DNA of 64,000 nucleotides, taken from the NCBI RefSeq assembly GCF_000143415.4, contig NW_003314265.1:3778443-3842442 (forward strand), read 5' to 3'. Positions 1 to 64,000 of the stretch are shown here, piece by piece; the first letter of the stretch is position 1, and the number at the start of each line of letters is the position of its first letter. Origin of the DNA: Selaginella moellendorffii. Its lineage: Eukaryota; Plantae; Lycopodiophyta. Made by a program: the position numbers and the translations under genes. Under the pieces are notes generated by a model, which did no database searches, was not told the origin of the DNA, and was given only the letters and a program-made list of their open reading frames with translations.

Positions 1-140
1 CGTTCTTCGTCATGGCCGCCACCTGTTTGTTTGGGTGTGCTCGCCGTGGCTCTCAGCTTGAGGTCCGCCAAGTTCTACAGTGCGGAGGTGAGGCCCAGCT
101 TGACGAGAAAAGTTGCTGCTGTTGTTGACGATGCATGCAC
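1..140 (+). pseudogene. 3' tail of nodulin-like MFS transporter copy A (damaged)
   Basis: Matches the 3' end of the copies at 7.3 and 16.1 kb. It has a 2-bp loss (gtgtgc-tcgcc vs gtgtgccatcgcc) and a deletion removing the TAG stop and the start of the 3' UTR (gatgcatgca|ctcgcaagagc). Confidence 0.8.
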
Positions 141-2299
141 TCGCAAGAGCGACCGAATGGTTTCTCCTGGAGTGAGCTAAACAAGACACTCCAGCGCCAA
201 ATCCACCCAAGCTTCAGATGATTCTTACCTCGTGAATGGATGAGCGATCCCGCAATGCGCCGCTTGCCCTAGGATCCATGCTCCATGAGCTCTGTGCCCT
301 CCATCGTTTACTCCCGCCAAAGTTAAAACCAACGTCATGCTGGAAAGCACCAAATATGGTACTTTAATCCAGCTCTGATCATGTGCAGATACCTTATTCA
401 AGCTTCTTGGTTTTCCATTTTCATCCATTGTGCCAAACCATGCAGTAAAAAGCGAAGTTAACATCAACATTACCTAGTGGCGCAAACAATCGGCTGCGTG
501 ATTGCTGTGCTAATCTGCGCGCTTTTTCATCCGCCCTAACTTGGGAATCACAAGCTCCATCTGCCGGTGTAACTGTAACAACCAAAAAGAAACATTGAGC
601 ACCGCCCGAGCAAGCCTTGAATGCCGCGAGCACCAGCGACGTCTGGAGAAATCTCTCGATTCCCCGATGCACGAGTTGTAGAAGCGCTTCCTGCCCCAGC
701 ACCTCCCGGATCCATGAGCTATAGAAGTGTTTCCTTGATCATCGATTGGGAGCTGCTCTTGTTGCCCGCGCCACAGGTTGTCGCGGTCCTTGATCGAGCT
801 CCCAGTGCGGAATTCGGCGTCCAGCTTGCTGGGTTCGTCTTGTATCGCTTGCTCTTTGGTGCAACAAATCTAGAAAAAAGTGATTTCTCGGAGAATCAAC
901 AAAGCATTTTCAAGAGAAAGATCTGCCCAAACAACTTAAGAAATGGTAGCCGATGGCGTGGCGGGCTGCCAACCCACGTGAAGTGCCACATCAATATTGG
1001 TTGTTTATTACTCATTCTTCATGACAATATTATGGAGCAAACATCTCTTCAGCTTTCTGAAGAAATTTGTTCTTCAAAGTGATGGGTTTGTGCTTAGCGA
1101 TGTTATGGCTGAAACTAGCTGTCAGTTACTTAGGATTAAACATGCATTCAACACCGCACACTGCAGTATGTGTCGCGTTGGGGGTGAGCTGATCTATGAC
1201 ACTGTCTCTGGGTTTAAATTTTCGCATGTTGAATTCTTCAAATGAGTCAACGAAAGTCAATGTAGCGTTGGGAGGACAAATCAACAAGCAATACCTCCAG
1301 AAATATCAATTGTTTTACTTTCATGTGTTGATCAACAGATACAGTAGACCTGAAACAAGAGGTTCAAGAAAAGGAATAACCCCTTGGAAGTTATTTTACT
1401 GACCTTGAAGTAGGGATGTTATATATCAGGATGCCTAAGCATTTTTCCATGGTATTCATGATGGTAGAACTTATAATGTTCTCAACGTTTATCCTAGTGT
1501 GAGCAACAGTTCTACCCATAATGTTCATGTCAATGTGCGTGGAGTTAAGGATGTCAGCATATTATCAGTTCAGTGAATTTTTCATGAAAATATGAATACT
1601 CGATTAGAAATTGTCATCTTTTGTATATTTAGTAGCTCTTGTAGTAGGATCACTGAATGGCTCAAGCACAGGGTTTTGTAGGAACTTTATCCCATGTATG
1701 TATATTATCTGATAGCTTGCCAAGTTGCACACGAACTACCTCTAGATGGTTATCCATGAATTTGACTTCACCCATGTTGAGTGTCCCACATGTGGGAGCC
1801 AATCCGATCTTAAGATAGTCTTGGACATTCGAGTTGACAATGTTGACCTATCTATTAGTCAAATGCTAGTTAAAACTGAATGCGAAAGTCAAAATGCTAG
1901 ATAGATACTTACAATTGTAAGGATCAGCTGAAACTAGGCATTTGTGCTCAAGACAAAGCTCATAACAGCAAGAAGAATGATTGATGGGACTTTTGCCAAA
2001 GCTTACCCAGTGCTACTGGAGCATATTCTGTAAGGAAGTGGATATGTTGGCCAGTACGGAGTGGAGTCCAGGTGTGATTCAGCCGGCAAAAGGGACTTGT
2101 ACATGACATTCAACTGTATTAATCTTACCTCTGTAACTTTGGATACACCAAAGCATAACGGGTGAAGATTTGAACTATACTTTTAACAAGTTATGACCAA
2201 TGTAGCTATTTCATAGACATAAGCCTGTGTGGTTTTGTGTCATGGTTTCTTGTGTTGATCTTCTAATGACTTTTACAGATTTCTCTATAAGTTCGCCCT

Positions 2300-3890
2300 C
2301 GATCAATATCTAGTATTTGCTGAAAATTACAGGCAAAAATTTCTTTTTTCTATGCGGTGAGTTTTGAAGCTTTAGATATATGATTTTGATGTTGTTCATC
2401 ACTTTAAGAGTTCTATAGCTAATGTTAATTTTCTTTCTCGAGCTCCTTTTTCCTTCTCCACTCTTTTCTCATGTTTTTAATGAGCTTGTTATTCCGGCAC
2501 CTGTGGATTTTCTAGACGAGAATTCTGTGCCATCAACGGTTACTATACTCGACATTTAGTGTCCGCAAGATGCAAAGAAGGATCTACCTTCTCTTGATGA
2601 GGTTCGTGAGGCTAAAAAACTTGAGCCATGGATATGAAGGTTTCGAAATGGGGTTTAAGAATCTTGCATCACTTGCTGATGATTTACCATTCCGGCATTT
2701 ACATTCTCAGTATCTTTTTTATGATGGCCTTTTTTATTTTGTGAGGACAGATCCTGATGATCATTTACGATTGGTGGTGCCTTCTGTCATTACTCAGCGG
2801 TTTCTCCATGCTTACCACGATTCTCCTATTTTAGACGGGCATATGGGACATTGTCGTGTGAACAAGAAACTATGCAGGTCTTTCTATTAGCTGAAAATAC
2901 GACGTGATGTTATCCAATATCTGCATAGCTGCATTTGGTGCCAAGCTCGTAATACTCCCTCTCGTGCCGCGGAAGGATAGTTGGAATTAATTGCAATTTC
3001 CCGTCCGTTTGAGTTGGTGGCATTTGATCTTATGGGACTTTTTCCACGGTCGATTGTTGGCAATGAGTATGTTATTATTGCTTCTGACTACTTGACTCGT
3101 TAGGTGGAAGTTGATGCTTTTGCTAGCGCATTTGCAACTGCTGTTGGATACTTCCTCCTCAATCGAGTAGTGTTCTAGCAATTTTGTCCAGAACGAATTC
3201 TTTCGGATAATAATTCTGCATTTATGGTTGAGGCATTTCATGTTTTGACATCTCGGTTGGGGATACACCACATTTTCATGAGTGTTTATCATCCACAATC
3301 AAACAGTCAGTGGAATGGCTCATTCAAACATTCAAAGGGATGATCACGAAATACATGACCTTTCAGCATTCGGATTAAGATGGTTATTTGCCGTTTCTTC
3401 GGTATGCAAATGTCACAAGGGTGTAGAATTCTATTGGTGTTTCACCATATAAACTTCTATATGGTTATGATTCAATATTACTAACAGAGCTGGGTTAACC
3501 TTCGCAATTGCCACGAGTTGTTGTTGCTAAGTCGTAGGATTAATATTTGATGAACATTCTTCCACTTGTCTGAACAAAATTTGCCAACACTTAAGCCGTA
3601 TACAAGTGGGATAACAATGGCGTTACAACTCCTATCATTGTTCACCTATAGAGTACAAAGTGGATGACTTAATGTTAGTCCGTTTTCCCCATTTTACAGT
3701 ATGTGGTTTATCTAAGGGGCTCCTTATTCAATAAAAAGGACCGTATCAAATGTTGTAGCAAGTTAAACCATAAGTTTATAAAGTTTGGCATAACGTCCAA
3801 CAAGTCGATCCTCCAGAGATTATGCATGTGCAATGGTTGAACACTTTATACAAAGGGATCAGGAGCAGCTAATACCCCCTACAAATCCAT
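2300..3890 (+). mobile_element. Highly decayed Ty3/gypsy pol fragment (RNase H end plus integrase), no LTRs
   Basis: YDFDVVH..NFLSR (RNase H end), HAYHDS..GHMGH..CxxC integrase zinc finger and FELVAFDLMG core, with many in-frame stops. Most of it is absent from the third spacer (junction aaaaatttct|caac at ~22790). Confidence 0.8.
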
Positions 3891-4308
3891 TCTCAATTAC
3901 CTATCGAAGTTCAAATGGCAACTGAAAATCCCAAGAAAATGAAAAGAAAGAGTGGACACCTGCTGGAAAACCACTGCTTTTGGTGAGGACTTTCACCTTA
4001 GTCATATACCTCAAAGCTTCTTTGCTGCCCTAAAAAAATGATGAGAGTTTATATAATAAGAAGCTTCATTTGTTTTTCAAATTGTGATTTTAAAAAGTTA
4101 TATTGCTTAACAATATGTTGCTGGATTGTTAAACTTTTACAATCTTCTACGCAAAACACAGTCGGCTTGCTATGAAATTTCGTACCTCTATATAATATTG
4201 TGATAAAATCTTTGCTAATCAAACTAAGATCCTTGTGAGCAAACATTTCTTGCAATTGTTTTATTTCTGAGAATGAGAAAAAAATTGGTACCTTTGACTA
4301 CCCAAGAC

Positions 4309-5482
4309 TCAAGCCACATAGACATTCTTCCCGGAGAAGTGCTCCGTGTACACCTCATGCATGTAATCCCTATAAGTCCTGCTGCGGTACTTTGCCGGAC
4401 TCTCCTGGCTCACCAGCTCTGAAATTGGGCTGATCTCCGCGTCTAGTGACGGCCCCAGGAATGCCCCGACGGACAGCCTTGAGCTCTTCGAGTTCACCAT
4501 CATCATGTGCAATATGCTCTTGTATCTCCCATTGCTCAGCTTATGATACAAGACAATCAACCAAGACAAAGATCAATCCACAGTTTCTCAAAACGTTTTC
4601 GACTGCTCGTACCTCTAGCTGGTCGCCCATGTTGACCACCAGCATTCCCTCGAGTGGCCTCACGTTGTACCAATCCTCGCCTTGCTTCAGCTGCAATCCC
4701 CTGGAGCACAAACGTGAGGCCGCCGCTGTCGGTGTGGCCTTCCATGCCCAAGGCCTGCCTCGGGTTCGGGCAAGCCAGATAGAAGTTTGCTCTCGTCAGA
4801 AGAACCATGTCTCCGAATGCTTCCAGAAGACGGTTTGAGCGGAGGCCAAGTCCCTCGGACATGACCAACAGCATCCTCTTCCCGAGCTTGAAGATGTTTC
4901 TGGCGTACTCGGATCCAACGTCCCTGTTGCGTATAGCGCGTCAGCAATCTAGCTCAATACCATAATCAAGGAACGAGAAACTGACTTGTAGCTGGCTGGG
5001 AACGCGGGTCAGGGGTGCACTCCGAGGGACTCCTCCTTGAGCCACATCTGGAGGTGGTCGTGCCACTCGAGCTTCTCTTCTTTCGAAGGCATCATGCTGG
5101 TGCAGTAGCGGACGGGTGTGAAGATCTCCTCGGTGTAGTATCACATCTTGTCCTCGCTGGGCGAAGTGAAGAACTCGAGAGCGCACCTCATCAAATCCTC
5201 GGTGTGAATTCCGTGGTTCTTGAGCTGCAAGTCAGAAGAACAACAACTTAGCAAACATGTACTACAGGAAAAAGACACCTCATCAAAACTTACGTAGAAC
5301 ATTCCGTACTTTGTGCAAGCGAGAGCTTCGAGATCCGTCTCGAAGCTCTCGCTTGCCACATCGACTATCGGCAGCACCGCGTACCGGGAGACATCGGCAG
5401 CTTCATTCGGCATCATGTATCTGTCTGGAACGCTGTCCAGCGTCCCATTGCAGCTGTCAACAAATGCCTTGATGCCAGCCAT
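4309..5482 (-). pseudogene. 2OG-Fe(II) dioxygenase (DOXC class) copy 1, pseudogene
   Basis: Same 4-exon structure as copies 2 and 3. It has CGA>TGA at 5141-5143, TGG>TGA near 5010 and an 11-bp frameshifting deletion near 4700. Confidence 0.9.
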
Positions 5483-5952
5483 GGATGGGACTGTGTAACC
5501 AAGAAAGCTTGAAAGATGAAAGATGGAAATGTATGCTTGGATGCTAGGCTTTCTCAACTTTGAGATGCGGATATCAGTGTCCTCCCAGTGCCCTGCTTAT
5601 ATAGTTGCAAAAAATAAGATTTGCACGAAGATGATAAGAACGTTACCATTGCGCCGATTCCGGATCCGCCCCCGCTCAAGACCATTTTGTAGACTTTTCC
5701 GTACCCGTGACTTGACCAGCGTCCGCATCTGGCCCTGCCCCAGATCCACATCAAGCGTCAATGCTCAACTTAGTTGACCCACGACATAGAAAATTTGGAG
5801 CCACGAAACTTCGGAATTGTCACGTTTTTGTATCGAACAGGAAAGATCGTCGACGCAAGTCCGGTCGTGGCACGGACTGCAAAAACAAAAGCCTTTGCAT
5901 AAAGCACGATGATTTTATAGAGCTTTCTTGTTACCTCACAGCGCTGGCGGCA
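5483..5952. promoter_or_regulatory. Shared divergent promoter, unit 1
   Basis: 470 bp between the divergent ATGs. Minus-strand TATATAAG at ~5596-5603. Near-identical to 24421-24895. Confidence 0.65.
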
Positions 5953-7328
5953 ATGGCGCTAGCAATGGCCAAGGAACTCTTCTCCATCGCCAGCAATCGC
6001 TGGATCATCGCAGTGTCGGGCTTCTATCTGATAGCAATCACCGGAGGCACGCTCACCAGCTTCAGCTTGTTCTCACAGGAGCTCAAAGTCTCCCTGCATT
6101 ACAAGCAAGAGTCCGTCAATACCATCAGTTTTTTCAAGGATCTCGGCACCAGCATGGCTTTCCTGGCCGGCTTGCTCAATGCGAGAGTCGGACCCCGTCT
6201 CACCATGTTCGTCTCCGCATTGCTCAACTTGTTCGGCTACACCATGGCCTGGCTCGCCATCACCCACCGGCATGGCAAATGAGCTTCTATATGTTTCTCG
6301 TCGGCGCCTCTGTAGGCTTTGCAGTCACGGCTGTCCTGTCGACCTGTGCCACGAACTTCCCCAAACATCACGGGATGCTGCTGAGCTTGCTGGACGGCAG
6401 CAATGACCTGGGAGCAACCACATTCGCGGTTGTGTTCCAGACTTTCTTCCAGTTCCACGCTCGCTCCTTTCTGCTCTTCGATAAGTCTAAAGCTCAGCTC
6501 GCGGATATGAATTCCACCCCGAGTGCTCTGCAAGTCGTTGACCATTCTCCTTCTCAAGCTTCCGGCGCTGGCAGCTGCAGATGGTTCCAAGTTCCAGCGA
6601 GAGGGAAGGACTACAGGCTCGTCCACGCCTTGCTGAGCATCGATATGTGGCTCATGCTCATCGCAACTTCCTTCGGCCTGGGAACCGTGTCCACCTTCTA
6701 CAATAACTTGGGCCAGCTGAGCGCCTCCCTGGGACACTCCACCGCAAGGATGAACATCTTCGTGGCTCTCCTCAACATCTGGGACTTCCTGGGAGCAATC
6801 GGCTGCGGCTTCGTGTCCGAGATACTCCTCCACAAGTTTGGCATTGGACGGCCGTTCGTGTTCGCTGCGGTGGTCGGCTTTCTAGCGCTCGGCAACTTGC
6901 TCATCGCCTTGGGCCTTCCCGGGGCGCTATACATCGGCTCTATCATCATCGGCCTCGCCACCGGAGGCCAGTGGGCGGTGCTGTCGACCATCATCGCGGA
7001 GATCTTCGGGCTCAAGCACTATGGAGTTCTCCAGAGCTTCCCAAACATCGCAAAGGGGATTGGGACGTATGTCCTGTCGGTGGAAGTTGCGGGTGTGTTC
7101 TACGATCGGCAAGCCAGGAGATACCGGGGCCCTGACACGCTGGAGGCTTCGCTCCTGTGCCAAGGTGCCAAGTGCTACAGGGAAACGTTCTTCGTCATGG
7201 CCGCCACCTGTTTGTTTGGGTGTGCCATCGCCGTGGCTCTCAGCTTGAGGTCCGCCAAGTTCTACAGTGCGGAGGTGAGGCCCAGCTTGACGAGAAAAGT
7301 TGCTGCTGTTGTTGACGATGCATGCTAG
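5953..7328 (+). pseudogene. Nodulin-like MFS transporter copy B, pseudogene
   Basis: A 16-bp frameshifting deletion between caccgg direct repeats (~6268) and a ~375-bp internal deletion (~6479) relative to copy D. Confidence 0.88.
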
Positions 7329-8123
7329 CAGAGTCTTGCATTTTTAAGCTACACAAGAAAAGGAAAGAAAATATGAGTGCGTCTTAAACAAAAGAACTCG
7401 CAAGAGCGACCGAATGGTTTCTCCTAGAGTGAGCTAAACAAGACACTCCAGCGCCAAATCCACCCGAGTTTCAGATGATTCTTACCTCGTGAATGGATGA
7501 GCGATCCCGCAATGCGCCGCTTGCCTAGGATCCATGTTCCATGAGCTCTGTGCCCTGCTTGACCATCGTTTACTCCCGCCAAGTTAAAACCAACGTCATG
7601 CTAGTTGACCAAATATGGTACTTTAAACCGGCTCTGATCATGTGCAGATACCTTATTCAAGCTTCTTGGTTTTTCATTCCATTGTGCCAAACCATGCAGT
7701 AAAAAGTGAAGTTAATATCAACATTACCTAGTGGCGCAAACAATCGGCCCTGCGTGATTGCTGTGCTAATGCTTCTCCGCAGAAAAAGGCTCCGAATGCG
7801 CTTTTTCATCCACACACTCCATCTGCCGATGTAACAACCAAAAAGAAACATTGAGCACCGCCCGAGGCACCAGCTGCAAGCCTTGAATGCCGTGAGCACC
7901 AGCGACCTCTGGAGAAATCTCTCGATTCCCCGATGCACGAGTTGTAGAAGCGCTTCCTGCCCCAGCACCTCCCAGATCCATGAGCTATAGAAGTGTTTCC
8001 TTGATCATCGATTGGGAGCTGCTCTTGTTGCCCGCACCACAGGTTGTCGCGGTCCTTGATCGAGCTCCCAGTGCGGAATTTGGCGTCCAGCTTGCTGGGT
8101 TCATCTTGTATCGCTTGCTCTTT

Positions 8124-8510
8124 ATCCCAGGCCAAAAGAAATGCCTCTTCACCAACATATACGTTCTCAATACCCCCGGATGCCCAGCACTTGGCACATC
8201 ATGACATTCAACCAAAATCCGTTTGATGAGTTTGTCAACACGAGGAACCACAACACGTCCCTTCTTCACCAGGATTCCATCTCGTATTTCGAATGACGCA
8301 AACTTGTCACCCTTCAAATCTGTAGAGGCGTCCCTCAACAAAACCTTCGCGCGAATATCAGTGATAAAGGAGTCAAAGTCAGCAAACTCCTTAAGCTCAT
8401 CCAAGAGATCGCTAGATAGCTTCACAAACGAGATAGAATTTACCATCCTAGATAATGCATCAGCCACCTTATTATCACCTCCATGCTTGTACCGGATCTT
8501 AATAGACATT
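8124..8510 (-). mobile_element. Inverted 387-bp gypsy RNase H/integrase fragment with 13-bp flanking duplication
   Basis: Reverse complement of ~10013-10399. Flanked by tcgcttgctcttt at 8111-8123 and 8511-8523; the empty site is single-copy in the other spacers. Confidence 0.9.
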
Positions 8511-8755
8511 TCGCTTGCTCTTTGGTGCAATAGATCTACAAAAAAGTGGTTTCTCGGAGAATCAACAAAGCATTTTCAAGAGAAAGATCTGCCCAAACAA
8601 CTTAAGAAATGGTTGACACGAACCACGGGAATATTCTGAGAATATTCTATGCCCTGTGGGATTTAAGGCCGTAACGCCTTAAGGGTTGGGAGGTTGGCCT
8701 AGGGTTCGCTCTCTTGTTCGTTTCATTGGTATCGGAGCAGCACGTTCTTTTGGGG

Positions 8756-9751
8756 ATGGCGGGTGAGCAAGATATTGATCCTGATGAGGAGTATGGCGTT
8801 AATGAGGATAGCCATGACGATGCGGAAGAGACTTTTGATGATGTTGTTGTGCGGCAGGGACGCCAAATTTCTGCAGTTCAGAGCGACATAAAAGAGGTTA
8901 AGGATTCTATCAATCTCATTAAGGATTTCTTGCTTCGCATGAACCCTCAAGGGTTGAATCAATCTCATGTCCGTGATTACCATTGGTACGTCAAGCATGC
9001 CAAGGATTATGGTATCATGGAATGGAAATCATCACCGGATGTTTGTGATAATCAAAAGGTTGATTCTTGGTTGGAATTGTGGGAAAGTTGTTGGTCTCAC
9101 AATCCTTGTGAGGATAAGGTAAAGATAGATTTCTTTGTGACGAAGCTTACGGGCCATGCTTCTTCGTGGTGGAAGAACTACATCAAAGCTAATCCGACGC
9201 CGACGTTTTGGACTGATTTGACAAAGGTTTTCTGCACTTCGTTTGTCAAGAAGTTTGAAGAGGTTGATCTTGTGAATCAGTTGTTAGAGATCCGGCAGGG
9301 GACTTTGTCTTTGGATGCGTATGCCCGCAAGTTCCGTGATCTTTGCCTTAGTCTCACGAGCACCTATAATGAGTTGCTAAAGGTGCAATGTTTTATCAAA
9401 GGATTGAGCTCAGTGGATGTGCAGTAGAAGGTCAAGAAGGATTTTCCAGCAACATTGACTGATGCTATCACTAAGGCTCAGATCTTTTCGCCCGAACCGT
9501 CAGTCAACTCGGTCAACTCTGGTCAACGAGATAGTCCACGGAGTAGTCAACGTGATGACCAGCTTGCTAATTCTTCATATTCGGGGAAGAAACGGTCGTT
9601 ATTCCGTTGTGGCTCGAAGCATGAAGATGGTAGTGAAGCTAAGAAACTTCGTTTGGACCAGCGAGAGAAAGACAAGGCGGAGGGCAATTGTTTTCGTTGC
9701 CATAGAGCTGGACATCAGAGCAAGGATTGTTCTGAAGGGGTCAATGAATGA
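8756..9751 (+). pseudogene. Gypsy gag with CCHC zinc knuckle, one premature stop
   Basis: Retrotrans_gag-like KLTGHASSWW..QGTLSLDAY and CFRCHRAGHQSKDC. TAG at 9425-9427. Confidence 0.85.
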
Positions 9752-9829
9752 TAAGGTGACTGTGGTGGAAATTATAGGCAATGATGTGAGTGATAATGCT
9801 TTTGAGGCCGTATTGCTTCAAGTTAGGCA

Positions 9830-11600
9830 TTCTCTCGCCTTCATGAGCCACAAGTTTGATATCACACAGCAGAATTGACCTACTCAAGAATGGCGACATT
9901 ATTTATATGGATCGGACTTCCATGTGGATTCAGACCATCAATCTCTCCAATATTTCAGTTGACAAAAGGATCTTCGAGGCCACCTTGCTCGTTGGCAAGA
10001 GTTCCTGCAGGAAATGTCTGTTAAGATCCGGTACAAGCATGGAGGTGATAATAAGGTGGCTGATGCATTATCCAGGATGGTAAATTCTATCTCGTTTGTG
10101 AAGCTATCCAGCGATCTCTTGGATGAGGTTAAGGAGTTTGCTGACTTTGACTCCTTTATCACTGATATTCGCGCGAAGGTTTTGTTGAGGGACGCCTCTA
10201 CAGATTTGAAGGGTGACAAGTTTGCGTCATTCGAAATACGAGATGGAATCCTGGTGAAGAAGGGACGTGTTGTGGTTCCTCGTGTTGACAAACTCATCAA
10301 ACGGATTTTGGTTGAGTGTCATGATGTGCCAAGTGCTGGGCATCCGGGGGTATTGAGAACATATATGTTGGTGAAGAGGCATTTATTTTGGCCTGGGATG
10401 AAGTCAGATGTTGAGAAGTACGTACGTGGTTGTTTGACCTGCCAGGCGGTCAAAATTGATCATCAGAAGCTTGCTGGCCTCTATCATCCTTTACGTGTAC
10501 CCGAGAATAAGTGGGATAGCATCTCGATGGACTTTATCACTGGTTTGCCCAAAACCTTTCGAGGAAATGATGCTATTTGGGTTGTTGTGGATTGCTTGAC
10601 GAAGATGGCTCACTTCTTCCCTGTGAAGACAACGATAAAAGCTTCTGAACTTGCTCAGTTGTTTGTAGACCGGTTATTCAGTCTCTATGGTTTGCCGGGT
10701 GACATTGTGAGTGATCGGGATCCTAAGTTCACGTCCAAGTTTTGGCAAACGGTCTTTGAGAAACTAGAGACTAAACTGAGCATGAGTAGTGGTGAGCATC
10801 CACAATCTGATGGGCAGACAGAGCGCATGAATTAGCTATTAGAAGATATGCTACGGTCTTTTGTGGGAAACTTGACTCGACAAGGAGTATGGGAAAAATA
10901 CTTGCCTTTGCTTCAGTTTGCTCACAATAGCGCTCATCAATCGGCTATTGGCATGTCTCCTTTTATGGCGATGTATGGCTATGAGCCTAGGTCTCCTGTG
11001 AGTTTGAATTTGGCTTTAGTTCGGGTTCCTCATGCTTGTGATTTCCTGGAGGATATGCAAGACAAGCTTGAGTTGGCAAAATTGAACATGAGGCAAGCTC
11101 AAGAACGAGACAAAAGATTGGCTGATGAGCATCGTCATCATCAAGAGTACAAAGTTGGTGACAAGGTTTTCCTTAAGCTGTCGGATACACAACGGTCTCT
11201 AAAAAGAGGTGGCAGTGCTAAGTTGTCTCCACGGTATTGTGGACCTTGGACAATTTTACAGCGTGTAGGGGATCTTGCATACACTTTGGACTTGCTAGTT
11301 AGTTCGAAGATTCATTCAACGTTCCATGTGAGCAAGCTTAAAGCGTGTTTGCACTCTAGTGATATCGTGGATCAGTCCATCATCCAGGTTCCAGAGATTG
11401 ATGCAGAGAAGGCTGGTCCGGCCAATATTCTTGCTCAAAGATTGGTGAAAACACGCCGGAAAACAACTAGGGAGTTGTTAGTTCAGTGGAATGGTTATTC
11501 CATGGACGAAGCTACATGGGAAACTGAGGATGACGTGAAAAGAGTGTTTCCGAGTTTTGGTTATGACTTGGATGACATTCCTAAAGAAGGGGAGAATTGA
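9830..11600 (+). pseudogene. Gypsy RNase H remnant, integrase and chromodomain
   Basis: ADALSR, HDVPSAGH..CLTC, ISMDFITGLP, VSDRD, HPQSDGQTER, GPW motif and C-terminal chromodomain. TAG at 10833-10835. Confidence 0.9.
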
Positions 11601-12719
11601 GTTCTATAGCCGTATTGCTATATGATTTGAGCCGTTTGTTCTATTCTCATTCTCTTGTTTTCCATGACCGTATTGTCATGTGAGAAAGCCGTATTGCTTT
11701 CTTTCTTTCGTGACCGTTTGTTGCGACGTTGGTGTTGCCGTTTGCACATCTTTTCTCCATGGCCGTATTGCCTTGGACTCCCTTCATTTGAGGCTCGTTT
11801 AACTTCTCGAGGCTACCATATGTGGTTGGGTCATGAGGGAGGGGAGAATGACACGAACCACGGGAATATTCTGAGAATATTCCATGCCCTGTGGGATTTA
11901 AGGCCGTAACGCCTTAAGGGTTGGGAGGTTGGCCTAGGGTTCGCTCTCTTGTTCGTTTCAGATGACGTGGCGCGCTGCCAACCCAAGTGGAGCGTCACAT
12001 CAACATTGATTGTTTACTACTCATTCCACATGACAATATTATGGAGCAAACATCTCTTCAGCTTTCTGAAGAAATTTGTTCTTCGAAGTGATGGGTTTGT
12101 GCTTAGCGATGTTATGGCTGAAACTAGCTGTCAGTTACTTAGGATTAAACATGCATTCAACACCGCACACTGCAGTATGTGTTGCGTTGGGGGTGAGCTG
12201 ATCTATGACACTGTCTCTGGGTTTAAATTTTCGCATGTTGAATTCTACAAATGAGTCAACGAAAGTTAATGTAGCGTTGGGAGGACAAATCAACAAGCAA
12301 TACCTCCAGAAATACCATTTGTGTTACTTTTATGTGTTGATCAACAGATACAAAGAAAATGAAAAGAAAGAGTGCTTTTCGTGAGGACTTTCACCTCGGT
12401 CATATCATTCTGGTACCTCAAAACTTCTTTGCTGCCTTGAAGAAATGATGAGAGCTTACATAATAAGAAGCTTCATATGACTTTCGTATGTCTTTCATAT
12501 TGTGATTCTAAATAGTTATATTGCTTAACAATACATTGCTGGACTTCCTCCCAGATTGTTAAACTTTTACAATCTTCTAGGCAGCAAACAATCGGCTTGC
12601 TATGAAATTTCTTATCTCTGTATAATATTGTGATAATATCTTTGCTTATCAAACTAAGATCCTTGTGAGCAAACATTTCTTGCAACTGTTTTATTTGTGT
12701 GCCTTTGACTACCCAAGGC

Positions 12720-13893
12720 TCAAGCCACATAGACATTCTTCCCGGAGAAGTGCTCCGTGTACACCTCGTACATGTAGTCCCTATGAGTCCTGCTGCGGTA
12801 CTTTGCCGGACTCTCCTGGCTCACCAGCTCTGGAATCGGGCTGATCTCCGCGTCTAGTGACGGCCCCAGGAACGCCGCGACGGACAGCCTCGAGCTCTTC
12901 GAGTTCACCATCACCCTGTGCAATATGCTCTTGTACCTCCCATTGCTCAGCTTCTGAGATCACCAACCAAGGACAACACTAAGATCATTCCACAAACTTT
13001 TCGACTGCTCGTACCTCTAGCTGATCGCCCATGTTGACCACCAGCATTCCCTCGAGTGGCCTCACGTTGTACCAATCCTCGCCTTGCTTCAGCTGCAATC
13101 CCCCGACTCCATCCTGGAGCACAAACGTGAGGCCGCTGCTGTCGGTGTGGCCTTCCATGCCCAAGGCCTGCCTCGGGTTCGGGCAAGCCGGATAGAAGTT
13201 TGCTCTTGTCAGAAGAACCGTGTCTTCGAATGCTTCCAGAAGACGATTTGAGCGGAGGCCAAGTCCCTCGGACATGCCCAACAGCATCCTCTTCCCGAGC
13301 TTGAAGATGTTTCTGGCGTACTCGGATCCAACGTCCCTGTTGCATATAGAGCGTCAGCAATCTAGATCAATACGAAAATTCAAGGAGCGAGAAACTGACT
13401 TGTAGCTGGCTGGGAACGCGGGCCAGGGGTGCGCTCCGAGGGACTCTTCCTTGAGCCACATCTGGAGGTGGTCGTGCCACTCGAGCTTCTCTTCTTTCGA
13501 AGGCATCATGCTGGTGCAGTAGCGGACGGGTGTGAAGATCTCCTCGGTGTAGTATCGCATCTTGTCCTCGCTGGGCGAGTTGAAGAACTCGAGAGCGCAC
13601 CTCATCAAATCCTCGGTGTGAATTCCGTGGTTCTTGAGCTGCAAGTCAGAAGAACAACAACTTAGCAAACATGTACTACAGGAAAAAGACACCTCATCAA
13701 AACTTACGTAGAACATTCCGTACTTTGTGCAAGCGTCAACGAGATCCCTCTCGAAGCTCTCGCTCGCCACATCGACTATCGGCAGCACTGCATACCGGGA
13801 GACATCGGCAGCTCCATTCGGCATCATGTATCTCTCCGGAACGCCCGACAGTGTCCCGTTGCAGCTGTCAACAAATGCCTTGATGCCAGCCAT
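12720..13893 (-). CDS. 2OG-Fe(II) dioxygenase (DOXC class) copy 2, 4 exons, apparently intact
   Basis: DIOX_N start (LPIVDV..ACTKYGMFY|LKNHGI), NFYPACP, HTD and distal H iron triad, RLS 2OG-binding motif, GT-AG introns. Confidence 0.9.
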
Positions 13894-14410
13894 GGATGGG
13901 ACTGTGTAAGCAAGAAAGCTTGGAAGACGAAAGATGGAAATGGAAATGTATGCTTGGATGCTAGGCTTTCTCAACTTTGAGATGCAGATATCAGTGTCCT
14001 CCCAGTGCTCTGCTTATATAGTTGCAAGAAAATAAGATTTCTAGTTGGCAGTACGAATTTAAGAACGTTACTTATTACACGTTATTTGCACGAACTTTCC
14101 ATCCATTCAAGACCAATTTGTAGACTTTTCCGTCTCAATGACAGATTAGCGTTCGCATCTGCTAATCTGTCACTGATATGGAAAATGCAGTGAACGCTCA
14201 AATTGGTTGACCGGCACATAGAAAACTTAGCCACGAAACTACGTTATTGCCAAGTTTATGTCAAACTCTCTGCTTGAAGAAGCTTGCCATTTCAAAGAGC
14301 ATCACATGGACTGCAATTATAACAAAATATAAAGGCATGAAAACCATGACTATGAAGAGCTTTCTCGTTACCTTGTGCGGTCCACAAAGCTGGCAGCAAC
14401 GACGCTAGCA
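13894..14410. promoter_or_regulatory. Shared divergent promoter, unit 2 (diverged type)
   Basis: 517 bp between the ATGs. The 2OGD-proximal part with TATATAAG is conserved; ~14040-14400 is clearly diverged from units 1 and 3. Confidence 0.6.
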
Positions 14411-16102
14411 ATGGCCAAGGAACACTTCTCCATCGCCAGCAATCGCTGGATCGTCGCAGTCTCAGGCTTCTACTTGATAGCAATCACCGGAGGCACGCTC
14501 ACCAGCTTCAGCTTGTTCTCACAGGAGCTCAAAATCTCCCTGCATTACAAGCAAGAGTCCGTCAATACCATCAGCTTCTTCAAGGATCTTGGCACTAGCA
14601 TGGCTTTCCTAGCCGGCTTGCTCAATGAGAGAGTCGGCCCCCGTCTCACCATGTTCGTCTCCGCATTGCTCAACCTGTTCGGCTACACCATGGCCTGGCT
14701 CGCCATCACTCACCGGATTGCTCGTCCACCGGCATGGCAAATGAGCTTCTATATGTTTCTCGTCGGCGCCTCTGTAGGCTTTGCAGTCACGGCTGTTCTG
14801 ACCACCTGTGCCACAAACTTCCCGAAACACCACCAGGGGATGCTGCTGAGCTTGCTCGACGGCAGTAATGGCCTGGGAGCAACCGCATTCGCGGTTGTGT
14901 TCCAGACTTTCTTCCAGTTCCACGCTCGCTCCTTTCTGCTCTTCCTGGGGCTGCTACCGACGTTCCTGTATCTGCTGCTTGGCCTCTTCCTCGGGCCCGT
15001 GCCTGTCATCGAGAAGTCCAGCGACAAGTCCATTCTCCGCTCATTCCTCATCACCACCTTTGCCTTAGCTGCCTATCTCCTCGTCATCACAGTCATCGAG
15101 GGGAGCATGACAAGCAGGCTTCCAGACTCGGTGCCTTTGGTGTTCTTTGGTTTGATGCTGCTCATCGTCCTACTTCCAGTTCCTCTGGTTGTCCGAGCTA
15201 AGATTCGATCACATTCGAACAGTGCTGGTGCTGTCGAAAGCATACCGCCATCTCATAACTCTGAAGCTCAGCTCGCGGATATGAATTCCACCCCGAGTGC
15301 TCTGCAAGTCGTCGACCATTCTCCTTCTCAAGCTTCCGGCGCTGGCATCCACAGATGGTTCCAAGTTCCAGCGAGAGGGAAGGACTACAGGCTCGTCCAC
15401 GCCTTGCTGAGCATCGATATGTGGCTCATGCTCATCGCAACTTCTTGCGGCCTGGGAACCGTGTCCACTTTCTACAACAACTTGGGCCAGCTGAGCGCCT
15501 CCCTGGGATACTCCACCGCAAGGATGAACATCTTCGTGGCTCTCCTCAACATCTGGGACTTCCTGGGAGCAATCGGCTGCGGCTTCGTGTCCGAGATACT
15601 CCTCCACAAGTTTGGCATTGGACGGCCGTTCGTGTTCGCTGCGGTGGTCGGCTTTCTAGCGCTCGGCAACTTGCTCATCGCCTTGGGCCTTCCCGGCGCG
15701 CCGTACATCGGCTCCATCATCATCGGCCTCGCCACCGGAGGCCAGTGGGCGGTGCTGTCGACCATCATCGCGGAGATCTTCGGGCTCAAGCACTATGGAG
15801 TTCTCCAGAGCTTCCCAAACATCGCAAAGGGGATTGGGACGTATGTCCTGTCGGTGGAAGTTGCGGGTGTGTTCTACGATCGGCAAGCCAGGAGATACCG
15901 GGGTCCGGACACGCTGGAGGCCTCGCTCTTGTGCGACGGTGCCAAGTGCTACAGGGAAACGTTCTTCGTCATGGCCGCCACCTGTTTGTTTGGGTGTGCC
16001 ATCGCCGTGGCTCTCAGCTTGAGGTCCGCCAAGTTCTACAGTGCGGAGGTGAAGCCCAGCTTGACGAGAAAAGTTGCTGCTGTTGTTGACGATGCATGCT
16101 AG
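14411..16102 (+). CDS. Nodulin-like (NFD4-like) MFS transporter copy C, intronless, intact
   Basis: NRW..FSLFSQELK..LHYKQESVNTISFFKDLG, NFP..GMLLSLL, NNLGQL, EIFGLKHYG, C.GAKCY and about 12 hydrophobic segments. The upstream ATG used in copies B and D is ACG here. Confidence 0.92.
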   Translation: MAKEHFSIASNRWIVAVSGFYLIAITGGTLTSFSLFSQELKISLHYKQESVNTISFFKDLGTSMAFLAGLLNERVGPRLTMFVSALLNLFGYTMAWLAITHRIARPPAWQMSFYMFLVGASVGFAVTAVLTTCATNFPKHHQGMLLSLLDGSNGLGATAFAVVFQTFFQFHARSFLLFLGLLPTFLYLLLGLFLGPVPVIEKSSDKSILRSFLITTFALAAYLLVITVIEGSMTSRLPDSVPLVFFGLMLLIVLLPVPLVVRAKIRSHSNSAGAVESIPPSHNSEAQLADMNSTPSALQVVDHSPSQASGAGIHRWFQVPARGKDYRLVHALLSIDMWLMLIATSCGLGTVSTFYNNLGQLSASLGYSTARMNIFVALLNIWDFLGAIGCGFVSEILLHKFGIGRPFVFAAVVGFLALGNLLIALGLPGAPYIGSIIIGLATGGQWAVLSTIIAEIFGLKHYGVLQSFPNIAKGIGTYVLSVEVAGVFYDRQARRYRGPDTLEASLLCDGAKCYRETFFVMAATCLFGCAIAVALSLRSAKFYSAEVKPSLTRKVAAVVDDAC

Positions 16103-16495
16103 CAGAGTCTTGCATTTTTTTAAGCTACACAAGTAAAGGAAAGAAAAATATGAGTGCGTCTTAAGCAAAAGAAGTCGCAAGAGCGACCGAATGGTTTCTC
16201 CTAGAGTGAGCTAAACAAGACACTCCAGCGCCAAATCCACCCAAGCTTCAGATGCTTCTTACCTCGTGAATGGATGAGCGATCCCGCAATGCGCCAGGAT
16301 CCATGTTCCATGAGCTCTGTGCCCTGCTTGACCATCGTTTACTCCCGCAAAGTTAAAACCAACGTCATGCTAGTTGTGTGGAAAGCACCAAATATGGTAC
16401 TTTAATCCTGCTCTGATCATGTGTATTCAAGCTTCTTGGTTTTCCATTTTCATCCATTGTGCCAAACCAGTAAAAAGCGAAGTTAATATCAACAT

Positions 16496-19400
16496 TATTA
16501 CACGACACACCCTTGCCACGTGTCCATTAGGGTTTTCCTGTTCTGTCCACTATGATCCCGATTTGTCTCATGGTATTGGAGCTGGGATAGCGCCATGGAA
16601 GGAAAGCCATCCATCCGCAAGTTTGATGGAGAAGGGTTTGAGGGATTCAAAATCCATCTTGAATCCTATCTCTTATTTTATGGTTTGTTGGGGATTGTAG
16701 ATGGGACAGAGTCATCACCGGCTCCAGGCTTTAGCGCTGTTGAGGTGCGTGATTGGAACCTTCGGGATTCCAAGGCTAGAGGGAGTATTGCAATGTGCTT
16801 GTCCTCAAATGTTCTCTTTGCTGCCCCATCGATTCCAAAGTCCACTGCGGCAGAGCTTTGGAAGTGGTTGAGTGACACTTATGGCACCAAGAGTGAAATG
16901 GATGTCTTCAACATCCATTCACAAATGGATTCCTTGAGGCTAGAGGAAAATGGCAATATCCAGACTCACACCGCCAAGCTCCAGGGCTTCTTCACACAAC
17001 TTGCAGCTGCTGGGGCGAAGCACTGTCTCACAGATGAGCAGCAGAGGCTGCAGCTCTACAGGTCCTTGCCAGCAAGCTGGAAGAATGCAGTTGAGAGCCA
17101 ACTTCTCCAACCAAGGATGACTTGGGCAGATGCCGTGAGGAGTCTTCGCAACATTGAGGCCATGCGAAGTGAGAGAGTTGAAATGCCACAGGCTATGTAT
17201 GCTTCGCAGGCTTCTGGTGATGCCCAGGTGGCAAAACCGCATGCAGCTGCAAATGCCCAGAAAGGGCAAAATTCTGTGGCATCTGGGCGTGCCAAGCCCA
17301 AACTTGCTAAGAATCAGTGTGCTTGCTGCTTGGAGATGGGCCACTGGGCTCGAGATTGCCTTGCTCCCAAACCTGTCAAGCGACTAGCTACATTGGCGAA
17401 AGCTAATTTTCTTGAGCGTGATGGAATTGCTACTGCAAATGAGGTTGTTGAGGAGCTCTACAACGCAGAGGCAATTGCCGCACCAAGCCGGTGGCTCTTA
17501 GACTCTGGTTGTACTAATCTTATGAGCAATAAGAAGAGTCTTTTTGAGTGTTATCAGCCAAGCATTGGAAAATGTGGTGTTCATTTAGGTGATAATACCA
17601 CCATCCATGTGGACGGCATCAGGCAATTCTGGCTCTCACTCGATCATGGGAGGACCATGGCCTTTGATGGTGCCATGCATGTTTCCACCTTGCGACGAAA
17701 CTTAATGTCCGTCGCCAAGATATGTGATCAAAATGCGGTGGTAGTCTTTGATGTGAAGGGAGTCTCTTTAGTTGACTCTAGTGACTTTCAAATGCTTGGT
17801 ACACAGTTGCTTCGTAGGTCACGCATTGGGGATTTGTATGAGATTACTGCTATCGACCCAATTTAGGCCTTTCAGACTGTGGAGGCAGATTCTCGTGCGG
17901 AGCTTTGGCATAAAAGACTTGGTCATGTTCATTACCAATCTCTTCAACGGATGAAATCCCAAGATATTGTTACTGGATTGGATTTTCGACGTATCTCATC
18001 TACATTTTGTGAAGCTTGTGTTTTAAGCAAGCATCACTGCCGGAATTTCTCACCGAGTAAGCATCGAGCACTTGGACTTCTGGACTTAGTCCATTCTGAT
18101 CTTTGCGGCCCCATGGACGTGCCAAGTCACGATGGCGCAAGATATTTCATCACATTCATTGATGACTATAGCCATCGAACATGCATCCACTTCTTGATGC
18201 GTAAAAGTGATGCAATTGCTGCCTTTCAAACGTATAAGGTGTACATTGAAAACCTCCTTGGTCGAAAGATAAAAGCTCTTCGAGTTGATGGTGGTGGTGA
18301 ATACCTCAACAATGAGCTTCGGGGCATCTGTCGTGATGTAGGCATAAGACTGCAAGCTACAGCCTGCTACACCCCCCAGCAAAATGGTGTTGCAGAAAGA
18401 AAGAATCATACTCTTGTCAATGCTGCTCGTGCTTTGTTAACTAATGCACATCTTGACAAGATGTTTTGGCAAGAGGCCATAGCCACAGCAATGCATGTAC
18501 AAAATCGCCTTGCCACGGCTGCTTTGGATGGAAAAACCCATGAGGCATTTTGGACAGGTTCTACTCCTGATGTGTCCCACTTTCAGGTCTTCGGTTGTGC
18601 AGCATATGCACATACCCTTGATCAACTTTGGAAAAAGCTAGATCCCAAGAGTAAAAAATTCATCTTCATAGGATATGCATAGGACAACACTATCGGGAGA
18701 AAAGCTTACAAGTTGTGGGATCTTGCATCTCACAAGGCTATTGTAAGCACAGATGTCATGTTCAATGAAGACGACTTTCCCATGCGTACAGAGGCTCTTC
18801 AAGATCCTTCCTTTATTGCTGAGACTTGACTTGTTCCTTTGATCCCACTTATGGGAGATGGTCCACTCTTGCCTCCGCCTCAAGATCCTATTCATGAGTT
18901 GCCACCAGAGATTCCATTGTGGAATCCTCCACTTCTGGACATGCTTGAACCAGCTGATCCTCCTCTAGTTGAGGACAGGCCTCCAACACCTCCACCACCT
19001 TGTCGACGTCGTGGCATGCCTGATCCGATGCCAGTTCTTGATCACCCCTGGGAACGTCAGCCCTCGTTAAAAGTCCGGGAAAATGCTGAAGCAGATGCTG
19101 CAGAGCTTGATGACTTTTGTGGCCTTGTTGACATCGGCATCCCCATGACCTATGATAAGGCCATCTTAGGACCTGAGGCTTCATCTTGGATGGAAGCTAT
19201 TGCGGAAGAAGTTTCTTCCATTCGGGCTAACGGAACTTATGTTCCAGTTGATTTAGCGCCACCGGGACGACGTGTTTTGGATCCAAAATGGATTTTTTCC
19301 AAAAAGTATGGGAAGATGGCCAGGTTGTACGTTATAAGGCACGGTTGGTTGTTCGCGGTTTTTGCCAAGTCCATGGCCTTCACTACGATGAAACATTCTC

Positions 19401-20878
19401 ACCGGTTGTAAAAATGGCCAGCCTCCATACTCTTTTTGCCCTTGCGGCTGCTCGCAAATGGCAAGTCCACCATATGGATGTCAAAACTGCATTTCTGAAT
19501 GGGGATTTGCAAGAGGACATCTATATGCATATACCTCCTGGTTTTGAGGACGATGTTGCCCTTGGTAGCCTTATATGGCAATTGCGGAAAGCTTTGTATG
19601 GCTTAAAACAGAGCTCCTGTATTTGGTATCAAAAATTTGATGCCACCCTACGTGCTCAAGGCTTTCGTCGCTGTTATGCTGATCACAATGTGTATGTCAA
19701 TGGTCATGCTGAGTGCATGGTTATTGTGGCCCTCTACGTTGATGATTTGCTCATCATGGGTGATGACAACGATGCCATTGCTGCTCTGAAAGATGCTCTC
19801 AGCCAGCAATTCCAGATGAAGGACCTTGGCCAAGTCTCCTACTTTCTTGGCTTTGAAGTCACATGTGATCTTGATTCTGGTGGCTACATGCTTAGCCAAC
19901 GACGTAAAGTTGAAGTCTTGCTGGATCGGTTTGGTATGCGTGATTGCCACCCCATCAAGACCCTGATGGTCATTGGTGCTATCGACCTCACAGTTGAGCA
20001 GTCTGGTGATCTTCTACCCACTGGGACTCCCTATTGGCATCTCATTGGTTGCCTCACATATTTGGCCCTGATGACTTGCCCCGACATCACATATGTGACT
20101 ATTGCCTTGAGTCAGTACAACACATCACCAACCACCATACATTGGCAAGCTACCAAGCGTATCGTGAGATACCTTCGGGGCACTATGGATTATGGCATTG
20201 CTTATTCAGGGGGTGATGCATCATTAGCATGTTACACAGATGCTAGTTTTGCCAACAACAAAGGTCATCACTCGACTTCTGGCATTTGCCTTTCCTTCTC
20301 AGGAAGTGCCATCACGTGGGCCTCCAAGCGACAATCTGTGGTGGCCCTTTCTAGTGCAGAAGCGGAGTGCATCGCACTCACTACTGGTAGTAGGGACGTG
20401 GTCTGGGCTCGAGGGTTACTTGCTAAGCTGGGATGTGCATGAGCTGGCCCCACTACTTCTTGGTGTGACAACCGAAGCAGCATTGCCATGTCCAAGAACC
20501 CCGTCCACCATGCCCGCTCGAAGCACATTGAAGTCCAATTTCACTACGTGCGTGAGTTGGTTGACGGGGGCACCCTCGCCGTCCAACATCTCGGGACACA
20601 GGATATGCCAGCCAATCTTCTCACTAAGCCGTTGGGGTCACACCAGTTTCAGCTCCTACATGACAGATTTGGTTTGGTGAGTGGCTTCGGTTTGGGGGGG
20701 AGTGTTACACGACACACCCTCGCCACGTGTCCATTAGGGTTTTCCTGTTCTGTCCGCTAGCGGGGTGAGTGGCTTCGGTTTGGGGGGGAGTGTTACACGA
20801 CACACCCTCGCCACGTGTCCATTAGGGTTTTCCTGTTCTATCCGCTAGCGCGGTGTGCTTTGATCCCGATTTGTCTCA
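16496..20878 (+). mobile_element. Ty1/copia LTR retrotransposon with mini-LTRs, full domain set but disrupted
   Basis: 5-bp TSD aacat (16491-16495, 20879-20883). 5' LTR 16496-16570 and 3' LTR 20791-20878. PBS tggtattggagc; PPT gggggggag. Gag CCHC, protease LLDSGCT, LWHKRLGH, integrase, RT YVDD and RNase H in copia order. Stops at 17864 and 18680 plus frameshifts. Confidence 0.96.
20676..20851 (+). repeat. 88-bp tandem duplication of PPT plus partial 3' LTR
   Basis: 20676-20763 is repeated at 20764-20851, with ggtg microhomology at the junction. Confidence 0.9.
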
Positions 20879-23238
20879 AACATTACCTAGTGGCGCAAAC
20901 AATCGGCCCTGTGTGATTGCTGTGCCTTCTCTGCAGAAAAAGGCTCCGAATGGGCTTTTTCATCCACCCTAACTTGGGAATCACAAGCTCCATCTGCCAA
21001 TGTAACAACCAAAAAGAAACATTGAGCACCGCCACCAGCTGCAAGCCTTGAATGCCGCGAGCACCAGCGACCTCTGGAGAAATCTCTCGGTTCCCCGATG
21101 CACGAGTTGTAGAAGCGCTTCCTGCCCCAGCACCTCCCGGATCCATGAGCTATAGAAGTGTTTCCCTGATCATCGATTGGGAGCTGCTCTTGTTGCCCGC
21201 GCCACAGGTTGTCGCGGTCCTTGATCGAGCTCCCAGTGCGGAATTTGGCGTCCAGCTTGCTGGGTTCGTCTTGTAGCGCTTGCTCTTTGGTGCAACAGAT
21301 CTAGAAAAAAGTGATTTCTCGGAGGATCATCAAAGCATTTTCAAGAGAAAGATCTGCCCAACAAATGGTAGCCGATGACGTGGCACGCTGCCAACCCAAG
21401 TGGAGCGTCACATCAACATTGGTTGTTTACTACTCATTCTACATGACAATATTATGGAGCAAACATCTCTTCAGCTTTCTGAAGAAATTTGTTCTTCGAC
21501 GTGATGGGTTTGTGCTTAGCGATGTTATGGCTGAAACTAGCTGTCAGTTACTTAGGATTAAACATGCATTCAACACCGCACACTGCAGTATGTGTGGGGT
21601 GAGCTGATCTATGACACTGTCTCTTGGTTTAAATTCTCGCATGTTGAATTCTACAAATGAGTCAACGAAAGTTAATGTAGCGTTGGGAGGACAAATCAAC
21701 AAGCACTACCTCCAGAAATACCATTTATGTTACTTTCATGTGTTGATCAACAAATACAGTAGACCTGAAACAGGAGGTTCAAGAAAAGGAAAAACCCCTT
21801 GGAAGTTATTTTACTAACCTTGAAGTAGGGATGATGCCTAAGCATTTTTCCATGGTATTCATGATGGTAGAACTTATAATGTTCTCAATGTTTATCCTAG
21901 TGTGAGCAACAATTCTACCCATAATGTTCATGTCAATGTGCGTGGAGTTAAGGATGTCAGCATACTATCAGTTCAGTGAACTAACTTTTACATGAAAATA
22001 TGAATACTTATGAAACTTGAACATAGAATATTTACCTCATTCATCATAGCCAATTAGAAATTGTCATCTTTTGTATATTTAGTAGCTCTTGTAGTAGGAT
22101 CACTGAATGGCTCAATCACAGGGTTTTGCAGGAACTTTATCCCATGTATGTATGTTATCTGATAGCTTGCCAAGTTGCACACGAACAAGCTCTAGATGGA
22201 TCCATGAATTTGACTTCACCCATGTTGAGTGCCCCACATGTGGGAGCTAATCCGATGTTTAAGATAGTCTTGGACATTCGAGTTGACAATGTTGACCTAT
22301 CTATTAGTCAAATGCTAGCTAAAACTGAATGTGAAAGTCAAAATGCTAGATGATATTTCCAAATACTTACAATCAGCTGAAACTAGGCATTTGTGCTCAA
22401 GACAAAGCTCATAACAGCAAGAAGAATGATTGATGGGACTTTTGCCAAAGCTTACCCGGTGCTACTGGAGCATATTCTGTAAGGAAGTGGATATGTTGGC
22501 CAGTAGGGAGTGGAGTCCAGGTGTGATTCAGCCGGGCAAAAGGGACTTGTATACGACATTCAACCGTATTAATCTTACCTCTGTAACTTTGGATATACCA
22601 AAGCATAACGGGCGAGGATTTGAACTGTACTTTCAACAAGCTATGACCAACGTAGCTGTTTCATAGACATAAGCCCGTGTGGTTTTGTGTCATGGTTTCT
22701 TGTGTTGATCTTCTAGTGACTTGCAGATTTCTCTATGAGTTCGCCCTCGATCAATATCTAGGTCTTGCTGAAAACTGCAGGCAAAAATTTCTCAACTATC
22801 TATCGAAGTTCAAGTTGCTGAGGGATGGCAGCTGAAAATCTCAAGAAAATGAAAAGAAAGAATGGACACCTGCTGGGAAACCACTGCTTTTGGTGAGGAC
22901 TTTCACCTTAGTCATATCATTCTGGTACCTCAGAGCTTCTTCGCTGCCTTAAAAAAATGATGAGACTTTATATAATAAGAAGCTTCGTATGTCTTTCATA
23001 TTGTGATTTTAAAAAGTTATATTGCTGAACAATACATTGCTGGACTTCCTCCCAGATTGTTAAACTTTTACGATCTTCTACGCAGCACACAGTCGGCTTG
23101 CCATGACATTTCGTACCTCTATATAATATTGTGATAAAATCTTTGCTTATCAAACTAAGATCCTTGTGAGCAAACATTTCTTGCAACTGTTTTATTTGTG
23201 AGAATGAGAAAAAATTGGTGCCTTTGACTACCCAAGAC

Positions 23239-24420
23239 TCAAGCCACATAGACATTCTTCCCGGAGAAGTGCTCCGTGTACACCTCGTGCATGTAATCCC
23301 TATAAGTCCTGCTGCGGTACTTTGCTGGACTGTCCCGGCTCACCAGCTCTGGAATCGGGCTGATCTCCGCGTCTAGTGACGGCCCCAGGAACGCCCCAAC
23401 GGACAGCCTTGAGCTCTTCGAGTTCACCATCACCCTGTGCAATATGCTCTTGTATCTCCCATTGCTGAGCTTCTGATACAAGACAATCAACCAAGACAAA
23501 GATCAATCCACAGTTTCTCAAAACGTTTTCGACTGCTCGTACCTCTAGCTGATCGCCCATGTTGACCACCAGCATTCCCTCGAGTGGCCTCACGTTGTAC
23601 CAATCCTCGCCTTGCTTCAGCTGCAATCCCCCGACTCCATCCTGGAGCACAAACGTGAGGCCGCCGCTGTCAGTGTGGCCTTCCATGCCCAAGGCCTGCC
23701 TCGGGTTCGGGCAAGCCGGATAGAAGTTTGCTCTCGTCAGAAGAACCATGTCTGCGAATGCTTCCAGAAGACGGTTTGAGCGGAGGCCAAGTCCCTCGGA
23801 CATGACCAACAGCATCCTCTTCCCGAGCTTGAAGATGTTTCTGGCGTACTCGGATCCAACGTCCCTGTTGCATATAGAGCGTCAGCAATCTAGAGCAATA
23901 CCGTAATCAAGGAGTGAGAAACTGACTTGTAGCTGGCTGGGAACGCGGGCCAGGGGTGCGCTCCGAGGGACTCTTCCTTGAGCCACATCTGGAGGTGGTC
24001 GTGCCACTCGAGCTTCTCTTCTTTCGAAGGCATCATGCTGGTGCAGTAGCGGACGGGTGTGAAGATCTCCTCGGTGTAGTATCGCATCTTGTCCTGGCTG
24101 GGCGAGTTGAAGAACTCGAGAGCGCACCTCATCACATCCTCGGTGTGAATTCCGTGGTTCTTGAGCTGCAAGTCAGAAGAACAACAACTTAGCAAACATG
24201 TACTACAGGAAAAAGATCTTTCTTGAAAACTTACGTAGAAAATTCCGTACTTTGTACAAGCGTCAACGAGATCCCTCTCGAAGCTCTCGCTTGCCACATC
24301 GACTATCGGCAGCACCGCGTACCGGGAGACATCGGCAGCTTCATTCGGCATCATGTATCTGTCTGGAACGCTGTCCAGCATCCCGTTGCAGCTGTCAACA
24401 AATGCCTTGATGCCAGCCAT
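23239..24420 (-). CDS. 2OG-Fe(II) dioxygenase (DOXC class) copy 3, 4 exons, intact
   Basis: HTDSGGLT, SILHRV and RLSV motifs; three GT-AG introns; no stops seen. Confidence 0.92.
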
Positions 24421-24895
24421 GGATGGGACTGTGTAACCAAGAAAGCTTGAAAGATGAAAGATTGTATGCTTGGATGCTAGGCTTTCTCAACTTTGAGATG
24501 CGGATATCAGTGTCCTCCCAGTGCCCTGCTTATATAGTTGCAAAAAATAAGATTTTCAGGTCGGCAGCACGAAGATGATAAAAACGTTACCATTGCGCCG
24601 ATTCCGGATCCGCCCCCGCTCAAGACCAATTTGTAGACTTTTCCGTACCCGTGACTTGACCAGCGTCCGCATCTGACCCTGCCCCAGATCCACATCAAGC
24701 GTCAATGCTCAACTTAGTTGACCCACGACATAGAAAATTGGAGCCACGAAACTTCGGAATTGTCACGTTTTTGTATCGAACAGGAAAGATCGTCCACGCA
24801 AGTCCGGTCGTGGCACGGACTGCAAAAACAAAAGCCTTTGCATAAAGGACGATGATTTTATAGAGCTTTCTTGTTACCTCACAGCGCTGGCGGCA
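24421..24895. promoter_or_regulatory. Shared divergent promoter, unit 3
   Basis: 475 bp between the ATGs, with minus-strand TATATAAG at ~24528-24535. Confidence 0.65.
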
Positions 24896-26671
24896 ATGGC
24901 GCTAGCAATGGCCAAGGAACTCTTCTCCATCGCCAGCAATCGCTGGATCATCGCAGTGTCGGGCTTCTACCTGATAGCAATCACCGGAGGCACGCTCACC
25001 AGCTTCAGCTTGTTCTCGCAAGAGCTCAAAGTCTCCCTGCATTACAAGCAAGAGTCCGTCAATACCATCAGTTTTTTCAAGGATCTCGGCACCAGCATGG
25101 CTTTCCTGGCCGGCTTGCTCAATGCGAGAGTCGGACCCCGTCTCACCATGCTCGTCTCCGCATTGCTCAACTTGTTCGGCTACACCATGGCCTGGCTCGC
25201 CATCACCCACCAGATTGCTCGTCCACCGGCATGGCAAATGAGCTTCTACATGTTTCTCGTCGGCGCCTCTGTAGGCTTTGCAGTCACGGCTGTCCTGTCG
25301 ACCTGTGCCACGAACTTCCCCAAACATCACCAGGGGATGCTGCTGAGCTTGCTCGACGGCAGCAATGGCCTGGGAGCAACCGCATTCGCGGTTGTGTTCC
25401 AGACTTTCTTCCAGTTCCACGCTCGCTCCTTTCTGCTCTTCCTGGGGCTGCTACCGACGTTCCTGTATCTGCTGCTTGGCCTCTTCCTCGGGCCCGTGCC
25501 TGTCGTCGAGAGGCCCAGCGACAAGCCCATTCTTAACTCGTTCCTCATCACCACTTTTGCCTTGGCGGGCTATCTCCTCGTCGTCACAGTCATCGAGGGG
25601 ACCATACCGAGCAGGCTTCCAGACTCGGTGCCTTTGGTGTTCTTCGGGTTGATGCTGGTCATCGTCCTACCTCCGGTTGTTCTGGTTGTCCGAGCTGAGC
25701 TTCGATCACATTCGAACGGTGCTGGTGTTGTCGATCAACTGCAAAGCATCCAGACACCACCGCCAACTGAGAAGTCTGTCGAGCAACTTGAAAGCATCCA
25801 CGCACCACCGCCAACTGATAAGTTTGAAGCTCAGCTCGCGGATATGAATTCCACCCCGAGTGCTCTGCAAGTCGTCGACCATTCTCAAGCTTCCGGCGCT
25901 GGCAGCTGCAGATGGTTCCAAGTCCCGGCGAGAGGTAAGGACTACAGGCTCGTCCACGCCTTGCTGAGCATCGATATGTGGCTCATGCTCATCGCGACTT
26001 CCTGCGGCCTGGGAACCGTGTCCACCTTCTACAACAACTTGGGCCAGCTGAGCGACTCCCTGGGATACTCCACCGCAAGGATGAACATCTTCGTGGCTCT
26101 CCTCAACATCTGGGACTTCCTGGGAGCAATCGGCTGCGGCTTTGCGTCCGAGATACTCCTGCACAAGTTTGGCATTGGACGGCCGTTCGTGTTCGCTGCG
26201 GTGGTCGGCTTTCTAGCGCTCGGCAACTTGCTCATCGCCTTGGGCCTTCCCGGCGCGCTGTACATCGGCTCCATCATCATCGGCCTCGCCACCGGAGGCC
26301 AGTGGGCGGTGCTGTCGACCATCATCGCGGAGATCTTCGGGCTCAAGCACTATGGAGTTCTCCAGAGCTTCCCAAACATCGCAAAGGGGATTGGGACGTT
26401 CGTCCTATCAGTGGAAGTTGCGGGTGTGTTTTACGATCGGCAAGCCAGGAGATACCGGGGCCCCGACACGCTGGAGGCCGGGCTCTTGTGCCACGGTGCC
26501 AAGTGCTACAGCGAAACCTTCTTCGTCATGGCCGCTACCTGTTTGTTTGGGTGCGCCATCGCCGTGGTTCTCAGCTTGAGGTCCGCCAAGTTCTACCGTG
26601 CGGAGGTGAGGCCCAAGTTGATGAGAAAAGTTGCTCCTGCTACTGTTGACGATGGAGTCCAGTCATGCTAG
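24896..26671 (+). CDS. Nodulin-like (NFD4-like) MFS transporter copy D, intronless, intact, 591 aa
   Basis: Same motifs as copy C in an uninterrupted ORF. Confidence 0.93.
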   Translation: MALAMAKELFSIASNRWIIAVSGFYLIAITGGTLTSFSLFSQELKVSLHYKQESVNTISFFKDLGTSMAFLAGLLNARVGPRLTMLVSALLNLFGYTMAWLAITHQIARPPAWQMSFYMFLVGASVGFAVTAVLSTCATNFPKHHQGMLLSLLDGSNGLGATAFAVVFQTFFQFHARSFLLFLGLLPTFLYLLLGLFLGPVPVVERPSDKPILNSFLITTFALAGYLLVVTVIEGTIPSRLPDSVPLVFFGLMLVIVLPPVVLVVRAELRSHSNGAGVVDQLQSIQTPPPTEKSVEQLESIHAPPPTDKFEAQLADMNSTPSALQVVDHSQASGAGSCRWFQVPARGKDYRLVHALLSIDMWLMLIATSCGLGTVSTFYNNLGQLSDSLGYSTARMNIFVALLNIWDFLGAIGCGFASEILLHKFGIGRPFVFAAVVGFLALGNLLIALGLPGALYIGSIIIGLATGGQWAVLSTIIAEIFGLKHYGVLQSFPNIAKGIGTFVLSVEVAGVFYDRQARRYRGPDTLEAGLLCHGAKCYSETFFVMAATCLFGCAIAVVLSLRSAKFYRAEVRPKLMRKVAPATVDDGVQSC

Positions 26672-27025
26672 CAGAGCTTTCATCTTCCATTTTTTTTGGG
26701 TCCAAGCTGTACAAGAACCAATGATCACATGAAAGGCCAAACAATAAGAGTAGAATAGGATGCTTCCAGCGTTTTTCAAAAAATAGAACTGGCAAGAGCT
26801 TCCGGAGCGACCAAATGCTTTCTTTCTTTCCTGGAGGGCCGTGCATTTCAATCGGAGGGAAGAATGCTATCATCCCAATGCTAGAAATACTCCAGCGCCA
26901 GAGCGCTTGGGATCGGATTCTTACCTCGATCGAGAGTGGATGAGAACAGGATCACTACGCCCTTTTAGGGTTTTTCGCCCTTTTGATTCAGTATTTAACT
27001 GGGCTTTTTTAGGGTTTACTCGACA

Positions 27026-28809
<1,784 letters not shown>

Positions 28810-28949
28810 AAATGCTAAAGGAAAATAGTGAGTCATACTTGCATGGAGTGTTGAGTGTCTTCATTCACAGCATGGTACCTCTGGGGTGAGGAAAGATGCC
28901 CAAGACTAGAGGAAAATATAGCTCAATAGCTGCTAAGTGAGATTAATCT

Positions 28950-30900
28950 AAATGAATATGAACAACTCAGTTTTTATTCATAAGCAGATATTTAATTTGT
29001 AAGTTAAACCTTATTTCACTGACATATCCTATATTTATGTCTACTAAATAAATGTATTTTTATTTTATTTTTTTGGTCTACCAGATTTATGGCTATGTAT
29101 TTCATCATTAGAGCTCTCTTTGTAATTTTATTTTTAGCACCTTTTTTCCTCATGAAATCTTTGAGCATGTAAATATTTAAATTATAGTTTAATTTTAAAT
29201 TAATTACTTTTTCTTCTTGTGTTCAGAGACAACATAGAGATTTCTTTCCAAGGTACACATTAATATCTATTCACTTACCAGCTTGATATAATGAGGAAGA
29301 ATGGGAATAATCATTAAAAAATTTAAGTACCAAAAAACATTTAACAAAAAATGTTTATCTATTTTATTTTACTTTTGCTATAAGGAATATTGTCATTATA
29401 ACAAATTAGATATATAAATGATACGAAAAAGTAAAACTCTTAAGAAACACTTCAAGATTTATAAAAAGGAAGATAATTAAATATATATTATTTAAAATAT
29501 ACAACACACATGCACATACATAAATATGTGTGTGTCTATATATATATATATATATAAATATTATAGGTGATATAAATAATTTTGTTAACAAAGTAAATTC
29601 AGAATTGATGAAGATATTAGAATCAACAAGTCCATTAGCACATCAACAAAGACACAATTGCTTAGAGATCTATTAACATTTATCACTATTTAAGTAGGTT
29701 CAACCATTTTTATTTTAATCTGTTTGTGTAAAATCTTAATAAATAATTTTGTTCTCACATATTTCATATATAAAATGCTAATTGTTTTAAAAATTGATTT
29801 ATTATATGTACAAAATTTGACATATATACCTTATAAAATTTACTTTTTATTTTAAAGAATTTCAACTTCATTATTCACTCTCATACATATTTTATAATTT
29901 TAAAATTTTTATGGATATAAAAAAATATACAATTACAAATATACCAATTAATATATTTTTATATCCAAAGCTAGAGAATAACTTTTAAAATATTATAAAT
30001 TTTGAATTTTCTCTTATAAATTAATGTAAAATGAATAACAGAAAAAACATTTTATGGAGATATGATACCTATTGTTTTACTAAAATCATTTAAGAAATTA
30101 AATTAATTTATTTACTAAAATAAATATAAAATGGTGTTATTAAACTTTACAATCATATTCTGATTTAAAAAGCCCACTGCTAATTAAAGAATAAAACTAA
30201 TTCTAAGTAGTAGAGTTTATCTTTTTTTTATTATAGTGTAAATAGATGGGATGAACTTTTGAGAGCGGATGCCAAATAAGTTAACAAAAATCAAAAGTAT
30301 AAATACTGTCTTCTGGAAGCACTATAACATCAATATCACATTTAACTTTACACTGAATTGTGCTTTTGGAATAGAGTAAGGATTTCAAAAATAAAAACAA
30401 TAAAGTATCCAAGGTGAGTTAAAATTTTTATATTCTAATATAATGTGGGAGATATATATCTTATATCTCATATTATATATTTTATAGGGAAAAAATGAAA
30501 ACAAAAATTAGGTGTTTTTTATTTTTTCTAATATTCTTATAATTTATTTACAATTCCTCATGATAAACTTCATTTTAAGCTTATACATCTTAAAATTTTG
30601 TCTTTAAGCTAGTGATTATTTTCAGTTGATATTTGTGACTAGAAATTAAAACACCATAATTTTAAAAAAAATTAGTAAATAGGTTAAATTTCATTACCTC
30701 TAAAACTAAAATAGAGTTGTAGAATCAAAAGATTAAATGATTGAATTTTATACATATTATTTTTAATATAATTAATATGAAATAATAAAATTGAGGATGA
30801 AGTTTCGTCTAGTCAAACTTTAAATATAACAAGTACAGCTTTTGTTATTTTTATGTTAACAAGATTTTTAGCATGTATTGCTTCATTTTTCTTTATCAAG
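28950..30900. other. Very AT-rich non-coding block with (TA)n microsatellite near 29537
   Basis: Sharp drop in GC with no credible ORF. Confidence 0.6.
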
Positions 30901-31168
30901 TAGAGACTGCAACAAATGATCCTCCAAGCTCTATGAAAGATTTCTCCTCTCTCTTCTGACAATGGCTTAGACAATGTCATATAATTCATTCCATAGAAAT
31001 ATCCACTCTTGATTGTCCCAGATTAGATGCGAATGGCGACGAAGAGTCTACGCTGAATTTAGTGAATGAACTAACGTTGGTTTGAAAGATCAAACATGGC
31101 TAAGGATAAGTTCCGAATATTCGCCCTTCTTTGAAATAATTTGGGACTCGCGTTTGGACGAGAGCGAA

Positions 31169-32615
31169 ATGGCTAAGTTTGCGATGTTGCTGTTGCCGGC
31201 TGTGGCAGCGCTCACGGCATTGGCGACAAATCCAGGGGCGGAGAACGAGGCAGTGACCGTGGAAGCGTGGGGACGAGGCGGAGCGCTCCTCTACACTCTG
31301 ACCGCTGGAACCACCACGCTTCGCATCACTGACTGGGGAGCTACGATCACCTCTCTCACAATGCTCGATCCAAGAACAGGCAAGCGTCAAGGAGTGAATG
31401 ATTGATTGATCCAATCAGTCCTGCTTTCTCTATTTATTTTTTATAGTTTTTCCAAGCTTTTCCTTGTCCAGAGTGCCAATCTCTGTCGCGACAGTCTGGT
31501 CGTCTTTGGACTCAAGTGTTTTGTCCTGACTTACAGGAAAGGATGTGGACATCGTCCTGGGGCTTGACTCGCTAGAACCTTACATGGTAAGTCCTGGAAA
31601 AACTTGCAAGGTTATTATCAGAACTCTCACCAGGATGGAACGTCACCTTACTTTGGTGCCATTGTCGGCCGGGTTGCTAACCGGATCAAAGACGCCAGGT
31701 TCACTCTCAATGGCACCACGTACTTCTTGATGGGCAACGATCATAACAACACCTTACATGGTTTGTCTTCAAATCTCGCAAAAGTAAAGGGCTAACGAGA
31801 GAGAGAGAGCAAATCACAGGAGGATTTATCGGCTATAACAACATACTCTGGCGGTCTCGAGTAGCATCAAAGGATCCTTCTTCACCGTCTGTCGAGTTTC
31901 TCCTGTACAGCTACAACACCGAGCAAGGTAAAGACCTGCAGAGACGAGTAAGAACCTTGAAACAAAAAAAAAAAAATGCCTTGCAGGATTTCCTGGCGAC
32001 ATAGACGTGACTGTAACTTATACCTTGTCTGGCGAAAACGAGCTGAGAGTGGAGCTAATCGCCTCGACCCGGAACAAGATGACACCGGTGAACTTGGCTC
32101 ATCACAGCTACTGGAACCTCGCCGGTCATAACAGCGGGAGCATCCTTAACCACACGGTAAAGATCTTGGCTTCTCACTACACCCCTGTGGATGCTCTGCT
32201 TATTCCCACCGGAGAGATTGCTCCAGTGGCGGAAACGCCGTTCGACTTCCTCGAGCCGATGAGCATCGGCAGCCGCATTGAGTCCGTCCCTGGAGGATAC
32301 GACCATAACTTCGCCTTGGATAAAACCGTTCGAGACGACGAAGGACTTTACCACGCCGTGACCCTGGAAGATCCCGTCAGCACGAGAAAGATGGAAATCT
32401 GGACGAACCAGCCAGGAGTCCAGTTCTACTCCGGTAACCAGATAGTGAGGATCGAAGGCAAAGGCGGGGCTGTCTATTCCAAGCATGCCGGCTTGTGTCT
32501 GGAGACTCAAGGCTTCCCTAACGCTGTCAACCAGCCAAACTTTCCGAGCGTGATCCTCAACTCGGGAGATGTCTATAACCATGTCATGGTCCATAAGTTC
32601 AGCAGCTCCTTGTGA
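31169..32615 (+). CDS. Aldose 1-epimerase (galactose mutarotase), secreted type, multi-exon
   Basis: Hydrophobic signal peptide, GATIT, YFGAIVGRVANRI, LHGG, NLAHHSYWNL, GYDHNF and GLCLETQ. Confidence 0.93.
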
Positions 32616-33812
32616 GATGTCTCTGCCCTCTTAAGAAATTCATGAATCCACCTCTTCTTGTTGTCCACTCCTGCAAGGTGCACCATAAAGTCTCCAGTGG
32701 AATAAGTACCTTCACGTCACGATGAAGGAAATATATCAGACGACTCAAAGAACTCCAAAACCGGCTCTTACCTTTCCACACCATTCTCGTCATTACCAGA
32801 AGTCGATACACATTTCTCCAGGTAGGCATCCAGAGGTAAGAGTTGAATAAACACTGCATTCGAGGAACGTGGATGTGCTTTTGCCTTTCCTCCGCGGGCA
32901 TAGACTGAATCAGAAACTTGAGCGCATCATTGTCTCCGCTCTTGGACTCGCCAAACGGTTTGATATGCGATGTCTGGTTCCACCACCGGGTGAGAAAGTC
33001 CCTGCTCCACGCACTGTCACGAATGAAGAACATCCCTGCAAAGAGTGTAAGCGAAAGGACACTACAAATGTAAAAAAAACTCGCCTGCATTGAATCCCGT
33101 CACGTCCTGCGTGATGATAAGATCTGGCCTGTCCTCATACTTGACATCTCCAAGCGTGGAACTCACCACCTCTTCCTAGTCTGCCAGATTAGTGCCTTTG
33201 AGATCTCAAACGAGACTTACCAGCGTCACTGCAAAGTTCGTCACGAGAGAGTCCTGGAAGGAAACTATGAGAAGCCAAAGACGAAAAAATCAATGGAGGA
33301 AGGAGAAAGATGGAGCTTACGGCATCGTTCCAGAAGATCCAGTCGTAGCTCCCCAGATGCTTGCGAACTGCCTTGATCTTGCTCCAGCTCGGGGGCCTCT
33401 CAGCGTCAAGAACGTCACTGGCGTCAATGAAGCCATAGCCATGCATCGCGGCGTATCTCTGCTTGTTGGGAGACACGAGCTGCATCATCCCGTGGAACGA
33501 TCTGTGCGGCACGGTGCTCAGATCGTCGGAGCAGCTCACAATCCCAAAACTCAACTCCTGTCGCGGGCCAATCCCACTGCTGCATTGCCTTCCAAGCCTG
33601 TTGGCATTCAAGAGGAGAAATCTGGCGCACAGAGAGGCCGCGATTGCGGTACCGGCGATGGCGAATAAGAGCGCCAATGCGGTGACGAGGAGGCGGGGGC
33701 CGCGGCGCCGCCTAATCATCCGTGAGACTGACCTCTTGTCCGAATCGCTCTTGAGTGGGGCGAGGGGGGCTAGAGAATCCTCGTGCCGCCGACGAAGGCT
33801 GCGATTTCCCAT
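32573..33812 (-). CDS. GT34 (GMA12/MNN10-family) glycosyltransferase, type II membrane, multi-exon
   Basis: N-terminal TM, NKQRYAAMHGY, RPPSWSKI, WIFWNDA-D, NAGMFFIR and GDFMVHLAG. Last exon read by hand to TAG at 32573-32575. Confidence 0.88.
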
Positions 33813-34004
33813 AGCTCTGCTTAGAACAGAGAATAGGGCAAAATGAGTTTTAAGGACATAAAGTTCCAAAGATATTTGGCTTATCTTAATATTAAACACA
33901 CTTAATGTAATTGAATAGATTTTTTGGCAAGAAACTCGCTTTATAACAGCCTTGGTGGTTTTGGATATAATCTTGGGAGAGTATAAGCTCATTAGTAGCG
34001 ATCA

Positions 34005-35526
34005 ATGGGTGATAATCGAGGGAGCTCCAAGAAGAGAGTTTTGAGCATCGATGGAGGAGGGGTGAGAGGATTGATCGCAAGCCAGATCCTGGAACACCTC
34101 GAGCAATGCCTACAAGTAAAATTTGGATAAATATTTGTTTCAATTGTTAGGATTGATCATATCAGGATTTGGATGGAGAGCATGCGAGAATAGCAGATTA
34201 TTTCGATATGATCTCTGGGACAAGCACTGGAGGGATAATGTGTTTGATGCTCGCAGTTCCCGACAGCCAAGGAAGACCCCTGTTCACAGCCAAACAGATA
34301 ACTGATTTTTACCTCAAGAACTCGAGTACCATCTTTCCTCAGAGCATGTAAAAATCATGTCTTTTTACTTCTTAGTTCCTCGTGAATTTTTTCGTATGCT
34401 TGCCAGATTTACCGCTGCAAATGGTCTCTTTGGTCCCAAGTATGCAGCCCATCCTATAGAGAGAATACTCAAATCTTATGTTGGAGATTTGAGGATGCGC
34501 GATACACTGGTACCGGTTTTGATTCCAACCTTTGATATCAAACTACAGCAGCCAGTCATATTTACTACTGCAGAGGTAGAAAAGGAATCTAGATTATTTT
34601 CATATGCAATGGTTTTCTAACAAGAACTTAAGAAACCAGGCTATTGCTGATGCTTCCAAGAATGCGTTTCTGAGAGACGTTGCCCGAGGAACATCCGCCG
34701 CTCCAACGTATTTTTCGCCCGTGGAATTCGAGACGACCGAAGGAACACGCTTCAATCTCGTGGATGGAGGCCTCGCCGCAAATAATCCAGTTACATCACC
34801 ACCTTGACCCTGTATCACTAAATCTTTCTAATTCTCAATGTTCCAGGCCTTCCTTGCTATGGTGGAAACTTTCAAAGAATCTCAGGGTGAGGGAAGCATG
34901 ACCCCGCGAACAATATTCCAGGTAATCCATCGTAGTGTTCGATATAAATCAACTTGCAAAGGTATATGGTTTCCAGAGATTTGAGGATTTGCTGGTATTA
35001 TCGCTTGGCTGTGGCAACCAAACTGTGAGTTACAGCGCCAAGGAAGCCGCGGGATGGGGTGCTTTGAGCTGGGTGACGCACCGCAATGGACCGCCAATAA
35101 CGAATATGCTCCTCAACGCGAGCTCGGACATGGTGGACTATGCAATCTCGGCGCTCTTTCAGGTCGGATTGTGCGAGGAAAACTTCTTAAGAATCCAAGT
35201 AAGAGAGATCGTATGCATGAATTGGGAAATGCTTAGTTTATTTCGTGGTCAGACGTCCACTTTGGAGAACGCGACTGGGCAAGTTGACAATTCAAAGCCA
35301 GCCAACCTTGCGGAGCTGGTTAAGATTGGGAGGCAGCTGATCAAGGAGCCGGTCAAGCGGGTCAACTTGCACAATGGCTCTTACGACCTTCGGCCGGGCA
35401 TGGAGACCAACGGGGAGGCCATTCGCAGGTTTGCAAATTTACATTTTTAGGCTGAAAGCTACATGATCAACAAAAACCAGGCTTGCAATCCGGCTGTCTC
35501 AAGAGCGTAACTTAGGGTACAGTTGA
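34005..35526 (+). CDS. Patatin-like phospholipase A (pPLA-II type), copy 1
   Basis: [31 protein letters not shown] and LSLGCG; short GT-AG introns. Confidence 0.92.
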
Positions 35527-35592
35527 GCTTACCCGTTCGAACGTGGGACGTGTAGGGTACAGTTGAGCTTACCCGTTCGAACGTGGGACGTG
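35513..35592 (+). repeat. Perfect 40-bp tandem duplication spanning the patatin-1 stop
   Basis: tagggtacagttgagcttacccgttcgaacgtgggacgtg occurs twice. Confidence 0.95.
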
Positions 35593-35964
35593 CAGCCGTG
35601 TCTTACAACTGTTACGATCGGAAAAATTCCTTCCTAATCTCTGCTCCACTCAATTCTAGAATAAGTTAGTTATTTATATAAATCAAAGGACGTACAGAAT
35701 TACGCAAGGCATCCAATTGCGTATGCATTTTGAGGTTTACGAACAGACAGGTGTACACCTTGAGATCAGTATGCCATAAGACGCTTATCCTTAGTGTATT
35801 GACGAGGCAAACGTTGCAGTGTCCCTTTTCAAAAGCACGACTCGCATTTATAAAGAGTACATAACAAATGCGTCACGGATCCTAAATAATATAAGTATGA
35901 TCCATTCCTTGGCACAGCTCCGCCCGTTTACTCTCGGGAGAATCTTCCATCGCACAGGAGTTTC

Positions 35965-37449
35965 ATGGAAACAAGCAGGAGAAGGAAGTGTGTCTTGAGC
36001 ATCGATGGCGGTGGAGTGAGGGGTGTTATTCCCGCAACGATTTTAGAGTACCTCGAGGAGTGCTTACAGGTTTCTCTTGGAAAAAAAGCAGAGTCAAAGC
36101 ATCAACTTTCATGTCTCTCTGTGTTTTCTCTTTTTTTCCGAAACAGGAGCTAGATGGTCCTAGCGCCAGGCTCGCGGATTACTTTGACACCATCGCTGGA
36201 GCCAGCACTGGAGGGATCATCGCTGCAATGCTGGGGACTCCCGGCAAAGACAATCGGCCAAGGTTCACGGCGAAAGAGGTCACTGGGTTTTACTTTGCGA
36301 ATGCGCAGAAGATATTCCCGCAGTACTTGTACGTTCTCCTTGTTATTTTGATAGAAAATATTTCGAGCTGACTCTCACTTTGACAGTCTCAAAAGCGCTG
36401 CTGGATTCTTCGGGCCAAAGTACTCCGAGAAGCCTCTGGAGAGTCTCCTACGCGAGTATATTGGCGACTTGAAGATGGGAAACACACTCGCTCCTCTTGT
36501 CATTCCAACCTTCGACACTAAACTCCAGCAGCCTGTGTTATTCGCAACTTCAGAGGTTTTTGTCCTTGCAATTTGTGTCTTCTGATAAAAGACGTTCAAG
36601 ACTTTCAGGCCAAAACAAACGAAACCAAGAATGCGTTTCTACGAGATGTTGTCCGGGGCACCACTGCGGCTCCAACTTATTTGCCTCCAAAATATTTCAA
36701 GATGCCTACAGGACAGGAATTCAACTTGGTTGATGGCGGCCTCGCCGCAAACAATCCAGTAATTTTTCACAGTTTTTTTTCCGTTTGCTCAACTATTTTC
36801 TATCTATGTACAGACTTTTATAGCGATTGTTCAAGCTCTCAAGGATTCACAAGCTCAGGATCCAGGATTAGTAGGCACTAAACTGCTCGAGGTAAATAGA
36901 TTAAACTAATGGAGCTTCTCGTTGTTTATTGTAAACTCTTATCAGAAATTCGAGGACTTGCTGGTGATTTCTCTGGGTTGTGGCAATCAAACCGTGAGCT
37001 ACACGGCCAAGGAGATAGCAACATGGGGGCCTCTTGGCTGGGTGGTTCATCAGAACGGGGCTCCAATCATCAACATTTTCTCTAACGCAAGCTCCGACAT
37101 GGTCGACCACACCATCTCGTCGCTCTTCCGGCTTGGTGTGTGCGAGCAGAACTTCCTTCGGATTCAGGTGATAGAAAAGTCGAGTTTGAAAAGGTTGTGA
37201 ATCTGGCTTTTCTCTTTTTGACAGACTTCTGAGCTCGAGGGCAGCATTAGCGAAGTTGACAACTCGAGCTTGGAGAATTTGAAGAAACTGGTCACGGTTG
37301 GGAAAGGTTTGTTGAAACAGCGAGTGCAAATGGTGAATTTGGAAACTGGTGCCTATGAAATTATTGCCAATAGGACTGAAACTAACCAAGAAGCCATTAA
37401 GAGGATGGCTACCTGGTTATCACAAAATAGAAAGGACAAAATTCCATAA
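35965..37449 (+). CDS. Patatin-like phospholipase A, copy 2
   Basis: [21 protein letters not shown] and DGGLAANNP; tandem paralog of copy 1. Confidence 0.92.
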
Positions 37450-37596
37450 CATTTTCGAACTATTTTTAACAAGACTTTTAATAATTACTAAGAATCTTGT
37501 TTGATTCCGCAAGAAAAACAGTTGATAAGTAGAAACTCTGCACTGTTTGAATACTAACGAACTTACGTAGATGTTTTTCTTTTTGGGTTTAAATTT

Positions 37597-37779
37597 GGGG
37601 GGTTGGGCTTAAGGCGGTAGTGTAAGGCCAAAGCAACACGTCGGGTAGCAAGCTACCGGTGACCATCCTCCCACAAAAAATTAGGTTAATAGCGTTGGGA
37701 CACGTGGCCGCATATCAGCTATTAAACTGATAAGAACAGATACTACACTTGATCTTAACCAAAAGGCCGAGAAAGGTAT
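37597..37779 (-). ncRNA. U2: U2 spliceosomal snRNA (variant)
   Basis: ATACCTTTCTCGGCCTTTTGG..AAGATCAAGTGTAGTATCTGTTCTTATCAGTTTAATA with branch-site recognition GUAGUA and Sm site AATTTTTTG. The 3' end is approximate. Confidence 0.95.
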
Positions 37780-37803
37780 GAGTTTTAATTGCCCCCACCC
37801 CTC

Positions 37804-37851
37804 TTTATATACTCTAGCCCGGGCACGACTCTGCGCCTTCGCATGTGGGAT
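37804..37851 (-). promoter_or_regulatory. Plant snRNA promoter: TATA plus USE
   Basis: TATATAAA about 25-32 nt upstream of +1, and ATCCCACATGC (USE consensus RTCCCACATCG) about 62-72 nt upstream. Confidence 0.85.
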
Positions 37852-37955
37852 AGGCGTGCGCTTACGTGTCTCGCCCTAACAAGGGCACAACTGTCACGTT
37901 TGGGGCAAAAGAAAAGGGTTTTTTAGGGAGGTTTTAGGGTTTCTTCTCTGGAAGG

Positions 37956-38770
37956 ATGGGTGGAAGGGTTACGACCATGAGGCCACTGTGGTGGTTCTTT
38001 AGTGTTGTTTCATGCTTGGTCACTTTGTCCAGCCAGTTGTATTTCTACACCGCCTATTTCACGCTTGCTCCTCCAACATTGATCTGCGCTGATTGCCCTC
38101 GCCCGAGCTGTCGATCCAACCATGGGTATCGCTGGAGCTACCACTACATGGACAACTTCGAGATTGGTGAGCAGTACTCTGCGATTAGATACTGGCGACT
38201 CGCTTGCTTCACTGATGCCCTGTACATCCTGCTTGTGCTCGGCTCTCTTACAGGAGGTAAGCGGTTTACTTTTCTTGCTTTCTTTTGCTCAACAGGAGTT
38301 TTCGCTCAGGTGCCGTTGGAGTTCTTGCCTATTTCCACTATAGGTGGTGCATGCTGATCAGCGTTGCTGTCGGAGCAATCAGTGCCGCACTGAGTCCTCT
38401 GGCACCCACATCTTCGTGGTTCATCGCGTTGCAAGTTTTGTCAGCGATGGGGCATGCTTGTGCGGCGGTGGCATCAGTTTGCAGGCTTGTGGAAGAAGTC
38501 CCAGTGCCTAGCCAGGAGGAGGAGGTTGAAGAAGGTGGGACAAAGTCCTCAGTAGTAAGTTTCATACCAATGGTTGGAGCCCTCTTCATCTCTACCACGC
38601 TGAGCTTTGTAGTCCCAGCGTATAGTTTTTATTCAGATTGGAAGCGGGGAAACATGGTGGTAGCCCTGGCGGATGCTGTTTTGATAGTGGTGCTCACAGT
38701 AGAAATGGTAATACTAGCGGTGATTGATCGACGCAAGAACAAGATGGTCAAAGGCGTCAATTACTGCTAA
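37956..38770 (+). CDS. Uncharacterised multi-pass membrane protein, probably 2 exons
   Basis: Two hydrophobic ORFs joinable by a short gtaag..ag intron starting at ~38257; telo-boxes upstream. Family not recognised. Confidence 0.55.
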
Positions 38771-38956
38771 CATATAAGGGGCTCTTATCCTGCATTTGGC
38801 GACATTTCAGTCACTCCACTAGAACCATACAACCATAGAACCAGGAGGAGAGAGGTAGCTCACGTCAAACACTGTAATCTCAATAAAACTTCCAGATTTA
38901 AGAGATATGCTTGGATACTTGTACAATTCACAACAGGGATCTTCCAAGGATATGGC

Positions 38957-40636
38957 ATGAGGGCGAACGCTTTTTGCGGCCACTTGGACAAAATGGTGGA
39001 TGCTATCAACGCACTTGACAAAGTCACCAGTGTCGTCTCCTGGACTGGGCTGATTTTGAGATATGTCGCGAGTGGCCAGCAAATGCTGGCATTGAGATTG
39101 TTTGCTGCTATGCAGGCCGAAGGAGTTGCTCCAGATTCCCGGACTGTCGTTGCTGCTTTGCGGGCTTGCACTGGCTTGGCAGCGAGTCATGGCTATGGCG
39201 CTCTAGAAGCCGGGAAGAAAATCCATCACCAAGTGTCCATAGCTGGATGCGATATGAATCCGTTTGTGGTGAGCACATTAATTGACATGTATGCCAAATG
39301 TGGGAGCCTCATTGACGCTCGAATGGTTTTCGACAAGAGGTTCGCTCGTTACAACGTTGTGGCATGGAACGCAATGATCTTTGGCTACGTGAACAGCCAC
39401 CAGGAAGGAAAAGCACTGGATCTCTTCTCAAACATGGTCAAAGAGAGAGGCTGTGAACCGACAAGTCGGACTTTGGTTGCGGTGCTCAAGGCTTGCTCGG
39501 GCCTAGCGGAGAAGGAGCTTGCCAAGAGAGTGTACGAGGATGGAGATTTGAGGCTTGTTAAGCTCCACTCGCTAGAGACGGGCATGGCGGTTCACTCATA
39601 CGCTCGGAGTGCTGGATTGGACACTGATATCTTTGTTGCCAACTCCTTGGTCGACATGTATGCCAAGTCTGGCAGCCTGGTAAGCTCGGCTGGAGTTTTT
39701 GATGGCATGATCAGTCGCGACGTGATTTCCTGGACTTCAATGGTGCTTGGCTATGCCGACTGTGGTGGCGAGGAGATGGCATTGGAGGCACTGGCACAGA
39801 TGCATCTCGAGGGCTGCAAGCCGAATTCTCTAACTTTCGCGGCCGCGTTCAAGGCATGCAGCAAGCTTGCAGCCAGGGAAACGTGGACGGAAATTCAAGG
39901 CCGGCGTGTGAAACTCGTTGCTCTCGAGAGAGGCATGGCTTTGCATTCTCAATCTCTCAAGCAAGCCAAAGCCTGTGATGAGTTTCTGCTGAGCAGTTTG
40001 GTGGATCTGTATGGAAGGTGTGGGAGCCTTGCTGATGCTCGCCATGTCTTCGGCCAGACGCGGAGTCATCCTGTTCCTCTCACGTCCCTGATGCTGGGCT
40101 ACACCGAGAGTGGCGAGGCAAGAACCGCCTTGGAGCTGTTCGAACAGGAAAGGAAAGCTGTAGATGCTCGGGCATTTGTGGCCGCGTCGAGAGCTTGCAA
40201 AGCTCTAGCAGAGGAAGAAGAGGCCAGGGCCCTGGATGGCAAGAGTGTCAAGGTTGGAGCTCTAGAGACATGCATGGCGATTCATTCAGCGGCTGCAAGG
40301 TATGGAGTTGACTCGAGCACATACCTGACGAGCTGCCTGATCGAAGTATATGCCGGCTGCGGGAGCTTGTTGGATGCTGTAACCATTTTCAACCAGAGGA
40401 AGTTCCAAGACGTTTTCTCGTGGACAGCTTTGATACTTGCGTATGTTGGAAACGGGCAAGGAGGGCCTGCCTTGCAAGCCTTCAAAGTCATGCAAAGGTC
40501 GCCTTGTTTCTCATTCGCGAATGCTCGCTGTTGTGCTGTTGGTCTTGCGGCCTGTGCTGCATCTGGGGATTCAGAGGCTGCCAGGAAACATTGGCACGAG
40601 ATTTACAGGCGTGGTATTGAAAGACTCATAGATTAG
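38957..40636 (+). CDS. PLS-class pentatricopeptide repeat protein, intronless, probably C-terminally truncated
   Basis: Repeated LIDMYAKCGSL.DA, VVAWNAMI.GY and ALRAC/LKAC motifs. No E/DYW domain before the stop and the AT-rich flank. Confidence 0.9.
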   Translation: MRANAFCGHLDKMVDAINALDKVTSVVSWTGLILRYVASGQQMLALRLFAAMQAEGVAPDSRTVVAALRACTGLAASHGYGALEAGKKIHHQVSIAGCDMNPFVVSTLIDMYAKCGSLIDARMVFDKRFARYNVVAWNAMIFGYVNSHQEGKALDLFSNMVKERGCEPTSRTLVAVLKACSGLAEKELAKRVYEDGDLRLVKLHSLETGMAVHSYARSAGLDTDIFVANSLVDMYAKSGSLVSSAGVFDGMISRDVISWTSMVLGYADCGGEEMALEALAQMHLEGCKPNSLTFAAAFKACSKLAARETWTEIQGRRVKLVALERGMALHSQSLKQAKACDEFLLSSLVDLYGRCGSLADARHVFGQTRSHPVPLTSLMLGYTESGEARTALELFEQERKAVDARAFVAASRACKALAEEEEARALDGKSVKVGALETCMAIHSAAARYGVDSSTYLTSCLIEVYAGCGSLLDAVTIFNQRKFQDVFSWTALILAYVGNGQGGPALQAFKVMQRSPCFSFANARCCAVGLAACAASGDSEAARKHWHEIYRRGIERLID

Positions 40637-41455
40637 ATTGCATTGATTTATTTCAGCTGCTTATTTCGATCTATAAATATATTATTTCACCGTAGAAATG
40701 ACAACTATATGTTGGGAATGCTCATGTATTTATACTGGATAAAAATTACAATACAATATAATATAGATATATTTATCAATACAAGGAGAGATCTTTGGAG
40801 AAATTATTATGTACTATATATATATAAAACTAAAACTCTATAGACATGTAATTTAACACTATATGATTTACCACAATGTCTATAACTAAATGTTGTGTTA
40901 TTTCCATGAGGGTTGGTATATCCTCCTCCACTTGAATGAGCTTCAAGACTGTTCTGAAAGTTACAATCCCAATCCCAATTGTTATTGCGATATATAAAAA
41001 TTTACAAACACCACTAAACGTATCTGGACTCTATGAGCTTAAGTCTTTCCTGGTTCTTGAAAATGATTAAAAAAATTTGATAATTACAATTATAACTACT
41101 GTGCAATGTCATCATTGAGCATTTCCATTTATAAATTATAAACTCTTTCTCTCACTCTCTGTTTTTTTTATTAGAATATATTCTATCCAAATATATGGTA
41201 AGTATATCCTACCTATTCTTAATTGGGCATAGAATATGCTCTGATTAGATCCTCTTCGAAATTCATTAACTTGCATTAATGCACACCCAGGCTGCGTGGG
41301 TCCTCCAAAGTTGCTATAAACGAGAGGCCCTCCCTGGAAGAATATCTAGCGAGTTGTGGAAGAGAAGGTATGTCGTTCTTGTCACCGCCGCAAGCTTCCA
41401 CTTTTGTGCTGGACGAACTTGTGATCCGCTCGCTCTTGCACCAGATCTCGAAGAA

Positions 41456-42223
41456 ATGGCGATCAAGATCTATGGCATTCCCATGTCAACTTGCACTGGC
41501 CGGGTCCTCTACACCCTCAAGGAGAAGAGCCTCGATTACGAGCTGGTTCCCGTCAATCTGGCCACCGGAGAGCACAAGCACCCTCAGTTCCTCGCCAAAC
41601 AGGTACATATCTTTCCCAAAATCTCGGAAAACTAATCCTTTCCTCACATTCCCTGTGCGTAGCCCTTCGGACAGATCCCTGTGCTCGAGAACGAAGGCCT
41701 GACCCTCTTCGGTGAGTAACTCGGAAGACATTTCAATCCCTGACGGCCAAAGTTCTTCCCCCAAAATGCAGAATCCCGAGCGATCTCCCGTTACATCTGT
41801 GACTTGTCTCCCAAAGGAGAGCCGCTCTACGGGAAAACCCCCGAGGACCGAGCACTGGTCGAGCAGTGGCTGGAAGTGGAGTCCCAGAACTTCAACCCCC
41901 CAATCTCCACCATCGTCTTCCAGCTGGTCTTCTCCAAGTTCCGCGGCCTCACCCCGGACCAGGAGGTGGTGGAGAGCAACCTCAAGAAGCTCGACTCGGT
42001 GCTGGCCATCTACGAGAGCCATCTCGCCTCCCAGGACTACCTTGCCGGCAGCTTCTTCTCACTGGCCGACCTCTCGCACGTCCCGTATCTCCACTATCTC
42101 ATCAACGTGGCCAAGAAGGGTGACGTCGTCACCTCCAAGAAGAACGTCAGCGCGTGGTGGGAGAAGATCTCGTCGCGACCGGCATGGCAGGAGGTTGTCG
42201 CTGCTGCCGCTGCTGCTCCGTGA
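41456..42223 (+). CDS. GSTF: Glutathione S-transferase, phi class, 3 exons
   Basis: IYGIPMSTCT, GEHK..FLAKQ|PFGQIP, F|ESRAI, QWLEVE and YLAG.FFSLADLSH. Two introns at phi-typical positions. Confidence 0.93.
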
Positions 42224-42410
42224 TCGTCACGGTTGAAGATCTCCAATAATAAGTGGAGCCGACGACTCCGCGTCTCAATAAGTTTTTGCCGCTGCTAGTG
42301 CGATTCGTTTCCAAGTTAAGACCAAGCTTTGAGTCTCTGTTTCCAATCTTGTCTAGTTTCTCGCTGTCAGATCGTCTTGTCTCGGTTGTCTCGGTATGAG
42401 ATCGTCTTGT

Positions 42411-43420
42411 CTAGTTGTCTCGGCTCGGTTTGAGAGCCAGGGAAAATGTCACTTCTTTCGAGAGTATTCTCATAACAGTTCCGCTCGGGTGGACTTCTTG
42501 ATGCGTGGGAAGGGCCGCGATTCGCTCCAACGCGGAGAAGCCCGAGGCACTAGCTACCTGCGGGATACGGTAGGCATCACAATAGTCGCCATTCGAAGTC
42601 AAGAATTACCTTTCCCCATACGGAAAAGCTGCCATCCCACTCCGGGTGGTCTTCGAGACTGAAGAAAAACTCGCTTGTGCGCTGAAAATCGAAGCTGGTT
42701 AGTAAGGAGACGGAAGTAAAAAGAAAGCCTACCGTGATCAACGACAATGTTCCTTTGGTGTGCTTCCATCTGGACTCAACAGGCAGGTCGACGTCCTGCT
42801 GCTTTCCGCACGAGAATAAACCACCTTGTACAAGCGCATACCTGTTACATGTTTTCGTTTTCGCATCAACAGACCAAAGCAGTGAACTACAAAACAATAC
42901 CCTTTCCGAGGAACTATGCTACCTTGATCATATGTATCACCAGGTGGTTCAGCTCGATAAAAACTACAACCATTGTATGTGCCTTTGGCAACCAGATCCT
43001 GCGGCAAAACTCCAAAACTTAGAAGTGCACTCGGGATATAATCTCCTCTACTTGCCTTGATGAAAGATACTGTCTCAGGAGCAGCTGTGGTTGCAAGCTC
43101 GACCTCGATCTCCTGTTTCTTAAACCAGTTTAATTTTTAAGAGAGCGCAAAATCATACAGACCCCAAATTCGGTGGAGAAAAGCAAGCACTCTGGCCGCT
43201 CAAAGAGAGAAACTGTAACAACAATCAAGAGGGTCAGGCCAGATCTTGACAACCCATCGCTGGACAAACCGTTTTCTCGAAAATTCTGGTTGCTGGCACC
43301 AGTACCAGCAGTAGCTAAAGAAACCTCTGAGTAGCCCACGAACGCTTCATTCCTGGAAACGCATGCTACGACCACGAACCAGACACACAGTAGCAAAAGT
43401 CCAGCTCTGGAAGAACTCAT
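42411..43420 (-). CDS. Cyclophilin-fold (PPIase-like) protein with N-terminal signal/TM, multi-exon
   Basis: APETV..YNGCSFYRAE..LVQGG..EFFFSL.DHPEWDGSFSVWGK. Exon boundaries are approximate. Confidence 0.7.
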
Positions 43421-43694
43421 CCTCTCAAGAACCCTACAAAAGCAGTGAAAAAAGTGAGAAGATAACCAAGTCCAAAGCACAGGAACTCACCAAGCTTGCT
43501 TGGAGGGGAGCTTCAAAGACCTGTAAGCCGTGAGCACAAAGAGAGAAGGAAAAGGAGAAGGAAGCAAACGAGGAAGAACACAAAGTTAAGCTCGCTCTTA
43601 TTTAAAAGCGAAGGAGGCAGCCAGTAGCGATTTACAGTGATAGTAGCGATCATTCTCCTCGCGTGCTTTCTAGATCGCTTGCTTGCCGTGCCTT

Positions 43695-44217
43695 CTAGTC
43701 ACCACTGGCGCAACCCTTGCAGCCACACTGGATGCATTCCAGGACTTTCACTTCCCTGCTCTCGCGAGGCACCCGGCACAGGCAGTTGGTCCCGAAGTTG
43801 TGATCCCTGGGCTGGATGCATCTCAGGCAGCACAGCCGCTCGTAGCCGGGCTTCTTCCACTTGGCGATGAGGTTCTTGTCCACGTAGTTCTGATCGACGC
43901 AGAAGTCGTAGAGCTCCTTGGAAATCTCCTTCTTCTTGTAGTAGAGATCGTATATGTAGCGGCTCTTCTGGTGCGCGATCTTGAAAATCGGCCACGACGC
44001 CTCGCAAATCCTCTTGCCGTCGTCGGATTCATTCACAGCTGCGCAAGAGAGAGCACAACAAGGGATAATATTTTCATCATCCTCGCGGGGAGCCGAAATC
44101 TCAGCGGCGCTTAGCTTGCTTACCTTCGCGCATCTTGCCGTCGAAGGAGTTGAGCGTCTCCTCGATCACCGCCCATCCCTCCGGGTACTCGACCTTGCTC
44201 GTCCGGACCCTCGGCAT
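43695..44217 (-). CDS. BUD31: BUD31/G10 splicing factor, 2 exons
   Basis: [42 protein letters not shown] and [13 protein letters not shown]. Confidence 0.97.
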
Positions 44218-44399
44218 CGCGCAAGAAGAACCCTAAATGCCGGCTCTTAGGGCTTTCTTTATAGTTTAAAATGCTCACAGTTGAACGTTGACAGTTGACT
44301 GTATGACCATATTTACAGCTAAAGAGAATGTTGAACGTTCAACTGGCTTCAAACAGACGATGGGCTTCAAGGTCCACAGGCACAATCTAGCGGCATGGC

Positions 44400-45190
44400 A
44401 ATGTCTACTTGTTAGAATCATGGACACAGTAGATGCCACGGCGAATAAAGGATTAATCTTGGCCTGAGCTTCAGCTTGAGCCAAGCTTGTCTATCAAGTC
44501 ATCCCTGGCTACAAGCTCGTCCAAAACCATGGCAGCATCACCACGAGTGTAGTCGGGGCTGCTTCGAGCAAGACGAGCGAGGAGACCAGACACGGCGTCC
44601 TGTCTCATTCGCGACGCCACTTTCCCCCATTCCATCCCCAGTCCCAACTCCGCTGCTGTGATTAGCATCGAGGGAGAGCAGCTTGTGTGTGCTTGAACAG
44701 CTCGTCCCAGATCTTGTTGTTGAATGCCGCTCGTTGTGCGTTGGTCAGGCAACAATTCCGGAAGAACGCCTCTGCGTCAGACTTGCTGAAGTTTCCAAGC
44801 CCGAACCATTGATAGAGTCCCTGAAAGTGTGGTCGACCGAATATGCCAAAACCACAAGCGCCGCCTGCTTCTGTTTCGTCAGGCACGCCAAAAAACTCTA
44901 GTGCTCGTTCCGATACTTGTTCTGCCAATCGTAACTGGGCATGTGTGAGGATTGTCCAGGACGAAATTCTTGAAACACCGCAGCACCGGCGACAAGCTGG
45001 ATGCTTTGTTCGCCTCGTCTTGCATTCTCGAGAAGAAGTTAGCCGGATCAACAGCAGCTTTCCCTCCAGACAACAACTTCCCGATCCAATTGTTACCTCT
45101 GTGATCTGAGCCTCCATTCCCCAGCGCGGAAGCAAGCACATGTCTCAGGGATATCTGGACCAAGTTCTGCCTATCGTTCTCATTGATTTG
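44400..45190 (-). pseudogene. Frameshifted intronless gene remnant, possibly the C-terminal part of a STAND/ATPase_2-like protein
   Basis: Three overlapping ORFs join into one protein-like run via frameshifts. LGNFSKSDAEAFF..IWDELFKHT.xSPSML resembles the STAND helical/GxP region (weak). Confidence 0.35.
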
Positions 45191-45735
45191 AAGTCGGGCA
45201 ACTTTTCAACGTTCGCCCTATGTGATTCTTTCACTAGCAGTGTGCTCATGCCTTGGGACCCAGCATGACGATGGCATAGCACATAATGGAATTTTGTGGA
45301 CACCTCATTTGATATAATAGGAAGAATTTATTTCTAGGTTTTTCGAAAGGTTTTTATAAGAAGTGGCTTTACTTTCTGGTGGCCTACAATCTAGATTCCA
45401 TGTCAATGACTGCAATATCTCAGATATAAGGTTGTCCATTTGCATTTGTGTGAAGTTTTCTATTATTTGTGCCAAGTTATTCAAGATAATGTTTTATGTT
45501 TATATTATTATTTAAATTATTTTTGGTTTGCTTGGTAGTGGATATACCTAAAATATGCTTGAATATCCTAGAATATTTTACCATTTAACCAATTTTGCAT
45601 TTTGTTTGTAATTTATAAAATTTCTAGTATATTTTTGTTTATTCTATAATCTCGATATATAAATTATAAATGAATGACCACTATAAGGAATAGTCAATTT
45701 GGAGTCTAGATATGTGCATACTCTCAAATATGAGG

Positions 45736-46889
45736 CTAGCTCCCAAAAATACAAATAGTCTCATCCGAGTAGGTTTGCTCTTCCTCACTGCAAGGCCAGT
45801 ATTTGACACCGTGCCTTTGAGTTATCCATAGGCAGCATCCAGCTTTGCTCTCGTCTTCAATGAGCTCAAGCACTCCTGAAATCTCTGTTTGTTGACAATC
45901 ACATATTTAAAACTGGCTCACCATTGTTAACTTTCTCCATTGGAATGAAGCCATCAGCAGCATCGATCATGGTAACTGGTAAAAGGTTTCCCATAGGTGT
46001 GTCTACGAACTAAAACGAGGAAGCACCTGTTACTATGTTGCAGACATAGGATACGCATATAGATCAGACCTCAGGGCAAACAGCATTTACTCGGATTCCT
46101 TCGCTTCGAAGATTCACCAGTGATCTTGTCAGCATGACAACACCGGCTGTGCACAGATCATATCAGAAAATGGAATTCTATGTTTTTCACCATTCATGAA
46201 TCAAACCTTTGGACGCAGCGTAAATTGGTGCACATGGTGCTGGATAGAGTCCCAAGGCAGATGCAAAGTTTATGATACATCCTGGTTTACCAAGGGATTT
46301 CATGGCCTTAATCTGCAGCAAACAAGAGAGGATCTGCTTACAAAAGTAGCAAAACAAGGCAAAATTCTTTACTTCAAGTCGAGTGCACTCTATTGTGCCA
46401 TTCAGGTTGACATCGACAAGTCGACGCCAAAGCCCCTGCTCGTCGTCAATGAAATCACTCGTATGAGCTACTCCAGCACAGTTGATGCAAATGTCCAGAC
46501 TTTTGAAGACGGCGATGTGCTGTTCAAATGCGGACGAGATCTCATCTGTTCTAATCACAAATAAAATGAGCTGGAAGACAAGTTGCTTTGGATTGGGGCT
46601 ATGCTTTACCTGGTTTTGCTACATCACACCGAATACATATCGTAGAAGGTTTGTCTTCAACCTGCAGCTTCTCATACTCCTGCTTGACCATCTCAAGCGT
46701 CTCCAGGGCATTTTTCTCAACAATATCGAGCACAGATATGCTTGTACCTTTCTTAGCAAGAGCCACAGCCAAGGCCCTGCCTGGAGAAAAGAACAAGAGA
46801 AACAGATCAAATCAAAACCAACACTTAGCTATACCAATTCCAGAACCGGCTCCAGTGATGAGCACAGATATTCTTTGCTCAAGCTCCAT
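45736..46889 (-). CDS. Short-chain dehydrogenase/reductase (15-PGDH-like), multi-exon
   Basis: TGAGSGIG, INCAG, NFAS, YAASK, GIRVNAVCPEF and ESKAGCCLWIT. Confidence 0.9.
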
Positions 46890-47000
46890 TACACTGACAG
46901 AAGGCGGACCCTTTCAACAAGCAGACAGGAACATTTCAACGACTGACAGAGGTTAAGTGAAAATTAAGTTAGCACATCTAAATTGAAATCTCCGCGCTCT

Positions 47001-48827
47001 TTAGAAATTAGCGTGGAAGGGAGTATAAGCCTTGAGGTCCTGGTAGATCCCTTCGATGGATCCGATACCCGCGGCGATGGAGATGACTAGACAAAACGCG
47101 CTGATGGCTTGGAGCTTGAGCCACCGCATCGACCACGTTTTGATCTGGGCTTGCTTGATGTGCATCTGGATCGGGAAGTAGACGGTGAGAGGCCAGAAGC
47201 CCATCGCGCCCAGCAAACCCAGCACGTCGTTGAAGAAGGGGATCGCCATGGCTATCACTGTGGTTGCTATCACGAAGAGGCTTCTCCAGACGAGCCGGAA
47301 GAGCGTGGTGGAGTACCTCCAGTGAAGGAGCTTGATCTTGTGAGTGGTGTTGAGAGCGCTGTGTGGCCATTTCTCCAGTGCCCAGGCTTCGACGAAATCG
47401 AATAGAGGCTGACTGTACACCTGATGGAAGTTCCATGCCAAGTTGGTTTTCAGAGGAGAGTTCTTACATTGATCCTTACCTGGTAAGCTCCAACCAAGTG
47501 GAGAACGATGCAAGCGTTTGAAAAGTCAATGAGCCAGTAAGGCTTTTCGAAGCCTTGGCTCAGTAAGTTTCCAGGAGCAGAATCACCAAAGGCCGCGTAG
47601 TTGACACAGGCGATTGACATGTAGAAGGCAGTCGTGGCTAATACTCCAACGAGTGTTGCTTTCTTCATTGTCTTGTTCTCTGGAGGTGTTGATCTTAGCG
47701 TGTCCTGTCGAATTAAGAAACATGAGATGTGTGTTGGATAGAGAGCTTTGTCGTGATGGCTACCTGAATTTCGATCAGAATCATTGAAAAAGAGTAGGCA
47801 AACGCAACGTTTCCCAGCGCCTGGAACACCGCCCAAGTCTTTTGAGCCGGGGTCGTCACTAGACCACCAGGACTACCAGAAACACGACCGTTTCCTGCGA
47901 ATTCATGTAGAGTTGATATATGCGTCGCGAGAAAAAATAAAAAAAATAAAAATAAAAATCCAAAACATACATGCCTATAAGTTTCGCCAGCCCCAGGACC
48001 AAGACGATTGTTGAATACGTGAAGGACATGGCTGTCGCAAGGTACGAAAGCCACCATAGCTCGTGGAAGTTTGGGATTTGCGAGAAAACGAGCTGGATCA
48101 ACCCGAAGGCCGTCACGTACAGATTGACAGAGACACCGCATCCCAACGCTTTCGAGCCTTTGGTGTGAAAGCAATTCGCTCGAGCGATTGCTCTGCGAAA
48201 GAAAAAAGAAACAAACGAATCAGTCATTCAACGCTTGAAAGAGAAAAACACTTACGCCATGCTCAAAGCACCGGTAACAGTGTATCCCACCGCAGTGGCA
48301 GCCAAATTACTGTACTGAGCCAGCGCGCACAGCCACAATTCCACTCTCCCTACAAGGACAACAAAGAGGTTGGAAAAAAATGACCATTGGAAGAAAAAAC
48401 TAAAAGAGAAGAGAACAAGAACACTCACCCAATGTGACTTTCACAGCGTCTTTGTATCGATAGTTCCGCTTCCCAGTGGTGGGATCCGGGAACCTGTAGC
48501 AATCGGCTAGCAAGGCCGAGGTGTAATAAGTCAAATAAGCAAAGATGAGCAGCACAATCGGGCCGGCGATCCATCCCAGCTGCGCGAAGCTCCAGGCCAG
48601 GGAGAGGACCCCGGATCCAATCACGCCAGTGATTACGTGAGCGGCCGCCGACCACACCGTCCCTGGAAGATTTGGGGGAATGGAAATCAAAACAAGGCTC
48701 CAAGAACGCTGGAAATCCGTGGATTCTCATCGCATACCTTGGCGCTTGGGGCGGCCGTCGTCGTCCTTGTCGATCGCGGCTGGCGGAGGAGGAGCGCCCG
48801 CCGCCTCCATGGCGGCCTCCGCCTTCA
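47001..48827 (-). CDS. AAP: Amino acid permease (AAAP/AAP family), multi-exon
   Basis: DDDGRPKR|GTVWSAAAHVITGVIGSGVLSLAW, SQIPNFH, AFAYSFS, APGNLL and FWPLTVYFP. Confidence 0.95.
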
Positions 48828-49109
48828 TTTGGAGGAGCGAGCTCTATCAAAGGCCAAGGAAGAAAGAAAGAAAATCCCTCTCCTCTTCTCTCCCAAGAAA
48901 CGCTTCTAAAAGGCCTTGGACGAGTGTGCACAGAAATTCAAACATTGCTGGCTGCGCTGCGCCTATTCTTCCTCCCAGCGAGGATTTGCCTGGAATAAAA
49001 AATCTTGACCGCTGGTCAATGCTGGAATATTCTTTCTCCTTACATGGAGAATATTCTTATTTTCTTACGGCATTTTTGCTTAGACAGGGGTTAGGGTTCT
49101 TGGAGTGCG

Positions 49110-51310
49110 ATGGAGGTGGAGGCTGCGGCAGGCGCAGCGCAGCCGCAGCGGCAGGGATTCTCCTTCGGATGTAAGTCGCGAGTAGATCGGAGCGATTTCG
49201 GTGCCAATTTCTCTCTCTGTGGTCTCGCCAGTGCTGGAGATGATCAATGCTTCGCAAGCGGAGCATGGATTGCGCCACAAGGATTACAAGCGCTACAAGG
49301 AGTACTGCACGAATCGGCTGCGGCGGCTGTACAAATCGGTCAAGTTTACTCACGGCCGGGGGAGATACGTGAAGAAGCCTCTGGGAGTCGCCAACGTCTC
49401 GGAAGTCAGGTTTGAGGCTAAGAGGACGAGCTTGACGCGCTCAAGATATATTTTCTCTTGACAGGCATCTCCACATTGCCCTCTACTTGGCCGAGAGAGC
49501 TTGGAGCCAAGCTATGCATCTCAAAGAAGAAGCTCCAACTGGGAAAGGGCGCTATCACTGGCTTGGACGATTGAGAAAAGCCTGCAAGTGGGCAGATTTA
49601 CTCGAGTCTCTTTGCAACGAGAAAGCGAATCCTAGGACAGCGCTCGAGGCCACGGTAAGGAATCAGTCTCTCGTTTCTCCAAGTTCTCATTTTTCTTTGA
49701 CTGGAAGGCGTATGCTTCCTACTTGAGGGGACTTCTTCTTGTAGATGCCGAGAGGAACTGGCAATTTGCTTTGAGAAAGTTCAAGAATGCTCGGTAAGGC
49801 ACTGATTACGTGGAATATGTTTCTTTTTTTTTATCTCTGTGAAACAGGATCATCTACGAAGAACTTGGACGGTATGGAGACGCTGACAATCAGATCCTTT
49901 ACAAGCAGCGTGTTGAAGAAATTGAACAAAACATTCGCCATTGCTTGCATTCTCTCCAGCAGATGGACGATGCGGAAGGTCCTGAGGATGAATCAGACCG
50001 GGAACTGCATGGTAAATTAGAGGTACGACCTTTACAACTCTGAAGTATTGTTTATGACTCTTAAGCATTGCAGGCTGTTATGGTAGAAGTCAAAACACAA
50101 GAAGAGATCTCAACAGTTTGTGTCACCTGGTTAGGACACAAATTCCCAGTTCATAATATCAAGACACGAGCTTGTGTCTTGAAAGGTTAGTCTAACGTTG
50201 AAGACATTGCTTTATTTTTTGTTCTCATCTTCTTTGTCTGATGTTACAGTTCAAAATCTTGAAAGAGAGCTTGGGTCTTCCTCGACAGCGGAGAAAAAAC
50301 AGGGACTGTACGAGAAAATCCTAGGAGGTTATCAAGAGGCGAGGAAGAACATACGCGAGGACCTGGCAACAGCTGGAAATGCTGACAATTTGCGGGACTC
50401 GTTGATCGGGCTGGACAAAGCTGTTAGCTGCTTGATTTTTGCAGGAACGATCGAGCGTGCCAGACTGCAATTGTCTATAGCCAAGAGCCGGCTGAGTCGG
50501 CAGCAGGATCTTGCAACGCTTCAAGAGATCGTGACACTCTGCGATACTTTAAACACTGTAAGTACTTCTGCGAGCTGCAAGGAAAGATGGCTAACGCTCT
50601 CTTGACTGCAGAACCTTATGGAGCTAACGGATTTGGCAACATCTGGAAGAGAGAAAACGGACGAGGAAGAAAAGTATGCCCTGGAGCTGTCTGCGAGCCA
50701 GGTTCTCTACCGCGCTGAGAGGTAACAAGCCTGCGCTTAAGCATATAGTTTGCTCCACTGACCGATTGCATTTTCTAGATGCTTTCATCTCGCACAAGCG
50801 TATAGCCTCCCAGGCCAACACGCTGAAGCATTTGCGTTGCTTGGGCGTGCTCGTGAGCATGCCGAGTCCGCGCTCCGGCTTCAGAAGAAGAACGAATCCC
50901 TGGTGGAAGAAATACAGGAGCTTATAGGCCGATGCAGAAGTGAAAGTCTTTTGGCCCATGCCCGAGGTGTGATGCAGAGCCTCGAGAAGCAACAAGAAGC
51001 CCAAGAAGGAGTTTCCTCCCTGAGTCTCGCGGAATCAAAGGTACTCGTAGCTCTCTCGATTCGATTGCATTGGCTTGAGCTGGTTTCCTTGTTCCAGGAT
51101 AACTATCTTCTTTCTCAGCTGGACAAGTATAAGTCAGCCTTGGGCTCGCCTGGCGCGGCACCGCGAATCTCACAAGTCCCTCCCGCTTTCAAGGCCGTCC
51201 CTTGCCGTCCCATATTCCTGGACACGGCCATCAATTCCATCGAGTTCCCGTCGTTGGAAGCTCGTCTCAAAGAGAAGAAGAAAGGCTTGTTTGGACGATG
51301 GGGATGGTAA
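49110..51310 (+). CDS. SRP68: Signal recognition particle 68-kDa subunit, multi-exon
   Basis: SQAEHGLRHKDYKRY..CTNRLRRL, AERAWSQAM, RLRKA and C-terminal PP.FKAVPCRPIFLDTA..FPSL. Confidence 0.92.
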
Positions 51311-51814
51311 TAACTTTTTAATTGTCATTTTGTGTCCAAGGCTTTTAAGGTTTATGCGAAAGAAAAATAGTATCTTGCGTTCTTCCGGACTTGGATAGGT
51401 TCTTTCAGAGAAGTGAAACGCTCGGAGAAAACGCTGCGGACGATTGAAGGGCTTGAGATGGAAGTATCTTTTCGTCTTAAATTCTTGAATTCGTAAGTAG
51501 TGCTTTGTTTGAGTAACTTTTTTTGATACACTGTTTTACATGTTTCAGTGCTTGGAGTTACTTAGATCGCAAACGCAGTAAGTCATATCCATCTATCTGA
51601 TTCACACTTCTTCTGCTGGCCTTGAAAGTTCATCACACTTTCTTTCCTTACACATTCGTCGTCCCCTCGTCCTTACTGGAATGTTTTGAGCATACCAAGT
51701 GTGATCGTCTAGTTAGGTGCTCGCACTCTGTCACGTTTTCCCGTACCAAGTCTAGAAAGCCTCTACCCGATGTAGAAAGAAGAAAGAAGAAAGAAGAAAC
51801 TCACCACCATCCAG

Positions 51815-53613
51815 ATGGATTCTTTCAAAGGGCTCCTGTTTTGGATATTGTCTTTGAACTTGGTTGTCCTGATCGGTTTTCGAATGAACTGGATGAAACA
51901 GGATACAGCAGCTACGACTACTGCGGGATTAACTTCTGCGACCGCTGCTGCGGCGAGCAAAGCCAAGCTTCTTGTCGACTTGTGGAGCAGCGAGTTGGAT
52001 GACCGATCGAGTTCCAGAAAGGCGACGATCAATGCACCGCACATCCAAGATTGCAGGCAAGTCACCGAGGCTAAAGCGACGTATGATCGCCGCGAAGATC
52101 CATCCTGGAGGTTCAAAGGATTTCTCCAACAAGGACAGGAACTTAACAGCGTCCATGTTCCAGAGACGACTATTCCATGGGTACGACTCTTTAGAAGCTA
52201 TAACTTATTCGAGAAACACTTGTTCTTTCTCTCGTTTGGTTCTTACAGGCGAATGGCGGTGATGAAGATAATCTCCCGCTAACACGACGCGTCCAACGCG
52301 AGCTATGGTTGCACCAGCACCCCGAAAACTGTAGCAACGCGAGGTTTTTACTGGCTTTTTGGCACCACGACGAGACGCGGGACTCTGTTGGAGTTGGATC
52401 GGACATGGTGTCCATGGCTGGGATGTTTGGAGCGGCACTGATCCAAGGCCGGGTTTTCATCACCAAAGACTACCACGGCGCCAGGCACGAAGGATGCACA
52501 GGTTCTTAACTTGAGTAATTCCTTTTACCAGGTAGAGCTGGTCTTTCTTTAGGAGCCAACCACGCTCGCTGGTCATGCTACTTTGCTCTTGAGGCGTCCG
52601 AGGAGTGCATGGCCAGGGCATTGCAACTTTCGTCGCAGAAGGAGGCTTGGGACGAGGGAATTATCAAGGAGTTTAGCGGGGATCAATGGGATGGTCCGGT
52701 TCCAAGGTGAGAATTTGATATCTATTGCTTTTCTTGACATTGTTGTTTTGAAAACTATGTAGCTTCTGGGGGGAGCCATGGAAGGCAATGCAACCAACGG
52801 TGGGGCTCGACGGCAAGCTCCTGAATTACAGCGCAAACCATCGAAGATGGTGGAGAGCTCAGGCAAGTCTAGCGCTGCTTTTTGGTTTTTGAGAAAACAA
52901 CTTTGAAGAGTTTGATTGATCCAGGCACTGCGCTACCTTACGCGATATCCCAGTGAGTACCTGTGCAACCTCCTCAACCAAGAGAGGCACAAGGCCTTCG
53001 GCGAGGAAGCAGCCAAGCTCGTGATCAAAACTCTTCCCGCCAGCGAATGGCCCGCTGGCTTGCAACTCAACGAGAGCAATCCCCTGGAGGAGCTGGTGTG
53101 GAGCAGCTATGGCCCCTGGATGCCGCGGCCTCTGGTGAGCATTCATGTGAGGCAGGGAGACAAAGCCAAGGAGATGCAAGTAATCTCGTTCGAGGAGTAC
53201 ATGAAGCTTGCAAACGTTCTTCGCAGGAGGTTTCCACACTTGCGAAACGTGTGGCTTTCCACGGAAATGCAGGTAAGCCATTTTCTTCCGAGCTCGCGGC
53301 CATTAAAACTTTGACTGTGTTTTAGAATGTGGTGGAGGAATCCAAGGAGTACAAGGAGTGGAACTTTTACTACAGCGACATTCCAAGGCAAGTTGGGACG
53401 GTGAGCATGGCCGAGTATATGGCGTCGCTGGGAAGCAGGCAAGCTTTCGACGCTAGCTACGTCAACTTGGTGATGGCTGCCGAGTGTGATTTCTTCGTGG
53501 GCGTGCTAGGCTCGACTTGGAGCTATATCATCGACGACCTGAGGATGACCAGCGGCAAACTCATGGCTGGCTTCCTCACCGTCAACTCTGTCAATGCCCT
53601 CCTCAAAAAGTAA
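51815..53613 (+). CDS. Alpha-1,6-fucosyltransferase-like (GT23/FUT8-like) Golgi glycosyltransferase, multi-exon
   Basis: N-terminal TM, QHPENC, WWRAQ|ALRYL, VSIHVRQGDK and ECDFFVG.LGSTW. Confidence 0.8.
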
Positions 53614-54635
53614 AGTTAATTATATTATAAAATTAAAATACCTATAATCCTATGTGTATAATTTCAGAGGGAAGAAATTTGGAGAATTTATTGATTGTGA
53701 GAATCCGGTAAGGGTGATCTTGTAGGGCTAGAGACTGACGGTACCACTCAAGAAAGATACAAAATCTAGTAAACACCTGGATAAAGTATTTCATTAATGC
53801 CAGTAAAAAAACAATTCCGTTTGACACATCTTTTAAATATCAGACTTCTTCAATCAGAAATTGATGCCAGTTTCTGCAATATATGGAAAAGCATGAGACC
53901 TAGGAGTTTACTCTTCGGTCATTCAGTCTCTTTGCTCTTGCGAGGTTGGACCACCATGTGTTTGTTTTAAGTTCCATCTGCACTTGGACAGGTCTCTCCC
54001 TGAAAACGCTCTGCTGGAAACGAGGAGTCGAGATCTATACCATCCGTATAAACCAGAGATACCATCCGTATCCCCAATTTTATGCTATAAATTGCTGGCA
54101 CCTTGTGTCTGTTCAAGCCTCCAAGTTGTATTCAGATTTCAAAAATGACGGTGAGTACATATTTCTTTGGTGTTGAGATGCTCATATATGTTTGTGTTCA
54201 GCATTGCTACATCAACAGCAGTACAGACATTCAGCTCTTAGATGATGGGAAGAAAGACTATCAGTACTACAGCCTGGCTGTGCAAAATGGCTCTCCTGTT
54301 TACGCCAATGCACTGGTTCCTGTCAAAGAACAACGTTGGAAAATCTCGCATCCGCAACACTTTGAACAAGAGCATGAATGCAAGAAGAATCATTGCAATT
54401 GCACCCTCCCAACGTCCCTCAGCTCCCTCCCCAGATGGATAAACGAGCACGCCAACAATTTGTGGAAGGTCTACAGTACAAAACATATCGTAAAGGAAAA
54501 AGAAAAAGATGTATAAATCAAACATAAATGATATAGTTATTAGTATACTACTTAACTTCTTTTAAACTCAATTGATAATAAATCTGATACTTTGTACAAG
54601 ATCGATATCAAAATCCTCAATGCTTAATAAGATAG

Positions 54636-57600
54636 CTACCGAGTACGCAGGAATCCCCTGAGATCATTCAAGAACACAAATAAGTTGCTCCTAAACTTGC
54701 GACGAATGGAACGGTCTATCGTGGACGTGATCTCGATCCCTTTTGACAGCGAATGGAACGCGGTAGAGACCCGTTCTTGCGACACCACGTCTTGGTGTCT
54801 TTGGACGAGCTCTTGCTTAAGTTTCTGGCAAGACAGCGTTTATGAGCCATAAAACGAACGATTCACAACGGGATTACCTCAAACAGCGCGGTGTTGCAAA
54901 GAATTAGCGGAAGTAAAGCATCAGCGGCGGGCTCGACAAGATCATTACTGTAAACACCATCCAGTTAGATAAAAAACAAGGATACCAGCAAGCTTGCTCA
55001 CCTGTAATCCTCGAACAGCAAGAAATGCATGAGCAGCTTTAGAAAATGAGACAGCACATCGTCGCCGCCGCTCGTACGCGATTGAGTTCCGAGGCCATCG
55101 TCGCCTTTGCACAGTGCTTGATACTGGAAGACACCTAGTGCACCGAGAGCACTCAATGTCATATTTACGACCTCCACATCCTGCGTAAGCGAGACATTTA
55201 GATGCAGAGCTCGTTGAGAAAACAAACACGAACCTGTTGCCGCAATCCAAACTCGAGTGTTCCTAAGATCTGGCTAAATCCTTCTGGTGATATCTTCGCC
55301 ACCTTCTCAGGATAGACTTCCAGCATGTGCATCAGTAATGTAAAATACTAGCAAACGGGAAAAGGTTAGAGCTAGACGTCTGTCTACAGTATAACAGGAT
55401 ATTAAACCTGCCGGCAGAGCTTGGGGTACTTCAACAAATCAGCTGAAATGAGAGGGGTGATGATATTTAACCCAAGATACACAACCTGTGCGAAAACGTT
55501 ACGCTACTACCACGATGAAAGAAACCAAGCTACCTGTGCTACATCGGGATTTTCGTCTGCATGCAGTGCAAAATCGAACTACACAAACGAAACAAGTTTT
55601 TAAAGAAAGATAAGCACCGCAAGGCATACCAAATCTTTGGAGCTCAGATTTGTAAGCAGCTGAAGCAATGCTCGGAGGTCTTTATATTTCTCGGTTTGCG
55701 CTTCATTTTGTAAGCTTCGAGATGTTGAAACAGAAACCTAAAGACACCGTGTGAAGCGACGTTTTAAACAGTAACAAAAACACGTACCTTGCCAATATTA
55801 TGTGCAGAATAAACTGAGAGAAGCTGAACGCAAAAGTTGAAAACCGTAGTGGTGTCCTTGGGTTCTAGGAAAACAACTTCCGCGTCGACCCAGACCACAA
55901 CATACTTTAGTAGCAAGTAAACAACAGATGGCTGCAAGAACAATGAATGAAAAACAGCAGCTCGTGAGCAATGCTACCTGATTTTTGTAGATTTCCATAA
56001 ACACCAGCAAAGGCTTCATGATAGACACACCAACTTCAAATATGGCTTTTTGAGTTCGCGGTATTGTTTCTCTTGCTGCACCACGCAGCCTTTCAAGCAC
56101 ACAGCTCACCTGCACTGCATGTGAATAAGAGAACTTCTGACACAAACAATCTAACCTGGTGAATAACATTCGGTTGTTGAGAAAATGTCGCCAGGTCTTT
56201 CCTTCCAGAGAATTCAGCTAGGCTAGCAGCCATAGGCATAAGAAGATCCTTGACATACCTATAGCTTGGCATGTTAAGAACTAAGTTTTAAAACACCATC
56301 GACTTAACTGGTTTGCGGCATCAGCATTCGCCAGGCCTTGCGCAGATCGACATAAGCATCCGGATAGAGCTCGCTAGAACATGACGTAAATTTGCATGAA
56401 AAAACATTTCAGCTGGCTATTCATACCTGAACTGAATCTGAAAGCGACAAAAGCATTTGGTCCTGACGGGCAAAAACAGTCGCTAGCTCCTGCCAAGAGC
56501 CCTGGACAAAAAAGTTAGTTAATAGAAGGAGGCAGCGAGCGAGTTACCATCGACAGTAGTTGCACGCATACATTTCGCCTCCGCACTAGCGCTGGAAGAA
56601 GACGAGAGGACACGTATTCCTGCACGACATGAACGTAAATAGTACCAAAAAAAAAAAAAGTTCGCACCTGTAATACTTGCTCTCCTCGCCACGCAGTCAG
56701 ACTTGTTAATGCTACCCGAACGAGAATCTCTAGTACTGCCGGTCCTCCGCCATCTTTGCCAAAAGCAGCATTCAGGGCATTTCTTCCGTCAAACAAGACA
56801 CCTACAGAAACTTCCTGTCCTTCATGACCCGATGGTGTAGAGCTAGGTCCTCGGCCAGCGTGATCCGGCATGAGATATGTTTCCACCCATCTTCCAAAAA
56901 ACCATACAATAGCCTAACAACAGAATCAAATGACATCTGTGTGTCTTATGACAAAGCTTACCTCCATCATTCGCGGACTTAAAGTAGTTCGAAAAGTAGC
57001 ATCTAAAGATTGTTGGGCTACATCGATGAGAGCACTGAACAAGAAGCAGAATTTATTTGTGAGACATTAAGTAAGGCAGCTTACAAAGAAAGAGATACGG
57101 CAGGATGGGTCGCTGGTTCCGCAGAAACGGCCAAAATGGATTCAGGCACCTATACAGGACACTTGGTTAATGTTTACAAAGAACAAAGCACAGGTCCAAA
57201 CCGTTGGAGTTTCTCCTTCTCCGGGGTCCGCCAAAACATGTCCCGAGAGGATCGTAAGCCAGTGCAGTTGTTCCAAGCACCGTGTTGTGGTCTCCGATCC
57301 TAAGGACTAGCACAACAAAAGAGGTGAGGAAAAAGGAAGCAACAAAATTGCATGCACCTGTCGAATTTCCGAAAAACACTTCGAGACTAGCATGGTCAAC
57401 AATGAAAGAGATACAGATGGAACAGTACGAGCAATAAGTGCAACGGCACTCAGGCGATCCTCCCGGGCTGATAAAAATTACAAGCGGTCATCAGAACTGG
57501 AAAAATAGAAATCAGAAAGAGAAAAACAGAACCTTCATCGGAAAAAGCAGCCATATCATCAGCATCATCTTCGTCTAAAGCAGATGATTCTGATACTGTA

Positions 57601-59725
57601 ATTCTAAGCAGTTGTGAGTTTTATGTAACATCATAAAGATTGCAAGAACTCACGTTTCATTTCGAATTCCACAAATGTTTGAAACACTGCAGAGGCGGCT
57701 TCTATTCCACTTGGCGGAAGTGGTACTTTCTGGCTAAGATCTGCAGGCTGTACAGAAAAACTGTTGAACCCGACGTAAAACTTAATTAAGCATACTTGCA
57801 AAATCACAGTCCAAGTCTCCAGGAGCACTTCTAAAGCCTCGTAAGTCCAGCTTGGTTCTTCAGATTCCCGGACACAACTGGCCTTAATAATTCCACATGT
57901 CAAAGAAGAAAGCAAGCTCAGTGTACCGGTTTGCCTGATGAAATTTAGTATCAATCACAAGAAATGCCCAGAGGAAATTTCACCTGAATGATAATAACAG
58001 CTGATCGAAAGAGGACGGCGAGCATAGTGTCGCAATCGCTAGTAGTGCACGACATCCATCCAACATCTCGCTAACAAGCTAGCTGTGTTAGCAAAATGGA
58101 AAACAATTACGAACGAGCACAAAGAATCGAACCTTTCGCTTGTTCCCGCTAGGACAGCACTAATTACATATTCTGGGGGATCAATCCACGAAATAATGCA
58201 GTTCAGTAATCTTTGCAAGTGCTGTTCCTGCGTACCAGCCCCATCTGCTTAGTGATATACTTTAGTGAGATATGCAAAACAAAAACACCGACGTTCTTAC
58301 CAGTAGGAAAAATGCTTCCATTTAAAGAGCACATAAGAACGATAAGTTGCCTGACAACCACGGAAAGAGGCAAGTCTAGCCAAGCATTGCCCTTTTGATG
58401 AATGTGTTCGTAGAAATTCAATATCCATGTCACTTTCGCGGGTGATACTAGAAGATCGTGCCAGAGCTGAACATCATAACCATTACAAACGTCATGCGAT
58501 GCTTATTTGTACCTGTAATTGCTCAGAAGATTTTCTGCTTGCGGGCGACGAGGACAGAGTGCTTGCACGACTTTTACCAAGAACAGCGAGTTTACCACGA
58601 AATTCCCAGTTCAAAATCTGGGTCATTAGCCGGATTGCTACAGTACAGATCGCTGACTCTTGATTCTCTCCTTGTCCTTCAAGCGCTTTGCTTGCCACCA
58701 TAACTGAAGCATCAAATGCCCATGCATAGAATTTCTAAAAGCCAAATTAGAAAAACCATCAACATATGAAACTGCAACTGGAAAAAAGAATCATACTTGT
58801 AAATAGCCCGCCTCCAAAGAAGCACGACATTTATCATGAAACTCCGCAGGGAGGCCCATCGGACTTGCGGTGGAGAGCGAGAATTCGGACACCTGAAAAA
58901 AGAAAGAAATTGGAAACAGTCACGACACTTGCAATATGTCCATTACCAGCTTACCAATGCTTCAAGTAATGAGATGCCAAACCGCTGGGCAGCAAGACCG
59001 TGTCTTCCGGCGACAGCCTGCTCAACCTGTATAAAAATCTTTTCAGCTCAGTCGCGATGTCGTCAAGGAACTTGCACAAACGCTTTTACCTCTTCAAGAA
59101 AAGAAGCCTTCTCAGCCTGAGTGTACTCCAGCCTGTGGAAAAAAAAAGATCCAAACGTGGATTTCAGCCTGAAGATCTGCTTACCAACCACGTTTAAGCA
59201 GTGCTGCCACCACAGACAAAATTTTTGATAGAATGTACCCTTCGGATGTTTCCACTCGAGCCATAACGTATTGTAAGCAATAGCTAAAATAACACCACTC
59301 CAAAACCATAGTGAAGCAAGTAGAAAAAATGGTCGATACACAAACAAACACACACATACCTTCGCAGTCTTGATTTTTCTTCTGGAGATATCAAAGTCCA
59401 TTCCCGTATTGCGGCCTCCTGGATCGTGGCAGCCGCTAGAAATTTGGCTGTGGCGACCTGGGAATTTTCTGGATCGCGATGGAGTGTTAGAAGATTCACA
59501 GGCACGAAGACTGTAGCTATTTACCGAGAATATATTGGCAGGCGTAGAATGGATGCGGAGATTTTCTGAAAGCCAGCAGTGTCGCTTCCGCCGATGATCG
59601 GATCCCTGGATCAGATACCTGCATTCACCGCTCAGCAGTGATCGATCGAGATAAAATCTCACATGGAGAGCCGCGCAAGATTGCTCCACCGCTTGCATCG
59701 AGCACTGGAGATCCTGCTGCTCCAT
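54636..59725 (-). CDS. XPO4: Exportin-4 (importin-beta family), many exons
   Basis: MEQ..AVEQSC, ATIQEAAIREW, KRGWL, QILNWEF, RLRGAA, DLLKYPKLC.QYF and C-terminal NRRKFRSNL..FL..LRGFLRTR. Confidence 0.88.
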
Positions 59726-59868
59726 AGCCACAAAAGCCTTAAACCCTAAACATGGAAGCGCTAGGACGATATCGAACGCCAGACCGCTCTCTCCTCAACG
59801 GCTACTTTACTCTTTCCCTCTTTCAAATAGAACTATTTCTAGGGTTCTAGGAAAGGGGAGTGTTGGCC
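59726..59868. promoter_or_regulatory. 143-bp bidirectional promoter between XPO4 and EB1 with telo-box
   Basis: AAACCCTAAA at 59741-59750 and tagggtt near 59840, between divergent ATGs. Confidence 0.6.
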
Positions 59869-61326
59869 ATGGCGGCTGCGAACATCGGGATGATGGATGG
59901 CGCCTACTTCGTCGGGAGGAATGAGATTCTTGGCTGGATCAACACCACGCTTCAGCTCAGTCTTACCAAGATTGAAGAGGTGAGAATGTGGAGAGAATCC
60001 CATCTTATCTTGCAAAATATTTGCTTTGTGGATGCTTCGCAGGCATCTAGCGGGGCGATCTATGTCCAATTGATGGATGCTACACATCCGGGTGTTGTGC
60101 CGATGCACAAGGTCTGGAAGATAGACTCTTCGTTTGATTCTCCTAAAAATTCTGTGTTATTTCACTGACAGGTGAACTACGACGCTAAGAACGAATATGA
60201 AATGATACAGAACTACAAGGTTCTCCAGGATGTTTTCAACAAACTCAAAATCAGCAAGGTAAAAGCAGTCGGAATAGATCGTGAGAATCTAAAGTTTGTG
60301 AACGATTTGGCAGCATATTGATGTGATGAAGCTCACCAAAGGCCGACCCTTGGACAACCTTGAGTTCGTTCAGTGGCTCAAGCGTTACTGCGACTCGGTT
60401 AATGGTGGAGCTCCAGCCCCAAGGTATACTTCTCGTTTCCACTTTTATTTTTCTTGGTTTCTTATTTGATTGTTGCAGCTACAATCCAGTTGAAAGGCGC
60501 GAAGCTTGCAGGGGAGGAAAGGAGGCTAGTAAACGAGCATCACACGTCAACTCTGTTGCAGTTTCAAAAGCTTCCAACAATGCCAAGCTCAGTAACTCAA
60601 CTGTTTCTGCTCCTCGCTCATCTGAAACTCCAAATCCTCGTAAGCTCCTGGTTACACGGCTATCAATCACTGATACATTTTTTACAGTTAAAACCAAGCA
60701 ACTAATGTCTGCAGCAGTCGTCGTCCCTCCTACTGGATCGGCTCCACAAACGCCAGCCAGACTTTATGCTCTTCAAGAACAGGTACTTGGCAACTTGTTC
60801 CAACGTCTTCATACCTACTTGATTTCGCAGATCACGGAGCTCAAGCTGTCAGTGGACAGTCTCGAGAAAGAGAGGGACTTCTATTTCTCAAAGCTGCGCG
60901 ATATCGAGATTCTGTGTCAGACTCCAGCCATAGAAAATGCCCCGGTACGCTCTGTTATTATGTATTGGCATCACCTTTTTACCCGGATGTTATTTCCAGG
61001 CGGTGCTCGCTATTCAAAAGATCTTATACGCTGCGGAAGACAGTGCAACCATCCTTGCTGAAGCACAAGCGCTGGCCATTGAAGCAGAGAGCGTACCACG
61101 AACGGCATTGGACGCCAACGAGGCAGCACTAGAGACTACTCCTGAAGCGGTTTCCAGCATCCGGCGGGAGAGCCTCAAGCGCAAGTCAATCGGAGGCCTG
61201 GAAGTAGAGAATCCATCTCCTCGGCAACGCAGGAATTCATGTGGAGGCTCAGCAGCAGCAGCAGCAGCGGTGGGAATAGCATCTGAGGAAATCGTCCTGG
61301 GATCCTCACCCTTGAGCGTTCAGTAG
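59869..61326 (+). CDS. EB1: Microtubule end-binding protein EB1 (EB1c-like basic tail), multi-exon
   Basis: [23 protein letters not shown] domain and [23 protein letters not shown] domain. The tail has LKRKS/RQRR and SP sites, and no acidic EEY end. Confidence 0.95.
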
Positions 61327-62804
61327 TGAAGGTATTTCCTTTTCTTTTCATTTTCTTTTTCTTCAATGACGTTCTCCTTGCTGCCGATGGATAGCTTACC
61401 GGAATGCTCGGTATCCAGACGATTGGATATCACTGGCGTCATCCTAGAGCTTGTTCGGTAATCTTCTTTTGTTTCTTTGCGCCGTCCTGGAGCCAAATAA
61501 AGAAGTTGCCAAGTAGAAGATTGGCTTGCGGTCGCTCTTCGTCATTGCAGTGATTCGGCCTCGAGAAAACCAACGAATCAACCCAAGTATCACTAAAATG
61601 ATTGTCTAGACCCCAGATGGAACGAACAAATGCTCTCGCATTCTCAGTTCACGCTCGTAACTTTGTAACTTTGTTGGCCTTGTCAAAGTTTTTTGACGGT
61701 GGGGACTTGTTGCCGGGGGCCTTTCGCGCGTACGAGCGTACCCGTGATGCTCTGAAATGATGTGAGCGATTGGATATCCGAGCCGCACTGATCTTGGGCG
61801 CAAGCGGAAGCGTCAAACTCGCCGCCCAAGTGTGTTAATCGGCAAAGCAAAGAGAGGGCCGACAGGCAGCGCGTAAAATATACGGGGGGCCACGCGCGGC
61901 GTGCTGGCGGGCGGGCGAGAATCCACAGCGCTGTTAACGCCACCACCGTTGCTTTCGCGACTTCTTCCCCCGCTCCTTTGCGGTACCAAGTTGCCCCTCC
62001 GTACGGGGCTAGGGTTTAAGCCGTACGGAGGGGGGGTCTTGGCGGTTAGTGCGAGCTACGCCGGTCCCAGGCAAGTGGACAAGAAACTTCCATTCATGAA
62101 CGAAAATCGTCCCCAAATCTCTGCTGCTACTCTACTGGCGCTGCTCTGCCGCCCCCCATGACAAAATTTTCTCGCTCGCTGCAGATGTGGTCCACTTCTC
62201 TTATCTCTTATCCAACATGATGCGCGCAGTGCACTGCAGTGTAGCAGCCCGATCTCTCTCTCCCATCCCACGCATTTGATTCCAAAAGAAAAGTGATAAA
62301 GGAAAAAATAAAAGAGAGAGAGAGAGGGGGAGACCAGAGTCAAACCCGGGGTGAGTGTGTGTGTGTGTGCGTCCTGGAGCAACATGAGCCAAGGCTGCAA
62401 AAGCCTCGGCCAAAAGGACTACAATAATAACAAAGAGAACTTTGCCTAGAATAATTTTTTGTTTTTCTTTCCCCTGGTCACCTCTACCTGTACGGGCATT
62501 GAGAAATTTCTACTGGGTTCAAAGTATTTTGAATTAAAAGTATTGTTGTTAATGTGCTAGGCTAGAGTTTATATTGTTTTCATTTCAAAGACATGAACCA
62601 AATCAGAGCAAGATCTTTGCGAGCAATTGTTTAAGCGGGGGGCATATTTGGAGAATTGATACCGGTTCCCGTTGGGGTCAACATTCCCCATGTCCCATAC
62701 TCCCCTCCAATACAACAGAATTTGTCTTGTATCAAGTTGGCAATGTCACCCCAACTTGCTTGTTTATTTTTTATGAGCAGGAGCTATCACACCCACGCCA
62801 GTGA

Positions 62805-62836
62805 CCACCACCACCGCCACCACCACCACCACCCCC
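62805..62836 (+). repeat. (CAC)n microsatellite; (GA)n and (GT)n tracts nearby at 62313-62370
   Basis: Seen directly in the sequence. Confidence 0.85.
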
Positions 62837-63404
62837 CAGGAAAAATTAGGGCGCGCCACAAAATGTTGCAATCAATGTGCGGATTCTCGGTAGTGGTGCA
62901 CACCAAATGCAATTGAAAAAAGCTTGGGAACATATAAGGCCAAAGAACCTAGTTACCATTACCACCAGCACCACCACAAGATTTGATCAACAGTGCCCAA
63001 AAATCTTGTGATTGATGGCCCGAATCTTGCAAGCCTTTAGGTAGGTCATCATATGCCCACAAACGTTGGATAAGCACTCCCATCCCATACATTCTAGCCC
63101 GCCAAAATCGTCCGCCAAACCACCCCACGCGCGACCGGCGCTGCCGGTGCGCCGGTTGTGGTCGCGAGATCGGATCGAACCCCCCCCGTGCACTGGCACC
63201 AAATCTCCCGAGTGTACGGAATGCGCATGGGTTTTGGGACCATGTGCCGTACGGGCGTGGGCCGCGAGAGAGGGAAGGGGAAAAAACACAATAGGTGAGT
63301 TAAAAACACGCAAGGGGAAGGGAGAGAACGCGAGAGAGACGCGAGAGAGAGGTGAGAGAGAGGTAGAGCTCAAGGGTTTCTATTGTTCTTGGGGAGGAGA
63401 CGCC

Positions 63405-63486
63405 ATGTCGCGAGAGGACGAGGGCGATAAGCGCGTCGCGGACATCGATGCTGCCATTCGCGTGGTGCCCGATTTCCCAAAGCCAG
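63405..63486 (+). CDS. APT: Adenine phosphoribosyltransferase, first exon (gene continues past window)
   Basis: DKRV..I..AIRVVPDFPKPG followed by a GT donor. Confidence 0.85.
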
Positions 63487-64000
63487 GTATAATATCGCTC
63501 GCTCTCTATCAGCTCGAATCTCTTGGCGGCGCCATCGCGCAATCGCATTCCTTTTGCCTTTTTCTCCTTTTCTTGCTTGGATCTGTCGATGCGTTGTGTG
63601 TAATGCGGCACTCGAGGCCCCACGGTCGTGCATTGCTCTTCCTGCCTGTTAATTCTCTCCCTCCATCTCGTGCCGGCGATCGTGCTGCCTAAAAGGGAAT
63701 GGAATGGAAATTCCACGATCTCTGTCGCTCGCTCGCTCGCCCGAGAAAGTGTGTGCTCGTCCGTGTTGCCCAAATTATTTTTCCTCACTCCGCGAGGTGG
63801 GATTATTTTAAGCGCGGCATCGCAGTCACGTCATTACGGGATTGTTTTGTGATTGTTTTTGTGATTGACTTTTTGCGAGTGGTGTTGCGGAAATCTGCGT
63901 GCGCCGCGTCTCTGCTTTTTCTCCGCTGCGCCTGCGAATTCTTTGCGCATGCAAGGCGAAGCTCCGGCTGGAATGATTTGATTGCTCGTGGGAAAAATGC

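Follow-up and report, generated by a model that had tools for sequence, protein, structure and literature searches.

The lycophyte Selaginella moellendorffii carries a DOXC-type 2OG/Fe(II) oxygenase gene and a nodulin-like (NFD4-type) MFS transporter gene that are repeated together, which raises the question of whether the two products work together or the genes are only neighbours copied as one. The window (the whole stretch of DNA analysed, 64,000 nt) contains three tandem DOXC and MFS units, which are 89-98% identical over kilobases according to self-BLAST and a repeat finder. In each unit the DOXC gene lies on the minus strand and an intronless MFS gene on the plus strand. An earlier note on this DNA had counted at least three pairs, a number borne out by self-BLAST, the repeat finder and Pfam, and had placed their limits at 4309 and 26671, which are exactly the 3' end of the unit 1 DOXC and the stop of the unit 3 MFS. 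It described the genes as back to back; their actual orientation is head to head (divergent). The start codons are separated by 470 bp in unit 1, 505 bp in unit 2 and 475 bp in unit 3, so that of the 470-517 bp given previously the lower value stands and the upper one becomes 505 bp. The features of the array are as follows.

1-145, plus strand: 3' tail of the MFS of U0, the unit that precedes unit 1 (blastn: window 3-133 against nt 1624-1759 of the unit 3 MFS, 90%)
139-4308, no strand: unit 1 spacer, a copy of which is present after every MFS but the last (self-BLAST)
4309-5482, minus strand: DOXC of unit 1, pseudogene (tblastn with P0079; alignment-based integrity check)
5953-7328, plus strand: MFS of unit 1, pseudogene (repeats, Pfam, integrity check)
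8120-8512, inverted: integrase fragment beside the gypsy element (Pfam, repeats)
8614-11960, plus strand: Ty3/gypsy chromovirus, internally deleted, in the unit 2 spacer (Pfam, repeats)
12720-13893, minus strand: DOXC of unit 2, intact, 326 codons (tblastn, alignment-based integrity check)
13894-14398, no strand: intergenic region of unit 2, 505 bp
14399-16102, plus strand: MFS of unit 2, intact, 567 aa, short-loop form (Pfam, integrity check)
16497-20851, plus strand: Ty1/copia element between units 2 and 3 (Pfam, repeats)
23239-24420, minus strand: coding region of the unit 3 DOXC, intact, 326 aa (tblastn, RNA contigs, integrity check)
24421-25172, minus strand: spliced 5' leader of the unit 3 DOXC (RNA contig joints in 2-4 runs; ORF analysis)
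24421-24895, no strand: region between the start codons of unit 3, 475 bp
24896-26671, plus strand: MFS of unit 3, intact, 591 aa, long-loop form (Pfam, RNA contigs, integrity check)

The base unit of the tandem array is about 7.3 kb long. Unit 1 is dead in both genes, and units 2 and 3 are intact. The fourth transporter tail, proposed before at 1-140, was recovered by the blastn match listed above, and given this U0 tail at the start of the window the array extends upstream of it. A third gene within the repeat unit was considered and rejected, since a Pfam scan of all spacer ORFs of at least 70 aa returned no domain. The array is interrupted by one gypsy element, with 112-nt LTRs that are 99% identical and with encoded gag, integrase and chromodomain (Pfam, repeats), and by one copia element, with gag, integrase and RT, broken ORFs and short LTR-like repeats of about 55 nt. 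In the reference the same array lies on scaffold GL377663.1, where its copy structure differs. Unequal crossing-over is the most likely origin of the array, which turns over by pseudogenisation and retrotransposon insertion. With its pseudogenes, its transposon insertions and a structure differing from that of the reference scaffold, it looks like birth-and-death turnover, and the dosage selection that had been suggested for it is not supported.

The pairing itself is older than this array. The same head-to-head pair was found at two further loci of the S. moellendorffii reference, both on scaffold GL377588.1, namely L005 (DOXC on the minus and MFS on the plus strand, 503 bp between them) and L009 (MFS on the minus and DOXC on the plus strand, 526 bp). 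This old second lineage is referred to as lineage B, and the window array with its relatives as lineage A. Both lineage B proteins are about 45% identical to those of the window, and each is the closest relative of its counterpart within the genome, which indicates an old unit that was duplicated jointly. The B1/B2 duplicate is a 3.5-kb segment with just DOXC and MFS; the two genes have similar dS values (0.148 and 0.158) and low dN/dS (0.18 and 0.13), and the flanks of loci A, B1 and B2 have no other genes in common. A further NFD4-like gene of Selaginella stands without a DOXC beside it, which shows the linkage to be specific to the MFS clade of the pair. The DOXC paralogues P0079 and P0081, taken as candidate solitary genes, were rejected as such, as blastn found decayed MFS remnants head to head with both. 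The joint copying in the A/B split, in B1/B2, in the tandem array and in dispersed copies agrees with the earlier proposal that the pair is the unit of amplification, and these sequence comparisons demonstrate that the predicted DOXC and MFS genes were inherited and duplicated as one evolutionary unit. In Diphasiastrum, no partner was found within 10 kb of the nearest DOXC (L008) or MFS (L007, L010) genes by gene calls and tblastn, and the two of these genes that share a chromosome are 5.7 Mb apart. The search for synteny in other lycophytes, recommended in the earlier note, thus gave no pairing within 10 kb in Diphasiastrum.

Purifying selection acts on the intact copies of both genes; in lineage A, intact DOXC copies have dN/dS values of 0.06-0.33, and divergent pairs of intact MFS copies have values of 0.23-0.37. 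Among recent lineage A copies the MFS has been lost more often than the DOXC (R_L001a, R_L002a, L003, L004), and the DOXC of L003 is still under purifying selection beside a dead MFS.

The assignment of the enzyme to the DOXC 2OG-Fe(II) dioxygenases was confirmed by its domains and catalytic motifs. Pfam assigned DIOX_N and 2OG-FeII_Oxy to minus-strand exon ORFs, and both domains are present in the gene models of the same array in the reference. Units 2 and 3, like the reference copies, have a complete HxD..H iron triad and RxS 2-oxoglutarate motif (GHTDSGG, ILHRV, SRLSV). In unit 1, ILHRV is replaced by ILHMM, and the gene has two in-frame stops, a frameshift in exon 3 with a loss of 11 nt and a damaged acceptor of intron 3. 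The coding exons are 13893-13708, 13638-13399, 13335-13015 and 12953-12720 in unit 2, and 24420-24235, 24165-23926, 23863-23543 and 23472-23239 in unit 3, where RNA contigs confirm each of the three introns (69, 62 and 70 nt, GT..AG). The peptide VRYCTSMMPSKEEKLEWHDHL, from which a kinship with F6'H/DMR6 enzymes had been surmised, is found in all three DOXC copies of the window (tblastn), but this motif region is common to DOXC enzymes in general. The best PDB matches, JOX2 (At5g05600), F6'H1, ANS and T6ODM, have similar scores and are as nonspecific as the tree, and the F6'H/DMR6 assignment was rejected. The DOXC phylogeny, also recommended previously, placed lineages A and B with one Diphasiastrum gene (support 98/96) in a lycophyte-only clade, separate from RefSeq DLO-like proteins, rather than in a DMR6/DLO or F6'H clade. 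The backbone of this tree, built without characterised DMR6 and F6'H1 sequences, is not resolved and links the clade to none of the DLO-like, JOX-like or F6'H-like enzymes. Within the clade, lineage A falls outside the group of Diphasiastrum and lineage B, on long branches, and the AU test of Selaginella monophyly is borderline (p = 0.046). The DOXC product is predicted to be a soluble 2-oxoglutarate/Fe(II) oxygenase of a lycophyte-specific clade, and to our knowledge lycophyte-specific DOXC enzymes are mostly orphans.

The intronless nodulin-like MFS of the earlier note was likewise recovered. Pfam assigned Nodulin-like, MFS_1 and NFD4_C to the plus-strand ORFs, and the RNA contigs over the MFS region have no plus-strand splice, which fits an intronless gene. 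The unit 1 copy has deletions of 16 nt and 375 nt and a first stop at codon 109; the unit 3 copy is 99% identical to RefSeq LOC112342070 (P0001). Like other members of the NFD4/nodulin-like family, the protein matches both domains over their full length (positions 1-249 of 250 in PF06813 and 14-213 of 215 in PF23262) and falls inside the land-plant tree of NFD4-like proteins. It differs from them in forming a strongly diverged, Selaginella-only subclade that is 33-38% identical to plant members outside it. Within this subclade lineages A and B group as sisters (support 100/100); the stem of the A+B clade has a branch length of 0.79, to which lineage A adds another 1.43. The MFS is therefore classified, on sequence grounds, as a predicted Selaginella-specific offshoot of the nodulin-like/NFD4 family. 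We know of no established organic substrate for plant nodulin-like/NFD4 MFS proteins, and no specialised metabolite is known as cargo of any nodulin-like MFS, nor did the literature searches provide one.

Spliced RNA contigs from four studies cover both DOXC and MFS. Such contigs attest presence and not strand, level or correlation, so that for the co-regulation inferred before the evidence extends to the presence of both RNAs in the same four data sets. The splice sites of the DOXC RNA are oriented for the minus strand, and one contig connects the first DOXC coding exon with 25037, in sequence that is antisense to the start region of the MFS. The unit 3 DOXC leader measures 519 nt or more; it contains five uORFs, has in-frame stops ahead of the ATG and is interrupted by three introns (about 24525-24589, 24820-24877 and 25036-25145). 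From 24896 on it is antisense to the first 92 or so MFS codons, with an overlap of 277 nt or more. Transcription of the DOXC begins, for at least some of its RNAs, within the MFS ORF past 25172, and since the leader reaches into the MFS coding region the transcription units overlap. The MFS promoter must lie within 24421-24895; a simple bidirectional promoter confined to this interval, as envisaged earlier, does not agree with the position of the DOXC start. The term operon-like is not appropriate either, as an operon comprises genes on the same strand with one polycistronic transcript, and this pair is on opposite strands with separate transcripts. In the unit 3 region between the start codons, the DOXC-proximal 135 bp or so are well conserved among copies and the remainder is variable. 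The identity of the intergenic region among copies is 84%, against 90% for DOXC introns, so this comparison revealed no excess constraint on it, and the intergenic regions of lineages A and B have no similarity above shuffled controls.

The locus is best described as a conserved, divergently transcribed DOXC and MFS cassette of Selaginella with products possibly in one pathway, a reading that we hold at about even chances, as we do its central point that the two products act in one pathway. The small molecule oxidised by the DOXC would probably be a hormone-like acid or a specialised metabolite of the phenolic or carboxylic kind, membrane transport of the enzyme's substrate or product would fall to the MFS, and the shared control region of about 0.5 kb, together with the overlapping leader, would couple the expression of both. 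Such a two-gene 'modify-and-transport' unit is plausible. The alternative that weighs most, and which falls somewhat short of even chances, is passive co-duplication, in which functionally unrelated neighbours in a compact genome were copied together only through their 0.5-kb spacing, separate reasons account for the retention of each, and the array undergoes neutral birth-and-death turnover. At this distance joint copying and lasting adjacency are the default and need no selection, and the pseudogenes and transposons, the difference between assemblies, the more frequent decay of the MFS beside DOXC-only copies that are still constrained, the lack of a pairing within 10 kb in Diphasiastrum and the intergenic region without excess conservation all fit it. 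However, in both old lineages, at about 45% protein identity, and once more in B1/B2, the two genes have stayed intact and side by side, although joint long-term retention after duplication is expected to be rare for unrelated genes; moreover, the B1/B2 segment is trimmed to exactly two genes, and both lineage A proteins are on long stem branches.

The overlapping leader may also be read as an antagonistic interlock, in which the antisense DOXC leader acts by transcriptional interference or as a natural antisense RNA, so that the genes alternate and the pair is kept as a switch. The antisense stretch over the MFS ORF is in line with this, and the three introns and five uORFs suggest regulated, poorly translated distal-promoter transcripts; the distal leader exon 24590-24819, for which two of the four runs have no contig despite a covered DOXC body, would fit alternative promoters. 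On the other hand, both genes are present in each of the four RNA data sets, though the contigs give no strand or level, and this explanation is considered improbable. Less probable still is a cofactor link, with an MFS that handles iron or an anion and a pairing that serves the Fe(II) supply or homeostasis of the oxygenase instead of product transport. The DOXC requires Fe(II), as its facial triad shows, and legume N70 nodulins are anion transporters. However, we know of no plant 2OG oxygenase that needs a dedicated iron transporter. In favour of such a link, PMC6021107 reports the Leishmania nodulin-like MFS LIR1 as an iron exporter, the shared Pfam family name being what suggests a kinship with this MFS.

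Known systems resemble the cassette in part. The sorghum dhurrin cluster includes the transporter SbMATE2 (PMC5107947), and there too linked enzyme and transporter genes are expressed in common samples, the transporter being proposed to handle the pathway product. The Selaginella cassette, in contrast, has only two types of gene and one enzymatic step, its transporter belongs to the nodulin-like MFS and not to the MATE proteins, the unit itself has been duplicated many times, and co-expression means presence in the same RNA samples only. Plant biosynthetic gene clusters are usually defined by at least three co-localised, non-homologous genes of one pathway, with co-expression and a shared metabolite, and what loci A, B1 and B2 have in common is two gene types, amid neighbours that otherwise differ. 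Plant head-to-head pairs with a shared promoter are divergent, less than 1 kb apart and often co-regulated and functionally related (PMC4997330, PMC5045660, PMC4035068). The cassette has the same orientation and spacing (470-542 bp in lineage A, 503-526 bp in lineage B), but its DOXC leader starts inside the partner ORF rather than between the genes, and the pair persists through old paralogous duplications. Lineage-specific growth of DOXC genes by local duplication is also familiar: a passage of PMC8839085 citing Kawai et al. 2014 gives eight species-specific DOXC groups for S. moellendorffii, and Apiaceae FNS I has a tandem origin from F3H (PMC9851555). Unlike in those cases, the repeat unit here holds a second, unrelated gene that is retained with the enzyme. 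No description of a DOXC-MFS pairing was found in the literature searched.

Under passive linkage, the locus would be an ordinary tandem array with birth-and-death turnover. The boldest form of the one-pathway reading, which we regard as unlikely, is an 'oxidise-and-move' module that has been together since early Selaginella or longer, whose MFS would carry the substrate or product of its partner and whose interleaved 5' ends would lock expression; the compound carried could be a phenolic, iron-mobilising or defence compound, either secreted or vacuolar. If true, the pair would count as a minimal cluster of enzyme and transporter genes in a lycophyte, and as the first handle on the cargo of plant NFD4-type MFS proteins. 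With a pairing that has outlasted repeated duplication, each gene has a concrete candidate partner: the substrate and product of the DOXC are the first compounds to test on the MFS, and the location of the transporter may hint at the destination of the product. A small enzyme-transporter cassette that duplicates as a unit, with interlocked transcripts, bears on the origin of plant metabolic gene clusters.

Self-comparison of the window revealed three tandem units with a base repeat of about 7.3 kb, in each of which a DOXC 2OG/Fe(II) oxygenase gene on the minus strand lies head to head with a nodulin-like MFS transporter ORF on the plus strand. The unit coordinates, the DOXC-MFS spacing, the quoted peptide and the fourth transporter tail described in an earlier note were all correct on checking. 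The array and its surroundings comprise the following features.

4309-5482, minus strand: DOXC, unit 1, dead
5953-7328, plus strand: MFS, unit 1, dead
8120-8512: inverted 393-nt copy of the gypsy element's own integrase segment, just upstream of the element, 98% complementary to 10011-10403
8614-11960: young, internally deleted gypsy chromovirus; 112-nt LTRs 99% identical; gag, integrase and chromodomain, without PR/RT
12720-13893, minus strand: DOXC, unit 2, intact
14399-16102, plus strand: MFS, unit 2, 567 aa, intact
16497-20851 (approximate): copia element; LTR-like repeats very short (about 55 nt); split ORFs for gag, integrase and RT
23239-24420, minus strand: DOXC, unit 3, intact
24896-26671, plus strand: MFS, unit 3, 591 aa, intact
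27324-27740: SRP54 (exon ORF), single-copy, downstream of the array
33189-33992, minus strand: GT34 glycosyltransferase, single-copy, downstream of the array
38957-40636: intronless PPR protein, 559 aa, single-copy, downstream of the array

Short introns divide the DOXC coding region into four exons, and the unit-3 product of 326 aa retains intact HxD..H and RxS motifs. In unit 1 the DOXC gene is damaged by stops and a frameshift, and the MFS gene by 16-nt and 375-nt deletions. Units 2 and 3 are enlarged by the deleted gypsy element and the copia element; the 3' LTR-like repeat of the latter is doubled in tandem (20676-20763 and 20764-20851). No third gene is recognisable in the spacers of the window units. 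The array stops after unit 3 and is followed by SRP54, aldose epimerase, GT34 and patatin genes, the same as in the reference. The window is DNA of a plant, with PPR, SRP54, GT34, gypsy and copia genes in it.

The window DOXC was searched as exon ORFs, while P0079, a database paralogue 96% identical to the unit-3 protein, served as proxy in full-length searches. The enzyme is a genuine DOXC and belongs to a lycophyte-specific clade. Its PDB matches JOX2/At5g05600, F6'H1, ANS and T6ODM score alike, and names given by RefSeq, for instance ‘DMR6-like oxygenase’, are assigned automatically. A passage of PMC8839085, citing Kawai et al. 2014, lists eight species-specific DOXC groups in S. moellendorffii and places no member from this species in the salicylate-hydroxylase cluster. 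The transporter is classified as a full-length nodulin-like/NFD4 MFS protein, with a long branch in the tree. A repeat-like indel of 66 nt (22 aa) in its central loop (window 25730-25810 and 25881; around 10880-10990 in reference locus L001) gives a long form of 591/593 aa and a short form of 567 aa.

When the MFS protein was used as query in an exhaustive HMMER search, its closest relative was S. moellendorffii P0082 (45% identity), encoded on GL377588.1, where a DOXC gene lies 503 bp away in head-to-head orientation (locus L005). The closest in-genome relatives of the enzyme are also on GL377588.1, and one of them, P0238, has an MFS gene head to head 526 bp away (L009, 200 kb from L005). The segment common to L005 and L009 is only 3.5 kb long and contains just the two genes, whose dS values are equal (0.148, 0.158), with dN/dS of 0.18 and 0.13. 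On phylogenetic trees the transporters of the window lineage (A) and the GL377588.1 lineage (B) are sisters with 100/100 support inside a lycophyte group of NFD4-like proteins, and the enzymes of both lineages form a clade with one Diphasiastrum gene (98/96 support). No flanking genes are common to locus A and the two B pairs. The pairs at these loci, the trees and the lack of common flanks together show that the pair has been duplicated and retained as a unit on at least three separate occasions, while its proteins diverged to as little as about 45% identity. Linkage, the lack of which the earlier note had named among the results that would indicate passively duplicated neighbours, is conserved within the S. 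moellendorffii genome. No DOXC neighbour was found beside another Selaginella NFD4-like gene, and the closest DOXC and MFS genes of Diphasiastrum have no partner gene within 10 kb. As to when lineages A and B separated with respect to Lycopodiaceae, the AU test gives a borderline result (p = 0.046).

The unit-3 MFS ORF shares 99% identity with S. moellendorffii RefSeq LOC112342070, and the same locus is present on reference scaffold GL377663.1 (L001, L002) with at least six DOXC and at least five MFS copies, of which two MFS copies are broken. Since copy structure differs and DNA identity in the single-copy flank (22987-36741 vs L001) is only about 96%, the window represents a different haplotype, or a different assembly, of this species. 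The two haplotypes of S. moellendorffii are reported to be 98.5% identical (PMC8839085); the flank is more divergent than that, which may reflect unusual polymorphism at this locus or a window taken from a different accession. A 6-nt indel separates window and reference MFS alleles, and the RNA contig of run X1 has the reference form. The reference array also contains fragments of alanyl-tRNA synthetase (tRNA-synt_2c; GL377663.1, L002 595-1853 and 15651-17229); one L002 gene model fuses such a fragment to a 2OG-FeII_Oxy domain, and the adjoining DOXC copy R_L002c has a replaced 3' end. In two reference MFS copies the stop codon is immediately adjoined by a called minus-strand gene of 110 aa with no Pfam match (L002 11701-12171, 20206-20676), at which an antisense transcript through MFS could begin.

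Among intact lineage-A copies of window and reference, with window DOXC exons joined by a local script for ORF checks and dN/dS, pairwise DOXC dN/dS is 0.06-0.33 at dS 0.04-0.16. The corresponding MFS range, from divergent intact pairs, is 0.23-0.37; two near-identical reference MFS copies give 1.0, resting on only 12 differences. Loci L003 (P0079) and L004, dispersed on other scaffolds, are called as lone DOXC genes, and in both a decayed MFS remnant sits head to head with DOXC. L004 (GL377572.1, 9028-13328) is a dispersed copy of the 3' end of the array that carried along a fragment of SRP54, the adjacent gene; an inversion spanning DOXC and the 5' part of MFS has split the latter, and therefore MFS 5' pieces lie on one side of DOXC, and MFS 3' pieces with the SRP54 fragment on the other. 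In recent copies the enzyme thus tends to stay and the transporter to be lost. This loss, the transposon insertions and the differing structure of the two assemblies fit birth-and-death turnover and give no evidence of the dosage selection proposed earlier.

Transcription was assessed with contigs from four runs of four studies, placed at 97% or higher similarity. They represent RNA, because the three DOXC coding introns have been removed at minus-strand GT..AG sites; one contig matches unit-3 DOXC with zero mismatches. Three further minus-strand introns lie upstream of the DOXC start codon, and a single contig links the first coding exon with 24878-25037, a stretch that is antisense to codons 1-47 of MFS; the joint of 25035 to 25146 is present in all four runs. 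The DOXC leader is at least 519 nt long, with in-frame stops ahead of the ATG and five uORFs. Unspliced contigs cover the MFS region from 25173 to 26699, and MFS word depth is several-fold above that of DOXC contigs in two runs, which points to a separate MFS transcript, probably sense, although contigs give no proof of strand. With the DOXC leader running antisense over MFS, the two transcription units interlock at their 5' ends, and a simple bidirectional promoter confined to 24421-24895, as first suggested, is an incomplete picture. Among copies the intergenic region is no better conserved than introns, except for about 135 bp adjoining DOXC, and the intergenic regions of lineages A and B have no similarity. 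Run X11, which is labelled as another organism (organism B, study P5), contains 45% of sampled 31-mers of the unit-3 cassette, its source being either a very close relative or a matter of labelling difference.

Literature searches found no description of the DOXC-MFS pairing; among known concepts it comes closest to plant gene clusters with a transporter among their members (PMC5107947) and to bidirectional gene pairs (PMC4997330). What is claimed on the structure and evolution of the pair is solid, and functional coupling of enzyme and transporter is plausible, with chances that are about evenly balanced.
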